Below, piece by piece: positions 1 through 64,000 of a stretch of DNA of 64,000 nt. The notes below the pieces were generated by a model. That model searched no databases, was not told where the DNA came from, and saw nothing but the letters and a program-made list of their open reading frames with translations. Positions within the stretch are counted from its first letter, which is position 1. Each line of letters begins with the position of its first letter. The stretch lies in contig JAFYWN010000007.1 of assembly GCA_017558005.1 (NCBI GenBank), positions 9,374 through 73,373 of the forward strand, given 5' to 3'. Source of the stretch: Kiritimatiellia bacterium. GTDB taxonomy: Bacteria > Verrucomicrobiota > Kiritimatiellia > RFP12 > DVOR01. The position numbers and the translations under genes were made by a program.

Positions 1-73
1 GGTCCTTCGAAGGCGGAAATGCGTTCTTCGCCCACGGTCACAGAAGCCTCTTTTACTCGCTGAACCAAAAATC

Positions 74-352
74 TCATTTTGCACGCTCCTGCTTCGCCGC
101 TGCCGCAAGCTCATCTCTCACATACGTCAAGTTTCGCACGGAGATTCGCATTGAGTTATACCGCACGAAGACCATGCCCTGCTTCATCTGCACCTCGGGT
201 GGTGTTTCATTGTCCAACGCCTGTAAGGCTTGTTGCAAAACAACGAAATCTACCCCCGTGGCAGGCTCAATCAAAGCCTCTTTCCAGTCTACCCGTCGGC
301 ATCCGACCAACAGTAAACCGCAGCAAAGCAAGCATCCCAACGTCCGATTCAT
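74..352 (-). CDS. Small putative lipoprotein (92 aa) downstream of ftsZ.
   Basis: The complete ORF has an N-terminal hydrophobic signal with a lipobox-like LLLVGC. Its start overlaps the ftsZ stop by 4 nt (349-352), suggesting translational coupling. I recognise no homology. Confidence 0.35.
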   Translation of the reverse strand: MNRTLGCLLCCGLLLVGCRRVDWKEALIEPATGVDFVVLQQALQALDNETPPEVQMKQGMVFVRYNSMRISVRNLTYVRDELAAAAKQERAK

Positions 353-1512
353 CGTTTCAACCGAATATTACGTCTCAAATAGGTCGGCTCGTCATAATTG
401 ACACCGTCGATAATCGTGCGCTCCACGTCATCAAAACGATCCTTCACCGCCGTCAAACCCTTTGCGCGCGCCTGGCGACTAGAACGTTTGCGCCCCACGG
501 GCTGCAGTGCATCTTCGCTTGAAAGCATCTCGGTGCCACTTTGCGTAAAGGCGAAAACGACCACCTCTAATTTCCCATTAAAGGAGGCATGGTTTACCGT
601 CCCTAAGAGGATTTCGGTTTGTTTATGGAAGAGGCCACGTAGCCCATTCATCAAAACATTTAATTCGCTCAAACGCAAATCTTCTCCCGCCAACACGCCC
701 ACGATTGCCGTACGCGCATTCGCGAGACAATTAATCCCGCGCAGTTTAAATCGAGAAGAGTCCGTAATCGCAGTGACCACTTCTGCTGCACGGGTCTCGC
801 CCACTGCCGAAGCATCAGAAAAGGTAAACGGTAGCGTCAGCGAACCTTCACGTTCCAATAATTGGCGCAGATGCTCTACATCAAATTGCAGATAACCCGG
901 ATGCACCAAAAGCGTCCAAAGCAAACTCACCCCCGCGGAAAGACGATCGGCGGCGTATTCAAACGACTGAGCCGCAGTTAATCCCTCTGGACCATCCTTC
1001 AGCAACGTCGCCAACGGCACCACAGTCGCGGCATTTGCATTCGCCATAATTGTGGGGACAACCACCGAAGCGCAGTGTTTACGATCATCCCCCTCAAAGG
1101 GTAATGGCTCTGTTGCAAAAACAATATTCGCAATGCCACGTTCATTCAACAAGCGCAACAAGGGTTCGCAAGCACCCGAAGTGCCACCACCACAGCAGGT
1201 CAAAACAATCGCCAAGCGCGGAGAGCCAATCTGTTGCAATAACGTCTGTGCATCATCACGGAAGGCACTCATGCCAAAGACATGGTCGCCACCAGTTCCC
1301 TTGCCGTCTAAACGTTGCGTGCCAAAAATTGTGACAGAGACACCTTCGATATGCGGATTGGTCACGGTTTGCAACACCGCATCATCTGTGTCTAATACCA
1401 AAAGTCGCATGGGCGGTTGGCTCGGGTCACGTCGCACATTCCCCGCGATTCGTCGCGCAATGCCCGCCGCAGCGCCACCTAACGAAATAAAAAGAAGATC
1501 GTCTGCTTTCAT
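349..1512 (-). CDS. ftsZ: Cell division GTPase FtsZ (divergent).
   Basis: It lies immediately downstream of ftsA in the dcw cluster. Tubulin/FtsZ-like blocks are present (ISLGGAAAGIARRI, LVLDTDD, CCGGGTSGACEP, VFATEPLPFEGDDRK), but the canonical GGGTGTG signature is replaced by GGGTSGA. Start chosen at MKADDLL (1510-1512), 2 nt after the ftsA stop. Confidence 0.75.
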   Translation of the reverse strand: MKADDLLFISLGGAAAGIARRIAGNVRRDPSQPPMRLLVLDTDDAVLQTVTNPHIEGVSVTIFGTQRLDGKGTGGDHVFGMSAFRDDAQTLLQQIGSPRLAIVLTCCGGGTSGACEPLLRLLNERGIANIVFATEPLPFEGDDRKHCASVVVPTIMANANAATVVPLATLLKDGPEGLTAAQSFEYAADRLSAGVSLLWTLLVHPGYLQFDVEHLRQLLEREGSLTLPFTFSDASAVGETRAAEVVTAITDSSRFKLRGINCLANARTAIVGVLAGEDLRLSELNVLMNGLRGLFHKQTEILLGTVNHASFNGKLEVVVFAFTQSGTEMLSSEDALQPVGRKRSSRQARAKGLTAVKDRFDDVERTIIDGVNYDEPTYLRRNIRLKR

Positions 1513-1516
1513 GCAA

Positions 1517-2719
1517 TTAACCCCTGAAGAAAGTACGAAGACGCGTAAACACGGACGGCTTATAAACCTCATGCGCCAAAGACTGCATGCGCCACTTCAA
1601 AAGACCAATAACCGTCGCGTAGCGATAAGGCGCCTTTTGCACCTCTTCTGGCAATTCTAATACATTGATTGGTACGCCGATTCTGCAGGGTGATTCCATG
1701 ATGGTGCTCACCTGCTCCGTAATATTGGGCAATGCCGCCGAACCACCGGTCAACCACACGCCGCCATGGAGGTTTGAGGGAAACACGCCCTGACGATGAA
1801 GAATGTCACGCAACAAATGAAGCGTTTCATTTACACGTTCAGTGGTCACCGTCTGGATGGCATGCATCGAAACGGTGCGATCCATGCTAAACGTTGAACG
1901 CAGGTTGTAACGTTCATTCGCCAAGTCTGGCTGAATTTGTGCCGCACCGCAATCAATCTTCATGCGTTCGGCAGTGTCTTGATTCACCTGAAAAGCATGC
2001 GCCAAATCATTCGTCAAATGTTGCCCACCGATACCTAACGTACCAGCGGCCACCACGATGCGATTGGAAATCGCTAGATAATCACACGTGCCAGCGCCAA
2101 AATTAATAACCAAGGCTCCATCCGAACGCGTCTGCGATTCCAATACCGCTGCCGCATCTGCACAACCCGTAAAAATTGTATCCACAGGACGCAAACCAGC
2201 TTGCGTAATCGCAGAAAGGAGCGCTTCAGAAGCGGTTCGTGGCACCGTCAATTCCAACAAGGAAGCCTCAAGCAGATTTCCCTTCATGCCTACCGGATTT
2301 TCCACCGATTGATCATTCACGCGAAAACGCTGCTTGAACCGTTGCAACAACACATCTGGCGAATTGGCCGACTCAGTGGAAAATGCTAATTCCTGCGCCT
2401 CTTCCGCATCTTCTTCCGTCATTACGGCGAGTGATACAAATGACTTCGTGCCGGTACGAGACGTCGTCTTAATGTCTTGCGCAGAGAGACAGGTCACCAC
2501 ATCGTAAATATCCACGTTGTAACGCGAACTCATCTCCGTAAAGACCTTACGAATTGACTTCGCCACATCGCCAATGTTACGAACAACCCCCTTCTTTACA
2601 CCATAGGTCGGCGTTGAGACCACGTGCAATACACGCAGTTGCCCCTCTTCCATCTCACCCGCAGCAAGCGTGGTTGTTTGCGTGCCAACGTCAAGTGCAC
2701 CTAAAAGCTGTGTAGCCAT
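1517..2719 (-). CDS. ftsA: Cell division protein FtsA (actin-like ATPase).
   Basis: The N-terminus LGALDVGT resembles the FtsA phosphate-1 motif, and the protein is 400 aa. It sits between ftsQ and ftsZ. Confidence 0.85.
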   Translation of the reverse strand: MATQLLGALDVGTQTTTLAAGEMEEGQLRVLHVVSTPTYGVKKGVVRNIGDVAKSIRKVFTEMSSRYNVDIYDVVTCLSAQDIKTTSRTGTKSFVSLAVMTEEDAEEAQELAFSTESANSPDVLLQRFKQRFRVNDQSVENPVGMKGNLLEASLLELTVPRTASEALLSAITQAGLRPVDTIFTGCADAAAVLESQTRSDGALVINFGAGTCDYLAISNRIVVAAGTLGIGGQHLTNDLAHAFQVNQDTAERMKIDCGAAQIQPDLANERYNLRSTFSMDRTVSMHAIQTVTTERVNETLHLLRDILHRQGVFPSNLHGGVWLTGGSAALPNITEQVSTIMESPCRIGVPINVLELPEEVQKAPYRYATVIGLLKWRMQSLAHEVYKPSVFTRLRTFFRG

Positions 2720-2731
2720 AACCTCAAAATC

Positions 2732-3619
2732 CTATTCTGAAACCGTCACACGATCCGGAGCCATCGCATTAAAATGCGTCATCCCCTCCGCCGCAGAAGA
2801 ACGCAATACACGCGCAATTTTGTGCAATCGATCCACCATTCCCTCAGAAATAGCCGTCTCTGTGGCCATCCCATCCCAGGCAATGTCAATCTTGCGCCCG
2901 TCCACAAGTGTAACCTTCAAACCATCATCTGGATCAATCCCAAGCAATGAAACACGTTTAACAGCACTCGGGAAAAATTTTGTCGTATCCGATGCCACAG
3001 AGAGCAAGCGTAACATACAGTGCAGCGACTCGGGCAACTTCTGTCCTGGGCACAACACCTCATCAGGCAAATCGAATCCCCCGACTTCAGGATAGCCTCC
3101 TGTCGCACGTGAATAGATGAAGATCATCCCCTCCTCATCCACCACCAATGGCGGGCGAATGTCACCTGCGATTTGCGCTAAAGGCATACGCTCTTCCACC
3201 CAAATCTCCAACTTCCCGCCGACCGTATAGGTCATCTTTGCATCTTTCAAAATCGGCATTCGCTGACAAAGACGTTGCACGATATCCGATTGCACCAACT
3301 CATACCCATTTCGAGGCTTTGTGATATCAAAACACTGGAGGATATACTCTTGCGTAACGGTTGAATTACCTCTTACAACAATATCTTCTGGCGCAATCAT
3401 AAACGCATCATTACTGTGGTAGTAAATCTTTAGCCCCCAAATAACTAATGCCACCATCGCAAGGCAGAGAACCAGCCCCTTAAAGCGCAACAACACCTGC
3501 TGGAGTCCCGCCATGCAGAGTGCCAAAAACTGCACAATCTTACCGCGCGACTGCGTCTTCGCCTTCGTGGATTTTCCTCGGCGTTTACCAATCGTATTCA
3601 GATCATCCATTCCGCTCAA
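2732..3619 (-). CDS. ftsQ: Cell division protein FtsQ/DivIB-like (POTRA-containing).
   Basis: It lies between ddl and ftsA. A basic N-terminus is followed by a single TM segment (LLRFKGLVLCLAMVALVIWGL) and then a periplasmic domain, as expected for FtsQ. Confidence 0.6.
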   Translation of the reverse strand: MSGMDDLNTIGKRRGKSTKAKTQSRGKIVQFLALCMAGLQQVLLRFKGLVLCLAMVALVIWGLKIYYHSNDAFMIAPEDIVVRGNSTVTQEYILQCFDITKPRNGYELVQSDIVQRLCQRMPILKDAKMTYTVGGKLEIWVEERMPLAQIAGDIRPPLVVDEEGMIFIYSRATGGYPEVGGFDLPDEVLCPGQKLPESLHCMLRLLSVASDTTKFFPSAVKRVSLLGIDPDDGLKVTLVDGRKIDIAWDGMATETAISEGMVDRLHKIARVLRSSAAEGMTHFNAMAPDRVTVSE

Positions 3620-4521
3620 TCCACCCGATCAAATTCTGCACGCTCAATCAACTGCGCACATAACGTTGGGAAATCCATCCCCGCGCGAGCCGCCGCCTCT
3701 GGCAGAAGACTCGTCGCCGTACATCCAGGCGTAGTATTAATCTCAAGGATGTAAGCCTCACCCTCATCTGTCACACGGAAATCAACGCGTACAGCACCAC
3801 GACACTTCGTTGCGGCCGCTGCTGCCACTGCAATTTTTTGCACCCGTTCCGTCAATTCAGAGGTCTCAGGATAAACATGGCGCGAGCCACCAGCAGCATA
3901 CTTCGCCGTAAAGTCATACCATCCGTTCGGCGCAATAATTTCAATCACTGGCAAGGCCTGACCATTTACCACCCCCACGGCCAATTCACGACCAGGGATA
4001 TAAACCTCTGCCAATGCCTCACCCGCAGCATCCTGCGCACAAGCTAAACGCACGGCATCAGCCCACTGGCAGGCCTCCGTTACCTTAGAAAGTCCAACAC
4101 TTGACCCATCCCGTGGCGGCTTCACCACTGCAGGCAATGGCAATGGACACGGAGCATCCGCTTCAGCAGCCGTCACCGTTACCCCTTGAGGTGTCTTAAT
4201 TCCAGCCGCTTCCAATACACGCTTCGTTGCCACCTTATCCATGCACAACTCGCTCGTCCAAGCGCCAGGACCTGTGTAGGGAATTTGACGAGCATCAAGA
4301 TCACGTTGAATACCGCCATTCTCGCCGTATCCACCATGCAAAGCAATAAAGACCGCCTCCACCCCATCTGGAAGCTCATCCAAAGACTCTTGAGTCAATC
4401 TCACTGGCAGCACTTCATACCCAGCATCACACAATGCCTTTGTCACTGCCTCACCTGAGCGTAAAGAAATCTCTGCTTCATGGGAAACACCGCCCATGAC
4501 TACCGCTATACGTTTTCGCAT
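3616..4521 (-). CDS. ddl: D-alanine--D-alanine ligase.
   Basis: The N-terminus RIAVVMGGVSHEAEISLRSG is Ddl-like, and the C-terminus carries an ATP-grasp block (EINTTPG). It occupies the expected position upstream of ftsQ. Start trimmed to MRKRIAVV (4519-4521). Confidence 0.85.
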   Translation of the reverse strand: MRKRIAVVMGGVSHEAEISLRSGEAVTKALCDAGYEVLPVRLTQESLDELPDGVEAVFIALHGGYGENGGIQRDLDARQIPYTGPGAWTSELCMDKVATKRVLEAAGIKTPQGVTVTAAEADAPCPLPLPAVVKPPRDGSSVGLSKVTEACQWADAVRLACAQDAAGEALAEVYIPGRELAVGVVNGQALPVIEIIAPNGWYDFTAKYAAGGSRHVYPETSELTERVQKIAVAAAAATKCRGAVRVDFRVTDEGEAYILEINTTPGCTATSLLPEAAARAGMDFPTLCAQLIERAEFDRVD

Positions 4522-4702
4522 GCCGAAATCCTCTATAAACGTTGCTATTTTATCAAATTTAACCCCATTCCACGAGCCCCACCCCCACATTTACCCCTAA
4601 AAATACGAAAAACAACAAAAAACAAGCCCCTTGACGCACATCAAGGGGCTCCTAAAAGTAATTGCATTGTAAGGCATCTAATAAGATTGGACACCTACGA
4701 CA

Positions 4703-5149
4703 TTACTTACCCAACTTGGCATTCAATGCTGCGTTTGCCTTGCGAGCACGAATTGCTTGTGCCATGTCGGTGCTGACGATACGTTTGCCCAACGGGTTAA
4801 ACGATGCTGCTGCAAGCTTGAAGGAGGCGATACCGAAAGGAATACCCACGATGGTGCAGAAGTAGCAGAGGCCCAAAAGACCATATGCGATCGCCGCCCA
4901 CAATCCATAAAAGATAATCCAAAGAACGGCCGCAATTCCGGTTCCTGCAACACGTTTTTCACCTACGTCTTCTGCATTCACCAACTCTTTTCCAAACGGG
5001 AAAAAGCCAAACATAGCCAAGCGGAAGGTAGCCACCCCGAACGGGATACCGATAATCGTGATGCACCACAATGCACCGGCGAGAATCATAGAAAGGCCCA
5101 TAGCCCAACCGCCTAAAATGAACCACAGCAAATTACCAACAAACGCCAT
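4703..5149 (-). CDS. YccF-like inner membrane protein (DUF307).
   Basis: There are two repeats of the GIPFG membrane motif (IIGIPFGVATFRLA and IVGIPFGIASFKLA), with size and hydrophobicity typical of YccF. Start trimmed to MAFVGNLLWF. Confidence 0.7.
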   Translation of the reverse strand: MAFVGNLLWFILGGWAMGLSMILAGALWCITIIGIPFGVATFRLAMFGFFPFGKELVNAEDVGEKRVAGTGIAAVLWIIFYGLWAAIAYGLLGLCYFCTIVGIPFGIASFKLAAASFNPLGKRIVSTDMAQAIRARKANAALNAKLGK

Positions 5150-5374
5150 AACTACCTCTTTGTAATTGCCCCGAAGTAACTTCTTTGATATAGATGGAGC
5201 ACTCTCAACCAAAGCTCTTGATGATCCAAAATGGTCTTCAAAGATTAATAGATACTATACTACCCTCATCCAACGTATGTCAAATATTTTTTGCGCCGAA
5301 TGACAACCACGCTCTAACACCTTATACATTGCATGAAGCAGTAAGCATCATAAGTGTATTCAGCATAAAAAAAC

Positions 5375-5874
5375 TCCTCCTCTCTACGCACACTAAAAGT
5401 GTAGCAAAATGGAGACAAGTAGTCAACTCTACCGACCCAGGTAAGCGAAAATTTCGCGGTAGGTAGGCGAAATTTTCGCTTGAAAATCGGCGACTTTGGT
5501 CACCCAATTTCGCTGACTTTGCTCAGGAATTTCGCTGATATTGCTCGCCAATTTCGCTGATATTGACCCGAAATTGTTTTAGCTTTCCCCAAAAAAGCTG
5601 CTACTTGTTGATAACTTTTCTAGCACCTCTACCCCAAAATTTCGCAAGGAAGCGACTGTAGCGGAGTTAATCTTGCCCTATTTTTGATTTATCTCTTTAT
5701 TTTTCAATGAGTTATGACCTTTTAACGAGATTGAGCAAAAAGGCCAAAAATCCGACAATCCGCCGAAGATTTTTCAAAAAACTGCGTCGAAAAAAGTGAA
5801 TTGTTGATAACTTGTTGATAACTCAAAAAAGTTTTCAACAGCCGAAAAATCGATAAAAAAGTACAAAAAGTGAC
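5375..5874. repeat. Copy A of a ~500-bp non-coding repeat element, with an inverted partner at 39046-39537.
   Basis: Reverse-complement alignment to 39046-39537 gives roughly 80-90% identity by eye. Three 22-bp direct iterons (AATTTCGCTGA at 5506, 5528 and 5550) are present. TGTTGATAA occurs at 5606-5614, 5802-5810 and 5813-5821. There are near-palindromes GCGAAAATTTCGC and an AT-rich tract (5680-5720). Confidence 0.8.
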
Positions 5875-6268
5875 AAACCTGCGTAAGGAAAATTTGAAGG
5901 GATTGAAGGGATAAAAGCGATAAGAGCGATAGAAGGGATGATGTGGGGACGCCGCCGCCCCACTCCTCTGTGAGAGCGCAGCTTATCGTAGCCCCTGCCC
6001 ACCGCGGCAGAGGTGAGTCCTGCACGCTACGCATCCTAGCGGATGCTTTTACTGGTGCTCTCGAGGAGGAAAGAGAGGAAGCTCCGAGGTGCGGCGGAGG
6101 CCGAAGAGCGCTTCGCAGGGGGGGGTCACGGGGAGGTGTGGCTGCGCGTAATGTACGGATAACACCGCTTGATTTTTTCGCATGGACGCATTTTTTGAAT
6201 GCGCAGTTATTGGCAAGTTTGGTATGATATTTATGTTTAATTTATTACAATTAAAGTAAGGAACGATT

Positions 6269-7441
6269 ATGAAGTTGCTGAATCAAACTGTTACAGCCAT
6301 CGCCCCTTCTGCGACACTTGCAATTACAAGCAAGGCTGCCGAACTTAAAGCCCAGGGTATCCAGGTCTGCGCATTTGCCGCAGGTGAGCCCGATTTTAAC
6401 ACTCCCGATTGCATTAAAAACGCTTGTGAAGCGGCATTAGACGAACACAAAACGCGTTATGTCGCCGCTGCTGGTTTGCCGGAATTACGTACGGCACTCA
6501 GCGAAAAGCTCCAGGCCGAAAATGGTGTGAGCTACGAACCCTCTCAGATTTTGGTTGCCAATGGTGGTAAACATGCCTTAGCACAGGTCTTCCAGACGTT
6601 GATTAATCCGGGTGACGAGGTGATCATTCCTGCGCCATTCTGGTTGTCCTACCCCGAAATGGTGCGCGTGGCGGGTGGTGTGCCGGTCTTTGTGAAGACT
6701 TCGGTTGAAGACGGCTTCTTGATGAGCCCCGAACAACTCGAGGCCGCCATCACGCCCAAGACTGTGGCCGTGGTGATGAATTCTCCCTCCAACCCCACCG
6801 GCATGATGTACACGCCCGAACAGCTCCGTGCAATCGGCGAAGTGGCGATCAAGCATGATATTTGGGTGGTCTCCGACGAAATTTACGAAAAGATGGTCTA
6901 TGGCGGCGTGGAACAGGCTTCCATTGCAGCCTTTGGTCCTGAATTTTATGACCACACCATCACGGTGAACGGCTTCTCCAAGACCTTCGCAATGACCGGT
7001 TGGCGCCTGGGTTATGCCGCAGGTCCAAAGCCCTTTATGAAGGCGCTTTTTGCTCTCCAGAGCCACTTAGCATCCGCACCGAACACCTTTGCACAGTGGG
7101 GCGCAATTGCCGCACTGAAGGAAGCAGGTCCTGATGTTGCAACGATGGTGAAGGCATTCGCTGAACGTCGCGAACGCATCTACGCCTTGATGTCGGCGAT
7201 TCCTGGCGTAAAGTGCCCGAAGCCGGAAGGCGCTTTCTATGTCTTCCCTGACATCTCCTCCTTCGGCATGACCTCGCTTGAGTTCGCTCAGCGCCTCTTG
7301 GAAGAACACCATGTGGCCGTGGTGCCTGGTATTGCATTCGGCGACGACACCTGCGTCCGCTTGAGCTATGCCTGCTCGATGGACAACATTGAAGAAGGTA
7401 TGCGTCGCTTCACGGCATTCTGTGCTTCTTTGAAGAAATAA
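6269..7441 (+). CDS. Class-I (fold type I) aminotransferase, aspartate aminotransferase-like.
   Basis: The motifs NSPSNPTGMMYT and FSKTFAMTGWRLGY (the PLP-lysine region) are typical of AspC/AAT-like enzymes. An AAGGA RBS lies 7 nt upstream. Confidence 0.85.
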   Translation: MKLLNQTVTAIAPSATLAITSKAAELKAQGIQVCAFAAGEPDFNTPDCIKNACEAALDEHKTRYVAAAGLPELRTALSEKLQAENGVSYEPSQILVANGGKHALAQVFQTLINPGDEVIIPAPFWLSYPEMVRVAGGVPVFVKTSVEDGFLMSPEQLEAAITPKTVAVVMNSPSNPTGMMYTPEQLRAIGEVAIKHDIWVVSDEIYEKMVYGGVEQASIAAFGPEFYDHTITVNGFSKTFAMTGWRLGYAAGPKPFMKALFALQSHLASAPNTFAQWGAIAALKEAGPDVATMVKAFAERRERIYALMSAIPGVKCPKPEGAFYVFPDISSFGMTSLEFAQRLLEEHHVAVVPGIAFGDDTCVRLSYACSMDNIEEGMRRFTAFCASLKK

Positions 7442-7457
7442 TCTCGGAGAAATCCAA

Positions 7458-9608
7458 ATGTACTGTCACAAGTTTTTCCGCATGGCGCGCACCATGCAGG
7501 CGGCTCTGACTTGCGGTGCAGACGTCGAACACTTAAAAGAGCTCGGCCGTCGTTATTGGTTAGTACTCTCCTGCCCTGTTGCCGCAGTCGGCGATAATGT
7601 TGCGGCACCGTTGCTTGATACTGACCATGATGGACGCGTCCAGATTCCTGAAGTCTTGGCAGCGATTGAGTGGTTGAAGCCACGCTTGAGCTCCTTTGAT
7701 GTGCTCTTCACCGCAGCGGAAGGACTTGTGGCAGATGACATTTGTGCGGATACCGCAGAAGGTGCAGTCCTACGAAAGCTCTTTGATTCGCTTTCTGGCG
7801 GTAAGATGCTCTCCTCTGCCGATCTAACGACTGCAATTGGCGCCTTCCAAGCGGGCGCGGCGAATGGCGATGGCGTCATTCCGGTAAGTGCAGTAGATAC
7901 GAAATTTGCGCCGTTGGCCGAAGCGATGCTCGCAGTTACTGGTGGTACAGCGGGATGCGACGGTAAGAACGGAATCGCGGCAAAGGACGTTGAAGCCTTT
8001 CGTGCCGCACGTGAAGCCTACTTAAAGTGGACAGCCGACAAACCTGAAATCGGCGAATCGCTCAATGGCATTGCGCCAGCAGATGCGGTGGGATGCGTTG
8101 AACGCTTAACCGCCAAGGTTGAAGCCTTCTTTGCGGCAGGTGAATTGCTCCGTTACAATCCGGCTGCACAGGAAACCTTTGCCTTGCCGACGACCCCTGA
8201 GGCGCTCGTTGAGGCGCCCCTTGCCAAGCTCACCCCTGAAGCAACCGCGATCCCTGTCTCACAAGGCGTCAACCCTGCGTGGGCTAAGAATTTGGCAATG
8301 TTGGGTAAGCTCTTGGATGAAGAGTGCATTACCCCTGTGCTTTGGGAAAAAGCACAGGCGCTCGTCGCCCCATATAGCGCATGGGCCACCGCCAAGCCAC
8401 AGGGTGCAGACTGTTTCGCGGGCATGGACGAACACCTCTTCGCCATGGCAGGCGAGCCTGCTGTCCTTAAGACCATTACGGACGCCATTGATGCAGATAG
8501 CGCCAATGCTCCGCTCGCAGCGGCCTTTGAAGACCTTAAGAAGTTGACAGCGCTACGTACAGACCTATTACCCTTCTTGCAGAACTTCGTCAACGTTGAA
8601 GCGCTCTATCCGCCGAAGGCAAAGCCCCTCTTCTTGACGGGTTCCCTCTACATGGATGAACGAGCTTGCTCGCTCTGTTTCCCGATTGAAAAAGCTGCCG
8701 CCGCGCATGCTGCCGCTGCAACCGCTTCAAAGTGTTGCCTCGTTTACTGCACGCTGACGCGTCCTGCCGACAAGGCTACGCGCACCATTTTGGCTGTCTT
8801 CACCACCGGCACGGTCAACAACCTCACGGTCGGCAAGCGCGGTCTCTTCTTTGACCTTGAAGGCAAAACGTGGGAAGCGGTCGTTTGCCATGTCGTGCCC
8901 AACGTCATTAGCCTAACCGAGGCCTTCTTCACCCCGTGGCGTAAGGTGGGCGAGGCCATTACGGGCACCTTGCACAAGTTTATTGCAAGCAAAAACGATG
9001 TAGCCACGGCGGCATTAACGACAAAGGCCACCGCTACCACAACCGCCGTCACCTCTGGAACTGCCACACCTGCCGCAGCTCCTAATAACAGTGCGATGAT
9101 GGCCTCCGTCGCCACCCTTGGCATTGCACTCTCGTTTGTGGCATCCGCCGTGGCAGGGATTGCCTCTGCCTTGACGCAGACACCACTCTGGAAGACGGCC
9201 CTGGTCGTGCTCGGATTCATCTGCATTGTTTCGGTGCCGAACGTCATTCTCACGTGGATCAAGTTGAGAGCACGCGACCTCGCGCCCATCTTAAATGCAT
9301 CTGACTGGGCAATTAACCGTACGATTGGCTTCACGGCTGGGCTTGGCAGGTTCTTTACGCAGCGCGCATCATACGTTGGTAAGCGCTTGATTTGCCCGCC
9401 GATGAAAACGGCTCATCCTGTTCGCAACACCCTCTTCATTGTGGTCATTGTAGCCGCAGCGCTGACTGCCGCTTGGTGGTACTGCTGCCCAACTTCGCCT
9501 CGCAATAAGGTTGAGCCCCAAGCAGAAGCGCCTGCCGAAACGACTACAACTGCCCCCGCAACTGAAGTGGCTCCGGCGGCTACAGCAGTCGCCACGGAGG
9601 CCCAGTAA
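7458..9608 (+). CDS. Hypothetical Ala-rich protein with three C-terminal TM helices and a Thr/Ala/Pro-rich tail.
   Basis: It is a long ORF (716 aa) with a GGAG RBS 8 nt upstream. The C-terminus has three hydrophobic helices followed by a low-complexity APAETTTTAPATEVAPAATAVATEAQ tail. I recognise no family. Confidence 0.6.
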   Translation: MYCHKFFRMARTMQAALTCGADVEHLKELGRRYWLVLSCPVAAVGDNVAAPLLDTDHDGRVQIPEVLAAIEWLKPRLSSFDVLFTAAEGLVADDICADTAEGAVLRKLFDSLSGGKMLSSADLTTAIGAFQAGAANGDGVIPVSAVDTKFAPLAEAMLAVTGGTAGCDGKNGIAAKDVEAFRAAREAYLKWTADKPEIGESLNGIAPADAVGCVERLTAKVEAFFAAGELLRYNPAAQETFALPTTPEALVEAPLAKLTPEATAIPVSQGVNPAWAKNLAMLGKLLDEECITPVLWEKAQALVAPYSAWATAKPQGADCFAGMDEHLFAMAGEPAVLKTITDAIDADSANAPLAAAFEDLKKLTALRTDLLPFLQNFVNVEALYPPKAKPLFLTGSLYMDERACSLCFPIEKAAAAHAAAATASKCCLVYCTLTRPADKATRTILAVFTTGTVNNLTVGKRGLFFDLEGKTWEAVVCHVVPNVISLTEAFFTPWRKVGEAITGTLHKFIASKNDVATAALTTKATATTTAVTSGTATPAAAPNNSAMMASVATLGIALSFVASAVAGIASALTQTPLWKTALVVLGFICIVSVPNVILTWIKLRARDLAPILNASDWAINRTIGFTAGLGRFFTQRASYVGKRLICPPMKTAHPVRNTLFIVVIVAAALTAAWWYCCPTSPRNKVEPQAEAPAETTTTAPATEVAPAATAVATEAQ

Positions 9609-10490
9609 ATGTCTACCACCGTCACGCCTTTTTTGGGTTCTGAACACCCGCCCGTCGCAAAGACGGAAGCACGGTTTCACGTTATTCCTGTACCGATGGA
9701 ACTCTCTGTCTCCTACGGATCAGGAGCGGCTGAAGGGCCCTCAGCCATTCTGAACGCCTCCGATCAATTGGAAGCGTATGAAGCAGGTGAATTTCCCTGC
9801 GATGGCGGCATTTACACCACAGCGCCTGTTCAACCCGCAGAGGCGGAGCGTAGTAACCCCGAAGCGTGGTTGGACGCAATCGAAGCGGCCGTGGGTGAAG
9901 CATTGGATTGTGGCGCGAAGCCGGTGATGTTGGGGGGTGAGCACACGGTTACCTTGGGTGCTATTCGTGCATTTAAAGCACGTGGCGAAGAAATCGGAAT
10001 TGTTCACTTTGATGCACATGCCGACCTGAGAGACACATATGAGGGAACCAAATTCTCCCATGCATGCGTCTTACGGCGCTGCCATGAGCTCGGCTTCCCG
10101 ATCGTTCAGTTCGCCACACGTGCCTATTGTAAGGAAGAAGCCGACTACCGTGCCGCCCATCCGAAGACCCTCTTCGCAATGGACGCAGAGAAGTTGGCAC
10201 TCAAAGGGCCGCCCTCCCCGATTCTTCCCAAACATTTTCCCAAGCGAATCTATGTCACCTTTGACGTAGATGGATTAGATCCGTCTGTAATGCCAAGCAC
10301 GGGCACACCTGTGCCGGGTGGATTGCTTTGGTACTCAGCACTCTTTATGTTGCGCGAAATTGCGGTAGACCACGAAATTGTGGGATGCGATGTAAATGAA
10401 TTGGCGCCGATTCCGGGATTACATCACGCCGACTTTACCGCCGCAAAGCTGACCCAACGTTTGATGGGATTGATGCAACCCAACTCCTAA
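9609..10490 (+). CDS. Agmatinase/arginase-family ureohydrolase.
   Basis: The Mn-binding motifs GGEHTVT, HFDAHADL and DVDGLDPSVMPSTGTPVPGGL are present. Its ATG abuts the previous stop. Confidence 0.8.
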   Translation: MSTTVTPFLGSEHPPVAKTEARFHVIPVPMELSVSYGSGAAEGPSAILNASDQLEAYEAGEFPCDGGIYTTAPVQPAEAERSNPEAWLDAIEAAVGEALDCGAKPVMLGGEHTVTLGAIRAFKARGEEIGIVHFDAHADLRDTYEGTKFSHACVLRRCHELGFPIVQFATRAYCKEEADYRAAHPKTLFAMDAEKLALKGPPSPILPKHFPKRIYVTFDVDGLDPSVMPSTGTPVPGGLLWYSALFMLREIAVDHEIVGCDVNELAPIPGLHHADFTAAKLTQRLMGLMQPNS

Positions 10491-10516
10491 GCACCTCGTT
10501 TCACCCGAATCAACCG

Positions 10517-11518
10517 ATGACCGTAGTCTCGCCTACTCCTCAAAACACCCCGCCCCCTGAAGACATCCTCAAGGCGGCCTTACTCCGTTTTGAGGGGGCA
10601 AATCTCTCCTTTGTGGATGGGGTGTGGGTAAACGAATCGGTCCGCGGGCGTGACTTAAAGTACTATGTCTTTGACTGGGATGACAATGTCCTCTGCATGC
10701 CGACCCGCATCCATATGGAACGCCGCACCGCTTCTGGAGAATGGGTGCCCCATCTCTGCTCGACGGCGGCCTACAGCATCATTCGTAAAGACACCGACCA
10801 CTATCGTTATCCACAAAACCAACGTGAAATGGCCTTTGTGGAATTTCAAGACGAATTCACCCATTTGGGCGGTGGCAATTTCATCAAAGATTTAGATTTA
10901 GCTTTAGACGAGATTCTTTCCGGACGAAAAGCGCCGCCGCCGAGTTTTGCCACCTTTCGCAAAACCCTCATCGAAGGGCGCCTCTTTGCGATTGTAACGG
11001 CACGTGGTCACCACGAAAAGACCCTCCGCGCGGGCGTTCAACGCTTCATTGAACGTGCACTGACGCCCGTAGAGCGCGAAGTCATGTTGATCAACCTGCG
11101 TGGGTACGACTACTGCTTTGACCACGTACAGTCCTTCCCATCGCAAACTGAAGTATTGCAACACTACCTCTCCCTCTGTCACTACCACGCCATTACCTCT
11201 CCCGACTTTAAAGCGCGCATCGCAGATGAGGCGCCAGAGGCACAGGCGAGTGAAGAGCTCAAGCAATTTGCCATTCAAGACTTCATCGATCACTTAGTCT
11301 CCATCTTGGATAAAACAGGTATGGCGGCTTTGCGATTGCCAATCTCTATTGGCTTCTCGGACGACGACCGTCACAACGTTGCGGCGGTGCGCGACTACAT
11401 TGAAAATGTCCTTATTCGGCGCTTCCCCACCGTCAAATTCTGCATTTACGACACCTCCGATGGCGCTGGCGCTCACAAAATGATGATTTCGGGCCAGATG
11501 GAATTGGCATTGGAGTAA
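10517..11518 (+). CDS. Hypothetical protein (333 aa), possibly HAD-like.
   Basis: It is a long ORF in an operon context. YVFDWDDNVL is reminiscent of a HAD motif I but not canonical. Confidence 0.55.
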   Translation: MTVVSPTPQNTPPPEDILKAALLRFEGANLSFVDGVWVNESVRGRDLKYYVFDWDDNVLCMPTRIHMERRTASGEWVPHLCSTAAYSIIRKDTDHYRYPQNQREMAFVEFQDEFTHLGGGNFIKDLDLALDEILSGRKAPPPSFATFRKTLIEGRLFAIVTARGHHEKTLRAGVQRFIERALTPVEREVMLINLRGYDYCFDHVQSFPSQTEVLQHYLSLCHYHAITSPDFKARIADEAPEAQASEELKQFAIQDFIDHLVSILDKTGMAALRLPISIGFSDDDRHNVAAVRDYIENVLIRRFPTVKFCIYDTSDGAGAHKMMISGQMELALE

Positions 11519-11524
11519 AATACG

Positions 11525-12550
11525 ATGTCGGCCTCTTCCTCCATTGGTGTAGCGTTTTCTGGTGGCGTGGACTCTGCCGTCTGCGTGCGACTCTTGCAAG
11601 AACAAGGCTATGACGTTACGGCGTGGCATATGTTAACTTGCCGACCCGAAGTGGATGAAGCCACCGTCTCCCTCGCGCAAGCACTCAATGTCCCCCTCAA
11701 GGTGATAGATTTACACGAGACCTTTGAGCGCGAAGTCGTAGCACCCTTCTTCAATGCCTATGCTAATGGATTTACGCCCAATCCCTGTTTGGCGTGCAAT
11801 GCACGGCTTAAATTTGGACGATTACGTGAAGCGATTGCGGGCCCAATGGCGACAGGCCACTATGTCCGCATTGAACCCGATCCGCAAAGTGGCGAAGTAA
11901 CCCTTCGAAGTGGGATTGATCCTGCTAAAGATCAAAGTTACTTCCTCTATGATATCCCCAAAGAAGTCCTACAATCGGTTCACTTTCCCTTAGGAAACAT
12001 GACCCGCGCGCAGGTGGTGGAACTCGCCAAAGCATGGCAATTACCCATCCCCGAAAAACGACTTGCTGCGGGGAGTCAAGACATCTGCTTCTTGCCAGAA
12101 GGTGACTATCGCCCAGAATTGCGCCGTCGTCACCCCGAAACCGCACGCCCAGGTAATGTTTTGGACATGAATGGCAAGGTGATTGGTCGCCACGAAGGCC
12201 TCGCCAATGTAACCCGTGGCCAACGCAAAGGACTCGGGATTGCAACGGGTGGGCGCGCCTTTGCCGTTGGGTTTGACCGACAGGCAAATACACTCACCTT
12301 GGGTCCCAAGGAAGCACTTGAGGTCACCTCTTTTAAAGTGGAACGGCTGAATTGGATGGTGACACCAGTCTTCCCCCTACACTGCCTCGCCGTTACGCGC
12401 TATCACCATCGCCCCGTCGCCTGCCAAGTCCTTGAAGATGGCACTGTTCTGCCAGAGCACCCCCTTACCCTCGTCACGCCAGGTCAAGCCTGCGTCTTCT
12501 ATCGCGATGAATGGGTGCTCGGCGGCGGTCTCATTCAAGCGTTAAACTAA
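11525..12550 (+). CDS. mnmA: tRNA-specific 2-thiouridylase MnmA.
   Basis: It has a PP-loop (GVAFSGGVDSAV) and conserved MnmA blocks (NPCLACN, DQSYFL). Confidence 0.9.
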   Translation: MSASSSIGVAFSGGVDSAVCVRLLQEQGYDVTAWHMLTCRPEVDEATVSLAQALNVPLKVIDLHETFEREVVAPFFNAYANGFTPNPCLACNARLKFGRLREAIAGPMATGHYVRIEPDPQSGEVTLRSGIDPAKDQSYFLYDIPKEVLQSVHFPLGNMTRAQVVELAKAWQLPIPEKRLAAGSQDICFLPEGDYRPELRRRHPETARPGNVLDMNGKVIGRHEGLANVTRGQRKGLGIATGGRAFAVGFDRQANTLTLGPKEALEVTSFKVERLNWMVTPVFPLHCLAVTRYHHRPVACQVLEDGTVLPEHPLTLVTPGQACVFYRDEWVLGGGLIQALN

Positions 12551-12574
12551 GGCTACTATTTCCGAAAGGCTTTT

Positions 12575-13285
12575 ATGAAAAATTCCTTTCGTCAACTTAC
12601 GATTAATCTCCCTTGGCTCATTGATGCACTCCTATCACTCGGCGGTGCGATACTCTTTTTCGCCCTTTTCTTTTGGGGCATTGCAGGGTCCAAACTCAAT
12701 TTAAAACTCCTCCTCTTTTCAATATTTGGGCTATTGGTGCTCGGTGTTTTTTCCACCTTCCTTATTCGCGACATCATTGCATGGATGCGAGCAATGCGAC
12801 GCCCGCTAACGCCTCACGTCCTCCCGCTTACATTGCCGAGCGACCACCTCAAAGAACGCCTAACGCAACTCCGTGAACTGTTGCGTTCACTCAACATCGC
12901 AGAAGATGCCCCCATGCAGGTGTACTTAACCGATAAGCGTGCCTACTGGACAAATGATTTTACGATAGACCTTCACTTCCTTAAACACAAATGGTGTGCA
13001 GGCGTTAGTCTCACAGCTGGCGGGACACTTTTACCCCTACAACTCAAGCGAATTGCCACTCTCCTCCCTTGCAAACTCCCCGAACGCTTTCTTACCTCCC
13101 AACTAACCTCATGCATTCTCTCGTGGGAAAAGAACCAACTTCACATCTTCCCTGCAGATGTCGCACCCAATCTCTTAAGCGAATTAATTCCGGGACTGCT
13201 ATCAGAAAAGCAAGCCGATTTTGAAGAATGGCTTAAAGCTTACAAACAAACGTTGATTGAAGACAGAGAAACGGAAGCGCAGTAA
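12575..13285 (+). CDS. Hypothetical membrane protein (236 aa).
   Basis: It has two N-terminal TM helices. I see no recognisable family. Confidence 0.5.
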   Translation: MKNSFRQLTINLPWLIDALLSLGGAILFFALFFWGIAGSKLNLKLLLFSIFGLLVLGVFSTFLIRDIIAWMRAMRRPLTPHVLPLTLPSDHLKERLTQLRELLRSLNIAEDAPMQVYLTDKRAYWTNDFTIDLHFLKHKWCAGVSLTAGGTLLPLQLKRIATLLPCKLPERFLTSQLTSCILSWEKNQLHIFPADVAPNLLSELIPGLLSEKQADFEEWLKAYKQTLIEDRETEAQ

Positions 13286-13297
13286 CGCTTCCGTTTC
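13262..13297 (+). terminator. Hairpin overlapping the stop codon of the 12575-13285 gene.
   Basis: A 12-bp perfect stem (GAAACGGAAGCG/CGCTTCCGTTTC) has a 6-nt loop that contains the TAA stop. A weak T-tract (GTTTCTGTT) follows. Confidence 0.35.
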
Positions 13298-13346
13298 TGT
13301 TAAAAGGTAGACTCAGGCGACCGTGTCGCCGCACTAATCTCAGTAA

Positions 13347-14438
13347 TTACTTACGCGCCAGTCGGTCACGAATCCACAGTACACCCGTTAAAAGCGTCAC
13401 CGCAGCCATCGTTTCTACTATCCCATAAATGGGCGAGTCAACCCACTTGGCAAGACCATGCGTGAGCGTTTGCGCCGTCACCTTTAGAGGGTACCAAAAG
13501 AGCGTGCCACACAGATAGGCGGTCAAAGCCCAACGTCCATAGAGCGTTAGAAGCCCCCACCCACGATTTAGGCGGCACACATCGATTACAACGTAGAGCA
13601 TCCCTAACGTTAACACGCCATATCCCATCGCTTGCGCCGTAAAGCTGACGGTGTAAATGCGTTTAATTGCGGGCTCCCAAATGCCCAAAAGAAGTCCACC
13701 CAAAAGTAAAGAGACTCCGAAGATTGCCAACGTAAACACCTTCCGCTTTGCCGTTTGTGCCGATCGCAACACCTCCGTGCAAAAGAGTCCGCAGGCCGTC
13801 ATCGCACCAAACATCAATGAGGTAAGCACCCAACTGTAGCCATCATGATTGGAAGGGAAGAGAATGTTTTCCACACGAATAGCGAGATTACCTGTCGGTG
13901 TGTAATCCCCACCAAGGGCCAACGCCACCCCATATCCCGTAGCCATGAGGAGTGGTAAAGCATAGCGCACACCCCGATTCGGCACGAGATAGAGCAGAGC
14001 CGCAATGAAGTAACCCGCCGCAATCGCCTGGAGTGTGTTGTTGTAAAATTGCAGGTATTCCCACTTTAAATGGAGCAAATTCCCCTGCACTACCATGCCT
14101 AATACCCACAGCGTCAGCACCCGCACAAATACATGACGCCAATAGCGCCACCCCGCCTTACCCTCCTCCATCTGTTTAGGCAATGCAAAGGGAATCGCTG
14201 CGCCACACATAAAGATAAACCACGGCATAATCAAATCCCATGCCGTCAATCCTGCCCAATCCACGTGATGCAACTGATCACTTAGCCATGTGGGCAAACC
14301 AAAGGCGCGGTGCCATGCAGCGCACAGAGGTCCCACCACCACAAGGAAGAATATATCCAATCCGCGCATCACATCCAATGAGCATAGGCGTCCTTGAGGC
14401 TTAACATCTTTATGGCACTGATCCATCTTTGTCTCCAC
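13347..14438 (-). CDS. DUF5009/HGSNAT-like membrane acyltransferase-family protein.
   Basis: The N-terminal RLCSLDVMRGLDIFFLVVVG motif matches the DUF1624/DUF5009 signature. The protein is polytopic, with about 10 TM helices. Confidence 0.65.
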   Translation of the reverse strand: METKMDQCHKDVKPQGRLCSLDVMRGLDIFFLVVVGPLCAAWHRAFGLPTWLSDQLHHVDWAGLTAWDLIMPWFIFMCGAAIPFALPKQMEEGKAGWRYWRHVFVRVLTLWVLGMVVQGNLLHLKWEYLQFYNNTLQAIAAGYFIAALLYLVPNRGVRYALPLLMATGYGVALALGGDYTPTGNLAIRVENILFPSNHDGYSWVLTSLMFGAMTACGLFCTEVLRSAQTAKRKVFTLAIFGVSLLLGGLLLGIWEPAIKRIYTVSFTAQAMGYGVLTLGMLYVVIDVCRLNRGWGLLTLYGRWALTAYLCGTLFWYPLKVTAQTLTHGLAKWVDSPIYGIVETMAAVTLLTGVLWIRDRLARK

Positions 14439-14440
14439 CT

Positions 14441-14481
14441 TGTAAAAGAAAGCCGCCCGCAGGAAAACTGTTAGGCGGCTT
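14441..14481 (-). terminator. Rho-independent terminator after the 654-aa gene.
   Basis: On the minus strand the stem AAGCCGCC/GGCGGCTT is followed by TCTTTTAC. Confidence 0.5.
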
Positions 14482-14514
14482 CACTGTTATCGGTCGTTAG
14501 CCGATTAAGCCCAA

Positions 14515-16479
14515 TTAAAAGTCGATATAATCACGCAAATGCACCGCAAGCGCATGAGCATTCACCGCATCTAAACGTTGCAAGACGCATCGCCAACGAT
14601 AGGCCATTGAGCCATTTTCATCAACTTGATGGTCACGGAAAAGTGCATCAAAGCCTGCGCGGTGTTCACGATACATCCGTTGAATACGCGTCAATTCATC
14701 TTCAAATGCATTGAGGAAGATTCGCGCCATTGCCTCAAAGTTTCGCACCAAATGCTTACGTTTATTCAAAGCCTTTGCGTAATCTGCAATGGTTTCGGTG
14801 TAAGCGCGACGATAATTGGTGAACGAACCTGTGGGTTCTGAAAGCACTAAGCGTTCGGGTAAGCCCAAGGCATTCATGATAATGACTTCGTCACCATCAT
14901 CAAAGATCGTTTTTCCACTCTCAACCGCAGCGCGCCCCACCACTAAATTGGGGGCAGCGGCCTGCCCTAACAGACGGAAAAAGCACTGACAGAAGGCATC
15001 AGAAGCGTAAAGATTTTCAGGAATCTTGTCGGTCGCACATCCGGAGATATAGTCGCGCTCAAAATAACCCGTCCAAACGTGGTGGCAGGTCCCATTGCGA
15101 TCGCAGACCGTTTCGCGGAAGGTGCGCGGGATCATCGCCGCAGGCAAGTGCATGCCCAATTGACGTGCGCCAAGACGACGGTCCATCACGTAGTCCGTGT
15201 AATCCTCCGCCTCCAACATCGACTGCAAGAGCGGTTTCCCCTCGGCTAAGTGAGAGGCCACGGTCCACCGTTGGATACGCACAATCTTCACGCTGGGTTG
15301 CGGACGATGACGTTCCTTCATCTCCACGATATAAACCAATGCGCGCGGTCCCTGCCCCTTACGTCCAGAGAGCGAACGGCGCGTACGGCCAATATTGACA
15401 TACTCAATTTGAGAATATTCACGCAAGTAATTGAAGAGAATTGCACGGGCACGATGGTCGCACATTCGTCGCAACTGTTCATCCTCCGGATGTGCATCCG
15501 CCTCGGCAAAAACTGGGTCAAAGAAGAGTTCGCCCTCTTCCACTCGGCCACCAGGGAGCCATTCAATCTGCATAAAGAACTCAGGCGAGAGCCCTTCAAT
15601 CACGGCAGAGACGCCCGTCTCATTGGCCTTCTGCACCAAAACCGCCGACAACGCCTTTCGCCAGCCCGGATCATCCGGGTCATCGCGCATCAAGCAGACT
15701 TCGTGCACCGATGATTCAAAGATCCCGAGCAAGCGCTCATATGCCGAACGCACCTCTGCATCGGCCATCGTTTCAAGGTCATACTTGGCGAAGAGATCCG
15801 CAGAAATTGCACCGCGCGGCAAAATATCCACTTCAGGATTCATGAAGCGATTGCGGCGCGTGAGGTTTTTAGAAATTTCCAATAAGTGCGCACGCAATTC
15901 CGCATCGGAGAGCTTCCCCAACGAACGGAAGTTGGTCAACGTCAAGAAACGCGTACCCGTCAAATGGTTGTAGAAGTAAATTGCCCGCCCATCAATGCCG
16001 ACGCGGGAGTTCTCAATCATCGTACGGATTTCTTCTTCAAAGCGTGGCACCGGCGCCATACGCCATGCCTCACCACGCGTGCGAAGTGCATCACGGACGA
16101 GTTGGTTCTGAATGTTCAGATAACGAATCTTGCGTTTGGAGACAAATTGTTGCAGAAATTCATCGCCACGCAAAGCTAAGGGCATATTTCGCGGGTCAGG
16201 GCGAATCAAAGCATAGTTTTCATCAAAAAGCAAGTCCACGCTCTCGGCGATTTCGGCATCGACCTCGGCATCCGTTAACGGGGGCTCACCCTTCTCTTCG
16301 CGGCGGCGATTCAGTTCCTCAATGAAGGCCATGCGCTGCATCGCATGGATACCCTTCAGTGTCACAAAGCCCGGCGTTCGCAAAAACACCGTGCCAATGC
16401 GCGAGGCCAGCATCCCCTTTGCGTCGCGCGCAAAAGGTTCTGGACCTAAGCGAATAATGCCACTTTTAGATTCACTCAT
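14515..16479 (-). CDS. Large conserved hypothetical protein (654 aa).
   Basis: It is a long uninterrupted ORF, and its start overlaps the folD stop. I could not confidently match it to any family. Confidence 0.6.
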
Positions 16480-17369
16480 GACTGTTCCTGAAGCGTGCGG
16501 ATTGCTGCTTGATACGTATTTTCAAGCAACATCGTAATCGTCATTGGGCCCACACCCCCTGGCACCGGTGTCAACTTCGAAGCGACTTGTGCCACAGAAT
16601 CAAAATCACAATCACCGCACAGACGGTAGCCCGTCTTCGTGCCTTCGCAAGGTACACGGTTGACCCCGACATCAATCACGACTGCGCCAGGCTTTACCAT
16701 CTCGCCTGTCACCGTATTCGGACGGCCAGAAGCCACAACTAAAATGTCCGCCTGACGTGTAAACGATGCCAAATCACGCGTTCCTGTATGGCACAGCGTC
16801 ACCGTGGCATTACCACCAGGAGCCTTACGTGCCAACAACTGAGCCACGGGCTTCCCAACGATATTACTGCGACCAATCACCACCGCATGCGCACCAGCCG
16901 TTTCCACACCCGAGCGCAAGAGCATTTGGATAATTCCGTGTGGCGTACACGGCAAGAAACAGGGTTCGCCAATCATCATGCGCCCCACGTTTACAGGTGT
17001 AAATCCATCCACATCCTTCTCTGGGGCAATCGCACGAATCACCGCCGCCTCATCTAAACCCTTTGGCAACGGCAATTGCACCAAAATACCATGCACCTCT
17101 GGCATCGTATTAAGACGTTCAATGACTGCGAGTAACTCCTCTTGCGTTGTTGTCGCAGGCAGGCGGATATCTTCAGAATGCATTCCCGCCGCGGCGAGTG
17201 CCTGTTCCTTCGCGGTAACATAAGAGCGTGATGCTGGGTCATCCCCCACAAGCACCACGCCCAAGCCGGGTACAACACCCGTTTTAGCCTTCAACTCCGC
17301 CACTTTCTGGCGAATTTCTTCACGCATTGTCGCTGCAAGCGCCTTACCATCAATCAACTCTGCTGCCAT
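16476..17369 (-). CDS. folD: Bifunctional methylenetetrahydrofolate dehydrogenase/cyclohydrolase FolD.
   Basis: The N-terminus [13 protein letters not shown] and a Rossmann GxSxxxGxP block ([17 protein letters not shown]) are present. The protein is about 297 aa. Confidence 0.9.
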
Positions 17370-17553
17370 ATCAAGCAACTCCCATTGGATATTCTTACCC
17401 ATAGGGTAACAAATTCCACCCTATCATGCAACAAACATTTCAAGAACCCCTTAATTTTCAGCACCCGTTTCTGAAAAAATACCATCAAATTCTTTTCTCT
17501 GCTTACCTGTGAACCCTCTCGAGTGTGACGTAATTACGTGGCACCTCTATCCT

Positions 17554-17592
17554 ACAAAAAAGCCACCCCATAATCCGCTATGGATTGAGGTG
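17554..17592 (-). terminator. Putative terminator after azlCD.
   Basis: On the minus strand a split stem (CCACC...GGTGG with inner CCATA/TATGG) is followed by CTTTTTTG. Confidence 0.45.
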
Positions 17593-17630
17593 GAAATGTG
17601 CAAGATTTAGTGTGAACAATCGCGAGGTGA

Positions 17631-17939
17631 TTAGAGAAGCGTAATGAGCCAGATGGCAAAAGAGGCGATGGCTGCGACAAGGACCATTGAGACACCACGA
17701 AGAGCGAGAAGGATCGCCACAATGATGCCAACAAATCCTGCCAATAGACTGGGAGCGCCCGTGATGGCGGCGGGAATGGTCATCGCACTTAGCGTAGCAT
17801 ACGGCACATAGTGCAAGAATGCACGGATGACGGGGTGTCGAATTTCTCGTCGAAGGAGAATGAGCGGCAGGAGGCGGATGGCATAAGTTACGCTCGCCAT
17901 GACAGCAATGCTCAACCAAATTGAGGAGGCGTTAGGCAT
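17631..17939 (-). CDS. azlD: Branched-chain amino acid exporter small subunit AzlD.
   Basis: It is about 100 aa, highly hydrophobic, and lies immediately downstream of and overlapping azlC. Confidence 0.65.
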   Translation of the reverse strand: MPNASSIWLSIAVMASVTYAIRLLPLILLRREIRHPVIRAFLHYVPYATLSAMTIPAAITGAPSLLAGFVGIIVAILLALRGVSMVLVAAIASFAIWLITLL

Positions 17940-18660
17940 TTTTGGTTTCCTCCTTCATTGGGAACAACCACGCCGCAATCCCTGCAACAATCAAGGTCAC
18001 GAGAATAATCCGCGTACCACTTGAAATCTTCTCAAGGATGGGGCAATAGGTAAAGAAGAGGCTGAGGAGGGCCGCCGAAATAGAGACGGCAAAGATCTTA
18101 CGATCTCGGCTCGCGGCAGGGACAACGATTGCCACGAACATGCCATAGAGAGCGATGCTCAGTGCGGCGGTGACCGAGTCTGGGAGGATATTACCTGCGA
18201 GTGCGCCGCAGAGCGTACCGAAGGCCCACCCAGGCCAAGCCACTACGGTTTGGCCATAGTGATAGTACGGCGAAAGCCAACCATTGACGCTCACACTAAC
18301 GCCAAAGATTTCATCTGTCACACCGCAAGCCATCAGAAAACGATGGAAGAAAGGTGTTTCAGGGGAGAGTTTTTGTGAGAGTGCGCAGGACATCAAGCAG
18401 TAACGAAGATTGATGACCAACTGCGTCAAGGCGAGTGTTGCGAGCGCTCCCGCACTTTCAATAACCGCAAGCCCCGCAAACTGCCCCGCACTGGTGAGGT
18501 TGGAGCCCGAAAGACAGAAGGCTTGAAATGCAGAAATGCCCGCTGCTCGCGCCTGAATGCCAAAGGCAAACGAGACGGCAAAGTAGCCCAATCCTATTGG
18601 AATACCTGCATACATACCGCGCATAAACGCGGAAAGATTTCGCAAAAATTGACGATTCAT
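17932..18660 (-). CDS. azlC: Branched-chain amino acid exporter AzlC.
   Basis: Its size, TM pattern and conserved AzlC blocks match the family (FAFGIQARAAG, NLRYCLMS). Confidence 0.8.
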   Translation of the reverse strand: MNRQFLRNLSAFMRGMYAGIPIGLGYFAVSFAFGIQARAAGISAFQAFCLSGSNLTSAGQFAGLAVIESAGALATLALTQLVINLRYCLMSCALSQKLSPETPFFHRFLMACGVTDEIFGVSVSVNGWLSPYYHYGQTVVAWPGWAFGTLCGALAGNILPDSVTAALSIALYGMFVAIVVPAASRDRKIFAVSISAALLSLFFTYCPILEKISSGTRIILVTLIVAGIAAWLFPMKEETKNA

Positions 18661-19586
18661 GAGCGGTTATTCTCCCGACAAAATGCCAAGTCTTCAAGAA
18701 TTTGCGCATGTAAGGCGGTTAAAGACTCAAATTTACGTTCTGCACGAACACGCGGTTTTTCAATTTGGAGCGTCACGGTGCAACCGTAAAAATCATCGGA
18801 AACATCTAAGAGATGCACCTCAAAGAGGGGATGTTCTAATCCCTTAATACTCGGTGCAGTGCCAAAATTAATCAATGCTTGATAGGTTTTTGGCGCGCCA
18901 GTGGCTTGATGAATGGTGGCAGTGCCATGGTAAACACCATGCGCCAAGGGGACCAACATCTCCCCTGCCCGACCCTGATAAGGCAAATTAAGGGTTGGCA
19001 CGCCAAAGGTCTTTCCCGCCAAGGCGCGACCGTGTTGGACCACACCACAAAAAGCCCAAGGCCGACCCAACATCGCAGTCGCATCATCCATCGCCCCCGC
19101 TGTAAGCGCTGCGCGAATACGTGTGGAGGAGATGCGTTCGCCCTTATACTGTGCGTAAGGAACCAGGTGGGTAGCAATCTTGTGTTCTTTCAAGAAAGCA
19201 ATGTCCCCCTGCGCCCCTTTTCCAAAGCGCCAATCATCACCACAAAAGACCTCTGCACCCTTTAAACGCGTCAAGAAATCTGCGGCCGAAATCGCAGAAA
19301 AGGCGGAGGTAAAGGGTTGGCGAATCAAGGTCGCGCCGCTTTCAAGCAGATAATGCGTTTGAAGGGCGGCATCATAAATGCGAGCAGGCGCTGGATTAGA
19401 TGAAGCACTTAACGTGGGCGCCCCCTCAAAGGTCAGAATCCAAGGAGCTTTCCCGGAGTCATGCGCCACCGAAAGCATCTGTTGGAGAATCGCTTGATGT
19501 CCACGATGGACGCCATCAAAGGCACCAACCGCCAACGCGGTTGCGGGCGGAAGAGCATCAAGCGAATCAAAGAACAGTGGCTTCAT
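18657..19586 (-). CDS. ribF: Bifunctional riboflavin kinase/FAD synthetase RibF.
   Basis: The N-terminal FAD-synthetase block GAFDGVHRGHQ is present. The C-terminal riboflavin kinase domain carries GxY and PTLN motifs (GKTFGVPTLN). Confidence 0.9.
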   Translation of the reverse strand: MKPLFFDSLDALPPATALAVGAFDGVHRGHQAILQQMLSVAHDSGKAPWILTFEGAPTLSASSNPAPARIYDAALQTHYLLESGATLIRQPFTSAFSAISAADFLTRLKGAEVFCGDDWRFGKGAQGDIAFLKEHKIATHLVPYAQYKGERISSTRIRAALTAGAMDDATAMLGRPWAFCGVVQHGRALAGKTFGVPTLNLPYQGRAGEMLVPLAHGVYHGTATIHQATGAPKTYQALINFGTAPSIKGLEHPLFEVHLLDVSDDFYGCTVTLQIEKPRVRAERKFESLTALHAQILEDLAFCRENNRS

Positions 19587-19593
19587 GGGAAAT

Positions 19594-20331
19594 TTAGAAG
19601 GAGCCTTCGAGGTAATTCATACACGGAATAACACGTTGCTCAATAGCAACACGAGGCATCTCCAACAACGCTGCAAACGGCGTTGCGTGTTGCAGAGTAA
19701 CCTTTCCAGAGGCTGTACGGCGCAAGGCGCAGAGGTGTGCACCCGTTCCAAGGAGTTGACCAAGATCGTGTGCCAACGTACGAATGTAGGTCCCCTTCGT
19801 GCAACGCACCTCAAAATCCGCCTCTGCACGCTCTGCATTGGGACGGAAGGCGGTAATGGCAAATTTGTAAATGTGTACAAACCGCTCTTCGCGTTCACAT
19901 TCTTCACCGCGAACGGCAAGCTTATAGAGCGGCTGACCTGCAATTTTAACGGCGGAGTACATCGGTGGCTTTTGAAAGAGGTCGCCCACAAACTCGGCTT
20001 GGATTGCGGAGCGCACAGCCTCTTCCGTGAGGTGTTCTGTGGAGTGTTCTTCCGTAATCTCACCAAGACGATCCTGTGTCGTGGTCGCCGCACCGAAACG
20101 AATCGTGCCGATGTAGGTTTTGTCACCTCCCATTACGCGATCTGAAATCTTCGTTCCCTTGCCAAGCAAAATGAGCAACAACCCCGTTGCATCGGGGTCA
20201 AGCGTGCCACCATGGCCGACCTTTGCAAAGCCAAATTTCTTTCGAAGCGTGGTCACGATCACATGAGATGGCATTCCTGCAGGCTTATCCACCGGCAAAA
20301 TCCCATCCGGATCTGCATAAACTTCACTCAC
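19594..20331 (-). CDS. truB: tRNA pseudouridine(55) synthase TruB.
   Basis: The catalytic motif HGGTLDPDATG and a PUA-like C-terminal end are present. Confidence 0.9.
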   Translation of the reverse strand: MSEVYADPDGILPVDKPAGMPSHVIVTTLRKKFGFAKVGHGGTLDPDATGLLLILLGKGTKISDRVMGGDKTYIGTIRFGAATTTQDRLGEITEEHSTEHLTEEAVRSAIQAEFVGDLFQKPPMYSAVKIAGQPLYKLAVRGEECEREERFVHIYKFAITAFRPNAERAEADFEVRCTKGTYIRTLAHDLGQLLGTGAHLCALRRTASGKVTLQHATPFAALLEMPRVAIEQRVIPCMNYLEGSF

Positions 20332-20364
20332 AATAACAATCCTCTGTGTGAAATCCTATACCGA

Positions 20365-20407
20365 TATAAAAAAACGGGGAAAGCGAAACCTTACGCGAAT
20401 CCCCGTT
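20365..20407 (-). terminator. Rho-independent terminator between rbfA and truB.
   Basis: On the minus strand the stem ACGGGGA...TCCCCGT is followed by TTTTTTTAT. Confidence 0.6.
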
Positions 20408-20462
20408 ATTGATACGGAAAAGCCGAGTCGCAACACGGTGCGCCCGGCCTATAACTTCAAAA

Positions 20463-20834
20463 TTATTGTTCCGTTTCCGCGTCCTGAGGAATCTCTAAGT
20501 GATTTAAGATATCCAAGACACGGTCGCCCTTTGCGATGCCGGTATCCAAGCGGAATCGCAATTTCGGCGTGTAGTGCAACGTCATATTGCGGTTAATCAA
20601 CGTCTGGATTTCCTTGGCATGCTTAGACAAGCGGCGCAACCACGTGGGGTGTTCCGCGGCATCCATAATTGACACCCAAACATCAGCCGACCGCAAATTC
20701 GGCGCACATTCAACCTTTGTTACGGTAATGCCTGCCACATCTACTTCCGGCTCCGATTGAAGGACCCGGAAGAGATCATCGGCAATTTCTCGCAACAGTA
20801 ACGCGTTGACGCGATCGAGACGATTCACTGACAT
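20463..20834 (-). CDS. rbfA: Ribosome-binding factor A.
   Basis: It starts MSVNRLDRVNALLLREI, is 123 aa, and sits downstream of infB. Confidence 0.85.
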   Translation of the reverse strand: MSVNRLDRVNALLLREIADDLFRVLQSEPEVDVAGITVTKVECAPNLRSADVWVSIMDAAEHPTWLRRLSKHAKEIQTLINRNMTLHYTPKLRFRLDTGIAKGDRVLDILNHLEIPQDAETEQ

Positions 20835-20844
20835 GTGTTAAATC

Positions 20845-23568
20845 CTAGAGCGACTTCGGCAATTCTTCCATTTCGTAGCACTCGACGATATCACCTTCTT
20901 GGAAGGCTTCAAAGGAACCGAATCCGAGACCGCATTCCTGCGCCGGAGCAATTTCCTTCACGTCTTCCTTGAAGTGCTTCATCGTTTCTACTGCGCCATC
21001 GAAAATCTGCTGACGACCGCGGAAAATGCGGAAGCGGCCCTTGAAGCGCAGCGTACCATCGAGCATCTGACAACCGGCAATTCGGCCCAACTTGCTGATG
21101 TCGAAGATCTGACGAATCTCCGCATGACCGCGCACGACTTCCTTGTATTCCGGCGGAATCAATTCCAGCATGCAACGCTTCACGTGTTCGATGAGTTCGT
21201 AAATGATGCGGAAGGTGTTGATACGCACACCATTCTGACGCGCCATGCTCTGCACACCCGGCTCACAGTTCACGCCAAAGCCAACAATCGTTGCGCCCTT
21301 GGCACGCTGAACGTCTGCCGACGTCACAGAACCCACGCCAGAATAAAGCACCTTGAGCGAGACCTTCTGCGATTCAATCGAATTCAAACATTCGACCACC
21401 GCTTCAGCCGTACCCTGCGTATCTGCCTTAACGATTACATTCAATTCAGCGGTTTCATTGGAGCCGAGTTTCTTCGACCAATCTGCCATCGAAGCGGACT
21501 GTGCAGCAGAAAGAGATTCCAACTTGTTGACTTCTGCCGCCTTTTCTGCCAAAGCGCGAGCACGCTTTTCATTCAACATCACGCGGAATTCAGAACCAGC
21601 TTCTGGCACACCAGAGAGACCCGTACACTTCACGGCGATGGAGGGACCTGCGGATTTCACCGGCTTGCCACGTTCATCAATCAACGTACGCACCTTGCCG
21701 TAGTGTTCGCCACAGAGAACCACGTCACCCACCTTGAGGGTACCTCCCTGCACGAGGAAGGTTGCCGTCGGGCCGAGGCCCTGCTCCAACTGCGATTCAA
21801 TCACTGCGCCATTTGCACGACGATTCGGATTGGCCTGGAGTTCCAAGACGTCAGCCTGAATCAGAATCGTTTCAAGCAAGTCTTCCACGCCCGCACCGGT
21901 GGTACCAGAGACTTCGCAACATTCAATGTCGCCACCCCAAGTACTCGGCGTCAAACCTTCCGCCTGCAACATCTGATAGACGCGCATCGGATTGGCTTCC
22001 GGCTTATCGCACTTCGTCACTGCGACCAACATCTGAACGCCCGCATTACGTGCATGCTTGATTGCTTCACGCGTCTGCGGCATCACGCCGTCATCTGCTG
22101 CAACGATGATCACTGCAATGTCCGTGATATTTGCGCCACGAGCACGCATCGATTCAAATGCCGAGTGACCGGGAGTATCCACGAAGGTAATCAAACGACG
22201 ATTACCATTGTCATCGCGTTGATCCAATTCAATTGTGTAAGCGGCAATGTGCTGCGTAATACCACCTGCTTCACCAGCGGCCACGTGCGCACTACGGATG
22301 TAGTCCATCAACGTCGTCTTACCATGGTCAACGTGACCGAGGAAGGTCACCACCGGCGGACGGAGCTTCATGTCTTCAGGACGATCTTCAGGAATATCGT
22401 CATCAGCATCTTCGCTCTTCAGCTGCGGCTTACGCTCTGCAGAACGCTGCTTTGCGCGTTCGGCAGTTTCTGCCACATAGCCATACTTTTCTGCAATCTT
22501 CTGAACGATGCCGAGCTCCAACGTCTGGTTAATAGAAGCCAAGACGTTCAACTTCATGAGGTCGGTAATCAAAAGGTTCGGACGCGTACCGAGCAATTCG
22601 GCAAGTTCCTTCACCGTGACCGGGCCCTGGAGTTGCAACGTCTTTCCTTCCACGCTCACTGCAGGTGCAGCGGTAGGCGCCGGAGTGGAGACGCGCGGCG
22701 GAATCACATTCTTACGATTGTTGCGATCATTTGCACCACGCGAAGGCTGATTGCCCTTACGTTCTTCCTGCTGGCGACGATTATCGCGACCATTACGGCC
22801 TGCATTGCGATCTGCATTACGATCATTGCGATCGTTGCGCTGACCCTCCTTATTCGGACGCGCATTAGGCGCCTTCGTCGGAGAAAGACCGAGCGAAACG
22901 GGGCGTGCAGGTTCAGGCTTCGACGGACGCTGTGCAGTGGGCTTCAAGGTCGGCGTCAAAGTGGGCTTCAAGGTCGGCTTTTCCTTCGGCTGTTCCGCCT
23001 TCGGTGCTTCACCCTTCTTCGGTGCGGGTGCAGGAGCCTTTGTTGCGGCGGGAGCCTTAGCAGCCTTAGCCGGTTCCGCGGGCTTTGCGGGAGCTTCAGG
23101 CTGCGCTTCTGCCTCAACCTTCACCTCTGCTTCAGGCTTAGTTTCAGGCTTCACCTCAGGCTTGGCCTCCACCTTCACCTCGGGCTTCGCTTCAGGAGCC
23201 GCAGGTGCCGCGACCGGTGCTACAGGTGCCACTTCAACAGGCATCTCCACCTTCTTCATAGGCTTGCCTGCTTCAGCATCGAGCGCAATACGACGATGGG
23301 CTTCAACGGCTTCACGATTCTTGCGCACTTCTTCCAAGCGGACCTGTTCGCCCTTGGCCTTGCGGGACTTACGCGAAGCTTCGTGTTCAGCAAGCAGACG
23401 TTCACGATCTTCTGCGGAAAGCGTATCCGTCCAACCGCGCAAAGCGGCAATATCACTGTCATCCAAGCTGGAAAGCGTAGAGGACACTTCTAATTCAAGT
23501 TGCTTGGCCTTAGCCAACAGAATACCTGCAGGCAACCCAAGCGTTTTAGCAAATTCAGACAATCTCAT
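20845..23568 (-). CDS. infB: Translation initiation factor IF-2.
   Basis: The G domain motifs [18 protein letters not shown] and NKCD-like TKCDK are present. It has a long Pro/Ala/Lys-rich low-complexity N-terminal region. Confidence 0.95.
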
Positions 23569-23573
23569 TCGAA

Positions 23574-24881
23574 TTATTCTCCCTTAGCCTCTACCGCCAT
23601 ACGAGCACGATCATAGATGTCCTGCAACAACAAATCGGAGACTTCAATCTTGCTCTTCAAATACGCAGGTTCCGCATAAAGGATACCTTCCGGAGTGTGG
23701 AAACCATTTTCAAAAAGCTGTTCGGCGAGTTCCATCGGGATATCCTTCAACGCCGCCGCAAGATCGCGCATCATCGTTGCACGCTTATTTTCAAAAGCCT
23801 GCTTATCCAAAACGTCCTGCGCGTCTTCCTGGTCCATTTCATCAAAATCAGCATCCTTATCGGCCGTGATTTCAATCTTCCAACCCGTCAACTTGGTGGC
23901 GAGACGAACATTTTGACCCTTCGCACCGATTGCAAGCGAGAGCTTGTCTGCCGGGACCGTTGCGTGAACCGTGTGCGTTTCGTCATCCACGTAAATCGTG
24001 GTCAATTCTGCAGGCTTCAATGCTTCAGCAACGTAGATTTCAGGATCTTCGCTGTACTTGACGATGTCCAACTTTTCGTTGTTGAGTTCCTGAACCACTG
24101 CACGAACACGCGAGCCACGCGTACCAATGCAAGCACTTGCAGGATCCACGCGCATATCGAGGGAGCGAACCGCCACCTTCGAACGGCGACCCGGATCACG
24201 TGCCACTGCCATGATTTCCACCGTGCCATCAGCCACTTCAGAAACTTCCTGCTTAAAAAGCGCTCTCACAAAATCAGGGCAAGCGCGAGAAAGCGTCACT
24301 GCAGGGCCAGAGGATTCATTCTGCACACGCATCACATAAGCGCGAATCGTATCGCCTGCGTTGTAATCTTCCGTCGGGATGCGCTCCTTTGCGGGCATCA
24401 CGGCTTCCGTCTTACCAAGTTCAACAAAAACGTCCTTACGAGCGACCAACTTCACAGAGCCAGAAACGATATCGCCGACGCGATCCTTATATTCATTGTA
24501 TACGTTGGCACGTTCAGCGTCACGGATCTTCTGCATAATCGTCTGCTTTGCGGTCTGCGCTGCAATACGACCGAGCATCGAGGCGGGCATCGGAATCTTC
24601 ACCGTGTCACCGTCATTCACAGAGGGGTCAAAGCGACGTGCCTGTTCCACCGTCACGATGCCAATGCCACGTTCCGTGTCAGAAACTGCATACACGTCCC
24701 AAGCCTTGATTTCGAGCGTCTTGCGATCAATACGCACCGTGAAGTCTGTAGACACGCGGGCATTCTTACGTGCAGCCTGTTCCACCGAACTTTCAATGGC
24801 CTGCAACACCGTCTCACGGTCTACCCCGCGCTCACGCTCCAGGTAGGTAACCACTGTCGCAAAATCTGCATTTGCTGCCAT
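23574..24881 (-). CDS. nusA: Transcription termination/antitermination factor NusA.
   Basis: The N-terminal domain is followed by S1 and two KH domains (GACIGTRGSRV, IGAKGQNVRLA). An AAGGAG RBS sits upstream of MAANADF. Confidence 0.9.
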   Translation of the reverse strand: MAANADFATVVTYLERERGVDRETVLQAIESSVEQAARKNARVSTDFTVRIDRKTLEIKAWDVYAVSDTERGIGIVTVEQARRFDPSVNDGDTVKIPMPASMLGRIAAQTAKQTIMQKIRDAERANVYNEYKDRVGDIVSGSVKLVARKDVFVELGKTEAVMPAKERIPTEDYNAGDTIRAYVMRVQNESSGPAVTLSRACPDFVRALFKQEVSEVADGTVEIMAVARDPGRRSKVAVRSLDMRVDPASACIGTRGSRVRAVVQELNNEKLDIVKYSEDPEIYVAEALKPAELTTIYVDDETHTVHATVPADKLSLAIGAKGQNVRLATKLTGWKIEITADKDADFDEMDQEDAQDVLDKQAFENKRATMMRDLAAALKDIPMELAEQLFENGFHTPEGILYAEPAYLKSKIEVSDLLLQDIYDRARMAVEAKGE

Positions 24882-25123
24882 CGCTCTGACTCCTTCTCGC
24901 TTCTCTTTAATAACCAAAAAAGCGCAGGCTTCCGCCCACGCTTCTACTTCAAAATAGAAAACTGGGGCGCATTATAGACGTATTCCCCCGAACTTGTCAA
25001 GTATTTTCACACGTTATCCCCTTAAAATTAGGTAAATAGCGATTTTTGGGCAAGTTTTTTGGGGTTAAGGTGCCTTTTAATAGGAAATCTGCTATAATTT
25101 CAGTGTTAACACAAGGATATATC

Positions 25124-26023
25124 ATGCGTTTTAGAATTTCCGTTCCCGCAACAAGCGCCAACGTCGGGCCTGGTTTTGACGTCATGGGGCTTGCGTTTGA
25201 CATGTATAATCGTTTTACATTCAATACCGATTGCCCCGAAAAGTTACAGATTGAAGGATGTATGCCTGAATTTGCGGTGGCAGAAAATAATCTGCTGTAC
25301 ATGACGCTCTCTCAGGTTTTGGCGCAACATGGCCGATTGGTTCCGAATCTTCACATTACCTTTGACACCGACTTGCCGGTTTGCTCTGGCTTGGGTTCAA
25401 GCTCCACGTGTATTGTGGCTGGCGTAATGGCGGCCAATATCATCGGGAATCTCTCGATGGACACAGAGCAGATTTTGCGCACGGCGACGCAGATTGAAGG
25501 CCACCCCGATAACGTGGCACCTGCCATCTTAGGCGGATTTGTTGCCGCTATCGTTGAGGATGGCCTTGTTTACTGGCATCGCTATCCGATTAGTGATCGC
25601 GTAAGTTTCTACGCAATTATGCCCGAAGTTCGCGTCCCCACCGAAGCGGCTCGTGCCGCACTTCCGAAGACCTACACGCTGACGGATTGTATTTACAACC
25701 TCTCACGTGTGCCGATCTTGGTTGAAGGCTTGGAACGCGCCGACCCTCGTTTAATCCGTGCTGGATGCAAGGACCGAATCCACCAAGAGTATCGCTTACA
25801 ATTGATCCCCCAGGGCGAAGATGTCATGCGCTTCGTGACTGAAGAAACGGATGCTGTTGCCGTCTACATCTCTGGTGCGGGCCCGACGATTGTTGCGGTC
25901 GTCATTGATGATGACGATGCCTTCTTGAAGCAGATTAATCGTTTCACTTCAAATCTGACTCTTAAATGGAACACGCGTAAGATGCATCTCCAACGTCAAG
26001 GTGCACACGTTCGTCTCCTTTGA
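25124..26023 (+). CDS. thrB: Homoserine kinase.
   Basis: GHMP-kinase motifs match ThrB (PATSANVGPGFD, LPVCSGLGSSS, HPDNVAPAILGG). An AAGGA RBS is present. Confidence 0.85.
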   Translation: MRFRISVPATSANVGPGFDVMGLAFDMYNRFTFNTDCPEKLQIEGCMPEFAVAENNLLYMTLSQVLAQHGRLVPNLHITFDTDLPVCSGLGSSSTCIVAGVMAANIIGNLSMDTEQILRTATQIEGHPDNVAPAILGGFVAAIVEDGLVYWHRYPISDRVSFYAIMPEVRVPTEAARAALPKTYTLTDCIYNLSRVPILVEGLERADPRLIRAGCKDRIHQEYRLQLIPQGEDVMRFVTEETDAVAVYISGAGPTIVAVVIDDDDAFLKQINRFTSNLTLKWNTRKMHLQRQGAHVRLL

Positions 26024-27183
26024 GTTCATCACCTATGGCACGGGTCCTTTACCTCTATTCTCAAGTCCTCCGCGCAGATAGCCCACATGCGCGGCGAACC
26101 TTCCAAATGCTCGCCTTACTAAAGGAGGCGGGATTTAAGGCAGATTTGCTCACGCTGCCTGGAGGGGACCCGTGGCCAACTGGTCTTGCCGAACACATCT
26201 ACGTCACCTCGCGTGTCCCCTTAACGCGCACGCTTCAACCTTACGGCATTGGCTTTAGGCGCATTTGGGCTACCGTGGTGATGGCTTTGACTACGGTGCG
26301 GCTCTTTTTGCAACATCGTTACGAGATTGTACACTGCTCCGACCGTGCCATTCGAATCGGCGGCTTGATTGCTTGGCTATTCGGCACACGCTTTGTCTTT
26401 GAATGGCGCAGTGCATCTGGGCATGACTTAATCCGTTGGGCGCGTTGGCGCACACGTCGTTTTCGCAACTCGGTCAGCCTTGTCATCACGGATACGACCT
26501 ACTCGGTGACGCAATTGCGCAATTCTGGGCTATATGGCAAGATTGCCTCCATTCAGGCGTTGCCCAATCCCTCTCTAACGCCTCTCCCGCCTCCCGCAAT
26601 TCGTACAGCTCCCTCCACGCGTCAATTTCGTATCACGGCGTTTTCTTACAATGACAAATTGACCGACTTATCGTTGTTCTGTGACGCACTTCCATTACTT
26701 TTACGCCACCCCAATATCCGCATTACCTTTGTGGGGGGCACCGCAGCAACGATTGAACGTTTACGCCAACGCCTAATTCACCGCTTCCCCAATGCCTCAA
26801 GTTCGCTCATCTTCCGCCCCAAGTCGGTTGACATTCCTGATTTTGTGGATAGCATTACAGAGGCTGACCTCGTCTTTTTACCTGTTTGTTCTGGCATTAC
26901 GCCCCCGCCCCTCCTCTTGGATACGATGGCTTGTGGGCGTGCGATTATGGCAACCCGTTGCCCTGCGTATAAGGCATTGCTGACGCCTCAAAATGCAGCT
27001 TTAGTGGGTGCCGATGTCGCAGAGATTGCAGACTGCATCCGCTACCATTTAACGGCCTCCACGCGCTGTGCCGAACTCGCCCGCTTGGCGGCTGAGACTG
27101 TGGCGAAAGAACGCAATCCCGCATCCGCCATTTCCGCATTACGCAGTTGCTACACCTTCATCCTTTTGGAGCCTCGCGAATGA
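26020..27183 (+). CDS. GT-B fold glycosyltransferase (group-1-like).
   Basis: Its start overlaps the thrB stop (ATGA). The C-terminal half has a GT4-like nucleotide-sugar-binding region (LLLDTMACGRAIMATRCPAY). Confidence 0.55.
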   Translation: MSSSPMARVLYLYSQVLRADSPHARRTFQMLALLKEAGFKADLLTLPGGDPWPTGLAEHIYVTSRVPLTRTLQPYGIGFRRIWATVVMALTTVRLFLQHRYEIVHCSDRAIRIGGLIAWLFGTRFVFEWRSASGHDLIRWARWRTRRFRNSVSLVITDTTYSVTQLRNSGLYGKIASIQALPNPSLTPLPPPAIRTAPSTRQFRITAFSYNDKLTDLSLFCDALPLLLRHPNIRITFVGGTAATIERLRQRLIHRFPNASSSLIFRPKSVDIPDFVDSITEADLVFLPVCSGITPPPLLLDTMACGRAIMATRCPAYKALLTPQNAALVGADVAEIADCIRYHLTASTRCAELARLAAETVAKERNPASAISALRSCYTFILLEPRE

Positions 27184-28658
27184 GTTCTGCGCCACGCATT
27201 GCCCTTTTTACTGACAGTGCACCGCAGCTCTTAGCGCGAGAATTGCAGGCGCAGGCACAAGCTTTCGGCGGCATTCAATTACAAACCTACGCCTTTACCT
27301 CTCCGCTTGCTGTCCAGGAGGAATTAACCGCATTTGCGCCCGATGTGGTCATTGTGTGGTTATGCGCTGAAGCGGTAAATGACGTCTGCCCCGAACTCCC
27401 CGAAGCGCTCTTCTCTCTCCCCTACACCTTTATTGTTAGCACCATGGTGTCACGTGATGACGGCACCTGCGGAAGTGCAGCGTTAACGTGGCACCATAGC
27501 CTCAAACGGCGCATCTTGCAATGGAACTCGCGCCTGATGCAGTTGGCGGAATCGCACAACAATCTCCATCTCGTTGACCTGGATGCCATTCAATCGCGCC
27601 TTGGCCGCACGACAACCTTTGACCCTAGACTCTGGGAGGCGGCCTCCATTGCCCTTACCCCAAAGGCGACCGAGCTCTTTGCAAAGGCAATCTTGCAGAC
27701 CATCGCCGCGCTTCGGGGGTCCATTAAAAAAGTCGTCGTAACAGACTTGGATAATACGTTTTGGGGTGGTATCACTGGCGAGAGCGGCGCAGATGCCGTC
27801 AATCCTGACGCGCCAGGTCATCCTGCTTACCGCGCATGGTTGCGTACACTGGCCAAACGAGGCATCTTGCTCGCCATTGCGTCACACAATGATCGTCCAG
27901 CGGTTGAGGCGCTCTTTCAGACCCATCCGCTCGGCTTCACATTAGATGATTTTCAGGCTTGCGAAATCAATTGGGATCCCAAGGCTCAAATGCTGACGCG
28001 TATTGCGGCGGCATTGAATGTCAGTACCGATGCGCTCGTTTTTATTGATGACCGTAAAGAGCAACGCGAACAAGTGCGTGCCGCCCTTCCTGAGGTCACC
28101 GTTCCAGAGATGCCAAGTGACCCTGCCAACTGGATTGAGTTCCTTGCCGCAGAAAATCTCTTTGAAATTCCACAGATTACTGAAGATGACACGCTTCGTG
28201 TGCAGACGTTTAAAGATGCCACGTTGCGCGCCTCTATGGCAGAAACGCTCTCGCGTGAGGCCTACATTGCCTCTTTAGAGCAAACCCTTATCGCCGAACC
28301 GCTCAACGCCACCAACTGCGAACGTGCCGCGCAATTAACGCAACGGTGCAATCGTTTTAACATGCGTGGCACGCGTCATACTGCCGCTGATTTAGCCCAT
28401 CGCACGGGCTGGGTCTATCGTTTGCGTGATCGATTTGGCGAGATGGGCATCATCAGCGCAGTCATCTTGGAGGGGGATATCATTGAAACCTGGGTGATGA
28501 GTTGCCGCGTATTCAATCGTGATGTGGAGCGTCTCATCCTTGAACACTTAAAAGGCGTCGCCCCCATCCGCGGGGACTATGTGCCCACCGAACGCAATAC
28601 CCTTTGCGCATCCATCTACCAAACGTATGGCATCCCCCCTGCCACTCCCACCCTTTAA
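27180..28658 (+). CDS. FkbH-like protein (HAD-IIIC phosphatase-type, glyceryl-ACP synthase family).
   Basis: The HAD motif I VVVTDLDNTFWGG is characteristic of FkbH/HAD-IIIC. The start ATGA overlaps the GT stop. Confidence 0.75.
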   Translation: MSSAPRIALFTDSAPQLLARELQAQAQAFGGIQLQTYAFTSPLAVQEELTAFAPDVVIVWLCAEAVNDVCPELPEALFSLPYTFIVSTMVSRDDGTCGSAALTWHHSLKRRILQWNSRLMQLAESHNNLHLVDLDAIQSRLGRTTTFDPRLWEAASIALTPKATELFAKAILQTIAALRGSIKKVVVTDLDNTFWGGITGESGADAVNPDAPGHPAYRAWLRTLAKRGILLAIASHNDRPAVEALFQTHPLGFTLDDFQACEINWDPKAQMLTRIAAALNVSTDALVFIDDRKEQREQVRAALPEVTVPEMPSDPANWIEFLAAENLFEIPQITEDDTLRVQTFKDATLRASMAETLSREAYIASLEQTLIAEPLNATNCERAAQLTQRCNRFNMRGTRHTAADLAHRTGWVYRLRDRFGEMGIISAVILEGDIIETWVMSCRVFNRDVERLILEHLKGVAPIRGDYVPTERNTLCASIYQTYGIPPATPTL

Positions 28659-28675
28659 CCTTAAATGGCCCCTCT

Positions 28676-28903
28676 ATGATTGCAGCCTTACGTACCGTTT
28701 TTGAAGAAGTGTTACGCCAGCCGATGCCTGAATTGACGAGCGAGACGGCCTTCGCGGATTTGCCGGGCTGGGACTCTGTTACGCATTTGGCGTTGCTCCT
28801 CGCTGTTGAACGCCACTTTAATATTGCCTTTACCTCTGCTCAAATGGTCAATATGAAGCAGGTCGGCGAAATGGTTGCCGCACTGGAGGGTGCCAATGGT
28901 TGA
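28676..28903 (+). CDS. Acyl carrier protein (discrete).
   Basis: It is about 75 aa with the phosphopantetheine attachment motif GWDSVTHL. Confidence 0.75.
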   Translation: MIAALRTVFEEVLRQPMPELTSETAFADLPGWDSVTHLALLLAVERHFNIAFTSAQMVNMKQVGEMVAALEGANG

Positions 28904-29873
28904 GCGGTTTACTGGTCTTACCTTAAAAGCGCTCGCGTGTGCACTCCCTGCACAAACGCGTGACCTTACGGAATTTGAAGCTCGCTTCGGTAAGGAAAAG
29001 GTTGAGCGGTTCCGTGAAGTGGTCGGCATCCACCGTTACCACGAGGCGCCCCTTGAAACAAAGACCTCCGATTTGGCCGTAGCCGCCGCAGAAAATCTCT
29101 TCGCTTCGGGCACAGTCCAACGTGAAGAGATTGACGCCTTACTCTTCATTACACAAACGCCTGATGCCATCGCCCCCGCGACCTCTGCGCTCTTACAAGC
29201 GCGCCTCCATCTCCCCGAAAGGCTCTTGGCGCTTGATATCAATCAAGGGTGCGCAGGTTTCTTAACGGGTCTCTTAACTGCGGCGCATCTATTGGCTTCC
29301 CCAACGATTCGTAATGTCTTAGTACTGGGTGGTGACACCCTCACTCGATGCGTTGATCAAACGGATCCTGCCACTGCTATGCTCTTTGGAGATGCAGGGT
29401 TTGCGGCGATTTTTGGTCGTGATTCGCAGGCAGACACATGGCACATCGCAAATGGGGTTAGCTCATCTGAGGCGATTACGATTCCACATGGTAAACCCTT
29501 TGCAATGTCGGGAACAGAGGTCTTTAATTTTACAATTACCAAGGTACCCGAACAAATCCAAGCAGTCTTACAGGCAGCCAACCTCTCCGCCGAAAACCTT
29601 GATTGGCTTTTACTGCATCAGGCTAACGCATTTATTGTGCGCCAAGTCGCGCGTATGTGTCGCTTGCCCGAGGAAAAGGTCCCCTGTCGCATTGCAAATC
29701 GTGGCAATACCTCTGTTGCAAGCCTCCCGCTTCTCCTATGTGATTTGAAAGCAGAAGGCATTTCTGGTAAGCAACGCGTCGTACTATCGGCATTTGGCGT
29801 AGGTCTCACTTGGGTAACCGTGGCGCTCACGCTTGATTTTGACGTTTGCCAACCGCCCCTTTTGCTCCCCTAA
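28896..29873 (+). CDS. FabH-like 3-oxoacyl-ACP synthase III (KAS III).
   Basis: The active-site Cys block INQGCAGFLTGL and a thiolase fold are present. Its start overlaps the ACP stop by 8 nt. Confidence 0.8.
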   Translation: MVERFTGLTLKALACALPAQTRDLTEFEARFGKEKVERFREVVGIHRYHEAPLETKTSDLAVAAAENLFASGTVQREEIDALLFITQTPDAIAPATSALLQARLHLPERLLALDINQGCAGFLTGLLTAAHLLASPTIRNVLVLGGDTLTRCVDQTDPATAMLFGDAGFAAIFGRDSQADTWHIANGVSSSEAITIPHGKPFAMSGTEVFNFTITKVPEQIQAVLQAANLSAENLDWLLLHQANAFIVRQVARMCRLPEEKVPCRIANRGNTSVASLPLLLCDLKAEGISGKQRVVLSAFGVGLTWVTVALTLDFDVCQPPLLLP

Positions 29874-29914
29874 GTTTCCAATATCGCCCCCTGCTCTTTT
29901 GAAAGAAGGCGCAC

Positions 29915-30139
29915 ATGACTCAATCTGAAATTCTTGAAGAACTTGCCGACATCCTTGGCGCCACCCCAGGCTCGCTGACCCCTGAAACACGCCTTGATGC
30001 GGAGGGGATTCGTTGGGATTCAATGGCTCTCCTCGCCTACCTTGCCTTCTTACGATTTCACTTCGGAAAGACGCGTTCGGGCATTTCATGCGCCGCATTC
30101 ACAACGGTTGCCGATCTTTTAGCTGAAATTCAGCCATAA
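29915..30139 (+). CDS. Second acyl carrier protein.
   Basis: It is 74 aa with a GIRWDSMALL phosphopantetheine-site motif. Confidence 0.7.
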   Translation: MTQSEILEELADILGATPGSLTPETRLDAEGIRWDSMALLAYLAFLRFHFGKTRSGISCAAFTTVADLLAEIQP

Positions 30140-30162
30140 TCCTTTTTCCATTAAACAAACAA

Positions 30163-30194
30163 AAGCCACCGTTCTTCGGTGGCTTTTCTTGTTT
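30163..30194. terminator. Bidirectional rho-independent terminator between the ACP operon and nadK.
   Basis: The stem AGCCACCG/CGGTGGCT has loop TTCTT. It is followed by TTTCTTGTTT on the plus strand and TTTTGTTTGTTT on the minus strand. Confidence 0.6.
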
Positions 30195-30210
30195 GATTCA
30201 TAACGTGTGC

Positions 30211-31089
30211 TTAACGCACAAAGGCAGCGCCCCAGCGCAGTTTCCGTGAAAGTGGCAGATAGGGATTTCCATTCTCTGGAAGCATAATCTTGACGGGGTG
30301 TGGCGAACGTGTCACTTCCACACGGTCTGCCGCACTCACAATCGCTTGACGAATTCCATCTGCGTACACCGCAGCGGATGCGGTCTCATCATCAATGCGT
30401 AAGGTCACCCGCGTGGTATCGGGCACAACGAGTGGACGTGCGCTCAACGTGTGCGGTGCGATGACGTTAATGACCGTCACATTCGCCGAGGGCACCACCA
30501 CTGGCCCACCCACAGAAAGTGAATACGCCGTACTCCCCGTGGGCGTCGAAAGGATGACCCCATCGCAGATCCACCGCGCCACAGGGCATCCATCCAGTTC
30601 GAGACAGACGGCAATCGCACTGCCCCCTTCTGCCCGTGAGAGCACCACGTCATTTAAGGCTTCGGGCGTAACCGCGACCGCACCCGTCGGCCGACGAATG
30701 ACTGAGGATAATGTTGTCCGCGCTTCCAAGGCATATTTTCCTGCCGCGAGATCGGCCAACATTTGCCCAAAGCCCTCTTCGTTGACCGCCGTCAAATAGC
30801 CCAAATGACCGATATTTAATCCAATCAGAGGCAAAGATGCACCCGCGAGTGCATGGGAGGCGGCGAGGAAGGAGCCATCGCCGCCCAAAGAAATCACCCC
30901 TTGTGCGCCATTTGCCGAAAAATCCCCGATATCACAGGGTTGGATTTCGTCAGAAATGGCGGCCGTCTCTGGGGGAGCAAGTAAGGTGACACCTGCTTCA
31001 CGTGCAGCCGTTAGCAAGGCTTCCAATCCCTCACGCACATGAGGGCGAGTGAAGTTAACCAAAAGTCCAAGTCGCGAAACAGGTGTCAT
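30211..31089 (-). CDS. nadK: NAD+ kinase.
   Basis: The GGDGS motif is present, with the NAD kinase fold conserved blocks (VISLGGDGSFL and NDVVLSR). Confidence 0.85.
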   Translation of the reverse strand: MTPVSRLGLLVNFTRPHVREGLEALLTAAREAGVTLLAPPETAAISDEIQPCDIGDFSANGAQGVISLGGDGSFLAASHALAGASLPLIGLNIGHLGYLTAVNEEGFGQMLADLAAGKYALEARTTLSSVIRRPTGAVAVTPEALNDVVLSRAEGGSAIAVCLELDGCPVARWICDGVILSTPTGSTAYSLSVGGPVVVPSANVTVINVIAPHTLSARPLVVPDTTRVTLRIDDETASAAVYADGIRQAIVSAADRVEVTRSPHPVKIMLPENGNPYLPLSRKLRWGAAFVR

Positions 31090-31096
31090 TTCAAAC

Positions 31097-31561
31097 TCAC
31101 AGACGGACTTTCAAGACGACCTTACGCACCTTGTCGCAACCCGGCACGCGGTGACCCGGTGCATGAGCATCCTGCGGGTAGAGCACAAAGAAGGTTCCCT
31201 TGGAGAACGGCACCAGCGCACCTTCACCCTTCACGAAGCCGATGTCGGATTCAGCATTGTAGGGCTTGAGTTCTTCAAGGTCTGCCGTGAGCGGACGATA
31301 GCCAATGGCTTCACAACCTTCGAAGAGATACTGGATATCAACATAGTCACGATGATATTCCAAAGAGCAATCTTCCGGTGCGCGGGTGTTGTACTCCTGA
31401 ACGTTGGCGTAGAGCAATTCCGTGCCGTCTGCGGCCTGTTCAATCACATGATGCCCCGTAGGAAGGGTGGCATTTGCGGGGTCATTCAACCATGCAAAGG
31501 CCTTATCAAAAAGCGGACCCAAGTTCAACTTTCCCGCATTTTCGAGTGTATCGATAATCAT
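31097..31561 (-). CDS. YhcH/YjgK/YiaL family protein (DUF386).
   Basis: Its size and sequence resemble this beta-sandwich family. Start chosen at MIIDTLEN with an AAGGAT RBS. Confidence 0.55.
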   Translation of the reverse strand: MIIDTLENAGKLNLGPLFDKAFAWLNDPANATLPTGHHVIEQAADGTELLYANVQEYNTRAPEDCSLEYHRDYVDIQYLFEGCEAIGYRPLTADLEELKPYNAESDIGFVKGEGALVPFSKGTFFVLYPQDAHAPGHRVPGCDKVRKVVLKVRL

Positions 31562-31633
31562 TTGTGTATCCTTTCTTATGATGTGTGAAATCAAATTGCG
31601 TGAGGGTTAGGCAGTCTAATGACGCACCAAACC

Positions 31634-31876
31634 TCAATTAAAGGGCTCACGTAAGAGCGTGCCATCGGTTTCGGAGGCCTTAATCTTCTCCACGCGTTGT
31701 TGCACTTCGGAGAGCTTGGCATTACAAAATGCCACTAATTTGCGACCTTCTTCAAAAGCATCCATCATCTGATCCAACGGCAACGTACCACTTTCCATCG
31801 CCGTAATCAGTTCATCCAAACGTGCAGATGCCGCTTCAAAGGTAGTGGGCTCTTTTTTGGCTTTTGCAGTACTCAT
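31634..31876 (-). CDS. xseB: Exodeoxyribonuclease VII small subunit.
   Basis: It is 80 aa with the XseB-like helical hairpin (FEAASARLDELITAMESGTLPLDQMMDAFEEG). Confidence 0.8.
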   Translation of the reverse strand: MSTAKAKKEPTTFEAASARLDELITAMESGTLPLDQMMDAFEEGRKLVAFCNAKLSEVQQRVEKIKASETDGTLLREPFN

Positions 31877-31883
31877 GGCGCTT

Positions 31884-34172
31884 TTACTCCGTCACGTTGT
31901 AACGTTCTTTTAATTCCTGACGCAAACGCTCCGCTTCGCGGGTACGACCCTCCGCTGTGAGCAATGCAATCGCTTCACGAAATGCGGGAGTGACGCGTTC
32001 CTTGTCGTCAAAGAAGATAATCAGGCTCATATTGGCGCGAAGGGCTTCCGCATTCTGCCCCAGCGCCTTACATGCCGCTGCCAAACCGCCATATGCCTTG
32101 GCGCGATTCAAGCGTCCCTCGGCAGTGTCCATGTCGGCTGCAGAGATTGCGCGCGTAAAGGCAGCTTTCGCCTTTTCACAATCGCCTTCAGCCAAGCGCA
32201 ATTCACCCAAACCAACCGCCGCTTCGGCGTCATAGGCAGTCTTTTCGGCGCTGATATTCAACGCCGCTTCGTAGGCCGCTAAGGCCGTTGCGGCCTGACC
32301 GCGCCCTTGCGCCGCCTTACCAATCAACGTCTGTGCGAGCACTTTGTCAGCCGCCGTTGCCGAAGGCTTTGCCGCTAATACGCGTGCCGCCGCTTCTGCT
32401 TCTGCCCACTCTGCGCGCTCCAAACGGAAATCTGCGAGCCAACGCAAATAGGTCGGCGCCAAGGTCTCTGCGTCCTTCATGCCCAAAAGCGGTTGCAACA
32501 AAGCCGCCGCTTCATCATTCTGTCCGAGGGAGTGCAGTGCTTGCGCGCGACGCATCGCCGCATCAATGCGGCGGGCATGACCCAGCGGTGTGCGATTCTC
32601 ATCGCCATTTACCGCGAGTGCCTTTGCTAAATGATTTGCCGCAGCTTGGAAATCCTGCGCATTGAAGAAGATTAAACCACGCAAATAGGCCGCTTCTGCC
32701 ACTGCCTTCCCCTGCGGGAAACGGGTCAGATATTCATCCAGGGCCGCCGTTGCGCCCGCCACATCTTGTTCACTTAAAGCATCACGTGCTCGCAAAAGTA
32801 AGGCATCGGGCACCACCATCGCATCACCCGAAGCTAATGCTAAAGCAAGTGCCTGCTCTGCGCGATCTTTCATCTCTGCCTGACGGAATGCACAGGCTGC
32901 CGCAAATGCCGAACGTCCCGCGCAGGGCATCGTGGGCCACGTCTCAGCTGTGCGCAACCAGATTTCACCCGCCGCCGCATAATTCTTTTCCTTATGCTCT
33001 AATGCGCCAAGACGATACGAGGCTTCTGCCGCCTGTTCTGCAGGAGCGTGTTCCATCAACCAAGTCGCCGCGGCACGTGTGTGAACGACATTCGCCGTTT
33101 GGAGTGCCGCATCCAGACGATACCACATCAAAACCGAATAGGCCTTTTCGGGCAGAATCGTTGCGACGCGTGCATAGGCTTTGAGGAATGCCGCAGGATC
33201 GCCAGCGCGTGCACGCAGGGTCAACATCGCCTCTGCGGCAGAGGGTGCCTGCGGGTCATTGGGGAATTCGCTTAAGAGACGTTCATATGCCGTAATCGCA
33301 CCGATTTCATCGCCGAGGGCCGTGAAGACTGCGCCTTCTAAGACCAAGCGACCTGGCGTAGCCGCCGCATTCACGACCTTATCTGCAGAGAGCCAAATGC
33401 GCGCTTCATCGGGACGATTCGCACGTAACGCCGCCCAAGAGGCGGGCAACAATAAGGTGTGTTTCGCCAAGAGCTTCTCGCCGACTTCTTTTGCAAAGCT
33501 GGCCGCTTCGGGATAGCGTGCCGAACGATAGGCACCCGAAAATGCAGCTAAAGCCACCTCTTTTTTGCGGTCAGGATTGGTTTCTGCGGCAAGAATTTCG
33601 CGGTACAACTTTTCCGCTTCTTCATGACGGCTTGCCGTCTTTGCGATTAAGGTCGCCTGAGTCAAGCGCGCATGGGCCGCATACTTTCCCTTTTGGGAGG
33701 CGATGTATTTGTACAAAGCCTCCGCATCGCGAGGACGATTCACCGCCTCATAGCAAACCGCCAGGCGATACTGAGCCGCTTCACGGATATCCTTTGAGTC
33801 GCGATTGACCGAAAGGGTGTCTAAAATCGGCAAAGCCTGAGCCGCTTCATTATTTTCAAGCAACGAAATGGCTAAGCGTAACTTCGCCGCCGCGGCGCGT
33901 TCGCCCTTGGCCAATTCGGAGACCTTTTTGTAAAGCGCACGAGCCTCTTTGTCACGCCCCAAGCGTTCATAGCACTCTGCAAGGTTGAAGCGCACCTCAT
34001 TCTGCAAGTCATCAGAAGCCGAGCCGGGCGCCTTCAAAAAGGCTTCATACTCTGTGGCCGCCTGTTCTGACAAGCCTCGACGGAAGAGACCTTCGGCAAA
34101 GGTTAAGCGTTCATCTGCGGCGTGCAACATCGCCACGCAAAAACAACACAATAAACAACAAATTAGACGCAT
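31884..34172 (-). CDS. Secreted TPR-repeat protein (about 760 aa).
   Basis: It carries many Ala/Leu-rich TPR-like repeats. Start chosen at MRLICCLLCCFCVAMLHAADERL (a signal peptide). The upstream ORF extension lacks coding character. Confidence 0.7.
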   Translation of the reverse strand: MRLICCLLCCFCVAMLHAADERLTFAEGLFRRGLSEQAATEYEAFLKAPGSASDDLQNEVRFNLAECYERLGRDKEARALYKKVSELAKGERAAAAKLRLAISLLENNEAAQALPILDTLSVNRDSKDIREAAQYRLAVCYEAVNRPRDAEALYKYIASQKGKYAAHARLTQATLIAKTASRHEEAEKLYREILAAETNPDRKKEVALAAFSGAYRSARYPEAASFAKEVGEKLLAKHTLLLPASWAALRANRPDEARIWLSADKVVNAAATPGRLVLEGAVFTALGDEIGAITAYERLLSEFPNDPQAPSAAEAMLTLRARAGDPAAFLKAYARVATILPEKAYSVLMWYRLDAALQTANVVHTRAAATWLMEHAPAEQAAEASYRLGALEHKEKNYAAAGEIWLRTAETWPTMPCAGRSAFAAACAFRQAEMKDRAEQALALALASGDAMVVPDALLLRARDALSEQDVAGATAALDEYLTRFPQGKAVAEAAYLRGLIFFNAQDFQAAANHLAKALAVNGDENRTPLGHARRIDAAMRRAQALHSLGQNDEAAALLQPLLGMKDAETLAPTYLRWLADFRLERAEWAEAEAAARVLAAKPSATAADKVLAQTLIGKAAQGRGQAATALAAYEAALNISAEKTAYDAEAAVGLGELRLAEGDCEKAKAAFTRAISAADMDTAEGRLNRAKAYGGLAAACKALGQNAEALRANMSLIIFFDDKERVTPAFREAIALLTAEGRTREAERLRQELKERYNVTE

Positions 34173-34191
34173 AGTATTCCAATAAACAACA

Positions 34192-34803
34192 TTAGCCGAT
34201 GATGACTCGACGTCCCTCAATGCGCAAACGCCCCGCTGCGAGATGACGGAGGGCTTCTGGGAAGGCGATGTGCTCCTGCACTTGAATGCGCGCATGGAGC
34301 GTCTCAGGGGTGTCCCCCTCCTCCACAGGCACGCACTTCTGCACAATAATCGGTCCGCTATCGGTGCCCGCATCCACAAAGTGTACCGTGCATCCCGCCA
34401 CCTTTGTGCCATAATCAAGTGCTTGCTTCCAAGAGTGCAAGCCTGGGAAGGCTGGCAAAAGTGCAGGATGGATGTTTAAGACGCGATTGGGGAAGGCAGC
34501 CAAAAGGCCTGGCTTCACAATACGCATAAAGCCTGCGAGCACCACGGTGTCTGCGCCTGCTTCCTTCATAATGCGAATGTATTCTTGTTCGGCTTCGCCA
34601 TCCAGCTTCGTCTTAAACGGTGCGCAGGAGACATAGCGTCCCGGCAAACCGTGCTTGGCCGCGCGCTCAAGAATCTTCGCATCTGGCACGTCTGCCAAGA
34701 CGCACACAATTTCTGCATCCAAAGTTCCAGCTTCAATCGCGTCCACGATGGACTGCATATTGCTTCCAGAACCAGAACCCAATACTGCAAGCTTCAATTT
34801 CAC
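34192..34803 (-). CDS. purN: Phosphoribosylglycinamide formyltransferase PurN.
   Basis: The motifs LAVLGSGSGSNMQ and NIHPALLP are present. A GTG start has a GGAGG RBS 7 nt upstream. The start overlaps the cmk stop (GTGA). Confidence 0.85.
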   Translation of the reverse strand: MKLKLAVLGSGSGSNMQSIVDAIEAGTLDAEIVCVLADVPDAKILERAAKHGLPGRYVSCAPFKTKLDGEAEQEYIRIMKEAGADTVVLAGFMRIVKPGLLAAFPNRVLNIHPALLPAFPGLHSWKQALDYGTKVAGCTVHFVDAGTDSGPIIVQKCVPVEEGDTPETLHARIQVQEHIAFPEALRHLAAGRLRIEGRRVIIG

Positions 34804-35519
34804 TTTGTTTCCTCCGTGGTTGCAGCCGGGGTCTTCCAATCTTCAGGCAGTGCATCAATCACGGTCTGCACCACTTGTTCCAACGTCAAATAGGTCGAAT
34901 CAATCGCCACCACGCCATCTGCCTTACGCAGCGGAGCGCATGCACGCGAAGAGTCAATGCGGTCACGTGCCAAAAGCGATTCCTTCACCGCTTCCACGTC
35001 CTGATTGGCGATACCCTTCTGCACTTCTTCGAGTTGGCGACGGGCCGCACGCACCGCCGGATCTGCTTCGAGGTAGAAACGTGCAGGCGAGTCTGGGAAG
35101 ACGGCCGTGGTAATATCGCGACCTTCGATAATCAGATTGCCAAAACGGGTGAGGCTGCGAAGTCCTGCGGTAATCTTTTCACGCACAGCAGGCACCGTTG
35201 CCACAGGAGAGGCATGGGCATTAATGCGCGGTTCACGCAGTTCCTTGTCGGGGCGAATTCCACCCACTTCATAGACCACGCGACCATCTTCTGCCTTACA
35301 GTCGATTGCCAAATCCTTGGCCAAAGCGGCCACGGCTTCTGGATTAGCCGTATCCACGCCCTGCTCCAAGCACTGCCACGTCACAATGCGATACAGAGCA
35401 CCAGAGTCAACGTGAAGGTAACCCAAACGGCGGCCCACCTCCTTGGATACGGAGGATTTACCGGCACCACTGGGGCCATCAATAGCGATTACGCGTGCGG
35501 AAGGATTTTCTGTTGTCAT
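34800..35519 (-). CDS. cmk: Cytidylate kinase domain, in frame with ftsH with no stop between.
   Basis: The P-loop IAIDGPSGAGKSS and a cmk-like remainder are present. It is preceded in the same frame by ...[12 protein letters not shown] with no intervening stop. Confidence 0.8.
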   Translation of the reverse strand: MTTENPSARVIAIDGPSGAGKSSVSKEVGRRLGYLHVDSGALYRIVTWQCLEQGVDTANPEAVAALAKDLAIDCKAEDGRVVYEVGGIRPDKELREPRINAHASPVATVPAVREKITAGLRSLTRFGNLIIEGRDITTAVFPDSPARFYLEADPAVRAARRQLEEVQKGIANQDVEAVKESLLARDRIDSSRACAPLRKADGVVAIDSTYLTLEQVVQTVIDALPEDWKTPAATTEETK

Positions 35520-37529
35520 AGTCTGCTGCTCCTCTTCTGCCGAAAGACGCTTCACTTCAGGCTTGATTCCCGTTTGAATCAAACGCTCCACGTCGCGACC
35601 GTCGGCGGTTTCCACTTCTAAAAGATACTCAACTAAAAGTTCAAGTTTGTCACGATTCGCGCCAATGATTTCCTCACCACGGCGATATGCTGCTTCCACG
35701 AGCTGCGTCACTTCTTCATCAATTGCGCGCGCAGTGGCTTCGGAGTGATCCTGTTTGCGACCAATTTCTCGACCGAGATAGATCTGCTCTTCGTTATCCC
35801 CGAAGGCTTGGAAGCCAAATCGTTCGCTCATGCCATAGGCGCAGACCATCTGACGAGCCAGGCGGGTCGCCATCTTAATGTCTTGCGATGCACCAGTCGA
35901 GCGTTCGCCCGTAAAATACTTTTCGGCGATACGCCCGGCCGTCAAGACCACGAGCATATCCTTCATTTCATTCTCAGTGCGATTCAAAACGTCTCGCTCA
36001 GGCAGGGTCATCGTTGCACCCAGTGCGCGACCACGCGGGATGATTGTCACTTTGTGCAAGGGTTCCGTGTGCTCCAAAAGCACCTGCGCCAAGGCATGAC
36101 CACCTTCATGCCACGCCGTAATGCGGCGATCCTTATCGGCCATCGTGTGCGAACGACGTTCACGGCCCCACAGGACCTTGTCGCGCGCCTCTTCTAAGTC
36201 GGCATGAGTCACCTTTGTGCGACGAGCACGTGCCGCCAATAGTGCCGCTTCATTCAGCAAGTTGGCGAGGTCTGCACCAGAAAAACCTGGCGTACCGCGC
36301 GCAACGCGTTCCAAATCCACGTCTTCGCCCAACTTCACCTTATCGGCGTGCACCTTCAAAATCGCCACACGCCCCTCGACCGTGGGCAAGTCAACGACAA
36401 TCTGGCGGTCGAAACGGCCCGGGCGCGTCAATGCGGGGTCAAGCACGTCCACACGGTTGGTCGCTGCCATGACAATCACGCCACTATTGCCCTCAAAGCC
36501 ATCCATCTCCACGAGCATCGCATTCAACGTCTGTTCGCGTTCGTCATGCCCACCGCCGATGCCGGTAAAGCGCGTACGGCCAATCGCATCAATTTCGTCA
36601 ATGAAGAGGATACACGGCGCATTCTTCTTGGCCTGATCAAACATGTCGCGCACGCGGCTCGCGCCGACGCCCACAAACATTTCCACAAAGTCAGAACCCG
36701 AAATGGAGAAGAAAGGCACCTCTGCTTCACCTGCGATTGCCTTCGCGAGCAACGTCTTACCCGTGCCAGGAGGCCCCATCAAGAGAACACCTTTCGGCAC
36801 CTTACCACCCACCGCTTCAAAGCGCGCAGGCTCCTTCAAGAAATCAACAATTTCCTGCACCTCTTCCTTCGCCTCATCCACGCCAGCGACGTCCTTGAAG
36901 CGAATCTTCGCATCTTCCTTGTTCATCATCTTGGCGCGTGATTTACCAAAGGCAAAGGGGCCATCATTGCCACCGCCCATTCTGCGCATGAAGAGCACGT
37001 AAAAGAGCACAAAGAAGAGAATGATTGGCAGAAGCGAAACCATAATCGGTCCCCACCAACTGCGATTATTCTCTTGAATCGTGCGCACACCAGCCTGCGC
37101 CAAACGCGTCTCGAGCCCTTCAGTGTCAAGCAGATTCAGCTTAAAGGATTCACCCTGTGCCTTCGGGTCAACTTGCGCGCCGTCCGCAGTAGGCTTGGGC
37201 AACCACTGCCCTTGCAAAAAGGTCTCATCTTCTCCTTCTCGGATTAACTTCACCTCTGCAAGTGCCGCATTTCCCTTCACGCCCCCTGCTTCATCTTTGA
37301 CGACACCCGCCTCAACGCGTTGCCAGAAATCCAACTGCGAAAGCGGGGCCTCCGCTTTACTCAGGTTTAATCCCTCGCCACCGCCATTGAACAAGGCAAT
37401 CAAAGAGAAGATAAAGACCGCCAAAAGAACCCACACCATCACAGGTGCGCGCCAATGGGGTTTCTTATCCTTGTTATCGGGGGTATTCTCTTTTTTTCCG
37501 GGATTCGGCTTCTTTTCGTCTTTCGACAT
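35520..37529 (-). CDS. ftsH: ATP-dependent zinc metalloprotease FtsH, fused read-through into cmk.
   Basis: It has two N-terminal TM segments, AAA+ motifs (GPPGTGKT, the DEIDA Walker B, the second region of homology) and the HEGGH zinc motif. Start at MSKDEKK has a GAGGAG RBS. Confidence 0.9.
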
Positions 37530-37530
37530 C

Positions 37531-38466
37531 TTAGCTCCTCTGAACTTCGCGTCCCTTTTCCTGCGAGACGAGAATTTCAAACATTTGATCATTTTGCTTC
37601 TTACAGGCACCCAAAATCAACCCCACGCCATAGGAAAGCAAACCCGCCATGGCGAGGAAGCCGGAGAAGTTCAACGTCGGCTGACGCGGCACTTCGCCGA
37701 TCTTAAAGTATTCAATCAACACCGGCACAAACAATGCCATTGCGCAGAGCAATAACACCGTACCGACGACTCCAAAGAAGAACTCCGGACGATAAAAACG
37801 GAAGAGATTGAAAATCGTCTTCAGTACGCGAATACCATCGCTCACAGTGTTCAACTTCGAGACACTGCCCTCAGGACGATCGCGATACTGCACCGGCACT
37901 TCAATCAAGCTCATACGCTTATCAATCGTGTGCAGCGTCATCTCGGTTTCAATCTCAAAGCCCTGCGCCAAAACTGGGCAACTCTTCACGAAGAGACGGC
38001 TAAATGCACGATAACCCGTCATCACGTCATTCACACGCTGGCCCCACAAAAGGCGAATCAACGTGCAGACCAACGTATTCCCGAAATTATGTCCAGGGCG
38101 CTTATTCTCCTGCATGTACGTTGACGAGAGACGGTCACCATTGACCATATCCGCCTCGCCATCAAGGACAGGCTTAATCAACTTATGCACCTCATCTGCC
38201 GGATAAGTGTCATCAGAGTCCACCATCACATAGACATCTGCATCCACCTCCTGGAACATACGACGCACCACATGGCCCTTACCCTGTTGCGGCACGCGAC
38301 GAACGAATGCACCTGCAGCCTGAGCCAAGTCCGCAGACCCGTCAGAACTGTTATTGTCATAAACCCAAATATCCGCATCCGGCAACTCCGCGCGAAAATC
38401 CCGCACCACCTTCTCAATCGTCAAGGCTTCATTGTAACAAGGCAACAATACGGCGACCTTTGGCAT
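37531..38466 (-). CDS. GT2-family glycosyltransferase (dolichyl-phosphate mannosyltransferase-like).
   Basis: The N-terminal blocks VAVLLPCYNE and VYDNNSSDGS, the DSDD motif and C-terminal TM helices are present. An AGGAGG RBS precedes MPKVAV. Confidence 0.8.
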   Translation of the reverse strand: MPKVAVLLPCYNEALTIEKVVRDFRAELPDADIWVYDNNSSDGSADLAQAAGAFVRRVPQQGKGHVVRRMFQEVDADVYVMVDSDDTYPADEVHKLIKPVLDGEADMVNGDRLSSTYMQENKRPGHNFGNTLVCTLIRLLWGQRVNDVMTGYRAFSRLFVKSCPVLAQGFEIETEMTLHTIDKRMSLIEVPVQYRDRPEGSVSKLNTVSDGIRVLKTIFNLFRFYRPEFFFGVVGTVLLLCAMALFVPVLIEYFKIGEVPRQPTLNFSGFLAMAGLLSYGVGLILGACKKQNDQMFEILVSQEKGREVQRS

Positions 38467-38638
38467 AGTCTTCCTCCTTATAAAATTCCGCCCAAAATTA
38501 TACCACATTTCCCCCAACTCAAATATTTATTTTAATTAATGTATGTAAAAGATTCAGCCAAACTCGCCTCAAAATCCCCTGCGAGTGCTGGGCACAGGTG
38601 CCCGACAGTGGCCAATCGACAGTTGGCGCCTCTGGCGC

Positions 38639-38707
38639 TGGTTGACGGCGCTTCGCACCGTGGTTAAGCGGCAGAGCCGCTGGTTGACGAGCTCGCTCGT
38701 GGTTAAT
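38639..38707 (+). repeat. Four direct TGGTTRA repeats spaced about 20 bp apart, each preceded by a short GC hairpin.
   Basis: TGGTTGAC occurs at 38639, TGGTTAAG at 38661, TGGTTGAC at 38681 and TGGTTAAT at 38700. The array lies 170-240 bp upstream of the GT2/ftsH operon start. Confidence 0.4.
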
Positions 38708-39045
38708 GCCTAACGGCATGGATGGTGGCTTTGCCACAGGACTGCCAGTGTGGGGGTCTCCACGAGTCGCACAGTCATGCACGCTGCGTCGCACGGGCAC
38801 ATATCCGTGCTCCGCCAGCGTGCGCTTGTCTCTTCTTACTCCTCTCTTCTCACTTCTTACTACAAGGGCGCAGCCGCTTAACTGGGGAATATGCGCTCGA
38901 GCACGAAGTGCTGAGAAACAGGCAACTCAAGTGAGCTTAGCGAACGAAACTTAGAACTTGTGGCGTAGCCACCCCGTGGACTCTAAAATTCGTATAAATT
39001 CGTAAAATTCGTGGTTAAAATCCCGTGCGCGAAAAGTTCACTTTT

Positions 39046-39537
39046 TCCATTTTTTCATCGATTTTTCGCTTGTTGAAAACTTTTTTTAGTTATCAACAAG
39101 TTATCAACAATTCACATTTCACGACGCAGTTTTTTGAAATTTTATGGCAGATCAACGGATTTTCGGCGTTTTTGCTCAACCTTGTTAAAAATGCATAACT
39201 CATTGAGTAGTATGGAGATAAAGCAAAAATAGAGCAAAATTAACTCCGCTACAGTCGCTTCCTTGCGAAATTTTGGACCCAGAGTGATAGAAAAGTTATC
39301 AACAAGTAGCAGCTTTTTGGGAGAAAGCTAAAGCAATTCCGGGTCAATATCAGCGAAATTGGTGAGCAGTATCAGCGAAATTGATGAGCAATATCAGCGA
39401 TTTCGGGTGACCAAAATCAGCGATTTTCAGGCGGAATTTTCGCTTACTTATCGCGAAATTTTCGCTTACCTGGTTCGGTAGAGTTGACTACTTGGCTCCG
39501 GTTTGCTACACTTTTAATGTGTGTAGAGAGAAGAGAT
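39046..39537. repeat. Copy B of the ~500-bp repeat element, inverted relative to copy A.
   Basis: It is the reverse complement of 5375-5874. Iterons TCAGCGAAATT occur at 39350, 39372, 39394 and 39417. TTATCAACA occurs at 39088, 39099 and 39296. Imperfect 32-50-bp direct repeats lie 216 bp outside each end (38795-38826 and 39754-39786). Confidence 0.8.
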
Positions 39538-39874
39538 TGGCTTCGCCATGTTTCGGGGTTTTGGGTTCTGGGTTCGGGGTTCGCGCCTGCGGCGCAGGAC
39601 GACGTGTGTTTAGGTTTTCCACGGTGGAGCACAATCTTGACGTTCGCTACCGCTCTCTGCCTCTCCTTGCGGAGATGGCCGACGGATTCGGCACTCCTCG
39701 CTACGGACAGGCGTCCTACTGCGGGCCCTCACCGTTGTCACGCTGCGAGAAATGGGCACATATCCATTTCTTCGCCAGCGTGCGCTCACCAAGATCTAAG
39801 GCGGCGTCCCTTTGCCCCTTCGTATTCGCCGCCCAACCAGGAACGCTCAACTGCAAGGGTATTGAATGGATAAA

Positions 39875-39919
39875 GAAAAACCCGCATAGCAGAACTCCAC
39901 GACAGAACTGCTATGCGGG
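39875..39919 (-). terminator. Rho-independent terminator on the minus strand at the left edge of the AT-rich island.
   Basis: A 12-bp perfect stem (CCCGCATAGCAG/CTGCTATGCGGG) with a 15-nt loop is followed on the minus strand by TTTTTCTTTAT. Confidence 0.55.
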
Positions 39920-40227
39920 ACCCAAACCAAAGGATTCCTTTGAAAAAAGGCAACCAATGATGGCGGGAAGCATATCAAAAGAATGGTAAAAGTGAAGCCA
40001 GAATTTTAAAAATTATTGCCTTTGAGTAATTACGGCAATGAGTTGTGATTTTTCCATAAAAAACCGATGCACCTATTAATTAATGTAAGAAACCCTCTTT
40101 CGGTTATGGGATAATTTTGATAGAATACTTTACTGTAAGGCTTGCAGAAAATGGCTTGCATTTTAGAGGCTATTTTGCCTGCAAAATGAGTGAATTTTGA
40201 GAGGGAGCATGCGAAAACGCATGTAGG

Positions 40228-41214
40228 TTGATGACTGAGATTAAAGAGTTTCATTTATTTGCAGGTATTGGTGGCGGGATTTATGGTGGTGAATTATTAG
40301 GCCACAAATGCTGTGCAGGTGTTGAAATCATGCCATATGCACAAAAAGTACTCAAGCAACGTCAAGAGGATGGTTGGTTGCCTAAATTCCCGATTTATGG
40401 TGACTTGTGTGTATTGGATGGAACGCCGTTTAAAGGTAAATTTGACATCCTTTGTGGCGGTTTCCCGTGTCAGGCGTTTAGTACTGCAGCACATGGGAAA
40501 AATATCGCGGCAAAGAATCTTTGGGGTGAAATGCTCCGTTTTGTAAAAGAGTCCGATGCTCCAATTGTATTTGGTGAAAATGTTGTTTTACGTGCAATTG
40601 AACAAGCAAAAGTTGACTTAGAAGCGATTGGTTACAAGGTTGAGCGTATTCGTTTGAGTTGTTCTGATATTGGTGCTGACCATCAACGTAACCGTTTTTG
40701 GGTACTGGCAGTAAAAGATTATGCTGTTTTTGAAAAAATTGCAGCCCATTTGAAACAATTGCCGAAGTTGACTGGTGATTGTTGGACGAAGAGTCCTTCT
40801 GAGACGGGTGCCCCTGTTGAAGTGAAGGTGGGTGACCGCCGAGATCAATTACTTGGTGTCGGTAATGCACAGTCTCCGTTTGTTGCAGCTACAGCATTTC
40901 GTATCTTGGTGAATCGCCATTTGAATCATATAGATAGGCGGTCTGAACTCGTCTCGGCTAAAGAATTGGATGCAGTGTTTGAGAAGCGTGAGACGTGGAT
41001 TCAGAAGACGTTTAATAACATTGGACTTGTACATACTCCGACAACAATGGCTAATTATGCATGTCCTTCAATGATGAAACATCAAGGGTGTCGTAATTTT
41101 ACTGTTGTTTTTGGGCGTCCACAACCTGAAAATGCCGAATACTTAATGGGCTTTCCTTTAGGCGCGAGTTCGCCAAATCCATTGCCTATAACAAACTTCA
41201 AGCGTTGGAGATGA
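40228..41214 (+). CDS. DNA (cytosine-5)-methyltransferase.
   Basis: The m5C MTase motifs are present: I (LFAGIGG), IV (GFPCQAFS), VI (ENV) and VIII (QRNRFW). The protein is 328 aa. Confidence 0.85.
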   Translation: MMTEIKEFHLFAGIGGGIYGGELLGHKCCAGVEIMPYAQKVLKQRQEDGWLPKFPIYGDLCVLDGTPFKGKFDILCGGFPCQAFSTAAHGKNIAAKNLWGEMLRFVKESDAPIVFGENVVLRAIEQAKVDLEAIGYKVERIRLSCSDIGADHQRNRFWVLAVKDYAVFEKIAAHLKQLPKLTGDCWTKSPSETGAPVEVKVGDRRDQLLGVGNAQSPFVAATAFRILVNRHLNHIDRRSELVSAKELDAVFEKRETWIQKTFNNIGLVHTPTTMANYACPSMMKHQGCRNFTVVFGRPQPENAEYLMGFPLGASSPNPLPITNFKRWR

Positions 41215-41561
41215 TTATGAGTGCAGGTCGGATTTTAGAGTCATTGGGTAAAAGGCGTATGAAGCCTTGGACTTATCCAAATTCATATGCAATCATTAAA
41301 CCCGCGAGTTTAATGGCTGAGCAATCAACAAATAGAGATTCGGCTTCTTGGAAAAAAGCTGAGTATATCGTAATTGATGAAGTTCAGTATGGCCAGGGGA
41401 AACACCTAATTCCTGCATGGTGTTATTTCACTGCGGCTGATCCAGATGGTGCGGCAGGCTTTCAAAAGTTGTTGATTAACATTGGCGGTGGCCAATATGC
41501 TATGTATGACAATATGGGGTGTGGTCCCAAAATCGGTACTTTACGTGAATTGGTAAAGTAA
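41205..41561 (+). CDS. Small protein paralogous to the N-terminal domain of the downstream McrB-like protein.
   Basis: WKKAEYIVIDEVQ and AADPDGAAGFQKLLINIGGGQYAMYDN align to WRTAEYIVVDEFNQ and DADPDKHHKIQKMLIRTGNNQYDLYNH of the next ORF. Its start overlaps the MTase stop. Confidence 0.6.
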   Translation: MEMIMSAGRILESLGKRRMKPWTYPNSYAIIKPASLMAEQSTNRDSASWKKAEYIVIDEVQYGQGKHLIPAWCYFTAADPDGAAGFQKLLINIGGGQYAMYDNMGCGPKIGTLRELVK

Positions 41562-41601
41562 TAGAAGTCGTTTGCTTACTTTTAAGGGAAGGAATAACAC
41601 G

Positions 41602-43962
41602 ATGGGGCGCGGTGGAAAGGCAAAAATTAGTGCAGCCGTTTGTGAAATGTTTGAACGGCTTGGAATTAAACGATTAGAGGCTTGGACACATTCAAACTCT
41701 TTTTCTGGGGCAACAATTTCTAATTTTACGTCACCGGATAACCAAAATCGTGCTAATCGCGGTCAATCAAATTGGAGAACCGCAGAGTATATTGTAGTTG
41801 ATGAGTTTAACCAAGAGAGCGAAGAGATTGATCAGAGCGAAGAGATTGATCTTTCTATATGGAAAGAGATTACGGATGCTGACCCTGACAAACATCATAA
41901 AATTCAAAAAATGTTAATTCGTACAGGTAATAATCAGTATGATTTGTATAATCATGATGCGAATAAAATTGCGTCAGGAAGTTTAGAAGAAATTGAGAAC
42001 TTTATACGAATAAACAATACACAATTACAATCAAAACAATTAGTGGTTCAAGACCGCTTATTGGTTGCTTTACAGTTGTTTACAACGAAACGTGGTTCGT
42101 ATCAATTTAACCCTGTGTTACCTAACGAAGAGGTTACTGCAGAAAATTATTCTTACGAACATCTTGATAATTGGAAGGCCTTTTGCACGGAAGTGCAGGA
42201 GTCTCCATCGGATATTTCGGTTTGTTTCGCATCCAAGGTGGTCAAAGACCTTGGGATGCTCCCATCACTTCTAACACGTTTTTTAGTTCGTTTGGCGCCT
42301 TCAGTCTACGCTGCATGTTCAGAGCATACGGCAGAGGCATTGTATTTTCTTGAGTTGACGAAAACGAAGGTGTTACCTGAGGATTTGACAGCTGATGCGT
42401 ATGAGTCTTCTAAGGCAGTGCAGACGCAGATTCGTGATAAGATGCGTAAGATGAAGATTCTTTCTCAAGAGGGAAAAGAGGCGAATTATCTCACACTAGC
42501 AGAGTTTTTGTGGTTTGTTAATGACAACAAGGATTTGATCGAGGGTAAAGTTATGGAAAAGCAAATTAAGTCGGTTAATAAAACTAAGGTTAAAGAAGAT
42601 TCTCGCAAAGAGAAGCGTTTGAAGTGTAAGACTGCGGACGATGTTTTGATTTTCCGTTTAATGGCAACATTGCGCACGAAGCCTTTTGCCATTCTTGCGG
42701 GGCACTCGGGTACGGGTAAGAGCCGTTTGGTGCGTAAGTTGGCATACATGACGTGTAATGTGGAAGAACTTCAGAATACAGAGAAGAATTCCCCAGAGAA
42801 CTTTTGCATGGTGCAGGTGAAGCCGAATTGGCATGACTCTATGGATTTATTGGGGTATCGCAGTGCATTTGAAGATAAAAGTTATGTGACGACGGATGTG
42901 GTGAAGTTTATTTGTAAAGCGTATGCCTATCCTGAAACACCCTTTTTCCTTTGCTTAGATGAGATGAATCTTGCACCTGTTGAGCAATACTTTGCTGAAT
43001 TCTTAAGTGCGATGGAGTCGTTGCGAGAACTTAAAAGTTCTGACGAGGAGACATCTTCTGACGAGGAGACATCTTCTGACGAGAAGACATCTTCTGACGA
43101 GAAGACATCTTCTGACGAGGAGACATCTTCTGACGAGAAGATGTCTTACACCTCGGATACGCTTTTTACGTTGACTGACGATGAATTAAAGTCTCAAAGT
43201 AAGTTGTTTGATTTAGGGTGTGAAACCGGTGTGGGGCAAACGTATTTGACGAAACGTGGCGGTGTGACGATTCCAAAGAATCTCTTTGTCGTTGGCACTG
43301 TGAATATGGATGAAACCACATGCCAATTCTCTCGTAAGGTGCTTGACCGTGCGATGACGATTGAAATGACGGATGTAAACTTTGCCAATTTCGGCAAAGT
43401 GGCCGATCCAAGTTTTACGGACCTGCTTGCAGAAGAGATTGTTCAACTTTTGCTCAATGGAGACATTAAGGTTGAAAGCCTTGATACCGAGGATGTTGCT
43501 ACTGACTCAAAACTGTGTAAGCTTCAGCAACGTTTAGCGAAGACCTCTTTTGCGATTGCATATCGTTTTGCGAAGGAATACACGTTGTTTAAGAGAGCTA
43601 TTGAGGAATTTAAAAAACATATTTCAGGATCCCCTCAAAAATCTGAGGATGAATCTTCAGAAGTTGCTGAGACACCTGAAGACTCCAAGCCTTCAGAGGC
43701 CTCAAATTCTGGAATGCGTGAGACTGTGGACAACTTAGATGCCTTAGATCAAATGGTCTTAATGAAAGTGTTGCCACGTATTATGGGGAGAACTGAAGAC
43801 GTTAAGGCAATATTCACAGGGGTGCGCGATTTTAATCCTGAGGGTTCAAAAGAGCCTATGTCGGATTCACTTTTAGGCATTTTTGGGAAAACGTCTGAGT
43901 CAGGCAAGAAGATGATTGAGATTATGGAGCGAGGTGGCTCACATTTGACTTTTTGGCCGTAA
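41602..43962 (+). CDS. McrB-like AAA+ GTPase with a variable N-terminal domain and an acidic tandem-repeat insertion.
   Basis: The Walker A ILAGHSGTGKSRL and Walker B FFLCLDEMNL are present. McrB-like blocks NWHDSMDLLGY and VVGTVNMDETT are present. A GGAAGGA RBS precedes MGRGG. Confidence 0.7.
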   Translation: MGRGGKAKISAAVCEMFERLGIKRLEAWTHSNSFSGATISNFTSPDNQNRANRGQSNWRTAEYIVVDEFNQESEEIDQSEEIDLSIWKEITDADPDKHHKIQKMLIRTGNNQYDLYNHDANKIASGSLEEIENFIRINNTQLQSKQLVVQDRLLVALQLFTTKRGSYQFNPVLPNEEVTAENYSYEHLDNWKAFCTEVQESPSDISVCFASKVVKDLGMLPSLLTRFLVRLAPSVYAACSEHTAEALYFLELTKTKVLPEDLTADAYESSKAVQTQIRDKMRKMKILSQEGKEANYLTLAEFLWFVNDNKDLIEGKVMEKQIKSVNKTKVKEDSRKEKRLKCKTADDVLIFRLMATLRTKPFAILAGHSGTGKSRLVRKLAYMTCNVEELQNTEKNSPENFCMVQVKPNWHDSMDLLGYRSAFEDKSYVTTDVVKFICKAYAYPETPFFLCLDEMNLAPVEQYFAEFLSAMESLRELKSSDEETSSDEETSSDEKTSSDEKTSSDEETSSDEKMSYTSDTLFTLTDDELKSQSKLFDLGCETGVGQTYLTKRGGVTIPKNLFVVGTVNMDETTCQFSRKVLDRAMTIEMTDVNFANFGKVADPSFTDLLAEEIVQLLLNGDIKVESLDTEDVATDSKLCKLQQRLAKTSFAIAYRFAKEYTLFKRAIEEFKKHISGSPQKSEDESSEVAETPEDSKPSEASNSGMRETVDNLDALDQMVLMKVLPRIMGRTEDVKAIFTGVRDFNPEGSKEPMSDSLLGIFGKTSESGKKMIEIMERGGSHLTFWP
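43036..43146 (+). repeat. Six 18-bp tandem repeats encoding (SSDEET/SSDEKT)n inside the McrB-like gene.
   Basis: The direct nucleotide repeat TCTTCTGACGAGGAGACA occurs 6 times with G/A variation. Confidence 0.8.
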
Positions 43963-46224
43963 GTGTGTGAAAGACTGATGAAACAAAAAAAAGTTTTTGC
44001 GTTTGAGATTCCAGGGCTGTTGAGCTTCTGCGTCACAGGGAATAACACTGGACGCGTGGAGCGTTATTGTAAGCGTATTAAGTGCACATCTCAAGACGAT
44101 AAAGCGAAGGTTTTGTTTCAGGCAAATCGCAAAGGGACGTGGCATTTTTTTGAACCGAAAAGTGAGACTGTTGAGGAGAATGTTACTGCAAGCGCTTTAC
44201 CTGTCTTTTATGAAACGACTTATCAAGTAAAATGCAAGTTTGAGCGCAAGGTGAAAGATGTGCGTGTGTCGCACAAATTGGTGAGCGTGGCGGACGAGTT
44301 CTACTATGACGAAGAGGATTGTTGTCTTTCGGGGCCGCTCAATTTCATTAATACACCCGGTAAATTTGCCTTTGAGATAAATATTGAGATGGCAACAGGG
44401 GAAACGACTACATTGAAATTAGAGTGGTGGGTCGTCTCCGAGAAGATGAATGTTATTGAGGATTATAGTGCCATTGTAGAAAAGGTGTCTTCAGTGAAGC
44501 CCGAATTGGTGTATGCCTTTTTGGCTAAGACCATGAATGAGAGTGGGCTTTCTTCTGAAAAGGGACAGTCGGATGCAGTGTGGTATGATATTTTTCAAAC
44601 GCTTGTCTCAACGTATCGTTCGGCTTGTGAACATGTGGTTCATAATCCGCATTTAAGGTATGTGGAGCATGAGCAGTATTTGCGTGTGAACCAAATACGG
44701 CGATGGACGCCAGCGTTAATGCAACGTTACCAACAGACGGATAAGTCTGTACGTGAAATGCGTCATTTTCACGCAACAGAAGTCGTCCCAGAGGTGGATA
44801 CTGTTGAAAATCGGTTTGTGCTGTTTACGTTAACAAAGATTGCAGAACGATTGCGAGATTTCGCAAAACGTTGCCGAGAAGAGGGTGGCGGTAAGATTAG
44901 TGAAGACTTCATCAAGCAGATGGAGGTTGATGCGACATCATTTGAAGAGATGACTTATCATCCATTCTTCCGTGAGGTGGGGCATTATAATGGTGTTGTG
45001 CAAGAGAGTTTGGCACTTCTTCGAAAGCGTGGATATGCCGAGATTTACGACACATGGTTGAAATTAAAACATTCGTTAGACCTCACTGGAAGCGGCATTG
45101 ATGTGGGAAATAATCCCATTTGGAAGTTGTATGAGTTCTGGTGCTTCTTGATGATTCGAGATTGGTTAATGGAGCGTTATCCAGATCCCAAGGGCTCATT
45201 AGGAGATGTCGTAGAAACATCGGATATTTTTGAAGACCCATATGATGAAGCCACAGGAGAAACGAAACAACCTGCTGGAAGTAAAAAGTGTGAGTATGTA
45301 TTTAAAGATGAAATGGGCAATCGTGAGATTGTGCTCACCTATCAGCTTTCGTATGGTCATGGAAAGAATGGCTCTGAGGATGTGTCAGGGCATCTTTCTT
45401 ATGTGGTAGAGCAGATTCCTGATATTGTGATGACAATTAAGGACTTAGGCATTGCACAGAATGAGCATACCTATCTCTTTGATGCGAAGTATCGCATTAT
45501 GCAGTATCCATCGGCAACAGACCATCAAAAAGACGCATCTCCTCATGCTGCAATAAATGACATGCATCGTTATCGTGATGCGATTCTTTATCGTAGTCAA
45601 AAAAGCGGGAAGCTTTCGCGTGAAGTGATTGGTGCGTATGTACTTTTTCCTGGACGGCTGGGAGAGTCTTACGATTATACAGAAATCATTAGAAATGAGA
45701 ATATCGGTGCGATCCCTCTCTTACCTGGTGAAGAGGGGACGAAAGCACTATTAGCATTCCTTGAAGAGATTATTACCCGTGGCACACCAAAAGAGCACCT
45801 TGAAAAGGTAATCCCCACGCGTGGTACTTCGGCGGTCTTGGGTGACGATATGCCGTTAGGATTCCCCAAAGGGGAGAATATTATTCGCATTTCCTCAACA
45901 GAGAAACGGCCATACTACGAGTATTTTAATGAATTAAGAGGCTCAACAATACCAACATTCTTCTATTTGACGCAATTGGCATGTGAATATGATGGTAATA
46001 CTTCTGAGCAAAATGCCTCCCAAAAACAGATGGTCATCATTTGGGCAGAGACGGATAAACGTCTTCCCATTCGAGTATTGTTGGGAAAATATCATGGATG
46101 TCAGAAATACGATAAAGAATCTATTTACAGATTAGATAATAATTTTTCGGGTGGAAATTCATTAGAAGTCGCTTTGGAAAAGAGTGATAAGGTTTATGTT
46201 TGGGAGATTATAAGTGTGGAGTGA
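43963..46224 (+). CDS. McrC-like nuclease subunit (PD-(D/E)xK).
   Basis: It lies immediately downstream of and abutting the McrB-like gene. Its C-terminal region carries a PD...D-x-K arrangement (EQIPDIVMT ... LFDAKYR). The protein is 753 aa. Confidence 0.6.
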   Translation: MCERLMKQKKVFAFEIPGLLSFCVTGNNTGRVERYCKRIKCTSQDDKAKVLFQANRKGTWHFFEPKSETVEENVTASALPVFYETTYQVKCKFERKVKDVRVSHKLVSVADEFYYDEEDCCLSGPLNFINTPGKFAFEINIEMATGETTTLKLEWWVVSEKMNVIEDYSAIVEKVSSVKPELVYAFLAKTMNESGLSSEKGQSDAVWYDIFQTLVSTYRSACEHVVHNPHLRYVEHEQYLRVNQIRRWTPALMQRYQQTDKSVREMRHFHATEVVPEVDTVENRFVLFTLTKIAERLRDFAKRCREEGGGKISEDFIKQMEVDATSFEEMTYHPFFREVGHYNGVVQESLALLRKRGYAEIYDTWLKLKHSLDLTGSGIDVGNNPIWKLYEFWCFLMIRDWLMERYPDPKGSLGDVVETSDIFEDPYDEATGETKQPAGSKKCEYVFKDEMGNREIVLTYQLSYGHGKNGSEDVSGHLSYVVEQIPDIVMTIKDLGIAQNEHTYLFDAKYRIMQYPSATDHQKDASPHAAINDMHRYRDAILYRSQKSGKLSREVIGAYVLFPGRLGESYDYTEIIRNENIGAIPLLPGEEGTKALLAFLEEIITRGTPKEHLEKVIPTRGTSAVLGDDMPLGFPKGENIIRISSTEKRPYYEYFNELRGSTIPTFFYLTQLACEYDGNTSEQNASQKQMVIIWAETDKRLPIRVLLGKYHGCQKYDKESIYRLDNNFSGGNSLEVALEKSDKVYVWEIISVE

Positions 46225-46374
46225 TTTTAAAATGGTTTGACATGAGGTAAGGTATTTGCTTTATTTAAGTTAATGGTTAATCATTGAAGAAGTAGCATTT
46301 AGGGTAACGGTTGAGCTGCAAGCAAAGTAATAAAACTTTTTGCAACGATTGAGTTTACATTTTAGGAGATAAAC

Positions 46375-47985
46375 ATGGCGAGTCATCTTCATTTTCAAAC
46401 AGCTTTCTCGGTAAAGCCCACGGGGGTGCATTCTGCGCGAGAATTGTTTTCGAAGCTGCAAACAGTTATTTTTAATTGGGTTTGTCAAAAGCAGAATAAA
46501 CATGGTTATAAGCAAATAGATATTGATGCATTCAAGAAGAAGCTTGAAGTGCAGGGGTTTGTCAATGGTGCGAAATTGAAAACCGTTTCTTGCTTTATGG
46601 ATGATGAGATATCTTGGGCAATGCGTTTTGAGGAGCTTGACACCTCGGATGCATCGCGTCCATGGACAACAGAGGTGGGGATGTATTTAAGTGATGAAAA
46701 TGGAGCTGTTAACTTTTCCTATACAACATACTATAGGACGTCGGTGGCGGAGGAGTTTGAAAAGCCTATTAAGCCAACATACAAGTTTCCACATTTGATT
46801 AAATTAATTTTGGAAATACCAGGAACACAAGTCTATTTTAGCGGAGGATTACCCTTAACGTCATCCTACACTAAAATTAGGACTTCACAAGAGGCATTAA
46901 ACTTTATTTCCGCAGCGAATGATGGGAATCGAGAGGATTCGCTTGTTTTAGTAATGGGAGCTTCGCGTGAAAATGAAATGCGGGCAAGAAATCTAGCACA
47001 GACACTTTATGGAAAGGTGTGCGTCTTTCTTGCAGATAGAACGCCAGAAGTGCTTGAGACATTTTGTAACAAAAAACATACTTTTAACCTTGGTCAAATA
47101 AGGATTTATTATCCACGTAAAAGTCGAGGGTCAAAAGACTACTCAAAAGATAAATTAAACGAGCTTGACAATGCAATAGCACAATTATTAAAAATCCCTG
47201 CGATAAAGACTCCGACTTCGGTTCGAACCCTTTCAGATGTGATGCATCGTCGCCTATTCATAAAGCTTACTGGGCTTAATGAGTTTTTTAATAAATTAAA
47301 AAAGGCTGCGCAGAGTGAACTGAAGCGCGAAGAGGTTGATATGGATTTTATCAATCTGGTGCAAGAGACAAATGAAGAACTGCAAAAGGAAAATGAGAAG
47401 TTGCGAAATGAAATAGAGACTATTGAAGCGGTCGCAGAATCAGAAATGAAAGAATTGAGAGACGTGTTTGCGAAGAAAGAAGCTGAGTATTTGGCTCAGA
47501 TTAGAAGTCAAAAAAAGACACCTTCGCTACCACGTGAATTTCCTGCCAAACTTACAGATGTCTTAGCGTGGGCTAAACTTTTGCCGAATCTAATGATTGC
47601 ACAGAGTGCTCATGCTTCAGCTAAGAAGTATGAGCAATTCAAAGAGTTTAGTGTAGCATGGGATATGCTACTTGCACTGAATAGCGTTTTGTTTAGGTTA
47701 AAATTTACTGAAAATAAAAGTAATTTCTGGACAGAATTTCAGGATCGTACAGGTTATGAATTTGCGAAAGGTGAAGGACCTAAGACAAATAGTGATACTG
47801 CTTTGGTCAAGCTTCGTCAATTCCAGCATAATGGGAAATCATATGAAGGGTGGATGCACTTAAAGTATGGAAATCAACCCAATAAGCTTCTTCGTATTCA
47901 TTTTGATTTTGATGAAGAATTGCGAAAAATTGTAGTGCTTCATGTGGGAGATCATATCCCTAATGCCACAACCGGTAAACTTTAA
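46375..47985 (+). CDS. Hypothetical coiled-coil protein, paralog A (536 aa).
   Basis: A long ORF in the AT-rich island is homologous over its full length to the next ORF. It has a central coiled coil and a conserved C-terminal module (HLKYG...LRIHFDFDEELRKIVVLHVGDH). Confidence 0.65.
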   Translation: MASHLHFQTAFSVKPTGVHSARELFSKLQTVIFNWVCQKQNKHGYKQIDIDAFKKKLEVQGFVNGAKLKTVSCFMDDEISWAMRFEELDTSDASRPWTTEVGMYLSDENGAVNFSYTTYYRTSVAEEFEKPIKPTYKFPHLIKLILEIPGTQVYFSGGLPLTSSYTKIRTSQEALNFISAANDGNREDSLVLVMGASRENEMRARNLAQTLYGKVCVFLADRTPEVLETFCNKKHTFNLGQIRIYYPRKSRGSKDYSKDKLNELDNAIAQLLKIPAIKTPTSVRTLSDVMHRRLFIKLTGLNEFFNKLKKAAQSELKREEVDMDFINLVQETNEELQKENEKLRNEIETIEAVAESEMKELRDVFAKKEAEYLAQIRSQKKTPSLPREFPAKLTDVLAWAKLLPNLMIAQSAHASAKKYEQFKEFSVAWDMLLALNSVLFRLKFTENKSNFWTEFQDRTGYEFAKGEGPKTNSDTALVKLRQFQHNGKSYEGWMHLKYGNQPNKLLRIHFDFDEELRKIVVLHVGDHIPNATTGKL

Positions 47986-48004
47986 TGCCTAAGGGAATAG
48001 TGTT

Positions 48005-49690
48005 ATGCCAAAATTAAATGACAAAAATATTAATTATCACGCTTCATTCGTGATTGATCATCAAGATTCAAAGCAGACGTTTCATGCCATTCTTGAAATT
48101 TTAAAGAAATGGCTGAAGGAGAAAGAGCGTAGTTTTAAGAATCCTAAGATGAAAGATGTGTATGGGGTATTCTCTACATTTGATCAATCTCAATCTGCAA
48201 CATTTGGTAGCAGAACTGAAACGCGACATTTGAAGATTCAATCCGCAGAAAATAAGGAAAAGAAATTATGGGGATTTGAATATTCGCATCCTCAATTTAA
48301 CAATCGCAAGTCAATGCTGATTCGGTATTGGTATGTAGAAGTCTATATCACATCCTTTAAAAATACAAATAATGTCGCGGTGTATGTCTGTGTTTCATAT
48401 AGTTGGAATCGAACAAAGATGCTTGAAGAAGATGATGCACGTCTTCCAACGCCCACAGTTCCAGGCTTTATGAAAAACTTGGTAAAGACATTTAATCTTC
48501 ATATAGAGGGATGTCCGTTCAGTTTCTCGCCTAAACCTTATCTTTTAAACACAAAAGAAGATGTGGAGCCATTTATTGATTTGCTTAGGGATGATGATCG
48601 AAAAACATTTATTTTACTTTCAACATATTCGCCTACTTACCAAGCTGCAGAAGACTTTTTAAAACGATTGGCGGAAAAGGTATTAGGGAAAGCATTATTT
48701 TTTCACGTAGATCCTACAAAGGAGGCGTTTAAGTATCTAAAACGTGCAAATGTTTTTGAGAAGCTTGAATCGAATACCATCTACATTATTTCAGAGATGA
48801 GGAAAGGCCGTTTAGGAATTCAATGGATATTATCACCTCCTGGTCCTACTGAGGCTTATTTTGATAATACATCTAACCGATTGCAAGAGTTCTTTTATCG
48901 AAATCAGATTGTACTTGCTGATGGCGCAATAACCTCTTTTTCTGCAATTTTTTCTGCGGATTTGTTTGAGCGTTTTCAAAAGGAGCGTGATGCTAAACTG
49001 TCTGCGCAAGGCGCTAAAGAAGAGGCAATTGGCAATGCTCATGCTGCGGAGGAATTGTTTGAAGATTTATACGTGCGTAACGAGAATACAGTGAATGAAA
49101 ACAAGACCCTTAAAGATGAGAATAAGGATTTAAAGAATAGACTCGCACATGAGCAACGAGAACACAAGCGAAAAGAGAATGAACTAAAAACTCAAGTTGA
49201 TAACGCAGAGTCTCGTCTTGTAACAGCTTTCTACAACTCTGCGCAATGTAAAAAGTTGCGAGATAAAGTGGAGTGTTTAAAAGAGATTTTATCCCCAAGG
49301 CTTGTATTTACAGATAAATCACTCTCAAGTTTAGAGCGGTGTACAAGAGAAAATGAAGCAGAATTGATAGAGGGATTAATAGCCTTGTATCATATTTTGT
49401 GGCCAATTCATATTAAGGGCGCAATTGGACAACGTATAGAAGATGTCTTTAAGAGTACAAAATTTAAGTATGCGCCTCAAGAAAATCAGGAAACAATGGA
49501 TGTTCTAGACTATCGAAAAGATCGTACGGTCACGTATAATGGTAAAGATTATGTTTGCGAGAGTCATCTTAAGTTTGACAAAAATGGACGTATCTATTTT
49601 AAGTTTTCAGAGGAGTTAAAGAAGATAGTGTTATGTGTTCTTGGAGTTCACCTAGATACTGCAGGCACAAAACGTAAAAGTATTAATTGA
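48005..49690 (+). CDS. Hypothetical coiled-coil protein, paralog B (561 aa).
   Basis: It is the tandem paralog of 46375-47985. The C-terminal module HLKFDKNGRIYFKFSEELKKIVLCVLGVH is shared. No known domain is recognised. Confidence 0.65.
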   Translation: MPKLNDKNINYHASFVIDHQDSKQTFHAILEILKKWLKEKERSFKNPKMKDVYGVFSTFDQSQSATFGSRTETRHLKIQSAENKEKKLWGFEYSHPQFNNRKSMLIRYWYVEVYITSFKNTNNVAVYVCVSYSWNRTKMLEEDDARLPTPTVPGFMKNLVKTFNLHIEGCPFSFSPKPYLLNTKEDVEPFIDLLRDDDRKTFILLSTYSPTYQAAEDFLKRLAEKVLGKALFFHVDPTKEAFKYLKRANVFEKLESNTIYIISEMRKGRLGIQWILSPPGPTEAYFDNTSNRLQEFFYRNQIVLADGAITSFSAIFSADLFERFQKERDAKLSAQGAKEEAIGNAHAAEELFEDLYVRNENTVNENKTLKDENKDLKNRLAHEQREHKRKENELKTQVDNAESRLVTAFYNSAQCKKLRDKVECLKEILSPRLVFTDKSLSSLERCTRENEAELIEGLIALYHILWPIHIKGAIGQRIEDVFKSTKFKYAPQENQETMDVLDYRKDRTVTYNGKDYVCESHLKFDKNGRIYFKFSEELKKIVLCVLGVHLDTAGTKRKSIN

Positions 49691-50015
49691 TGGGTTATCA
49701 CCATGATAAGGAGTCTGCCTTTTAGGCTTGTAAGAACTAGGTCACACGTTAAGATTGGACGGGGTTGTGATTTGAACATATTTGATTTGTAATGAGAGCT
49801 GTCCGTCCAATTAAAATTGATGCTCCTCATTTTGTGATGCGCGTAAAAGAAGACAACACAAGTACTTTTTCTGTAAATTTGAGTTGACTCATAGTTTTTC
49901 AATCAACAGTTCCTTTTCAAAGGCGATTTAACAATAAAATCTTATCTTTTTTGTTGCATTTTAGATTTTACTTTGTTATTATTATGCCGTTTCAAACATT
50001 CTCCTACACAGACAC

Positions 50016-50058
50016 ACAACCCCACCCCGCCACGAACATTGTTCGGGCGGGTTTTTCT
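50016..50058 (+). terminator. Rho-independent terminator at the right edge of the island.
   Basis: The stem CCCGCCACGAACA/TGTTCGGGCGGG is followed by TTTTTCTTTCGTTT. Confidence 0.45.
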
Positions 50059-50078
50059 TTCGTTTCTAAGGATGTGAA

Positions 50079-53000
50079 TTAGGACAAGAGGTCTTCGATT
50101 TCTGCCATGGTCAGTGTGGAGACGATGGAGGCGTCGGTGGCATTGACGGTGGCTTCGATGAGGGCCTGCTTTTTGCGTTGCATCTCAAGCACTTTTTCTT
50201 CAATGGTGTCTTGTGCAATGAGTTTGATGGCTTGTACGGTTCGCTTTTGTCCAATACGATGCGCTCGGTCGGTGGCTTGTTCTTCTGCGGCAGGGTTCCA
50301 CCATGGATCAAAGTGCACAACCATGTCGGCACCCGTCAAATTTAGGCCTGTGCCACCAGCTTTCAGGGAGATTAAGAAGACGGAGATGGTGGTGTCTTGA
50401 TTGAAGCGCGCACATTCGTCTAACCGATTTTTTGTTGAGCCGTCTAAGTAGCAGAAGCGAATTTCTTCTTCGGTTAGGCGCGCAGCAATCCGTTTGAGCA
50501 TTGAGGTGAATTGGGAGAAGATGAGCATTCGGTGGCCACCTGAACGCGCTTCTGCGAGTAATTCCATCAAGGTATTTAGTTTGGCCGAGGTTTCTTCGCC
50601 ATCGGCCACTTTGTAGTCTGGCATGAGGCAGGCATCGCAACAAATTTGACGCAATCGCATGAGGTCTGCCAAGACTTCAAAGCGTGACTTTTCAAATCCT
50701 TTTTCTTTCACAAGGTTACGCATGCGGGTGCGGACGTGTTCACGAATGCGGTCGTAGGCATTCCGCTGAGAAGGCGTTAACTCGCAATACATCACGGTGC
50801 GGATCTTATCGGGCAAATCTGGCGCCACTTCTTTTTTCACACGGCGAAGTAAGAAGGGATGGAGTTTTTTCCGCAGTTGGTCTTGTGCAAGCTCGGCGGC
50901 TCGTCCTCCTAATGCCACGGCATCTTCGTAACGCAGCTTAAAGGCGTCATATTTCCCGAGGTAATCTGGCATGAGGAAGTCCATGATGCTCCAGAGGTCT
51001 GAAACACCATTTTCAATCGGTGTACCAGAGAGGACCAGACGCGTATCGGAGCGCAACTGTTTGACGGCTTGCGCATTTTGCGTTCGCTGATTTTTAATTG
51101 CTTGCGCTTCGTCTAATACGACAGCGGAATAGGCACATTTTGTGTGGAATTCGGTGTCTCTACGAATTAAAGCATAACTTGTTATGACCAAATCGCTCTC
51201 GGGTACTTTTTTAAATTTATTGAAGCGATCGGGCCCAGATAAGACTAAGCAACGCAACCAGGGCACAAATTTCAGTGCTTCACGTCGCCAGTTTTCTACC
51301 AAAGAGGTTGGGCAGATAATCAATGCGGGGGCGCGTCTAGCTTCTTCACGATAGCGTGGTAATTGCAGCCAGGTCAACGTTTGAAGGGTTTTACCTAAGC
51401 CCATCTCGTCGGCAAGGATGCCACAAAATCCACAGGTTTCCAAAAAGCGCAACCAATAGACACCTTCTTTTTGATAGGGACGCAAGGTCTCTTCAAGGCG
51501 ACCTAAGGGAACGGGTTCTGGCTTTTCTTCACGATTTTGGGCGGCAGCCCGTTTACGCCAGTCTGGGTGTGTTTCAAAATCAATCCCATCCAAGCTCGCA
51601 AGAACCGCCTCAACAAATGGCACGTGTACTGCTTCTACGCAAGAACTGCCGGGTGTTTTCCCTGCCGTAGCATGGCACGAAGCGAGGGTCTTTCGTAGGG
51701 TTCGCAATGCATTGATATCAATTAATGCAAGTGCGCCCTCTTTTTCAATATACGCATTTCCATGCGACAAGGCGCGTTCTATCTCTGCGGCGCTAACGGA
51801 GAGCTTGCCTTGGGGGGACTCGTAAACAGTGGTTAATTCAAAAGAGGTGCCTGTCGCAGAGGGTTTCACAGAGACCACGGGTACAATCATTTCTGCTCGT
51901 TCAAAGCAGTCATTTATGGCCCCAGATAAAATCACGCGCCACCCCACACGGCGAACGGCGGGGATGTGTTCGCCCAAGAGATTGCGAATGGCACGTGTAC
52001 CGCTTACGGTCCCTAAATGTTTGCCATCGGAGCCATAAAATCCCATTGCTTGGGTGTATTCCAAGGCGGCGCGCTCTGCTTCACGATTGCGAACGTAACA
52101 ATGATAGAAGTCGTCTGGATCGGGTTGGGAGACCTCTTCTTTTGAACCAACGGTTACATAGTTATTTCCATAACAGGCTTTTAGGCGCGCTGTTACGTAA
52201 TTCTCATCCCCATCAAGTTCTAATACAAATCGTGGTTCGCCTGGGGTCGTTGTGAAAAGTTCAAAGGGAACACTTTCTTCATCCAAAGGTAATGCCGCCG
52301 TCATCTGCGGCAGTTCATTACGATAAAAGTGTACTAATGCCCCACGAGAGACTTGTACAGGTTCGCAATAGACTGCTTGATAGGGTAAAGGCAAGGTGCT
52401 CGCCACTGGGTGCGCATCGGCTCCCTCAATTAAAAAGCCTTGCGTGCCATGCACCAACAAAACGCCTGCTTGTGGTGCACCAATTGAGACGATTAGCGAA
52501 TCGGTCTCCAAGTTTGGACGCAAGCGAATCGGCGTTTGTACAGGTTCTTTACACATTCGAATTTGTTTACGCTCCGTAGCGAACCCTACCCAACTCTTTG
52601 CAGCGCATCGAATGATTGAGAGGGTGTCTGCCTGCGAGAGGTCAATGGTATCTGTAAATGCTCCCTCAGTAATATCCTCAAAGATACCAATTAAATCCTC
52701 ATCTCCCTCGGAGAAGGCGTAACGCTCCTTCGGCAGCTCTTGCGGTTTCCATGCCTTCCCTGCCACATAGATGCGAATGCCAATGCGCACCGTGCCATTG
52801 TAAAAGGCCTCACGCAACGATTGTAACGAAGGAAGGAAGACGCGTAACAATGCAGGACGGCCATGAGGGTCTCGCTGGATCAAATCTTTCGCTTGTGACA
52901 AACGCGCCATCCGTGAACGTTCTTCGTCGCATTGTTGGCGACGGGATTCACTTCCATAAAGATGCATCACTGCGAGCATCCCCGCCACGATGTGTTCACA

Positions 53001-53540
53001 CAAGAGGCCTCGATCCCGTGAATCCGAACAAAGACACTTCCCCTCAGCGAGCCCATTGGGAAGCATTTTAAATGTAATTGGCAATTTTACATGGTTGCCC
53101 GCAACGGTTGCCTGTCCATTTGGATAAGCAAAACTTACTTGTGAGACTGCCCCCGACTTGAGTAAGCGCGTCGCACGGACCAAGGTTGTGGCATCAGCCC
53201 ACTTTTCAATTTGGGCTAATGATGGGGCGCGCTCAGCAGAAAAGGTTACCGAATCTGCCGAACCTCGCTGCTGATCCACCCATGCCAAAGCAACGGCTAT
53301 CGCGTGTGCACACATGCCCTCTTTTTGCGCGGCGGCACAAACACACTGCACCTTAGGACGGCCCTCTGTTAATGTAATGCGCGGCACGATACGCGCGGCG
53401 CCAATCTTCAGTGAGGCGGCAATTGTAGAACCGCTACTTTGCACCTTCCCCTGCAATGCGCCAGAAGTGTACAGCCGATGCCCTTGTTCAGCCATTTCCA
53501 AGTTTGCCCACGTGGCAATTTGTTCGCGCGTCAATCTCAT
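50079..53540 (-). CDS. SWIM zinc-finger / SNF2-family helicase.
   Basis: There are two N-terminal SWIM CxC...CxH motifs (VQCVCAAAQKEGMCAHAIAV and CLCSDSRDRGLLCEHIVAGM). SNF2 motifs follow (ILADEMGLGKTLQ, DEAQAIKN) with a C-terminal helicase domain. Confidence 0.9.
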   Translation of the reverse strand: MRLTREQIATWANLEMAEQGHRLYTSGALQGKVQSSGSTIAASLKIGAARIVPRITLTEGRPKVQCVCAAAQKEGMCAHAIAVALAWVDQQRGSADSVTFSAERAPSLAQIEKWADATTLVRATRLLKSGAVSQVSFAYPNGQATVAGNHVKLPITFKMLPNGLAEGKCLCSDSRDRGLLCEHIVAGMLAVMHLYGSESRRQQCDEERSRMARLSQAKDLIQRDPHGRPALLRVFLPSLQSLREAFYNGTVRIGIRIYVAGKAWKPQELPKERYAFSEGDEDLIGIFEDITEGAFTDTIDLSQADTLSIIRCAAKSWVGFATERKQIRMCKEPVQTPIRLRPNLETDSLIVSIGAPQAGVLLVHGTQGFLIEGADAHPVASTLPLPYQAVYCEPVQVSRGALVHFYRNELPQMTAALPLDEESVPFELFTTTPGEPRFVLELDGDENYVTARLKACYGNNYVTVGSKEEVSQPDPDDFYHCYVRNREAERAALEYTQAMGFYGSDGKHLGTVSGTRAIRNLLGEHIPAVRRVGWRVILSGAINDCFERAEMIVPVVSVKPSATGTSFELTTVYESPQGKLSVSAAEIERALSHGNAYIEKEGALALIDINALRTLRKTLASCHATAGKTPGSSCVEAVHVPFVEAVLASLDGIDFETHPDWRKRAAAQNREEKPEPVPLGRLEETLRPYQKEGVYWLRFLETCGFCGILADEMGLGKTLQTLTWLQLPRYREEARRAPALIICPTSLVENWRREALKFVPWLRCLVLSGPDRFNKFKKVPESDLVITSYALIRRDTEFHTKCAYSAVVLDEAQAIKNQRTQNAQAVKQLRSDTRLVLSGTPIENGVSDLWSIMDFLMPDYLGKYDAFKLRYEDAVALGGRAAELAQDQLRKKLHPFLLRRVKKEVAPDLPDKIRTVMYCELTPSQRNAYDRIREHVRTRMRNLVKEKGFEKSRFEVLADLMRLRQICCDACLMPDYKVADGEETSAKLNTLMELLAEARSGGHRMLIFSQFTSMLKRIAARLTEEEIRFCYLDGSTKNRLDECARFNQDTTISVFLISLKAGGTGLNLTGADMVVHFDPWWNPAAEEQATDRAHRIGQKRTVQAIKLIAQDTIEEKVLEMQRKKQALIEATVNATDASIVSTLTMAEIEDLLS

Positions 53541-53765
53541 AAATCTAAAAACTTCTCAGCATATTTCAGGGGCATCTCAATGCACCGCTTTATCTAACCG
53601 CAAGCATAACAAAAATAGTATGATTTCTCAACATCCTCCCTCGCATGATAGACCGTTTTAGCACACGAAGCCCCCATTTTCATTTCCCAAACCTAAAAAT
53701 AAGAGTAGTATCTTTTTTCTTTTTATGGTATGCTAACCGCATCAACCTTGAAAGGAGTTTGAATT

Positions 53766-55091
53766 ATGAGCGGCATTTTTAAAGCCTATGACATTCGTGG
53801 TATCTATGGTGAGGACTTAACTGAAGCGATTGCCTATGACATTGGCAAGGCCTATGTTACGTTTACGCAAGCAAAGAAAGTGGTGATCGGCCGTGACTGC
53901 CGTCCGCACTCCATTCCTTTGCAGGAAGCATTGACGCGTGGCATTACCGAAATGGGCGCTGACGTTGTGGATATCGGCGAATGCTCCACCCCGATGAATT
54001 ACTTTGCAAACGGCACGTTGAAGGCGGAAGGTTCGATCATGATTACGGCCTCCCACAATCCTGCCGAATGGAACGGATTTAAGCTCTGCCGTGCTGAAGC
54101 AGTGCCGATTTCTGGCGTGACTGGCATTGAAGACATTGAAGCCATTGTCAAGGCTCAGGCATTCAAGCCTGTGGCAGATACGACTGGCACTGTCAGCACC
54201 TATGACATCCTTCCTGAATATCGCGAACACATTCGCCCCTTCATGAACTTTGCTCGTCGTCCGAAGTTGGCCATTGACTACGCCAACGGCATGGGCATTC
54301 CCGAAGCAAAGACCTTTGAAGATGCAATTGACCAGACCCGCCTCTTCGGTGATATCGATGGTAGCTTCCCCAACCATGAAGCAAACCCCCTGCACCACGC
54401 TACCTTGGCTGACCTGCAGAAGGAAGTCCGCGCAGGCAAGTATGACTTCGGCGTTGCTTTCGACGGTGACGCAGACCGCGCAGGCTTCATCGATGAAAAG
54501 GGTGACATCATCCCGATGGACCTCATCACCGCACTCATCGCTCAGGATGTGCTGAGCCGCGAAAAGGGCGTTATCTTCTACGATCTGCGTTCGAGCCGCG
54601 TCGTTAAGGAAGTGATTGAAGCAGCGGGTGGCGTGCCGATGATGAGCCGCGTGGGCCATGCCTTCATTAAGGCACAGATGCGCGAACACAAGGCTATCTT
54701 CGCAGGCGAACTCTCTGGTCACTACTACTTCCGCGACAACTTTGTAGCAGAATCCTCCTCCATGGCAGTGATTGCACTCTGCAACATCGTGACCAATTCG
54801 GACAAGCCCCTCTCTGAACTCATCGCACCGCTGCGCAAGTATGCCTGCTCTGGCGAAATCAACACCAAGGTTTCCCGTGACCCGAAGGAAATCCTCGCCG
54901 AAATCAAGGAAAAGTATGCCGATGGCAATGTCTTTGAATTGGACGGCGTGAGCGTGGATTATCCCACTTGGTGGTTGAATGTGCGCTGCTCCAACACCGA
55001 ACCGCTCGTGCGTCTCAACCTCGAAAGCACCAAGAGCACCGAGGAAATGGAAGCCAAGCGCGATGAAGTGCTTGCCTTGATTCGCAAGTAA
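53766..55091 (+). CDS. Phosphomannomutase/phosphoglucomutase (alpha-D-phosphohexomutase).
   Basis: The N-terminus is FKAYDIRG, the active-site region is TASHNP, and GVAFDGDADR is the Mg-binding loop. Confidence 0.85.
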   Translation: MSGIFKAYDIRGIYGEDLTEAIAYDIGKAYVTFTQAKKVVIGRDCRPHSIPLQEALTRGITEMGADVVDIGECSTPMNYFANGTLKAEGSIMITASHNPAEWNGFKLCRAEAVPISGVTGIEDIEAIVKAQAFKPVADTTGTVSTYDILPEYREHIRPFMNFARRPKLAIDYANGMGIPEAKTFEDAIDQTRLFGDIDGSFPNHEANPLHHATLADLQKEVRAGKYDFGVAFDGDADRAGFIDEKGDIIPMDLITALIAQDVLSREKGVIFYDLRSSRVVKEVIEAAGGVPMMSRVGHAFIKAQMREHKAIFAGELSGHYYFRDNFVAESSSMAVIALCNIVTNSDKPLSELIAPLRKYACSGEINTKVSRDPKEILAEIKEKYADGNVFELDGVSVDYPTWWLNVRCSNTEPLVRLNLESTKSTEEMEAKRDEVLALIRK

Positions 55092-55103
55092 TCTTCTCTA
55101 CTA

Positions 55104-55143
55104 CGGGCCAGATGCTTCAACATCTGGCCCGTATCTATTTTCT
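55104..55143 (+). terminator. Rho-independent terminator after the phosphomannomutase gene.
   Basis: The stem CGGGCCAGATG/CATCTGGCCCG has loop CTTCAA and is followed by TATCTATTTTCT. Confidence 0.55.
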
Positions 55144-55167
55144 AAATTCAAGTTGAGAGAAACTCCA

Positions 55168-56343
55168 ATGATTAACGAACCTGTCTACAACGAATTGATT
55201 GAAAAGTATAAGGCGCATTATGGGAAGGCTCCTGAAGTTGTTTCCTACGCACCTGGTCGTATTGAAGTTTTGGGCAACCACACCGACTACAACGAAGGTT
55301 ATGTCTTCTCTGCCGCCATCAACTACGGTACCTTCTTTGCAATTTCTCGTAATGATGCCGGCGTCAATCGTATTGTGGCAGGCGACTTGATGCATGAAGT
55401 CACCTTCCCCTTGACGGGCGCCACTCCGGTGAAGGAAGATACGTGGGCAAACTACGTGATTGGCACTGTGGCGGGTTTGAATCAAATTAAGCAGCAGAAC
55501 ACAGGTTTTGACGCGATGTTTTTGGGTAATGTCCCGATGGGCTTCGGTCTCTCCTCCTCTGCCGCACTTGAAATGTGCACCGCAAAAGCCGTTTGCCAAC
55601 TCTACACGATTACGGCTGACAACGTCACCTTGGCAAAGGTTGGCCAGGCTGCAGAACGCGACTACGCAGGCTGCCCGTGTGGTCTTTTGGACCAAATCTC
55701 CTCGCTCTGTGGCGTGGAAGGCATGCTCGTGAAGACGGACTTCCGTTCGCTTGACGTTGAAACAGTGGATATGGGCCCGAGCGTCTGCTTCTTAATGTGC
55801 AATCCTCACGCCAAGCATGCGCTCGTGGATGGTCAGTATGCCACCCGCCGTCAGGCTTGCGAAGATGCCGCCGCCTACTTCGCTAAAGTGCTCCCCCACC
55901 CCGTGGCCGCACTCCGTGATGTCACGATGGCAGAATGGGAAGCCAACAAGGATGGCCTGGATCCAATCGTTGCCAACCGCGCAGCACACCCGATTGGCGA
56001 AGATGAACGTGTTCTCCTCGGTGCTCAGCTCTTGGAAAAGGGCGACCTTGAAGGTTTCGGTAAGTTGCTCTTCGACTCCCATGAAAGCTCTCGCACGATG
56101 TTTGAAAACTCCTGCGAAGAATTGGACAACGTGGTGGCCGTAGCCAAGACCGTCCCGGGTGTCTTGGGTGCTCGCCTCTCTGGTGGCGGCTTCGGTGGCT
56201 CTGCAGTGGTTTTGGTCAAGACCGAAGCGGCTGAAAGCGCAGCGAAGGCAATTGCCGAACAGTACAAGGCAAAGACCAATAAGGATTGCGAAGTCTCTAT
56301 GATTCAGCCCTCCATTGGCGCCTCAATCGTTTATACCGCATAA
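55168..56343 (+). CDS. galK: Galactokinase.
   Basis: The GalK signature APGRIEVLGNHTDYN and the GHMP motif PMGFGLSSSAA are present, with a C-terminal SGGGFGG. Confidence 0.85.
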   Translation: MINEPVYNELIEKYKAHYGKAPEVVSYAPGRIEVLGNHTDYNEGYVFSAAINYGTFFAISRNDAGVNRIVAGDLMHEVTFPLTGATPVKEDTWANYVIGTVAGLNQIKQQNTGFDAMFLGNVPMGFGLSSSAALEMCTAKAVCQLYTITADNVTLAKVGQAAERDYAGCPCGLLDQISSLCGVEGMLVKTDFRSLDVETVDMGPSVCFLMCNPHAKHALVDGQYATRRQACEDAAAYFAKVLPHPVAALRDVTMAEWEANKDGLDPIVANRAAHPIGEDERVLLGAQLLEKGDLEGFGKLLFDSHESSRTMFENSCEELDNVVAVAKTVPGVLGARLSGGGFGGSAVVLVKTEAAESAAKAIAEQYKAKTNKDCEVSMIQPSIGASIVYTA

Positions 56344-56368
56344 TGCTTATTCGGTAACGACAAATAAT

Positions 56369-56407
56369 AAATCGCCTTGAGGATTCTCAAGGCGATTTCT
56401 ATTTTTA
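56369..56407. terminator. Bidirectional terminator between galK and the MBL hydrolase gene.
   Basis: A 12-bp perfect stem (AAATCGCCTTGA/TCAAGGCGATTT) has a 6-nt loop. T-rich tracts lie on both sides. Confidence 0.6.
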
Positions 56408-56447
56408 CAAATGATTAGCTCACTTGGCTTTTAACGTCATTTGGCTT

Positions 56448-57092
56448 TTAAAATGCCTCTTCCTCACGAAGGTAAGGATTATGCTTCACTTCCCATGCCA
56501 TTGTAGAAGCCTCTTCATGGCCAGGAAGAATGGTTGTTTCGGGCGGCAAAATCTCCGCCAACATCTTTAATGACGCGTTCAATTTTAAGAATGAACCACC
56601 CGGCAAGTCTGTGCGGCCAATCGATGCCTTAAACAACGTATCTCCCGTGAAGCACAATGAAACGCCATCTTCACGTTCAAACCAAATGCACTGACCGCCA
56701 GGCGTATGCCCTGGCGTGTGCAAGAGGCGAGCGGTAAGTCCGCCGCATGTATAGGTTTCACCAGCGGCAACCAAGGTGGCGGGACGTTTTTGATGCATAT
56801 AGAAGGGCGGATACTGGTTAAAATTGTGCGTAAATGCCCACTCTGCATCCTCTTCTCGCATAACCACAGGCAACTCGGGCCACTGCTTAAGCAATGCATC
56901 CAACGCACCTAAGTGGTCAAAGTGTCCATGGGTCAACACAATGGCAACAGGTGTCAAATGGCGATTTTCCAATTCCGCAATGATGTCTTCTGCATCGGTG
57001 CCTGGATCAATAATCCAAGCGTTTGAATCTTTCCACACAAGATAACAATTTTCACCTAAGGGGCCCGTTACAATCGGATAAAACTCAAGCAT
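56448..57092 (-). CDS. MBL-fold metallo-hydrolase (glyoxalase II-like).
   Basis: The THGHFDHLG metal-binding motif is present. The protein is 214 aa. Confidence 0.8.
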   Translation of the reverse strand: MLEFYPIVTGPLGENCYLVWKDSNAWIIDPGTDAEDIIAELENRHLTPVAIVLTHGHFDHLGALDALLKQWPELPVVMREEDAEWAFTHNFNQYPPFYMHQKRPATLVAAGETYTCGGLTARLLHTPGHTPGGQCIWFEREDGVSLCFTGDTLFKASIGRTDLPGGSFLKLNASLKMLAEILPPETTILPGHEEASTMAWEVKHNPYLREEEAF

Positions 57093-57115
57093 CTTCTTTT
57101 CCTTTCAAAGAGTGA

Positions 57116-57991
57116 TTACGAACCTGAAAAGCGTCGCGCAGCGAGTAGCGCACCAATAAAACAACTGCAGAAAAAGAGCACGACCCATTTGCACCCGCTC
57201 TCATACATGGCCAAACAGCAGACGCACTGTAATGGAATTAAAAAGCGAATAAGTCCTGCCACTAATTCGGGAACACGAAGCGAACGGAATAAAAACGCGG
57301 CCAATCCTATGGCAACCACAATCGGCGGCCACCACATACCTCGATCAAACCACAGGAAAAGTGGCACTAACAAAAGGCACATTAAGGGTGCAAGAAAGCG
57401 TACTTTTCCCGTCTTTGCACCAGGAACCGCTTCATTTTTAGCAATAACAGAGACCAACACAATGTAACCCGTGAAAAACAACATCACCCACAAAAGTAGG
57501 GCTACAACAGGCGTCTCTCCCATGGGCCAACTTGTCGCCGCGCCAAGATAGATATTCATCCCGCGACAGCAACCCATTGTGATGACACCAATCCACGCGA
57601 TATGTTTTGCCAACACATTGTAAAAAAGAATCAAGCCCAATAAAACAAGCGCAACAGAAAATCCATTCCATGCCAAAAGCAAACCAACGCCTGCGAGCCC
57701 TACTCCCACAAGAAAGACCAACACCCGAGAGACGCGTCCAGAAGGAATCGGGCGCGAGGGGCGTTCTTTGGCATCAATTGATGCATCAAAGACATCATTC
57801 CACAAAAGACCTGCGGCATAAAAACAGAGCGAGGCCACCATCGAACAAATTGGAATGCCGCCTCGCATCCCAGAAAGCATCCATCCAACAAGAACATCAC
57901 CAGGCACCGTGAAGAGATTGGGCAACCGTAAGAGTTCGGCCCACGTATGCCAATGGCTACACCTTTTCTTCAAGGAGGACTTTTGCTTCAC
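57116..57991 (-). CDS. UbiA-family prenyltransferase.
   Basis: It is a polytopic membrane protein. The N-terminal LRLPNLFTVPGDVL and the Asp-rich NDVFDASIDA motif are typical of UbiA. Confidence 0.7.
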   Translation of the reverse strand: MKQKSSLKKRCSHWHTWAELLRLPNLFTVPGDVLVGWMLSGMRGGIPICSMVASLCFYAAGLLWNDVFDASIDAKERPSRPIPSGRVSRVLVFLVGVGLAGVGLLLAWNGFSVALVLLGLILFYNVLAKHIAWIGVITMGCCRGMNIYLGAATSWPMGETPVVALLLWVMLFFTGYIVLVSVIAKNEAVPGAKTGKVRFLAPLMCLLLVPLFLWFDRGMWWPPIVVAIGLAAFLFRSLRVPELVAGLIRFLIPLQCVCCLAMYESGCKWVVLFFCSCFIGALLAARRFSGS

Positions 57992-58072
57992 GTCAAAAAT
58001 TCTTGATTGATGGCAAATTACATTAAAATACCCCAGGCCATTAGCCTTGGGGTATTTCTAATCAACACGCGA

Positions 58073-58855
58073 TTACCAAACGATTTCGCGAGATTCAAAT
58101 ACAGGTCCATCCACGCAAACACGCGCCAAGACCTCATTGCCTGTGCCATCCTTGCGAATCTTTTGGACACAGGCCAAGCAAGCACCCACGCCGCACACCA
58201 TGTGTTTATCCAAGGAGAGCCAACCCTTAATGCCATGCGCGATGGCGCGTTCGCCCACGGCGCGCAACATCCCATCGGGGCCACAAGCATACAACTCAGC
58301 GGCAGGATTTGCATTCAAAGCTTCATCGAGGGGTAACGTCACCAAACCCTCTTGACCCAAAGAGCCATCTTGTGTGGCAATGCGAACTTCCCAACCAATC
58401 GTCTTGAAACGTTCCGTCTCTAAGATATCTGCGGCAGTACGTCCACCCACAAAGAGGATGCCCTTCTGCGGCAATCGCGTTGCCAAAAACCACAACGGTG
58501 CAACACCATAACCGCCACCCACCAAATAAGGCGTGCCAGTGGGATTTAACGGGAAGGGCTTTCCAATCGGACCAAGAATATTGAGCTGCGTACCAACCGT
58601 CAACTTCGCAAGACGCTGCGTGCCATAGCCCACCACTTTGTAGAGCACATACAGTTTGCCCGTGGCAGGATCTGCATCATAGATACTAAATGGACGACGC
58701 AGACGCGACGCCTCTAAGGTCGGAATCTGCACATGGACAAACTGACCAGGTTGTGCGAGCGTTGCAATCTCTGGCGCATCGAAGGTCAACACATTGTAGC
58801 CCTGTGCAAGGGGGCGGATATCAATCAATTTCGCAATCGTGTCTTGCATAATCAT
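58073..58855 (-). CDS. Dihydroorotate dehydrogenase electron-transfer subunit-like (PyrK-type FAD/[2Fe-2S] oxidoreductase).
   Basis: A ferredoxin-reductase fold has the RPFSIY FAD motif, GGGYGVAPL for NAD binding, and a C-terminal CGVGACLAC cluster. Confidence 0.7.
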   Translation of the reverse strand: MIMQDTIAKLIDIRPLAQGYNVLTFDAPEIATLAQPGQFVHVQIPTLEASRLRRPFSIYDADPATGKLYVLYKVVGYGTQRLAKLTVGTQLNILGPIGKPFPLNPTGTPYLVGGGYGVAPLWFLATRLPQKGILFVGGRTAADILETERFKTIGWEVRIATQDGSLGQEGLVTLPLDEALNANPAAELYACGPDGMLRAVGERAIAHGIKGWLSLDKHMVCGVGACLACVQKIRKDGTGNEVLARVCVDGPVFESREIVW

Positions 58856-58856
58856 C

Positions 58857-61787
58857 TCACTCCTGAATATCAGAGGTCTTTTTTGTTGCGTCCTGTTGAT
58901 TCTTAATCACTCCAGCAGGCGAAATCCCGCGTTCCAACGCAAGATAACGCGGTTCGGACTGGATTACTCGGATAATTTGATTCACGGTGGAGGCGGCATT
59001 CATCTGCCCCTGCTTCGTCAGATTTGACTTCAATGTCTCAAGCTTTGAGAGATAATTGCGATACACTTTGCGCTTTTCCGCATCGCAAGAATCTGTCACT
59101 GCGCGACGTTGTAAGAGGAAGGTCTCTTGGAGATGGTGGAGTTCTTCCGGGAATTCAATCAAATCCTCCGAGCGCAACTGCATTCCCTCTTCAAATCGTG
59201 CCAACTCTGCAGAGGCGGCCTCCCAAGCATTAAAATTACCAGACTGACGGAAGGTTTCCATCAATGTGCGTAGCGCTGCCACATACTGTTGCGGCCAATC
59301 GCCCAACGCCTCCGTGGATTTCCGATCAAGATGATCTAATTCCACGCGCAACGCATCACGAATATTCGCTAACATTTCCAAGTCTGGAGCCGAAGACACC
59401 GTCGACATTGTCGTGCCAGGAAGCGCAATCGCCCCCCCTACGCCAGCAGATTTCGCCAAAACGGCTTCACTTTCCGAGATAATCGGAATCGACTTAACGC
59501 GTTGGAGTTCCGCACTGATGCGACCTGCCACTTCCATTTCACCCTTTTGTGTATATCCCTTACGCAGGTCATCTAACACAGCGGTGTACTTTTTAGCGGC
59601 GGCAATAATTTGGCGTGCCGAAATGGTCGTCTGCTCTTCGCGAATTTGCATCATTGTTCGTTTGAGTAGCGCCAATTCTTCAATGTCGCTCTCACGGGGT
59701 TCACCCAACAAATTCGACTGAACATACTCCTCTAAGGCCTTATCCACCGAAATCACGCCTTCGTAATTTCCTTCACGCTGTACCGTTCGGCGCAGTTCGG
59801 CGAGGCTTTGGCGATATTGCAACAACAATTGCGATTCTTGTTGGCGACGGCGCAACACGAATTCATTTAACGTTGTTTCAAATGCGACACGCTTCTCTTC
59901 TGCACCCTCGGGAAGAAGTTCGCGCGGATGAATTACCACCTGTGACTTCTCTACAAACGGGAAATACGTATCAATCGTTGCGCCTTCATTACAGAAAGCG
60001 ATGTACTTGTTGTAGAGATGCGAAAGCCCAGGAATCGCAACCAATGCGCGCGCTGGCATGTAGAAAACGCGTAAAACAGGACCAAAGGGTTCCTGAGACA
60101 TACCGCCTATCAAAGGCAGCGAGAACAGATAAAGAAGTGAAGCGATGCCGCCGAAAATCCACCAGTACTTGCGACGTTGGCGATGCGTATGGGAAAGGAG
60201 CAACGCATTCACATCTTGAAATTCTGGCACGCTGCTATACTTTGTTGCCAATTTACAAGAAAGTTTCTTCGCCGTTAACCAGTCGTGACTACGCACACAG
60301 GTGCGAATTCGCGATAAATCTCTCCGCAAGATTTTATCTGGAATCTCACGCAACTCCTCTTCATAAACCGAGGCATCTTCATTCAACAAGCGAAACTCTT
60401 CGATGAACGCCTGCGCACGTTCATAGTTTTCGGCCTTTAGTTCATTTGGGATCAACGTCGCCAAACGATTACGACGCGCCACGCGCCGTTCGGCCTCTTC
60501 CACGCGTTCACGAGCTTCCATCAACATCTTACGGCCGCTCGGTCCTGCAGGTTCAAACCCATGGAGACGTCCAGCGATTGAAGCAATTCGTTCAAAATGG
60601 CGCTCTTCCCATGCGGTTTCGATCATCTTACGAATGGTTGCCACATGTTCATACATTCTGCAGTCAGCACCACACGCAGGACAATACTGTTGGCCAACGA
60701 AGATTTCAGCGCCACACTCACGGCACTGTTCGCTACCATCCCAACCGCACTCTGCACAGAACTTCGTGCTAATCGGATTCACCGCATCGCACCATTTGCA
60801 TCGCCAAGAGGTCTTAATCGTTGGGGCGACCGTACGGCCATGGCTAGCAGCTTCTGATAATGCACGCACGAAATCCTGAGCCGAGCGGTAACGCTGTTCA
60901 CGCTCAGTCTCCATGCTACGGCGTAAGACTTCACGCAGAAAAACCGGCACATCTTGTTCACGATAATAGCGCGGATTGCGCCCCGTCAACAAAAAGTAGA
61001 AGACGGCACCGAGCGAATAGACGTCGGCTCGCACGTCACTCACGGACGCATCTTGTTCCAACTCCGGTGCGGAATAACCAAGACTAATCAACTTTTCACC
61101 CGGCGCAGTCAAATCTTCCATGCGCGTCACGCCAGTTTGCGGCGTAATTCGGGCAAGTCCAAAGTCTACGAGCTTGGGCTCTTGGGTCGGATCTAAGAGG
61201 ATATTAGCGGGTTTTAAATCGCGATGAATCACACCACAACTGTGTGCATAGACAATGGTGCGCGCAATTTTAAGAATCATTGTCACCGCTTCTTCGGCGG
61301 TCATTGGGCCATTTCGCGAAATGAAATGTTCCAGCGTCATATTCGGTGGCGGAGCCGCATTGCCCTCATCTTGACGAACCACCTCTGTCTGTGCGGGACC
61401 AGAGACGTATTCCATTACGATATACGGCCCTAAGACATCTTCACCTAATGCGTAAATGTGCACAATGTACGCATGATTCAATGCTGCCACAGCACGCGCT
61501 TCATGCAAGAATCTCGTACGTAAGGCGGGATCCGCAAGTGCCTTATCATTCAATCGTTTGATGGCGACATAACGTCCTAAACGACGATCTTTCGCCAAAT
61601 AGACGACTCCCATTCCGCCATCGCCAATCTTTCCGCAGATGGCATAATCATCCGAAGGACTACCCGTAAATGCTGGCGGTTCAACATTACCACCTGCATC
61701 AGGCTTTATCACAACCGTTTTATCCGTACCACTTTCCGTAGCGCGGCTTATTTCAGTTTTGGGAATTGTTGAAGTTGTCTCTTCCAT
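58857..61787 (-). CDS. Hanks-type Ser/Thr protein kinase with a double zinc ribbon and a TM segment.
   Basis: Kinase subdomains are present (GKIGDGGMGVVYLAKD, HRDLKPANILL, DFGLAR). Cys-rich zinc ribbons are present (CKWCDAVN...CAECGW and CRECGA...CPACGA). A TM segment WWIFGGIASLLYLF follows. Confidence 0.85.
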   Translation of the reverse strand: MEETTSTIPKTEISRATESGTDKTVVIKPDAGGNVEPPAFTGSPSDDYAICGKIGDGGMGVVYLAKDRRLGRYVAIKRLNDKALADPALRTRFLHEARAVAALNHAYIVHIYALGEDVLGPYIVMEYVSGPAQTEVVRQDEGNAAPPPNMTLEHFISRNGPMTAEEAVTMILKIARTIVYAHSCGVIHRDLKPANILLDPTQEPKLVDFGLARITPQTGVTRMEDLTAPGEKLISLGYSAPELEQDASVSDVRADVYSLGAVFYFLLTGRNPRYYREQDVPVFLREVLRRSMETEREQRYRSAQDFVRALSEAASHGRTVAPTIKTSWRCKWCDAVNPISTKFCAECGWDGSEQCRECGAEIFVGQQYCPACGADCRMYEHVATIRKMIETAWEERHFERIASIAGRLHGFEPAGPSGRKMLMEARERVEEAERRVARRNRLATLIPNELKAENYERAQAFIEEFRLLNEDASVYEEELREIPDKILRRDLSRIRTCVRSHDWLTAKKLSCKLATKYSSVPEFQDVNALLLSHTHRQRRKYWWIFGGIASLLYLFSLPLIGGMSQEPFGPVLRVFYMPARALVAIPGLSHLYNKYIAFCNEGATIDTYFPFVEKSQVVIHPRELLPEGAEEKRVAFETTLNEFVLRRRQQESQLLLQYRQSLAELRRTVQREGNYEGVISVDKALEEYVQSNLLGEPRESDIEELALLKRTMMQIREEQTTISARQIIAAAKKYTAVLDDLRKGYTQKGEMEVAGRISAELQRVKSIPIISESEAVLAKSAGVGGAIALPGTTMSTVSSAPDLEMLANIRDALRVELDHLDRKSTEALGDWPQQYVAALRTLMETFRQSGNFNAWEAASAELARFEEGMQLRSEDLIEFPEELHHLQETFLLQRRAVTDSCDAEKRKVYRNYLSKLETLKSNLTKQGQMNAASTVNQIIRVIQSEPRYLALERGISPAGVIKNQQDATKKTSDIQE

Positions 61788-61808
61788 AACTCCACCTCCA
61801 ACTGTAGA

Positions 61809-62657
61809 TCAAGGTTGCCGTTGAAACGTTGTCGGATCCTGAGGAATAATATCAAAATTGGGCTTCCAATGAGGAGATGCCGAGTAAAAAGCCATTGGGG
61901 TGTCGTGCGTAATTGCCTCAATGACCGTCTCCGAGAAGCCATCTTGACGAAGACGATTAACGACCTTAATCAACGACAAGGGGTCACTGATTCCCCAGTC
62001 CGCCGAACCATTCACAATCACTCGCTCATGGCCGTGCTCACGAATCATTGCGCTAACGCGTTCTGGAGAAAGCTTCGAATACGGATAAACCGTCATGCCT
62101 GCATAGCACCCACTCTCAAGTGCCAAGGCAATGGTCTCTTCCACGTTATGGTCAATATCAATTCGTTCCGGCGTTAAGCCTTCACCCTTGATAATTTCCA
62201 AGACGCGCTTGATTCCCTTTAACTTGTTAAAGTGTGGCAAGTGAAGCACAATGGGCATCTTACGCTCTTCTGCCATGCGCAACTGTCGCACAAGCGCATA
62301 CTCTTCATTTGGCGTAATATTGTTGAAGCCAATCTCACCCAGTGCTACACAACGCGGATGGTCTAAATATTCACCCATCCCGTCAATCACCTCATCGGCA
62401 AGTTTACGATCTTCGGCTTCTTTGGGATTCATCCCAATTGCGCTCCAGTGGTCAACGCCAAAACGAGCTGCACGGGTGTGTTCAAATTCAAGCGACAACC
62501 GGAAATAGTCAAAAAACGTCCCAGCATAACGACGATTCGCACCTTGCCAAAAAGAGGGTTCAACGCATACACGAATCCCATTTTCACGCATCGCCATATA
62601 TTCATCGGTCGTACGCGAAATCATATGAATGTGCGGTTCAATGATTGGTTTCATCAC
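61809..62657 (-). CDS. TatD-family metal-dependent hydrolase.
   Basis: TatD-like motifs are present (IIEPHIHM, LGEIGFN, PIVLHLPH). The protein is 282 aa. Confidence 0.6.
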   Translation of the reverse strand: MMKPIIEPHIHMISRTTDEYMAMRENGIRVCVEPSFWQGANRRYAGTFFDYFRLSLEFEHTRAARFGVDHWSAIGMNPKEAEDRKLADEVIDGMGEYLDHPRCVALGEIGFNNITPNEEYALVRQLRMAEERKMPIVLHLPHFNKLKGIKRVLEIIKGEGLTPERIDIDHNVEETIALALESGCYAGMTVYPYSKLSPERVSAMIREHGHERVIVNGSADWGISDPLSLIKVVNRLRQDGFSETVIEAITHDTPMAFYSASPHWKPNFDIIPQDPTTFQRQP

Positions 62658-62742
62658 CCATTCACCTCATCTTGATAAAATTAACCCACCCACTTTCGCA
62701 GGAGCGGAATTTTCGTCAAAAGAATCATCATCCCCCACGAAA

Positions 62743-63918
62743 TCAGTAAGCCCGAAAGTGCCGAAAAAGGCACCAAGACTGCTGAAGGGATTTTTGCCTG
62801 AAAGAGAAAATAAGTTCCGGTAACAAACACGTAATGCATACAAAAGATGCCGACCCCATGTCGCCCAAAGGATTGCAAAGGCGCAAGCGTCCATACGGGT
62901 GTCTTACGAATTTGTTTAAACAATAAAAGACTGCTGCCGACATCATTGCCACAGGGAGCGAACAATACCACCAGAAATACTCGGCCATCTTCCAAGTAAA
63001 ATCAGGTGTGTTCCAAATCCAATGCGTGCCGTAGTAGACCACTAAATAACCTGTCACTAAAAGTGGCAAAGCAATGCAAAGTGTCCGCTTGAACGAAAGG
63101 GTTGCCGTCTTTAAAACATGCCCCAAGACCAAATAACCAATAAAGCCCGAGAACATGTGCAAGCCACCGTAAGTATTCCAATCACAAACACCCAAAATAG
63201 GAAAAGCATCAAAGCTCGTAGCATGAGCTAAAACAAAGGTTGGACTTCCCAAAAAGCGCACCACATAGTCTGCGAAAAAAGCTTGCCCCCATGCCGTCTG
63301 CATAGCACCATAAAGTGCCAAAGGCCAATACCATGCCAATAACGTAACACCCCAAATTGCCACGAAAATCCACTTTGCACGCAGCGTTGCCTCACGCAAC
63401 CATGCCGAAAGAATCGGCATAAAGAGATAGAGCCCAACTAAAAGATAAATGTACCACAACTGCACCGCATACTGATTGAATTGAATCAAGGATAAGAAGA
63501 AGGTCCGCACGATACTCATCGCATCCGTGTGAACTGGTGCTGCGAAGGGGAAAAAGACACGCTGGATTGACGTCTGCGAAACACCACAAAGGTGTAACAA
63601 CCAAGGCAATGCCGCATACACAGCATTCCAAAACAGGAACGGCAATAAGACGCGCTTAATGCGTTTGTGAAACATCCCACCAAAGGAGTCTGCCGTTGGC
63701 AAAAGCAAGACCCCCGTCATCATCACAAACAATGGCACACAGACACGAATCAGCGCACCATAAAACTCAATCCATGTCTTATCTTCTGAACGCCCAAATG
63801 CAGAAAGCGGATCACATGCATGGCAAGCGCACACCAAGAAGAGTGCTACCACCCGCATCCATCCCACCCAAGGGATGAATGTATCGCGCTTCACACTACA
63901 AGCTTGACTGCCCGCCAT
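62743..63918 (-). CDS. Acyltransferase family 3 membrane protein.
   Basis: It is polytopic. The N-terminus KRDTFIPWVGWMRVVALFLVCACHA resembles the acyltransferase_3 signature. Confidence 0.6.
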   Translation of the reverse strand: MAGSQACSVKRDTFIPWVGWMRVVALFLVCACHACDPLSAFGRSEDKTWIEFYGALIRVCVPLFVMMTGVLLLPTADSFGGMFHKRIKRVLLPFLFWNAVYAALPWLLHLCGVSQTSIQRVFFPFAAPVHTDAMSIVRTFFLSLIQFNQYAVQLWYIYLLVGLYLFMPILSAWLREATLRAKWIFVAIWGVTLLAWYWPLALYGAMQTAWGQAFFADYVVRFLGSPTFVLAHATSFDAFPILGVCDWNTYGGLHMFSGFIGYLVLGHVLKTATLSFKRTLCIALPLLVTGYLVVYYGTHWIWNTPDFTWKMAEYFWWYCSLPVAMMSAAVFYCLNKFVRHPYGRLRLCNPLGDMGSASFVCITCLLPELIFSFRQKSLQQSWCLFRHFRAY

Positions 63919-64000
63919 TGATATGCCTATTAATAATTACTGTGCTGGTGCGTAGGGATTACGGACGCCATACTTCTCAGAGAACGCTTCCATTCGCTTT

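Follow-up and report, generated by a model that had tools for sequence, protein, structure and literature searches.

A dispersed, origin-like family of non-coding repeats in the chromosome of Candidatus Spyradenecus sp.

Two inverted sequences, here called copies A and B, in a 64-kb stretch of DNA (the window) are members of a dispersed, non-coding, ~530-bp repeat family in the chromosome of the gut Lentisphaerota species Candidatus Spyradenecus sp. The family has at least about 50 copies in the genome. Based on the motifs that these copies share and the order in which they are arranged, we propose, with a probability of roughly 0.55, that the family descends from the origin and rep-promoter module of an iteron plasmid, and that the copies may now serve as DNA-level protein-binding platforms with a promoter.

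The initial annotation of the window placed the pair at 5375-5874 and 39046-39537 and described reverse complements with scattered mismatches. The pair is real, and the cores found with the family HMM are slightly longer at the 3′ end (Table 1; the 5′ to 3′ orientation of copy A is that used for the family alignment). A and B are reverse complements at about 84–88% identity, and the repeat search resolves them into three gapless arms, 5377-5626/39284-39533 (88%), 5634-5780/39130-39276 (83%) and 5772-5873/39038-39139 (90%). They are separated by a single 1-nt indel in the MAFFT pair alignment and by 83 differences over 519 aligned HMM columns, with identical runs reaching ~36 nt. As was also claimed, both lie in long non-coding gaps (5150-6268 for A, 38467-40227 for B) where the coding strand switches from minus to plus, between yccF (−) and an aminotransferase gene (+) in the case of A and between GT2 (−) and C5-methylase (+) genes in the case of B. 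A foreign, low-G+C island adjoins copy B.

Table 1. Features of copies A and B, with window positions
Feature	Position	Strand	Evidence and remarks
Copy A, repeat-family core, ~527 nt	5377..5903	+	nhmmer with family HMM, positions 3-528, score 505, E 2.6e-153
Copy B, repeat-family core, reverse-complement orientation	39010..39534 (about)	-	nhmmer, HMM positions 2-523, score 475, E 4e-144; core at 39014-39534 by the family HMM
Predicted outward sigma70-type promoter, 5′ end of copy A (TTGACT-17 nt-TGc-TACACT)	5398..5426	-	promoter scan; predicted TSS near 5391
Predicted outward promoter, copy B (TTGACT-17-TGc-TACACT)	39484..39512	+	promoter scan and family conservation; predicted TSS near 39519
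ACACT-n3-AGTGT palindrome over -10 hexamer, operator-like, copy A	5390..5402	.	sequence; B equivalent 39508-39520 (ACATT in one arm)
Two palindromes of inverted iteron half-sites (GCGAAAATTTCGC, GCGAAATTTTCGC), copy A	5443..5481	.	repeat search; B equivalent 39431-39469
Inverted iteron arm, copy A	5482..5499	.	palindromic with first direct iteron
Three direct 22-bp iterons, copy A	5504..5575	+	cores AATTTCGCTGAyTTTG at 5506, 5528, 5550
Four iterons spaced 22/23 nt, copy B	39339..39437	-	counterpart of A's inverted arm reads as direct copy
Single DnaA box (TTATCAACA on minus strand), copy A	5606..5614	-	exact-box scan; B equivalent 39296-39304
Highly conserved block TTTCGCAAGGAAGCsrCTGTAGCGGAGTT	5640..5671	.	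at least 95% conserved across copies; B equivalent ~39240-39271
AT-rich stretch (72-78% A+T) with conserved TTATCTCTTTATT and IHF-consensus-like T.TCAAnnnnTTA	5677..5727	.	A+T profile, alignment; B equivalent ~39185-39235
Tandem DnaA boxes (2 x TTGTTGATAAC, 11-nt period) and facing degenerate box TTTTCAACA (5832-5840), copy A	5801..5840	-	box and repeat scans
Tandem DnaA boxes and facing degenerate box, copy B	39071..39110	+	box scans
Variable 3′ appendage, copy A	5894..6060	+	9-nt purine-rich repeats (5894-5939), then G+C-rich hairpin module

A 22-mer scan of genome contigs returned 25 stretches from one MAG (Ca. Spyradenecus sp., JAZUPT01), which is of the same species as the window, given an identical 311-aa GT2 protein on JAZUPT010000015.1. 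Twenty of the 25 carry the element, at 73–81% identity to A and as full-length HMM matches, so that this MAG holds no fewer than 20 copies beyond A and B; scanning with an independent motif recovers at least 37 more from one metagenome assembly. The counts, taken from draft assemblies, are lower bounds, and some orthologues shared by different assemblies are among them. Copies occur about once per 13–80 kb on the contigs seen, pairwise identity among 56 of them averages 75%, and no conserved ORF is seen on inspection of the family alignment. The initial annotation had offered three readings of the pair (a duplicated origin, the ends of an invertible 33-kb segment, or a family of regulatory elements bound by Rep or DnaA) and had held that many dispersed copies would instead point to a generic repeat family; dispersed copies are what the search found. 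Of the three readings the regulatory family fits best; binding by either protein is predicted from the motifs.

All copies, when read along their own promoter, have a common motif order: tandem DnaA boxes facing a degenerate box, AT-rich DNA, a single box, three to four 22-bp iterons, an inverted iteron and/or half-site palindromes, and an outward, extended -10 sigma70 promoter. The exact box TGTTGATAA is found six times in the 64-kb window, always within A and B (three per copy, two of them in tandem), against a chance expectation of 0.49, and none of 100 shuffles reaches six. As judged by its context elsewhere, TGTTGATAA/TTATCAACA is this lineage's DnaA box, because boxes of this type, the identical tandem pair among them, populate the oriC at dnaA-dnaN in the same-species MAG (locus L029), elsewhere in the genome than the repeats. 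There, a 25-mer with copy A's tandem pair recurs unchanged (L029 2466-2491) in an AT-rich gap of ~1.8 kb adjoining dnaN. Allowing one mismatch, this gap has 13 boxes, among which are two identical tandem pairs, and six further boxes are situated upstream of dnaA. In Poribacteria a tandem pair likewise adjoins dnaA, between dnaA and recF. The motifs first described as DnaA-box-like are therefore exact boxes of a kind that the oriC of the species also uses, and each copy presents a cluster of four, three of them perfect TTATCAACA boxes and the fourth degenerate. The block ATTGTTGATAACTTT flanking the single box is invariant in 19 of 19 aligned copies, which were not chosen on that block.

The direct iterons, of which three or four per copy had been claimed, are confirmed: TRF reports a period of 22 with 3.2–3.3 copies in A and 2.5 in B, and the repeat search identifies three copies in A and four in B at 22–23 nt spacing. 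Family-wide, the 16-bp helix formed by the inverted arm and the first iteron is paired in 87.8% of cells, 17 cells being changed on both sides; slid controls are 34–54% paired, and 0/500 shuffles reach the observed pairing. The near-palindromes of the initial annotation correspond to GCGAAAATTTCGC and GCGAAATTTTCGC, which are located in both copies and in A occupy 5443-5457 and 5467-5481, between the promoter and the iterons. These half-site palindromes (GCGAAA(A)TTTCGC) are restricted to a subfamily comprising A, B and the copies at L092 and L094. Together with the inverted arm they lie 20–75 bp upstream of the -35 hexamer and do not overlap the promoter hexamers. The AT-rich stretch that had been claimed is present in both copies and is only moderate, at 70–78% A+T over ~40–80 nt in a genome of 52% G+C; its resemblance to an IHF site was judged by eye.

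The predicted promoter is among the constant parts of the element. TTGACn-17-TACACT is present in 48/50 family copies and the extended -10 TG in 47/48, the spacer sequence varying between subfamilies, and family homology ends ~15 nt past the predicted start site. The palindrome over the -10 hexamer keeps its arms and varies in its loop, and is unrelated to the iteron. Neighbours of the copies are mostly housekeeping genes. Copy A's predicted promoter faces yccF-ddl-ftsQAZ and copy B's faces a methylase/defence island, and yccF has a stronger promoter of its own in the promoter scan (TTGACA-18-TATAGT). The distance from promoter end to next start codon is 58–860 nt, and 150 nt or less in a minority of copies only. 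Among co-directional neighbours, the promoter points toward a gene start in 6 versus 4 cases, that is, with no preference. The 5′ boundary of the family is sharp (polypyrimidine TCTTCTCTC), while the 3′ end blurs into variable 9-nt repeats and G+C-rich modules. The G+C-rich hairpin module of copy A's 3′ appendage also stands alone elsewhere in the genome.

Copies persist at orthologous loci where the flanks are 87–96% identical. The orthologues of copy A in other strains are 92–100% identical to it, and the locus is filled in 9/9 strains retrieved; at locus B one strain (L093) lacks the element, but its whole upstream region is replaced, so that there is no clean empty site. Block-wise swaps are visible between orthologues, and copies appear to exchange patches by gene conversion, which confounds the orthologue substitution test.

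The order of parts in the element is that of iteron theta replicons such as F oriS-repE, pSC101 ori-repA, P1 oriR-repA and RK2 oriV: a pair of DnaA boxes comes first, then AT-rich DNA, then the iterons (three to five, ~22 bp each, helically phased), then inverted repeats made of iteron half-sites, and last a promoter reading away from the origin. In F oriS, two DnaA boxes are followed by an AT-rich region and four iterons, and then by repE, whose inverted repeats are targets of RepE dimers (PMC13028717), and RK2 oriV has DnaA boxes, iterons and a DUE (PMC4980987). The family alignment has 3–4 direct repeats in helical phase, where a replicon of this type has at least three of 17–22 bp, and the inverted arm and GCGAAA(A)TTTCGC palindromes take the place of the iteron-related inverted repeats near a rep promoter. 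There are also clear differences. In the plasmids a rep gene follows the promoter, whereas no Rep-like gene (Pfam or NCBIfam) is found among 30 promoter-side neighbours of the element, which are housekeeping or cargo genes. Iteron replicons have the module once per replicon, and the element occurs dozens of times in the chromosome; its tandem boxes are farther from the iterons (~230 bp) than in the model plasmids, it has an extra central DnaA box, and its -10 palindrome is not iteron-like. Boxes are present beside the iterons, but the AT-rich part lies 100–200 bp away from them and no 13-mer-type repeats were identified in it. Because the element has no DNA similarity in PLSDB plasmids or GenBank phages (blastn) and the conserved family motif has 0 matches in IMG/VR, the argument for plasmid descent is one from motif order, and such an order could have been assembled independently.

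In the model that we propose, the family would descend from an origin-plus-rep-promoter module whose initiator gene is missing from every copy examined, and the module would have multiplied through the chromosome by a route for which we found neither a transposase nor inverted repeats at the termini, nor any cleanly empty site. It would since have been a long-term resident, kept at orthologous loci across lineages and reshuffled among copies by gene conversion. DnaA would bind the boxes, and the iterons and palindromes would be bound by a Rep-like initiator or by a host protein descended from such an initiator. Each copy would also add a promoter to a host intergenic region, usually between divergent housekeeping genes.

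The readings that treat A and B as a special pair fare poorly. That either copy fires as a duplicated or secondary origin, whether for the chromosome or for an integrated element, might be suggested by the boxes, iterons and AT-rich stretch in both, by their position between divergent genes, and by a local cumulative GC-skew minimum at copy B, beside the low-G+C island. We consider it very improbable. There are dozens of equivalent copies, the species oriC is at dnaA-dnaN with its 13 boxes, and no initiator gene adjoins A or B, nor is dnaA or dnaN among the 20 window genes scanned around them; an oriC would be expected once per chromosome, beside these genes or at a skew switch. The GC skew keeps its negative sign to either side of A; its only rise is across the foreign island (40-50 kb), after which it declines once more, and no origin-type switch is seen. 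The strand switch, put forward as an origin signature, is instead a habit of the whole family, neighbouring genes being directed away from the element in 32/41 cases on one side and 31/41 on the other. We know of no bacterial chromosome with multiple origins. It is just as hard to credit that A and B are the ends of an invertible segment whose recombination flips the 33-kb housekeeping block, although their inverted orientation, identity of about 85% and exact matches running to ~36 nt speak for it. The copies have one and the same arrangement in all three sequences that span them (the window, ERZ27256904 k141_587727 and ERZ28633324 scaffold_81), none being inverted, and the agreement of the latter two with the window also means that the pair is no assembly artefact; no invertase gene lies near A or B, which are merely two of many copies in all orientations. 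We conclude that A and B are not the origin of the chromosome, that as a pair they are not functionally special, and that the intervening 33 kb are ordinary chromosome. Equally remote is the reading in which the family encodes a large, structured non-coding RNA or represents an RNA leader or riboswitch. A long, conserved, non-coding and multi-copy sequence, with compensatory changes in one helix and a terminator-like hairpin closing copy A's 3′ module (6031-6046 and TTTT), would suit such a reading, but there is no Rfam match at gathering threshold (chance-level only, E>1) and the sole conserved promoter points out of the element. The RNAalifold consensus is weak and does not amount to a global fold (567 columns, -26 kcal/mol, with a covariation term of -1.4), and covariation is confined to the iteron palindrome, which is explained by inverted iteron copies that co-convert. 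We infer that the family works as a DNA-level element and not as RNA.

The remaining alternatives take the family as a whole. A selfish, MITE-like element, in which iterons and palindromes bind a transposase or recombinase supplied in trans and the boxes and promoter are passengers or transposition aids of no gain to the host, is a possibility we take seriously while thinking it unlikely. It would account for the multiple dispersed copies with a sharp common 5′ boundary, for an outward promoter at one end as in many insertion sequences, for the modular build (the 5′ module and the 3′ end each come in two alternative forms), for the association with other small G+C-rich repeats and for the one strain lacking the copy upstream of GT2, and selection on the element to propagate itself could explain why the motifs are conserved from copy to copy. 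However, inspection of the family alignments shows no terminal inverted repeats, the 3′ boundary is fuzzy, and no cognate transposase is found in the 8-kb stretches around copies. The copies are old, by their mean identity, and are kept at orthologous sites with flanks only 87% identical, no clean empty site being seen, the whole region in L093 being replaced; they also sit in promoter regions of core genes, from which selfish insertions are normally purged. An IS1595 transposase adjoining one copy (L115) is isolated and unrelated. Correia/NEMIS elements, BIMEs/REPs and ERIC are dispersed, modular non-coding repeats, some with promoters or IHF sites, that cluster with small repeats, and to this extent MITEs and these families resemble the element. 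The element is three to ten times longer, lacks detectable terminal inverted repeats or target duplications, and prefers divergent promoter regions where they prefer gene 3′ ends; to our knowledge, iterons and DnaA boxes have not been described for Correia/NEMIS, BIME/REP or ERIC families. Putative mobile promoters are 50–100 nt long, at least 80% identical and at most 150 nt from the start codon (Matus-Garcia, Nijveen and van Passel 2012, PMC3488235). Like them, tens per genome, the element is homologous, promoter-bearing non-coding DNA upstream of non-homologous CDSs in one genome (PMC3488235). Unlike them, it is ~530 nt long, 58–860 nt from the gene and on average 75% identical, with an origin-like array behind the promoter; blocks of 50–100 nt with at least 80% identity exist in the family, but the promoter end is within 150 nt of a start codon in a minority of copies only.

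Titration or recycling of DnaA, in which the copies would buffer free DnaA as replication proceeds and an accessory factor would bind the iterons, seems to us rather improbable. Three perfect oriC-type boxes and a degenerate one per copy, a tandem pair whose flanks are identical to those at oriC, at least 20 copies per genome at about one per 13–80 kb, and boxes that rank with the most strongly conserved blocks, also where copies were chosen on another motif, all speak for it. It leaves the iterons, palindromes and promoter unexplained, and the exact tandem 22-mer is lost in 16/37 copies picked by the independent motif. datA and DARS1/2 of E. coli and the DnaA-box clusters of Bacillus subtilis are intergenic clusters of oriC-type boxes away from the origin, as in the element, possibly with an IHF-like site; these known examples are single-copy loci of unique sequence and not repeat families, and have neither iterons nor a built-in promoter. 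A parallel of another sort is Vibrio cholerae, where crtS and the RctB iterons/39-mers are reported to be sites of a plasmid-type initiator that control replication and are placed on the main chromosome (PMC6212839, PMC3401445). As described there, that system has a single site, a known initiator and a second chromosome; the element has dozens of sites, with no initiator or second replicon known.

Descent from an iteron-plasmid module, our preferred reading, leaves room for a further and much more speculative suggestion, which we regard as a long shot: that orphan plasmid-origin modules, 50 or more in number, form a genome-wide array of which the host makes use, either as a replication-coupled sink or as an 'incompatibility' decoy against iteron plasmids. 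The array would then amount to ~150 high-affinity DnaA boxes and ~200 iterons. As a sink, it would set the level of free DnaA and of a domesticated Rep-like protein, and expression of the flanking housekeeping genes would be tied to the cell cycle. As a decoy, it would titrate or handcuff the initiator of an invading iteron plasmid, which would be anti-plasmid immunity provided by repeats and not by proteins.

The two copies of the repeat in the window, A and B, were picked out in the initial annotation as an inverted, origin-like pair, and as a description of the sequence this holds up well. The arms of the ~500-nt inverted repeat have a complementarity of 83–90%, and the pair alignment contains one 1-nt indel in total. 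Both copies carry the reported iterons with a 22-nt period (3.2–3.3 copies in A; in B, 2.5 by TRF and four by repeat search), the palindrome GCGAAA(A)TTTCGC, and an AT-rich stretch that is present but modest (A+T 70–78%). The motifs described as DnaA-box-like are exact occurrences of TGTTGATAA, three in each copy with two in an 11-nt tandem, and these six are the only ones in the 64-kb window, where 0.49 would be expected by chance. Each copy also lies, as had been noticed, in a long non-coding gap with divergent flanking genes: A between yccF-ddl-ftsQ-ftsA-ftsZ (minus strand) and an aminotransferase gene (plus strand), and B between the GT2 glycosyltransferase gene together with ftsH (minus strand) and a C5 methylase gene (plus strand).

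The interpretations offered for the pair fare differently. A duplicated origin is not borne out, as GC skew remains negative on either side of A despite the switch of coding strand there, and the oriC of the species is elsewhere; the skew is positive solely across the low-G+C island at 40–50 kb, and then drops again. Nor is there support for A and B as the ends of an invertible segment, since their arrangement is the same in three assemblies that span both (the window, ERZ27256904 k141_587727 and ERZ28633324 scaffold_81). The initial annotation had itself named many dispersed copies as the sign of a generic repeat family, and many dispersed copies are present. A and B are almost certainly ordinary members of such a family, neither origins nor inversion ends, and they are its only two members in the window.

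Two scans bear on the extent of the family, the copy numbers being lower bounds from draft assemblies. An exact match to the tandem 22-mer, in one genome per species, yields at least 88 stretches, at least 25 of them from a single MAG, Candidatus Spyradenecus sp. GCA_045605345.1 (JAZUPT01, Lentisphaerota). At least 20 of those JAZUPT01 stretches contain the whole element, 73–81% identical to copy A, and a 530-position profile HMM covers these copies end to end. The GT2 protein of this MAG (locus L097) is identical to that of the window over all 311 residues, and we therefore regard the MAG as belonging to the same species. A scan with another conserved motif of the element, unrelated to the tandem 22-mer, adds at least 37 copies, all of them, among the matches listed, in one metagenome assembly (JAEIGA01), where four copies share a 54-kb contig. 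Pairwise identity across 56 copies, which include some orthologues between the two assemblies, has a mean of 75% and a range of 61–93%. Literature searches on DnaA-box-bearing repeats and on Lentisphaerae repeats found nothing relevant.

Features of the two copies and their surroundings, and the ordered parts of the family element (alignment orientation)
Feature	Window position	Strand	Sequence or basis
Copy A	5377–5903	plus	
Copy B	39010–39534	minus	
Inverted arms, first pair	5377–5626/39284–39533		
Inverted arms, second pair	5634–5780/39130–39276		
Inverted arms, third pair	5772–5873/39038–39139		
Predicted element promoter, copy A	5426->5398	minus	consensus match
Predicted element promoter, copy B	39484->39512	plus	consensus match
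Promoter between copy A and yccF	5254–5283	minus	TTGACA-18-TATAGT
Module downstream of copy A	5944–6060		GGGGGCGACGCCGCCCCC...GCATCCTGACGGATGCTTTT
Module bracketing copy B	38780–38826, 39739–39786		CACGCTGCG...GGGCACATATCC...CGCCAGCGTGCGCT
Heptad repeat	39552–39583		TTCGGGG, 4.6 copies
FtsH-cytidylate kinase gene	34800–37610	minus	
Defence island	40228–49690		G+C 36–44%
Repeat in McrB-like gene	43038–43141		TTCTGACGAGGAGACATC, 5.8 copies, 96% matches
SNF2 helicase gene	50079–53540	minus	DpdE/ZorD-like
Part 1			palindrome ACACT-n3-AGTGT
Part 2			subfamily-specific segment, with two palindromes of iteron half-sites in A, B, L092 and L094
Part 3			inverted iteron, palindromic with first direct iteron
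Part 4			three or four direct 22-bp iterons, CAATTTCGCCCATATTG (window version CAATTTCGCTGATATTG)
Part 5			single DnaA box inside invariant block ATTGTTGATAACTTT
Part 6			almost invariant block TTTCGCAAGGAAGCsrCTGTAGCGGAGTT
Part 7			AT-rich part with TTATCTCTTTATT and T.TCAAnnnnTTA (IHF-consensus-like, by-eye resemblance)
Part 8			AAAAACTGCGTCGAAAAA, then tandem boxes, then facing degenerate box TTTTCAACA
Part 9			3' end, one of two alternatives

All copies share a common 5' start (TCTTCTCTCyAC...), upstream of which their sequences are unrelated. Beyond the core there are variable 9-nt repeats and then G+C-rich hairpin modules, which are also found alone elsewhere in the genome; the promoter, IHF-like and terminator-like sites rest on consensus matching. 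The module that brackets copy B is ~47 nt long, G+C-rich and internally palindromic, and is present as direct copies ~960 nt apart; with the separate module downstream of copy A, it shows that several small REP-like repeat families pile up in the same long intergenic regions. The heptad repeat, a flank module also seen beside copies L087 and L031, is situated just past the outward promoter of copy B, and in the predicted transcript of this copy the heptads give four G-tracts (GGGG..GGG..GGG..GGGG) that could form a quadruplex.

A conserved, predicted promoter points outward from the element. At their 5' end, A and B read TTGACT-17 nt-TGc-TACACT on the antisense strand, and TTGACn followed by exactly 17 nt and TACACT is found in 48 of the 50 family copies with an intact 5' end; 47 of these 48 have TG at -15/-14, and the spacer sequence varies between subfamilies. 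Native promoters of the window also have an extended -10 (TGGTATAAT upstream of GT2 and TGGTATGAT upstream of the aminotransferase gene). Family homology stops ~15 nt past the predicted start site. Promoter scans of A and B together with inspection of the alignment reveal no conserved second promoter, either at the 3' end or facing inward, and in co-directional gene pairs the orientation of the promoter gives no signal (6 vs 4). Between copy A and yccF there is a near-consensus promoter (11/12 matches), so that the element promoter would be a second, upstream one for the yccF-ddl-ftsQAZ side.

The origin of the conspecific JAZUPT01 MAG provides a comparison for the boxes. A 1.8-kb AT-rich gap by dnaN (positions 1735–3496 of L029, its oriC region) contains 13 boxes with at most one mismatch from TTATCAACA; two of the tandem pairs in this gap have flanks as in the element, and upstream of dnaA there are six further perfect boxes including a tandem pair. 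Judged from sequence, the dnaA-dnaN region of this MAG is a typical bipartite origin, and the boxes of the element are predicted to be real DnaA boxes for this lineage. The identical 22-mer is also found between dnaA and recF in Poribacteria. Outside this pair of boxes, the element does not resemble the conspecific oriC to any significant degree; the nhmmer match in L029 is confined to HMM positions 425–450, so there is no support for the idea that the element is a fragment of oriC that was copied around. The oriC gap has its own, different 22-nt iterons (AGTTTGTTACAAACTCAAATCC, ~4 copies, L029 2905–3005), and dnaA is separated from the dnaN-proximal box cluster by an inserted HIRAN-domain gene (L029 3496–4869).

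The element appears to act as DNA, not as RNA or protein. Rfam searches of the window and the region, at the gathering threshold and at E<=10, give no credible match, and a tRNA/tmRNA scan finds none. RNAalifold gives a weak consensus for 19 copies (-26 kcal/mol over 567 columns, covariation term -1.4), and the idea of an RNA gene was rejected because there is no global structure. The sole helix with compensatory change is the palindrome of the inverted and first direct iterons, where pairing is 87.8% and 17 cells differ on both sides, a level that 0 of 500 shuffles reach (slid controls, 34–54% paired). The whole iteron block is replaced between the orthologues L015/L114 and L044/L120, and since iteron variants move between copies, co-conversion can account for the symmetry of the palindrome without a requirement for base pairing. 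A small ORF of 29 codons in copy A (ATGAGTTATGAC...TGA) is frame-shifted in B and broken in other copies, and inspection of the alignment reveals no ORF conserved across the family.

Adjacent genes, called in the fetched loci by longest-ORF heuristics, point away from the element in 32 of 41 cases at the promoter end and in 31 of 41 at the opposite end, so that the copies lie mainly in divergent promoter regions. Core genes predominate among these neighbours (for example asd, pfk, tyrS, gmk, icd, fumarase, surA, psd, yebC, dnaB, malic enzyme, prfA/B, rpoD, gap, argG and gltA). Copy A is kept in every strain retrieved, at 92–100% identity, and the copies by pfk, gmk and tyrS are common to lineages with flanks 87–96% identical, from which it follows that the family is old and stable. 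Orthologous copies differ in blocks that match the alleles of other copies, such as the alternative family allele at HMM columns 248–258 of L139, a pattern that indicates probable gene conversion between family copies. Substitutions between orthologues avoid the family-conserved columns (odds ratio 0.03–0.27, p down to 1e-29); we do not rely on this test for purifying selection, because block-wise swaps with other family alleles give the same pattern.

Upstream of GT2 lies a hot spot that varies between strains, which holds the defence island in the window, an RHS-core gene in L092, a Fic gene and no element in L093, and another gene in L094. Element copies at this hot spot are 86–88% identical to B, as against ~97% for the flank. 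In one strain, a contig end upstream of GT2 (L096 1–129, from ERZ28633324 scaffold_81) has the 5' end of an element in the orientation opposite to copy B, which suggests either a further arrangement of the hot spot or a join made at the repeat during assembly. The low-G+C island adjoins copy B and encodes a C5 cytosine methylase, a 118-aa ORF, an AAA_5 protein matching PADLOC PDC-M26A (McrB-like), a DUF2357 plus PDDEXK_7 protein (McrC-like) and two HEC-07/NsnC-like proteins; the helicase gene comes after it. The tandem repeat in the McrB-like gene is perfectly in phase, with an 18-nt unit, and encodes a repeated acidic hexapeptide, making it a candidate for slippage-driven length variation. 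FtsH (AAA plus peptidase M41) is joined in one frame to a C-terminal cytidylate kinase domain, and as the same 909-aa product is predicted in all nine strains retrieved, this fusion is not a sequencing artefact.

Read along the promoter direction, the element consists of two DnaA boxes, AT-rich DNA, a DnaA box, and three or four 22-bp iterons, then the inverted iteron and half-site palindromes, the promoter, and the end of homology. The plasmids pSC101, pPS10 and P1 have their parts in the same order as F oriS. In F oriS, two DnaA boxes, an AT-rich region with a 13-mer and four iterons are followed by repE, at whose promoter RepE dimers bind inverted repeats (PMC13028717); RK2 oriV has DnaA boxes, iterons and a DUE, and an IHF site is required by pSC101 (PMC4980987). 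The likeness of the element to these iteron plasmid origins is one of architecture only. Pfam and NCBIfam searches of the neighbours find a Rep-like gene on the promoter side of 0 of 30 copies, and the element has no matches in PLSDB plasmids, in GenBank phages (blastn) or in IMG/VR (motif scan).

The copies make up a dispersed, old, non-coding family in which DnaA boxes of oriC type, iterons, palindromes and an outward promoter form a fixed array. A plausible explanation is that an origin-plus-rep-promoter module gave rise to the family, that its copies may now serve DnaA and an iteron-binding protein as a DNA platform, and that each would add a predicted promoter to its host intergenic region; to this package as a whole we assign a probability of about 0.55. 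True descent of the family from a plasmid replicon is a more tentative proposition, towards which we are somewhat sceptical. The main competing explanation, which we consider unlikely, is that of a purely selfish, MITE-like element, its repeats bound by a transposase. A role of the copies in DnaA titration seems less probable still; it is compatible with descent from an origin module and a platform for DnaA. Most dispersed repeats of bacteria are short palindromes or MITEs that lack any recognisable internal logic. Unlike these, the present family is long and every copy keeps the full parts list of plasmid replication control, with DnaA boxes that match those in the oriC of the host exactly.

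In practical terms, short-read assemblies of this gut species break at the family, which could also mislead tools for origin prediction. If its copies do bind DnaA and an iteron-binding protein, they would represent a new chromosomal means of buffering the initiator, of coupling housekeeping promoters to the cell cycle, or of excluding plasmids; if they are merely selfish, the family would still show that an origin-plus-promoter module can act as a mobile repeat.

Follow-up and report, generated by a model that had tools for sequence, protein, structure and literature searches.

Among the closest described systems are the tetronate operons (RK-682 RkD/RkE/RkF, Mad7/8/16/17/18 and NvlD/E/F), in which an FkbH-like glyceryl-S-ACP synthase carrying DxDxT and SCR motifs, a stand-alone acyl carrier protein (ACP) and a FabH homologue are encoded in one operon. 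The same kinds of gene occur together in a six-gene block within a 64,000-nucleotide stretch of DNA, hereafter the window. Unlike the tetronate operons, the block has an additional ACP, a GT4 glycosyltransferase (GT) and thrB, and has neither polyketide synthase (PKS) nor FAAL-ACAD genes for a beta-ketoacyl chain, nor an Agg4/Agg5-like pair. Its FabH homologue (KAS III) is of another lineage and keeps the triad His that is lost in RK-682-like proteins, and the N-terminal domain of its FkbH protein is nearer to that of glycan-context FkbH proteins than to that of RkE-like proteins. The methoxymalonyl-ACP pathway (FkbG/H/I/J/K; Mad11-15) likewise begins with FkbH and an ACP forming glyceryl-ACP, as would the block, but the block has none of its two dehydrogenases, O-methyltransferase or PKS user.

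In Campylobacter jejuni, the flagellar glycosylation locus includes cj1302, a gene with an FkbH domain, and a strain without cj1302 also lacks the glyceric-acid-derived modification of pseudaminic acid (Pse) (PMC7099621; PMC3068675). As described, this locus resembles the block in having an FkbH-domain gene outside a PKS, and its product carries a glyceric-acid-derived acyl group. By contrast, it contains methyltransferase, epimerase, Pse/Leg and maf genes and is phase-variable and strain-specific, whereas the block has one GT and is fixed in its clade amid housekeeping genes. The MBOAT, ACP and FkbH sets exemplified on the Sinorhizobium meliloti megaplasmid share with the block a non-PKS FkbH-ACP pair in a setting that resembles polysaccharide decoration; transfer there is presumably performed by the membrane MBOAT, whereas the block has KAS III and a second ACP but no MBOAT.

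Five surface-glycan loci encode KAS III proteins of the same 'GVG/Phe249' subfamily as the block (31-40% identity): the p3 pseI-flagellin locus of Azospirillum brasilense Sp7, a capsule-type locus of Parabacteroides distasonis, and the metagenomic loci L050, L087 and L088. Like the block, they have neighbouring small ACPs, including a homologue of the block's second ACP, and GT4 genes nearby. Their loader is usually an AMP-ligase (L050 excepted), and they usually have a ketoreductase and an acetyltransferase-family gene, both absent from the block, which also lacks nucleotide-sugar and export machinery. We know of no biochemically characterised surface-glycan module made up of a loader, carrier proteins and KAS III, with or without a ketoreductase.

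Organisation and conservation of the block

The genes for thrB, GT, FkbH, ACP1, KAS III and ACP2 are tightly packed on the + strand from 25124 to 30139. Domain and family-profile matches confirmed all six gene identities proposed in the original prediction, and the absence of a PKS was borne out across the window, part of the genome of Candidatus Spyradenecus sp. (Kiritimatiellia), a PVC bacterium of the gut. The features are as follows.

24918..25123, no strand: divergent intergenic region between nusA (-) and thrB (+), presumed operon promoter region
25124-26023, + strand: thrB, homoserine kinase, 299 aa (TIGR00191, 239 bits, cutoff 168)
26035-27183, + strand: GT4-like GT-B glycosyltransferase, 382 aa (Pfam Glyco_trans_4_4, Glyco_trans_1_4), with an alternative TTG start at 26020
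27180-28658, + strand: FkbH-family enzyme, 492 aa (TIGR01686, 226 bits, cutoff 147; PF21211 FkbH_N)
28676-28903, + strand: ACP1, 75 aa (PP-binding, 1.4e-7), presumed glyceryl carrier
28896-29873, + strand: KAS III, 325 aa, with a FabH-type triad, 'GVG' subfamily (ACP_syn_III, ACP_syn_III_C)
29915-30139, + strand: ACP2, 74 aa, atypical (weak PP-binding, 0.0096), presumed KAS III extender or product carrier
30161..30187, no strand: bidirectional intrinsic terminator, an 11-pair hairpin followed by a T-run on each strand

A consensus scan of the nusA/thrB intergenic region found no sigma-70-like site on its + strand; on the - strand, it found a perfect TTGACA-18-TATAAT at 25000-24971, directed to nusA. 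No Rfam element was found in this region. At the other end, the terminator hairpin (dG -24.2 kcal/mol, z = -6.1; 0 out of 200 shuffles folded equally well) is common to the block and the convergent NAD kinase gene (30211-31089, - strand). The close packing and this strong hairpin uphold the proposal of a compact operon closed by a bidirectional terminator.

Two of the three predicted stop/start overlaps stood. At 27180-27183, GT ends and FkbH begins within a shared ATGA, an overlap of 4 nt that was also called in loci L001 and L004. At 28896-28903, ATGGTTGA contains the ACP1 stop and the KAS III start; this overlap is real in the window but is not conserved, the two genes abutting in L004. The third, at 26020-26023, depends on GT starting at TTG 26020, but orthologue alignments and gene calls start GT at ATG 26035, 11 nt past the thrB stop, so translational coupling between thrB and GT is uncertain. 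FkbH and ACP1 are separated by 17 nt, and KAS III and ACP2 by 41 nt.

At least 20 other species-level genomes preserve the six-gene order, with flanks that differ almost completely, a recurrence that exceeds chance. The operon is thus real and is a conserved feature of a single group of uncultured bacteria from the gut. One subclade has it split, with thrB-GT, FkbH alone and ACP1-ACP2-KASIII at separate loci, and retains every part. GT, FkbH, KAS III, ACP1 and ACP2 have the same narrow distribution, and their similarity falls sharply outside the clade. The block behaves as a vertically inherited clade trait among housekeeping genes rather than as a patchy biosynthetic gene cluster. Identity for thrB is 78-99% across orthologous blocks, far above that of the other five genes; its best PDB matches are all homoserine kinases (top 1e-38), and it still adjoins GT in the split subclade (L094). 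We consider thrB to be probably a co-transcribed housekeeping passenger.

Relationships of the enzymes and carrier proteins

The FkbH protein comprises an FkbH_N domain, a HAD-IIIC phosphatase domain (DLDNTFWGG, residues 189-197) and a C-terminal acyl-transfer domain with Cys442 in its SCR motif (441-443). Across 21 sequences, distant homologues included, D189, D191, T193, S235, K268, D290 and C442 were invariant, and the catalytic set including D291 was invariant or nearly so. The possible loss of catalytic residues, raised in the original prediction, was not seen: DxDxT, S235, K268, D290/D291 and the SCR Cys442 are all intact. The best PDB match was 3slr (BF1531 of Bacteroides fragilis; 3.6e-40). 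Alignment with glycan-context FkbH proteins covered the full length, whereas alignment with RkE-like proteins began only at residue 114. The N-terminal domain of about 190 aa, thought at first to be extra, proved to be an ordinary FkbH_N, common to distant homologues and here shorter than usual.

In ACP1, the invariant Ser34 (GWDS motif) aligned to AcpP Ser36, and an ACP homologue lies directly 3' of FkbH in many distant loci (L031-L084). In ACP2, whose clade-wide identity is 53-100%, Ser36 (WDS) aligned to the same AcpP residue and is invariant in orthologues, as is an 'SC' pair; helix II is non-acidic. In L087, a glycan-type locus, a related KAS III has a 38% homologue of ACP2 as its neighbour.

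The KAS III protein scored under both NCBIfam fabH cutoffs (217.6 versus 249; 181 versus 292). Its C119/H241/N271 aligned to C112/H244/N274 of E. coli FabH, and this Cys-His-Asn triad is retained in all orthologues and in outgroup relatives. GVG stands in place of E. coli GGG305-307, and W32, R36, R151 and R249 are replaced by R, V/A, a variable residue and F, respectively. The absence of the CoA-binding residues W32, R36 and R151 fits an ACP-bound primer. An Ala that is invariant in the clade replaces the pocket-capping Phe87. The best PDB match was 4efi (1.2e-51). Similarity was greater to E. coli FabH (3e-34) than to the tetronate-type reference set, which consisted of two closely related RK-682-like FabH homologues (E values of 1e-7 to 1e-12); these carry H244->P and N247->S, whereas KAS III retains the FabH motif HQAN.

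We placed KAS III by a neighbour-joining (NJ) tree. Its closest non-orthologous relatives (38-40% identity) lie in glycan loci, as do annotated relatives (33-36%), found in surface-glycan and flagellin-glycosylation loci. A loading enzyme and small ACPs are encoded next to them, in most cases along with a ketoreductase, which suggests that these KAS III enzymes genuinely form beta-keto groups. The gene order is pseI ... ACP - ligase - SDR - KASIII - flagellin in Azospirillum and PCP - SDR - SDR - AMP-ligase - ACP - KASIII - GT4 - sugar transferase in Parabacteroides. In L087 and L088, the related KAS III occurs with DegT, GT2 and PMT_2, and L050 contains a KASIII-FkbH-ACP trio within a complete surface-glycan locus (DegT, Bac_transf, PglD-like, MurJ/Wzx flippase, GT4 and GT2). 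The clustering proposed as a check thus gave neither of the outcomes foreseen, since KAS III grouped neither with ordinary FabH nor with the tetronate enzymes. Judged by sequence, it belongs with enzymes of loci for sugar decoration rather than with tetronate enzymes of the antibiotic type, and the module shares an evolutionary origin with the carrier-protein-dependent acyl modules of surface-glycan loci.

For GT, a word-based search found just 40 homologue clusters, every one in the same clade, and in a profile search 16 representatives out of 1.84 billion reached E<=1e-30. No sequence-level match was found in PDB. The AF2 model (pLDDT 90.5) gave GlgM, MshA, BshA, sucrose-phosphate synthase and PimA as top Foldseek matches (TM 0.65-0.70, 12-16% identity). 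PimA acts on lipids and the other four on small acceptors; GT shares their GT-B fold but belongs to a family essentially confined to this PVC lineage and has a degenerate EX7E motif, with an invariant D296 in place of the second Glu, which makes its donor chemistry uncertain. Residues 132-146 form a conserved Arg/Trp-rich segment, which we take to resemble the parts of lipid-acting GT4 enzymes that interact with the membrane. The functional link between GT and FkbH is weak, because the split subclade keeps GT with thrB and not with FkbH, and because distant GT homologues occupy an unrelated operon without FkbH.

Proposed reactions and alternatives

We tentatively propose that the block encodes a lineage-specific, PKS-independent glyceryl-ACP and KAS III module whose product enters a glycoconjugate or glycoside. 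By the chemistry of its family, FkbH would take 1,3-bisphosphoglycerate from glycolysis, its HAD domain would strip the 3-phosphate, and the glyceryl unit, held on Cys442, would pass to ACP1; we regard this loading as likely. KAS III Cys119 would then receive the glyceryl from ACP1, and the His/Asn pair would support decarboxylative condensation with malonyl-ACP2 to give 4,5-dihydroxy-3-oxopentanoyl-ACP2. We give condensation slightly less than an even chance. In the third and weakest step, the GT4-like enzyme may join the hydroxy-acyl unit with a sugar, yielding an envelope glycoconjugate decoration or a small glycoside; involvement of a glycoconjugate or glycoside is plausible, though somewhat short of probable.

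The glyceryl-derived glycolipid or polysaccharide modification that the original prediction had offered as one possible product fits the homologue contexts best. Counting against a glycan product is the lack of gene kinds usual in the glycan-type relatives: no nucleotide-sugar genes, flippase, initiating transferase, ketoreductase or separate N-/O-acyltransferase were found in the block. With no ketoreductase, moreover, the C5 beta-keto-gamma-hydroxy thioester should lactonise spontaneously, which would favour a free small molecule over a glycan decoration.

In a less favoured variant of the second step, KAS III would merely hand glyceryl to an acceptor, acting as an acyltransferase that moves the C3 unit from ACP to a sugar or glycolipid, at either a hydroxyl or an amino group. 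KAS III is the clear candidate for such a transfer, as the block encodes no separate acyltransferase, and KAS III-like acyltransferases such as CerJ and ChlB6 exist. The C. jejuni system (DMGA-Pse), the only related one with a known product, also favours transfer over condensation, since the 2,3-di-O-methylglyceroyl on pseudaminic acid, for which such a transfer has been proposed, stays C3 without extension, and loss of cj1302 correlates with its absence. That flagellar glycan locus reportedly also has fabH2 and two acpP paralogues, and thus the same four components. However, the role of fabH2 in the modification is presumed, and the KAS III of the block shows strict conservation of His241 and Asn271, the residues on which FabH relies for decarboxylation. 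The pairing of its subfamily relatives with ketoreductases implies true condensation, and transfer does not explain why a second ACP, itself highly conserved, should be needed. We consider direct transfer unlikely.

It is also quite unlikely that the operon is a mosaic of independent units (thrB-GT, FkbH and ACP1-ACP2-KASIII) that are simply co-transcribed in most clade members. The separation of exactly these units in one subclade, the occurrence of distant GT homologues without FkbH or thrB, and the score and conservation of thrB, clearly a housekeeping gene, would all agree with a mosaic. Yet FkbH requires a carrier protein, and the sole ACPs travel with KAS III; the equally narrow distribution of the five genes other than thrB, the GT/FkbH ATGA overlap in the window, L001 and L004, and an order that survives shuffled flanks likewise argue for a working unit.

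The original prediction had favoured membership of a tetronate or butenolide cassette, with a classical RK-682- or agglomerin-like acyl-tetronate or butenolide signal formed from glyceryl-ACP and a beta-ketoacyl thioester, the latter supplied by fatty-acid synthesis, through the action of the FabH-like enzyme. Of the five genes in the 'glycerate-utilisation operon' (PMC7489565), the block has counterparts of three, namely FkbH, the dedicated ACP and the FabH homologue, and the beta-ketoacyl partner could ride on ACP2. Nevertheless, membership did not hold up: KAS III has a FabH-type triad and glycan-locus relatives and is distant from the two RK-682-like homologues, which lack the triad His; FkbH matches RkE-like proteins over only part of its length; the block behaves as a vertically inherited trait amid housekeeping genes; and no KS/AT, FAAL, ACAD, Agg4/Agg5-like pair, AfsA or beta-ketoacyl donor was found in the 64-kb window. 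As KAS III falls with neither ordinary FabH nor the tetronate enzymes, the catalytic residues are present and the locus has no known product, the tetronate idea is weakened rather than overturned; we consider such a signal very improbable. In chemical terms, a small unacylated tetronate would still arise if glyceryl-ACP and malonyl-ACP were condensed with decarboxylation.

Finally, KAS III could start fatty-acid synthesis from glyceryl-ACP rather than acetyl-CoA, with FAS II elongating and GT glycosylating a vicinal-diol-ended chain into an unusual membrane glycolipid; the intact triad, dispensable PKS and reductive genes, the Ala at Phe87, the Arg/Trp-rich GT segment and the core-like conservation suit this, but we judge it highly improbable, as FAS II enzymes would probably reject intermediates bound to ACP2, whose helix II is non-acidic, unlike that of AcpP, no data specifically indicate long chains, and we know of no diol-terminated glycolipid of this kind.

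Composition and conservation of the operon

We assigned domains to the proteins encoded at 25124-30139 using Pfam and NCBIfam. The assignments agreed with the six-gene set named in the original prediction, and all six open reading frames lie on the + strand, as follows:

25124-26023, + strand: thrB (TIGR00191, 239 bits against a cutoff of 168)
26035-27183, + strand: GT4-like GT-B glycosyltransferase, GT (Glyco_trans_4_4 and Glyco_trans_1_4)
27180-28658, + strand: FkbH-family protein, FkbH (TIGR01686, 226 bits; PF21211, FkbH_N; DLDNTFWGG at residues 189-197)
28676-28903, + strand: acyl carrier protein ACP1 (PP-binding, 1.4e-7)
28896-29873, + strand: KAS III (ACP_syn_III and ACP_syn_III_C)
29915-30139, + strand: acyl carrier protein ACP2 (weak PP-binding match, 0.0096)

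Two of the three gene overlaps claimed earlier were real (ATGA at 27180-27183 and ATGGTTGA at 28896-28903). The third, at 26020-26023, is uncertain: it needs a TTG start, and GT orthologues align from the ATG at 26035, 11 nt past the thrB stop. The bidirectional terminator said to close the operon was borne out by a hairpin at 30161-30187 that is strong on both strands (dG -24.2 kcal/mol, z = -6.1) and is common to the operon and the convergent NAD kinase gene. Both flanks are housekeeping in nature, with nusA-infB-rbfA-truB-ribF upstream on the - strand, and NAD kinase, DUF386 and TPR genes downstream. We rejected horizontal acquisition of the block on composition, as its GC content (0.51-0.55) is the same as that of the flanks. 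The promoter scan found no + strand sigma-70 consensus upstream of thrB, with total sites no more numerous than in shuffles, and an Rfam scan covering the operon plus leader returned just chance matches to the terminator hairpin. On the - strand, a perfect sigma-70 consensus (TTGACA-18-TATAAT, 12/12) lies at 25000-24971, and a terminator-like hairpin with a T-run lies at 24945-24918, directly before the nusA TTG start at 24917; the stretch from 25000 to 24918 may serve the nusA-infB operon as a leader or attenuator.

By a scan of a genome collection, the window belongs to a metagenome-assembled genome of Candidatus Spyradenecus sp. The six proteins of the operon share 96-100% identity with their counterparts in L005, a locus from the same species, and all records were gut or faecal metagenome-assembled genomes. 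Outside one subclade, all orthologous loci with sufficient sequence, in at least 20 species-level genomes, have the order thrB-GT-FkbH-ACP1-KASIII-ACP2. The flanks are held in common only with L005 and, downstream only, with the orthologous locus L006; other loci have different neighbours, such as rpsO and type II secretion genes, or a Cas12a locus. With L005 left aside, identity across orthologous loci was 78-99% for thrB and 39-79% for the other five genes. Protein searches gave orthologue groups at 48-97% identity for FkbH and 49-98% for KAS III, beyond which identity was at most 37% and 40%, respectively; a word-based search with GT gave a group at 42-97% and no match beyond it. All three proteins thus show a tight orthologue group followed by a sharp drop, and a GT profile search of 1.84 billion representatives retrieved only 16 proteins at E<=1e-30.

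In the exceptional subclade, the block is found in three pieces: FkbH lies by itself, with pst genes on one side and an RNase J-like gene on the other (L026), an ACP1-ACP2-KASIII trio lies among cell-division genes (L093), and thrB and GT are still adjacent (L094). That every part of the block is retained even when unlinked speaks for a trait fixed in the lineage and against a patchy secondary-metabolite cluster. Throughout this lineage of uncultured gut PVC bacteria, the operon is fixed.

Two side observations concern these loci. In the orthologous locus L004, whose FkbH is 73% identical to that of the window, a type V-A CRISPR-Cas system (Cas12a/Cpf1, Cas4, Cas1 and Cas2; 1637-7281) lies directly upstream of the thrB block. 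Clade labels of the orthologous loci L005-L030 conflict, reading Kiritimatiellae/Kiritimatiellia, Lentisphaeraceae and, once, 'Agathobacter rectalis' (L023), the last probably a binning error; Candidatus Spyradenecus is filed under Lentisphaeraceae / Lentisphaerota in NCBI taxonomy.

Enzymes of the operon and their relatives in surface-glycan loci

thrB carries the GHMP motif GLGSSS at residue 89, and its best PDB matches are all homoserine kinases. Given its equivalog-level score and 78-99% conservation, we rejected a disguised pathway kinase as the main reading and read thrB as a probable housekeeping passenger. The GT had a confident predicted structure (AF2, pLDDT 90.5) that confirmed the GT-B fold and whose closest folds in Foldseek were the retaining GT4 enzymes GlgM, MshA, BshA, sucrose-phosphate synthase and PimA (E about 1e-14 to MshA, BshA and GlgM), a placement in GT4 that is generic only. 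Its sequence had no PDB match below E = 0.7, and motif inspection showed a degenerate EX7E motif, with the first Glu absent and the second replaced by an invariant Asp296. The thrB-GT pairing persists, even in the split subclade, and because GT stays with thrB when the block splits, its link to FkbH is the weakest point of our reading.

Distant GT homologues (206-283 bits) occur in another conserved operon (L099, 6412-10361; L102, 1604-5560) that encodes a PLP decarboxylase (Orn_DAP_Arg_deC), a 513-536-aa protein without a Pfam match, the GT, and an alpha/alpha-toroid protein with weak SQHop_cyclase_C/Prenyltrans similarity; this operon has neither thrB nor FkbH. The 536-aa protein upstream of the GT homologue is not a cryptic FkbH (E = 2.7).

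The catalytic residues of FkbH are kept. In an alignment of 21 sequences, including homologues at 31-39% identity, the HAD motifs (D189/D191/T193, S235, K268 and D290/D291) were invariant or nearly so, as was Cys442 in the SCR motif near the C-terminus, with D189, D191, T193 and C442 invariant. FkbH proteins from tetronate, PKS, MBOAT and glycan contexts likewise carry the DxDxT and SCR motifs. What had been taken for an extra N-terminal domain is the normal FkbH_N of the family (PF21211 and homologue alignment), which makes up the N-terminal ~180 residues. FkbH aligned over its full length with FkbH proteins of gut Firmicutes and glycan loci (251-297 bits), and with tetronate-type RkE-like proteins only from residue 114 (194 bits). 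Two distant matches, P0076 and P0110, lie in varied gene contexts that gave no guidance.

ACP1 is a stand-alone carrier protein that adjoins FkbH, starting 17 nt 3' of it, with its Ser conserved. Both ACPs have an invariant WDS serine that aligns to AcpP Ser36. ACP2 departs from the usual pattern: its conservation is high, its helix II lacks acidic residues (WDSMALLAYLAFLRF), and across the orthologues in L001-L027 it has an invariant Ser-Cys pair ~20 residues past the phosphopantetheine serine. KAS III residues C119, H241 and N271 correspond by alignment to E. coli FabH C112, H244 and N274. It lacks the CoA-binding residues W32, R36 and R151 of E. coli FabH, has Phe at the AcpP-docking residue R249, and has GVG in place of GGG at 305-307, and most of these features are also present in its 31-40% relatives. 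This Phe of KAS III and the helix II of ACP2 may form a co-adapted, non-electrostatic docking interface. KAS III does not look like a housekeeping FabH: it scored below cutoff on NF006829 (217.6 vs 249) and TIGR00747 (181 vs 292), W32, R36, R151 and R249 are not conserved, and no plsX, fabD, fabG or acpP lies nearby. In a neighbour-joining tree built from distances, displayed without branch support and rooted on two RK-682-like FabH references (L089 and L090), the KAS III orthologues formed one clade nested in a 'GVG' subfamily, with E. coli FabH next.

Members of this subfamily, with which KAS III shares GVG and Phe249, were found in surface-glycan loci. Of the loci with the nearest non-orthologous KAS III proteins, L087 contains GT2, GNAT, KASIII, ACP, KASIII, SDR and DegT genes, including an ACP2 homologue, and L088 contains KASIII, ACP, SDR and GT2, with PMT_2, DegT and an epimerase nearby. 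The pseudaminic-acid/flagellin locus on plasmid p3 of Azospirillum brasilense Sp7 reads pseI ... ACP - acyl-CoA ligase - SDR - KASIII - flagellin, and a capsule-type locus of Parabacteroides reads acetyltransferase - PCP - SDR - SDR - AMP-ligase - ACP - KASIII - GT4 - sugar transferase. In L050, from a termite-gut Firmicute, KASIII-SDR-KASIII-FkbH-ACP lies within a complete glycan locus (DegT, phosphoglycosyl transferase, PglD-like enzyme, MurJ/Wzx flippase, GT4 and GT2), with FkbH as the loader, as in the window. These modules combine a 'GVG' KAS III, one or more adjacent small ACPs and a loading enzyme, the set present here. Whereas they sit among nucleotide-sugar enzymes, a flippase and an initiating transferase, and usually include a ketoreductase and an acyltransferase, the window block has one GT4-like gene only and neither of the latter two. 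To our knowledge, none of these modules has been reconstituted.

MBOAT, ACP and FkbH genes also occur together on Sinorhizobium megaplasmids. On one from Sinorhizobium meliloti (L092, 815-5849), a set of four genes encodes MBOAT, a protein annotated as 'TonB-dependent receptor', ACP and a 628-aa FkbH, and resembles Dlt-type carrier-protein-dependent O-acylation, with FkbH as the loader.

The C. jejuni flagellar glycosylation locus that contains the FkbH-domain gene cj1302 presumably also holds fabH2 and two acpP paralogues. A C. jejuni strain without cj1302 is also without dimethylglyceric-acid-modified pseudaminic acid (Pse; PMC7099621), and the modified sugar is 5-(2,3-di-O-methylglyceroyl)amino-Pse (PMC3068675). 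These two papers were the only literature found to link an FkbH-domain gene to a glyceroyl sugar, and searches including cj1302/cj1303, 3-hydroxybutanoyl and Kiritimatiellia BGCs returned nothing specific on a characterised glycan system with FkbH, KAS III and ACP. Taking the gene contexts of the relatives together with the C. jejuni literature, KAS III, ACP2 and FkbH belong, by descent and association, with the carrier-protein-dependent acyl modules of glycan loci. Among the FkbH/ACP/KAS III loci found here, the evidence on products is the correlative C. jejuni case only.

Proposed reactions and alternatives

What the sequences show is a set of intact catalytic motifs, adjacent genes in a conserved block, and a subfamily that lies consistently in glycan loci. 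Following the established chemistry of its family, FkbH is likely to convert 1,3-bisphosphoglycerate into glyceryl-S-ACP1. KAS III could then be primed by glyceryl-ACP1 and condense it with malonyl-ACP2 to give 4,5-dihydroxy-3-oxopentanoyl-ACP2, a step we consider nearly as probable as not. Finally, GT might join the resulting unit to a sugar, which we propose with some reserve, and the three-step reading as a whole is likewise tentative. The block contains no nucleotide-sugar, export or acyltransferase genes, which counts against this reading.

The main alternative, which we consider unlikely, is that KAS III merely moves the C3 glyceryl unit onto an acceptor, as the C3 product in C. jejuni suggests. 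Relatives of KAS III lie beside ketoreductases and so probably make beta-keto products; this, the missing CoA-binding residues and the retained His and Asn are our grounds for preferring condensation.

If it does, the beta-keto-gamma-hydroxy thioester should, as there is no ketoreductase, lactonise to 5-hydroxymethyl-tetronic acid. We see a slim chance that the operon is a PKS-free 'minimal tetronate' system, in which glyceryl-ACP1 and malonyl-ACP2 are condensed, the product releases itself by lactonisation, and the clade-specific GT4 then glycosylates it. In that improbable case, the small tetronate of the original prediction would be made, though as an unacylated, erythroascorbate-like C5 lactone and by an enzyme of FabH type, not RkD type. 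Such a pathway would make a small molecule from just 1,3-bisphosphoglycerate and malonate as a fixed, core-like trait of a gut lineage, and tetronate ring formation would have arisen independently and convergently.

The block shares two features with the tetronate cassettes of RK-682, agglomerin and tetronomycin, namely an FkbH-like glyceryl-S-ACP synthase with DxDxT and a C-terminal Cys, and a dedicated stand-alone ACP beside FkbH (ACP1). Many members of that family, not all, have an Agg4/Agg5-like acyltransferase and dehydratase pair; none was present in or beside the block. Two Streptomyces plasmids carry RK-682-like clusters (FAAL, ACAD, ACP, PKS, FabH-like, FkbH of 642-645 aa, ACP and PPTase), an architecture that agrees with tetronate pathways (PMC9324945 and PMC7489565). 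In the FabH homologues of such clusters (L089 and L090), H244 is replaced by P and N247 by S, whereas the window KAS III keeps HQAN. KAS III matched these references at E 1e-7 to 1e-12 and E. coli FabH at 3e-34, and in the tree the pair, the only two tetronate-type references and closely related to each other, lay outside the group of KAS III and E. coli FabH. Two other Streptomyces plasmid matches to FkbH (H15 and H19) are ACP-FkbH pairs that are linked to a PKS and lack a FabH homologue; for that reason they were set aside as tetronate references. As originally predicted, there is no PKS: a search of the 64-kb window for KS/AT, FabF, FabD and FabG gave no homologue at E<=0.01. The window likewise has no AcpP or PPTase homologue and encodes no beta-ketoacyl donor (PKS, or FAAL/ACAD/KS), the flanks being housekeeping. 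Judged by sequence, the defining tetronate-forming enzyme is not present in the block. Membership of the tetronate cassettes fails because there is no RkD/Mad16-lineage enzyme, no beta-ketoacyl donor and no Agg4/Agg5-like pair, and the label of 'tetronate/butenolide cassette' was abandoned on these grounds and for want of AfsA, KAS III being of another lineage. AfsA-type gamma-butyrolactone/butenolide synthesis fails, as the six proteins have no AfsA domain, an AfsA-related tblastn query had no match in the window, and neither block nor window has an AfsA-family hotdog enzyme. Membership of the methoxymalonyl-ACP family (FkbGHIJK) fails because its two dehydrogenases and O-methyltransferase are absent from block and flanks.

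Work on FkbH-type glyceryl-ACP synthases has dealt almost exclusively with their supply of building blocks for polyketide antibiotics. Our searches found them widely partnered by ACPs, in some cases also by a distinct KAS III subfamily, both within surface-glycan loci and within this operon, which is an FkbH/ACP/KAS III module outside polyketide synthesis, of a poorly characterised kind. With five genes and neither a PKS nor a reductase, it is the most compact self-contained version among the loci seen here. Being compact, self-contained and lineage-fixed, the operon is tractable for in-vitro reconstitution, which could settle whether this KAS III subfamily condenses or transfers acyl groups from an ACP-bound primer, and might bring to light a new component of the envelope or a small glycoside in gut Kiritimatiellia. 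Condensation would mean a second, FabH-type route to tetronate-like rings; glycan decoration only would be a modest extension of known glycan-acylation genetics.

Other features of the window

On the - strand, 34800-37610 is a single 936-aa open reading frame that joins a complete FtsH (AAA, AAA_lid_3 and Peptidase_M41, residues ~240-677) to a full-length cytidylate kinase domain at the C-terminus (708-920); it is either an unusual FtsH-Cmk fusion or the result of a stop codon lost in assembly. A low-GC stretch on the + strand at ~40200-49700 (36-43%, against ~52% elsewhere) looks like an acquired restriction or defence island. It encodes a C-5 cytosine DNA methylase, an AAA_5 (McrB-like) protein and a DUF2357/PDDEXK_7 (McrC-like) nuclease, together with 536-aa and 561-aa proteins that have no Pfam match. 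After this island, a 1153-aa SNF2 helicase is encoded at 50079-53540 (- strand), and a 976-aa eukaryotic-type Ser/Thr protein kinase with double zinc-ribbon domains is encoded at 58857-61787 (- strand).

Follow-up and report, generated by a model that had tools for sequence, protein, structure and literature searches.

The genome of the gut Kiritimatiellota Candidatus Spyradenecus sp. carries a low-GC island of ~10 kb, and this locus raises the questions of what the six genes of the island do, whether they form one system and how they arrived. The island occupies positions 39,921-49,908 of the window (the whole 64,000-nucleotide stretch of DNA that was analyzed). It is probably a strain-specific, horizontally acquired defence island at a variable hotspot, made up of two independent modules, a methyltransferase (MTase)-associated McrBC operon (module A, 40,076-46,224) and a tandem pair of HEC-07 genes (module B, 46,375-49,690). 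The island is a sound, fairly ordinary case of known system types.

The composition and boundaries of the island are directly observed. A first reading of the DNA, made without database searches (the sequence-only reading), had described the segment as more AT-rich than both flanks, and in 1-kb windows the GC is 0.36-0.44 at 40-50 kb and ~0.50-0.58 on both sides. Uniform GC, which would have spoken against acquisition, was not seen. The step is sharp at ~39,920/39,921, where GC falls from 0.576 (39,534-39,920) to 0.365 (39,921-40,230). The six island genes have a GC of 0.363-0.426 compared with 0.530 +/- 0.020 for the 26 core genes in the window (5.1-8.3 SD below the core mean), and a GC3 of 0.30-0.41 compared with 0.549 +/- 0.042 (n = 26, window). 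This deficit of 10 points in GC and 15-25 points in GC3 is limited to the six genes, which share one strand and sit inside one outward-facing terminator pair.

The left flank (38,467-40,230) is 1.7 kb of non-coding DNA containing, as had been described, repeat copy B and a minus-strand terminator. Repeat copy B (39,038-39,533) is a ~500-bp AT-rich element (GC 0.38) that is 88% identical to the inverted copy A (5,377-5,873) and contains 22-bp iterons, TTATCAACA boxes and an outward promoter (TTGACT-17-TACACT). It is found at the colinear place in the island-free strains L084 and L086 and is context of the left flank rather than island cargo. A ~90-nt dispersed repeat has a diverged copy at 39,730-39,790 and a better one at 38,738-38,827. 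The diverged copy is a site of assembly breaks and strain rearrangements: the contig of L082 begins at 39,755 and that of L083 at 39,759, and homology to L084 stops at 39,768. The left island edge is marked by a minus-strand intrinsic terminator (39,871-39,919) with a 12-bp stem followed by a T-run, matched on that strand by a terminator scan at 39,893-39,881. The right flank, previously put at ~390 bp, is an AT-rich spacer of 388 bp (GC 0.37) with a terminator. Its island-specific part is 49,691-49,908; colinearity with the conspecific MAG L002 stops at 49,909, which places the junction to the conserved chromosome at 49,908/49,909. The plus-strand intrinsic terminator at 50,026-50,060, read from the sequence, is in the conserved flank (49,909-50,078), is identical in L002 and ends whichever cargo operon occupies the hotspot. 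The tails of the right and left terminators are exact complements.

Module A contains four genes, encoding an m5C MTase, a 114-aa protein, a McrB-type GTPase and McrC; the sequence-only reading had counted three and overlooked the gene for the 114-aa protein. The gene coordinates are supported by gene calls on identical public contigs, and the positions first given for the MTase, McrB-like and McrC-like open reading frames agree with these calls and with domain searches. The module is preceded by an AT-rich leader (39,921-40,230, plus strand; GC 0.365) with a 27-aa uORF (40,117-40,200) in the same frame as the MTase. Homology to the related module in L093 begins at 40,076 (blastn), and read-through of the uORF in L093 gives the MTase an N-terminal extension. 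The C5-cytosine DNA methyltransferase (40,231-41,214, plus strand; 327 aa; PF00145, E 1.8e-24) has motifs I (FAGIGG), IV (GFPCQ), VI (ENV) and VIII (QRNRF) and aligns to M.HhaI over 10-172 (E 9e-10). Its C-terminal half is atypical, its best profile match is the phage family phrog_363 (2e-42) and its dN/dS is 0.07 relative to L093. The gene for the 114-aa protein (41,217-41,561, plus strand) starts 2 nt past the MTase stop and is also called on the public contigs. Its product is a stand-alone paralogue of the N-terminal domain of McrB (33% identity to McrB residues 16-131, E 6e-18) with no match in Pfam, PADLOC, PHROG or PDB. It is 95% identical in L093 (dN/dS 0.06, dS 0.36), and the gene is under purifying selection.

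The McrB-type AAA+ GTPase (41,602-43,962, plus strand; 786 aa; AAA_5; PADLOC PDC-M26A, 1.8e-36) has a lineage-specific N-domain (residues 1-135), then a conserved pre-GTPase region, and carries conserved Walker A (GHSGTGKS), Walker B (LDEMN) and sensor (GTVNMDE, NxD) motifs. It was aligned to the E. coli McrB structures 6hz4 and 6ut6, with marginal similarity (E 4e-4). An in-frame 18-bp tandem repeat (43,038-43,145, plus strand; 5.8 copies at 96% by TRF) encodes TSSDEE/K units between the Walker B motif and the NxD sensor. There are six units here and in L082 and three in L001, so the copy number varies by strain, and the spacing from Walker B to sensor is 113 aa here compared with 60-83 aa in relatives. 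The McrC-type subunit (43,978-46,224, plus strand; 748 aa; DUF2357, 4e-36; PDDEXK_7, 1e-28) consists of ~120 N-terminal aa, DUF2357 (119-360), a PD-(D/E)xK nuclease (383-559) and a C-terminal extension of ~190 aa, variable among relatives (47% identity to L093). Residues E386, P481, D482 and K504 are invariant among 42 homologues and D502 is almost so. The catalytic motifs of module A are intact.

The linkage of MTase, McrB and McrC was counted in related metagenomic loci, 57 of which have enough upstream sequence to be evaluated. Immediately upstream and on the same strand, 45 of them (79%, down to 28% McrC identity) have m5C MTase genes, one in 34 loci and two or more in 11; the remaining 12 have no m5C MTase upstream. 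The NxD motif is present in 73 of 75 McrB relatives. From these counts, the LlaJI-type organisation that had been proposed is real and conserved, while membership in the LlaJI family did not hold. LlaJI (Lactococcus lactis pNP40, with a homologue in Helicobacter pylori) likewise has same-strand m5C MTase(s), then a McrB-like GTPase whose N-terminal recognition domain is variable and then a McrC-like PD-(D/E)xK protein. In LlaJI itself an asymmetric site is served by two MTases, R1 is 585 aa long and carries a B3 N-domain, and R2 is ~49 kDa, whereas module A has one MTase, a 786-aa NxD GTPase with an unrelated N-domain, a 748-aa McrC with DUF2357/PDDEXK_7 and extra terminal regions, and the additional free N-domain gene. 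LlaJI sequence-family membership was rejected on three grounds: McrC gives no hit to the RE_LlaJI or McrBC families of Pfam with a cut-off as loose as E <= 10, the N-domain of McrB matches the solved B3 domain of LlaJI.R1 in neither sequence nor fold, and the sensor is NxD, not NxxD.

Module A falls within the MTase-associated NxD branch of McrBC systems (Bell, Sahakyan, Makarova, Wolf, Koonin, eLife 2024), with which it shares a GTPase that has E after the NxD, a DUF2357 and PD-(D/E)xK McrC with extra regions and a neighbouring DNA methyltransferase. That paper mentions the MTase-linked branch, leaves it uncharacterized and defers it to a later publication. Two-component genes are described for the branch; histidine-kinase and response-regulator genes occur in the operon of the relatives L097 and L100 and are absent at this locus, which differs from the branch in its lineage-specific free N-domain gene and the in-frame VNTR within the AAA+ domain. 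E. coli K-12 McrBC (Type IV) is similar in its AAA+ GTPase, with aligned Walker A and B motifs, and in a partner that combines a DUF2357 stalk with a PD-(D/E)xK nuclease, but it has NxxD, a DUF3578 N-domain that reads 5mC and no cognate MTase, and it cuts methylated DNA.

We lean, with some reserve, toward an R-M-type mechanism for module A, in which a four-gene operon would use McrBC machinery to carry out R-M logic. The m5C methyltransferase would mark the DNA of its own host, and the lineage-specific N-domain of McrB would bind the cognate unmethylated site on incoming DNA. GTP-bound McrB hexamers would then recruit the DUF2357 and PD-(D/E)xK McrC subunit, which would stimulate GTP hydrolysis and cleave the DNA. 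The 114-aa protein would be translated together with the methylase and is a putative stand-alone copy of the DNA-binding domain of McrB. Its most likely role is to tune the system, either by sitting on sites or as a regulator, which would make it the opposite of McrB-S of E. coli, a form without the N-domain that titrates McrC. We infer both this role and the aim of restriction at unmethylated DNA. LlaJI, with its MTase, McrB-like and McrC-like proteins, is the experimental precedent for restricting unmethylated DNA and the sole experimentally supported model for such machinery doing so (PMC1459862; PMC12707154). No NxD-type McrB has been experimentally characterized (Bell et al. 2024); the GTP dependence and the DNA target here are therefore extrapolated from NxxD enzymes. 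In L093, an IS1595 flanked by an 8-bp target duplication splits the McrB gene, whereas the MTase is intact and under purifying selection, the decay expected if restriction is costly and modification protective. Several points count against the R-M reading. Most characterized McrBC systems cleave modified DNA, module A has a single MTase where LlaJI requires two, the C-terminal half of this MTase is atypical, and 12 of the 57 relatives have no upstream m5C MTase.

Module A may be a conventional Type IV McrBC that cleaves modified DNA of foreign origin, with an MTase that is not its protective partner and that could be an orphan, phage-derived or a modifier of some other sequence context (e.g., to block other nucleases). 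This is unlikely. The characterized McrBC systems of E. coli and Thermococcus do act on modified DNA, but none of the modified-base reader domains DUF3578, YTH, EVE and SRA is detectable in the McrB or McrC of module A. The match to phrog_363 and the 12 relatives without an MTase fit such an arrangement, yet an adjacent same-strand MTase accompanies 79% of the evaluable relatives, down to 28% McrC identity, only 2 nt separate the MTase stop from the next start, and L093 keeps its MTase beside a disrupted McrB. For Bell et al. the link to an MTase is 'surprising for a Type IV system', and they give no explanation. LlaJI provides a precedent for the R-M reading.

The 10 kb do not form a single module; the final 3.3 kb is an unrelated pair of HEC-07 genes that are mutually divergent in sequence. 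The sequence-only reading had left these two large genes uninterpreted. HEC-07 protein a (46,375-47,985, plus strand; 536 aa) matches the HEC-07 HMM over its full length, as does protein b, and has an N-domain, a thioredoxin-like domain without CxxC, a ~90-residue coiled-coil helix and a predicted C-terminal RelE/BECR-type RNase domain with the triad H495, R507 and H527. Protein b (48,005-49,690, plus strand; 561 aa; PADLOC HEC-07 4.4e-19, NsnC 4.5e-13) is 23% identical to a (BLASTP 4e-9) and has the same H-R-H triad, which is invariant in the family alignment; 870 family representatives were collected. The structure model is confident and shows the thioredoxin-like domain. Thioredoxins dominated the structural matches listed for the model and no RelE-like fold was among them; the RelE-like fold of the C-terminus is predicted from HMM matches and conserved residues. 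Of nine single-locus candidates, seven lowered plaquing, and HEC-07 (Hma-embedded candidate 07; Payne et al., bioRxiv 2024) is one of these seven (bioRxiv 10.1101/2024.01.29.577857); family members are single-copy and stand-alone on two plasmids. Unlike HEC-07 of Hma, the genes here are tandem paralogues beside McrBC and outside any Hma system. The thioredoxin-like domain without CxxC, the C-terminal RelE/BECR-type domain and the triad are shared with Menshen NsnC PB-BECR1; the partners NsnA and NsnB are absent, and module B is therefore not Menshen. Each protein would combine sensor domains, a dimerizing coiled coil and a RelE/BECR RNase, and the two probably work alone or as a heterodimer, as RNases that infection would trigger.

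Module B is independent of module A. It is very improbable that the six genes are one CoCoNuT-like system in which an NxD McrBC sensor/motor is coupled to coiled-coil RNase effectors. All six do lie on one strand within a single outward terminator pair, with gaps of 150 nt and 19 nt, and each HEC-07 protein combines a long coiled coil with an RNase domain; however, no HEC-07 gene occurs in any of 89 related McrB-McrC loci, and L093, the nearest relative of module A, lacks the pair. The pair is also lower in GC (0.36-0.39 versus 0.42-0.43) and more deviant in codon usage than module A, and HEC-07 is reported as a single-gene defence, found alone on plasmids. The NxD branch includes the CoCoNuTs, which are predicted to target RNA, but domain searches found no CSD, HEPN or CoCoNuT-typical helicase.

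The variability of the locus among strains is likewise observed directly. A conserved SNF2 helicase gene adjoins the island and is 98.5% identical in L002, whose colinear stretch begins at 62,654 and breaks off at 49,909 (96.5% nucleotide identity across 12.7 kb). Beyond 49,909, L002 lacks the island genes and carries other low-GC cargo, including DarT/NADAR, and the GT2-side neighbours of the locus vary among strains. The sequence-only reading had proposed horizontal acquisition; the non-uniform GC and the different low-GC cargo that L002 has at the same junction support it, at a variable hotspot. No integrase domain and no tRNA were found, as first noted; no Rfam family matched, and no att sites, att repeats or transposase were seen that would account for arrival of the island. 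The lack of such mobility features, together with species-level relatives other than L002 too rearranged for an empty site to be defined, would suit a native region with low GC from local mutational or functional constraint and strain differences from deletions elsewhere, but this is hardly credible given a deficit restricted to six genes, the other cargo at an identical junction in a conspecific genome, module A elsewhere on the chromosome of L093 and relatives of module A scattered over many gut and rumen metagenome lineages. At its other site in L093, module A (85-93% nucleotide identity) again forms a low-GC patch, without module B, and two copies of the ~90-nt dispersed repeat lie immediately upstream of it.

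The window is chromosomal, with ddl-ftsQ-ftsA-ftsZ, an FtsH-Cmk fusion and a SNF2 helicase aboard, and its source is a Candidatus Spyradenecus sp., a gut Kiritimatiellota. The GC fraction is 0.36-0.44 across 40-50 kb versus about 0.50-0.58 outside. The six genes of the island (window 39,921-49,908) have a GC of 0.363-0.426 (z -5.1 to -8.3 versus core) and a GC3 of 0.30-0.41, as compared with 0.530 +/- 0.020 and 0.549 +/- 0.042 for a core reference of 26 window genes, and in codon usage most of them are farther from the core pool than every core gene. The left GC step is sharp, from 0.576 in 39,534-39,920 to 0.365 in 39,921-40,230. On this side the island is flanked by 1.7 kb of non-coding DNA that holds repeat copy B (39,038-39,533), with a minus-strand terminator at 39,871-39,919; on the right are a 388-bp AT-rich spacer and a plus-strand terminator (50,026-50,060). 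No tRNA, Rfam family or integrase domain was found at the island. The sequence-only reading had described an AT-rich island with these same flanks and without tRNA or integrase, and this description holds in full. Its proposal that the island was horizontally acquired is supported as well, and neither of its own refutation tests tells against it: GC across the region is not uniform, and a conspecific strain carries different genes at the same locus.

The right junction was located by comparison with that single conspecific contig (L002), which stops short of the left flank. L002, whose SNF2 protein is 98.5% identical, aligns at 96.5% nucleotide identity to the window from 62,654 down to 49,909, beyond which divergence is total, placing the junction at 49,908/49,909. 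The 170 bp conserved past the junction contains the plus-strand terminator in both the window strain and L002. The next 7 kb of L002 is also low in GC (0.36-0.42), and positions 13,633-21,128 of the contig encode a DarT toxin, a DarT1-associated NADAR antitoxin (DarTG1-type) and five unannotated low-GC genes. Because this cargo lies at the exact island junction, the SNF2-adjacent site looks like a defense hotspot in the little-studied gut phylum Kiritimatiellota, with conspecific strains carrying McrBC plus HEC-07 or DarTG-type cargo. All contigs with the window's exact SNF2 protein have the island too. Other Spyradenecus species were of no use for defining an empty site, with SNF2 identity at ~60% and no window flanking gene syntenic.

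On the left, the glycosyltransferase (GT2) gene at 37,531-38,466 is widespread (45 index blocks), its upstream neighbors vary by strain, and most contigs break within repeats at 38.6-39.9 kb. In one sample, two contigs that jointly give the window arrangement overlap at 39,755-39,895, which is exactly the assembler's k and thus indicates a branch point directly left of the island. A single ancestral left junction is not assignable, given the strain-dependent neighbors on the GT2 side and the contigs broken in repeats. Direct repeats across the junctions are short and at chance level only, with no flanking att-like repeats. A 22-nt direct repeat (40,156 and 49,954, 82% identical) was weighed as an att-like pair but put down to chance or to promoter-like sequence, since the first copy lies within a module shared with L093 (a contig of a related organism) and the second within the conserved flank shared with L002. 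The island therefore differs from an integrase-mobilized genomic island, as integrase, tRNA/att site and flanking direct repeats are all lacking. The simplest guess is that transfer would have occurred by homologous recombination in conserved flanks or at dispersed repeats.

The first part of the island, module A (40,076-46,224), encodes an m5C methyltransferase (MTase), a 114-aa protein, a McrB-like protein and a McrC-like protein. The single MTase gene (40,231-41,214, plus strand) is upstream of and co-oriented with the restriction genes. Motifs I, IV, VI and VIII are present, and the protein aligns to M.HhaI residues 10-172. The C-terminal half is atypical, and the profile that the protein matches best is that of a family of phage methyltransferases, phrog_363. 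Shortly past motif VIII comes a motif-X-like GNAQSP, and a motif-IX-like AEYLMGFP is close to the C-terminus; phrog_363 phage MTases stop just beyond the GNA motif. The enzyme may be either a short phage-type MTase with an extra C-terminal domain or one with a permuted motif order. A 27-aa uORF (40,117-40,200) is in frame with the MTase gene and separated from it by one TGA; its equivalent in L093 is read through, so that the MTase there has 365 aa and an extended N-terminus.

The McrB-like protein (786 aa) aligns to E. coli McrB structures over Walker A (GHSGTGKS), Walker B (LDEMN) and the sensor. Its GTPase domain sits in the C-terminal half, with AAA_5 and NCBIfam McrB matches that are weak yet specific. 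The sensor GTVNMDE stands opposite E. coli GLMNTADR; it reads NxD followed by E, and the canonical NxxD signature is absent. No Pfam match to the modified-base readers DUF3578/ADAM, YTH, EVE or SRA was found in the N-terminal 340 aa at E <= 10. An in-frame 18-bp VNTR (TSSDEE/K) is located at 43,038-43,145, within the AAA+ domain between Walker B and the NxD sensor, with six units in the window and in contig L082 and three in L001, another strain. The VNTR extends its loop, which in relatives is shorter by 30-50 residues. The N-domain has another in-frame 18-bp duplication, at 41,816-41,851. The McrB N-part has an elevated dN/dS of 0.43, which was considered as a sign of diversifying selection on specificity, but this reading was dropped: an IS element disrupts the L093 copy, and dS is patchy in a way that suggests recombination mosaics, so the value cannot be interpreted.

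The McrC-like protein (748 aa) matches DUF2357 (PF09823, 4e-36) and PDDEXK_7 (PF04411, 1e-28); at E <= 10 these were the only matches, with none to RE_LlaJI (PF09563) or McrBC Pfam families. Across 42 homologues E386, P481, D482 and K504 are invariant and D502 is nearly so. The N-terminal ~120 aa and the variable C-terminal ~190 aa are without matches.

The linkage of MTase and McrBC genes extends well beyond this locus. Six homologues from a protein index were inspected for gene context, and in four an m5C MTase (one or two genes) lies immediately upstream of McrB-McrC. In one (L097), genes for a histidine kinase and a response regulator lie between MTase and McrB; one other (L098/L099) has no McrB at all. 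An HNH gene and Fic are among the other accessory genes in these contexts. Scanning metagenome contigs with a profile yielded 80 further loci, which were annotated by HMMs built for the purpose, and McrB is followed by McrC in 75 of these. The NxD signature is present in 73 of the 75 McrB proteins (97%). Among the 57 loci with >= 1.5 kb of upstream sequence, 45 (79%) have a directly upstream same-strand m5C MTase, present as one gene in 34 and as two or more in 11. The LlaJI-defining gene order is thus a conserved property of the module A clade, and the order of m5C MTase, McrB-like and McrC-like genes read earlier from the window is borne out.

Among named systems, module A is closest to the MTase-associated NxD McrBC branch. 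Bell et al. (eLife 2024, PMC11090510) used NxD plus E to define a major uncharacterized McrBC branch, part of which is tied to DNA methyltransferases and two-component genes; the methylase-linked part was flagged as abundant in this census and left undescribed, and none of its members has been studied biochemically. Module A shares both NxD(E/D) and the methyltransferase association. Two-component genes, frequent in the branch (not obligatory), are lacking in the window's island and present in the relatives L097 and L100. The locus adds an intact example of the branch, and the comparative counts put figures on its association with an adjacent m5C MTase and with NxD. Canonical Type IV McrBC shares the layout of a DUF2357 plus PD-(D/E)xK McrC with module A, but its NxxD signature and modified-base reader are lacking here. 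LlaJI (PMC1459862) shares the gene order and the McrB-like GTPase domain. However, LlaJI has two MTases where module A has one, and the two are distinct by every sequence criterion testable, with the McrC-like protein falling outside RE_LlaJI. A hit on the Lactococcus lactis plasmid p275A turned out to be an NxD McrBC-like pair without an MTase, flanked by IS elements, with no methyltransferase annotated. At 61,704-66,555 this plasmid carries, between two copies of ISS1, a hypothetical gene, a gene for an AAA ATPase and one for a 'nuclease domain-containing protein'; the ATPase signature GTVNTDES is NxD, as in the McrB-like protein.

The mechanism of module A most likely follows that of LlaJI. 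The methylase would guard host sites, and the N-domain of McrB would read the unmethylated site. GTP-loaded McrB hexamers would then engage McrC, which would cut. This analogy is favored by the tight and conserved linkage of modification and restriction genes, by the lack of a modified-base reader domain and by the state of L093, where restriction is disrupted and modification is kept. It is a mechanism that we infer, since no NxD McrB has been characterized (Bell et al., eLife 2024, PMC11090510). The LlaJI-like label of the sequence-only reading thus stands for the organization and probably for the logic, fails as a family assignment and covers only 60% of the island.

The small gene (41,217-41,561, plus strand) starts 2 nt past the MTase stop, and its 114-aa product is 33% identical to residues 16-131 of the McrB-like protein (E 6e-18). 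The gene is called on independent contigs, is 95% identical in L093 and has a dN/dS of 0.06 at dS 0.36, which together argue that it is real and under constraint. Searches of Pfam, PADLOC, PHROGs and PDB sequences gave no match for the protein. A two-sequence AlphaFold model was of moderate confidence only, and a fold search gave no informative match. Among related loci, a free N-domain gene is found in L093 and L094 only. It seems rather unlikely that the protein is a true functional subunit, the third, in a methylase-coupled McrBC of the NxD type; if it were, the lineage would be a tractable model for NxD McrBC using a Type IV motor in R-M discrimination. The small gene is translationally coupled to the MTase, whose target-recognition region is only minimal. 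Speculatively, the protein could be a shared specificity or site-occupancy factor that ties methylase protection to nuclease attack, or, alternatively, it could lend the methylase its specificity. It might also regulate expression. E. coli McrB-S, which titrates McrC, has no N-domain (PMC12707154), and the 114-aa protein could conceivably be the mirror image of McrB-S, a buffer against self-restriction.

The island is composite, consisting of the McrBC module and a separate HEC-07 pair. In L093 the MTase, the 114-aa gene, McrB and McrC are found at 85-93% nucleotide identity (window 40,076-45,857) at a different site, between thiC and fmt/priA, again in a low-GC patch and without both HEC-07 genes. 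An IS1595-family transposase insertion (L093 6,842-7,756) splits McrB with an 8-bp target duplication, corresponding to window 42,799-42,806; MTase, small gene and McrC are intact. Module B genes are lower in GC (0.36-0.39) than the McrBC module (0.42-0.43), and none of the 80 further metagenome loci has a HEC-07 gene.

Module B (46,375-49,690) consists of two plus-strand genes encoding protein a (46,375-47,985, 536 aa) and protein b (48,005-49,690, 561 aa), which are paralogues (23% identical). Both match HEC-07 profiles of PADLOC (a, 3.2e-29 to PDLC04161 over residues 22-533; b, 4.4e-19) and also the C-terminal portion of NsnC profiles (Menshen). A thioredoxin-like middle domain without CxxC is present, and the C-terminus is assigned to a RelE-family RNase domain that keeps its catalytic His. 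An exhaustive search gave 870 family representatives, mostly of 540-560 aa. In 50 aligned sequences, a and b among them, H495, R507 and H527 do not vary. The same H-R-H arrangement has been described for the PB-BECR1 RNase domain of NsnC (PMC12065111). The predicted structure of residues 469-525 is a helix followed by a beta-sheet, and the fold matches listed, which are filled by thioredoxins, include no RelE structure. The island shares with Menshen (NsnABC) the NsnC C-terminal effector domain only; NsnA (ParB-DUF262) and NsnB (ABC ATPase) were not found. Close HEC-07 relatives were absent from the viral contigs and plasmids searched. With a more typical family member as query, single genes were found on Klebsiella and Pseudomonas plasmids. 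Since these family members stand as single genes, module B is read as a probable independent RNase-based defense that was duplicated and diverged here. A putative heterodimer of a and b through a coiled coil is possible.

Module A belongs with the MTase-associated NxD McrBC branch and module B with HEC-07, both of which are already known kinds. The lineage-specific features are minor, namely the free N-domain gene, the in-frame VNTR in the AAA+ domain and the tandem divergent HEC-07 genes. The first two, the VNTR being strain-variable, are small testable oddities, and nothing at the locus upsets what is currently understood.

Several other features were observed in the non-coding DNA and the flanks. 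No Rfam family matches the 38.4-40.3 kb non-coding DNA at E <= 1, and the promoter-proximal 411 nt folds no better than shuffles (z -1.1). An AT-rich element of ~500 bp is present as two inverted copies 33 kb apart (5,377-5,873 and 39,038-39,533, 88% identical), with a copy also upstream of the GT2 gene in island-less strains, and has no Rfam match. It contains 22-bp iterons (CAATATCAGCGAAATTGATGAG, x2.5), three DnaA-box-like 9-mers (TTATCAACA) and an outward-facing promoter (TTGACT-17-TACACT), which in copy A is directed at yccF-ddl-ftsQAZ. A dispersed repeat of ~90 nt (38,738-38,827 and 39,730-39,790) is also found in both orientations in L084, L085, L088 and L089 (contigs of other strains) and in L093, where two of them closely precede the homologous MTase module. 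Contigs from other samples begin or finish inside this repeat, which could be either a MITE/REP-like element or a site where recombination exchanges cargo. The GC-rich non-coding DNA upstream of the glycosyltransferase gene contains five successive ~20-nt units (38,620-38,735), each with TGGTTRAN and then a short GC-rich hairpin. Finally, FtsH (AAA plus peptidase M41) is fused to a C-terminal cytidylate kinase in a single ORF of 909-936 aa (34,800-37,610, minus strand), and this fusion is kept in all strains examined.
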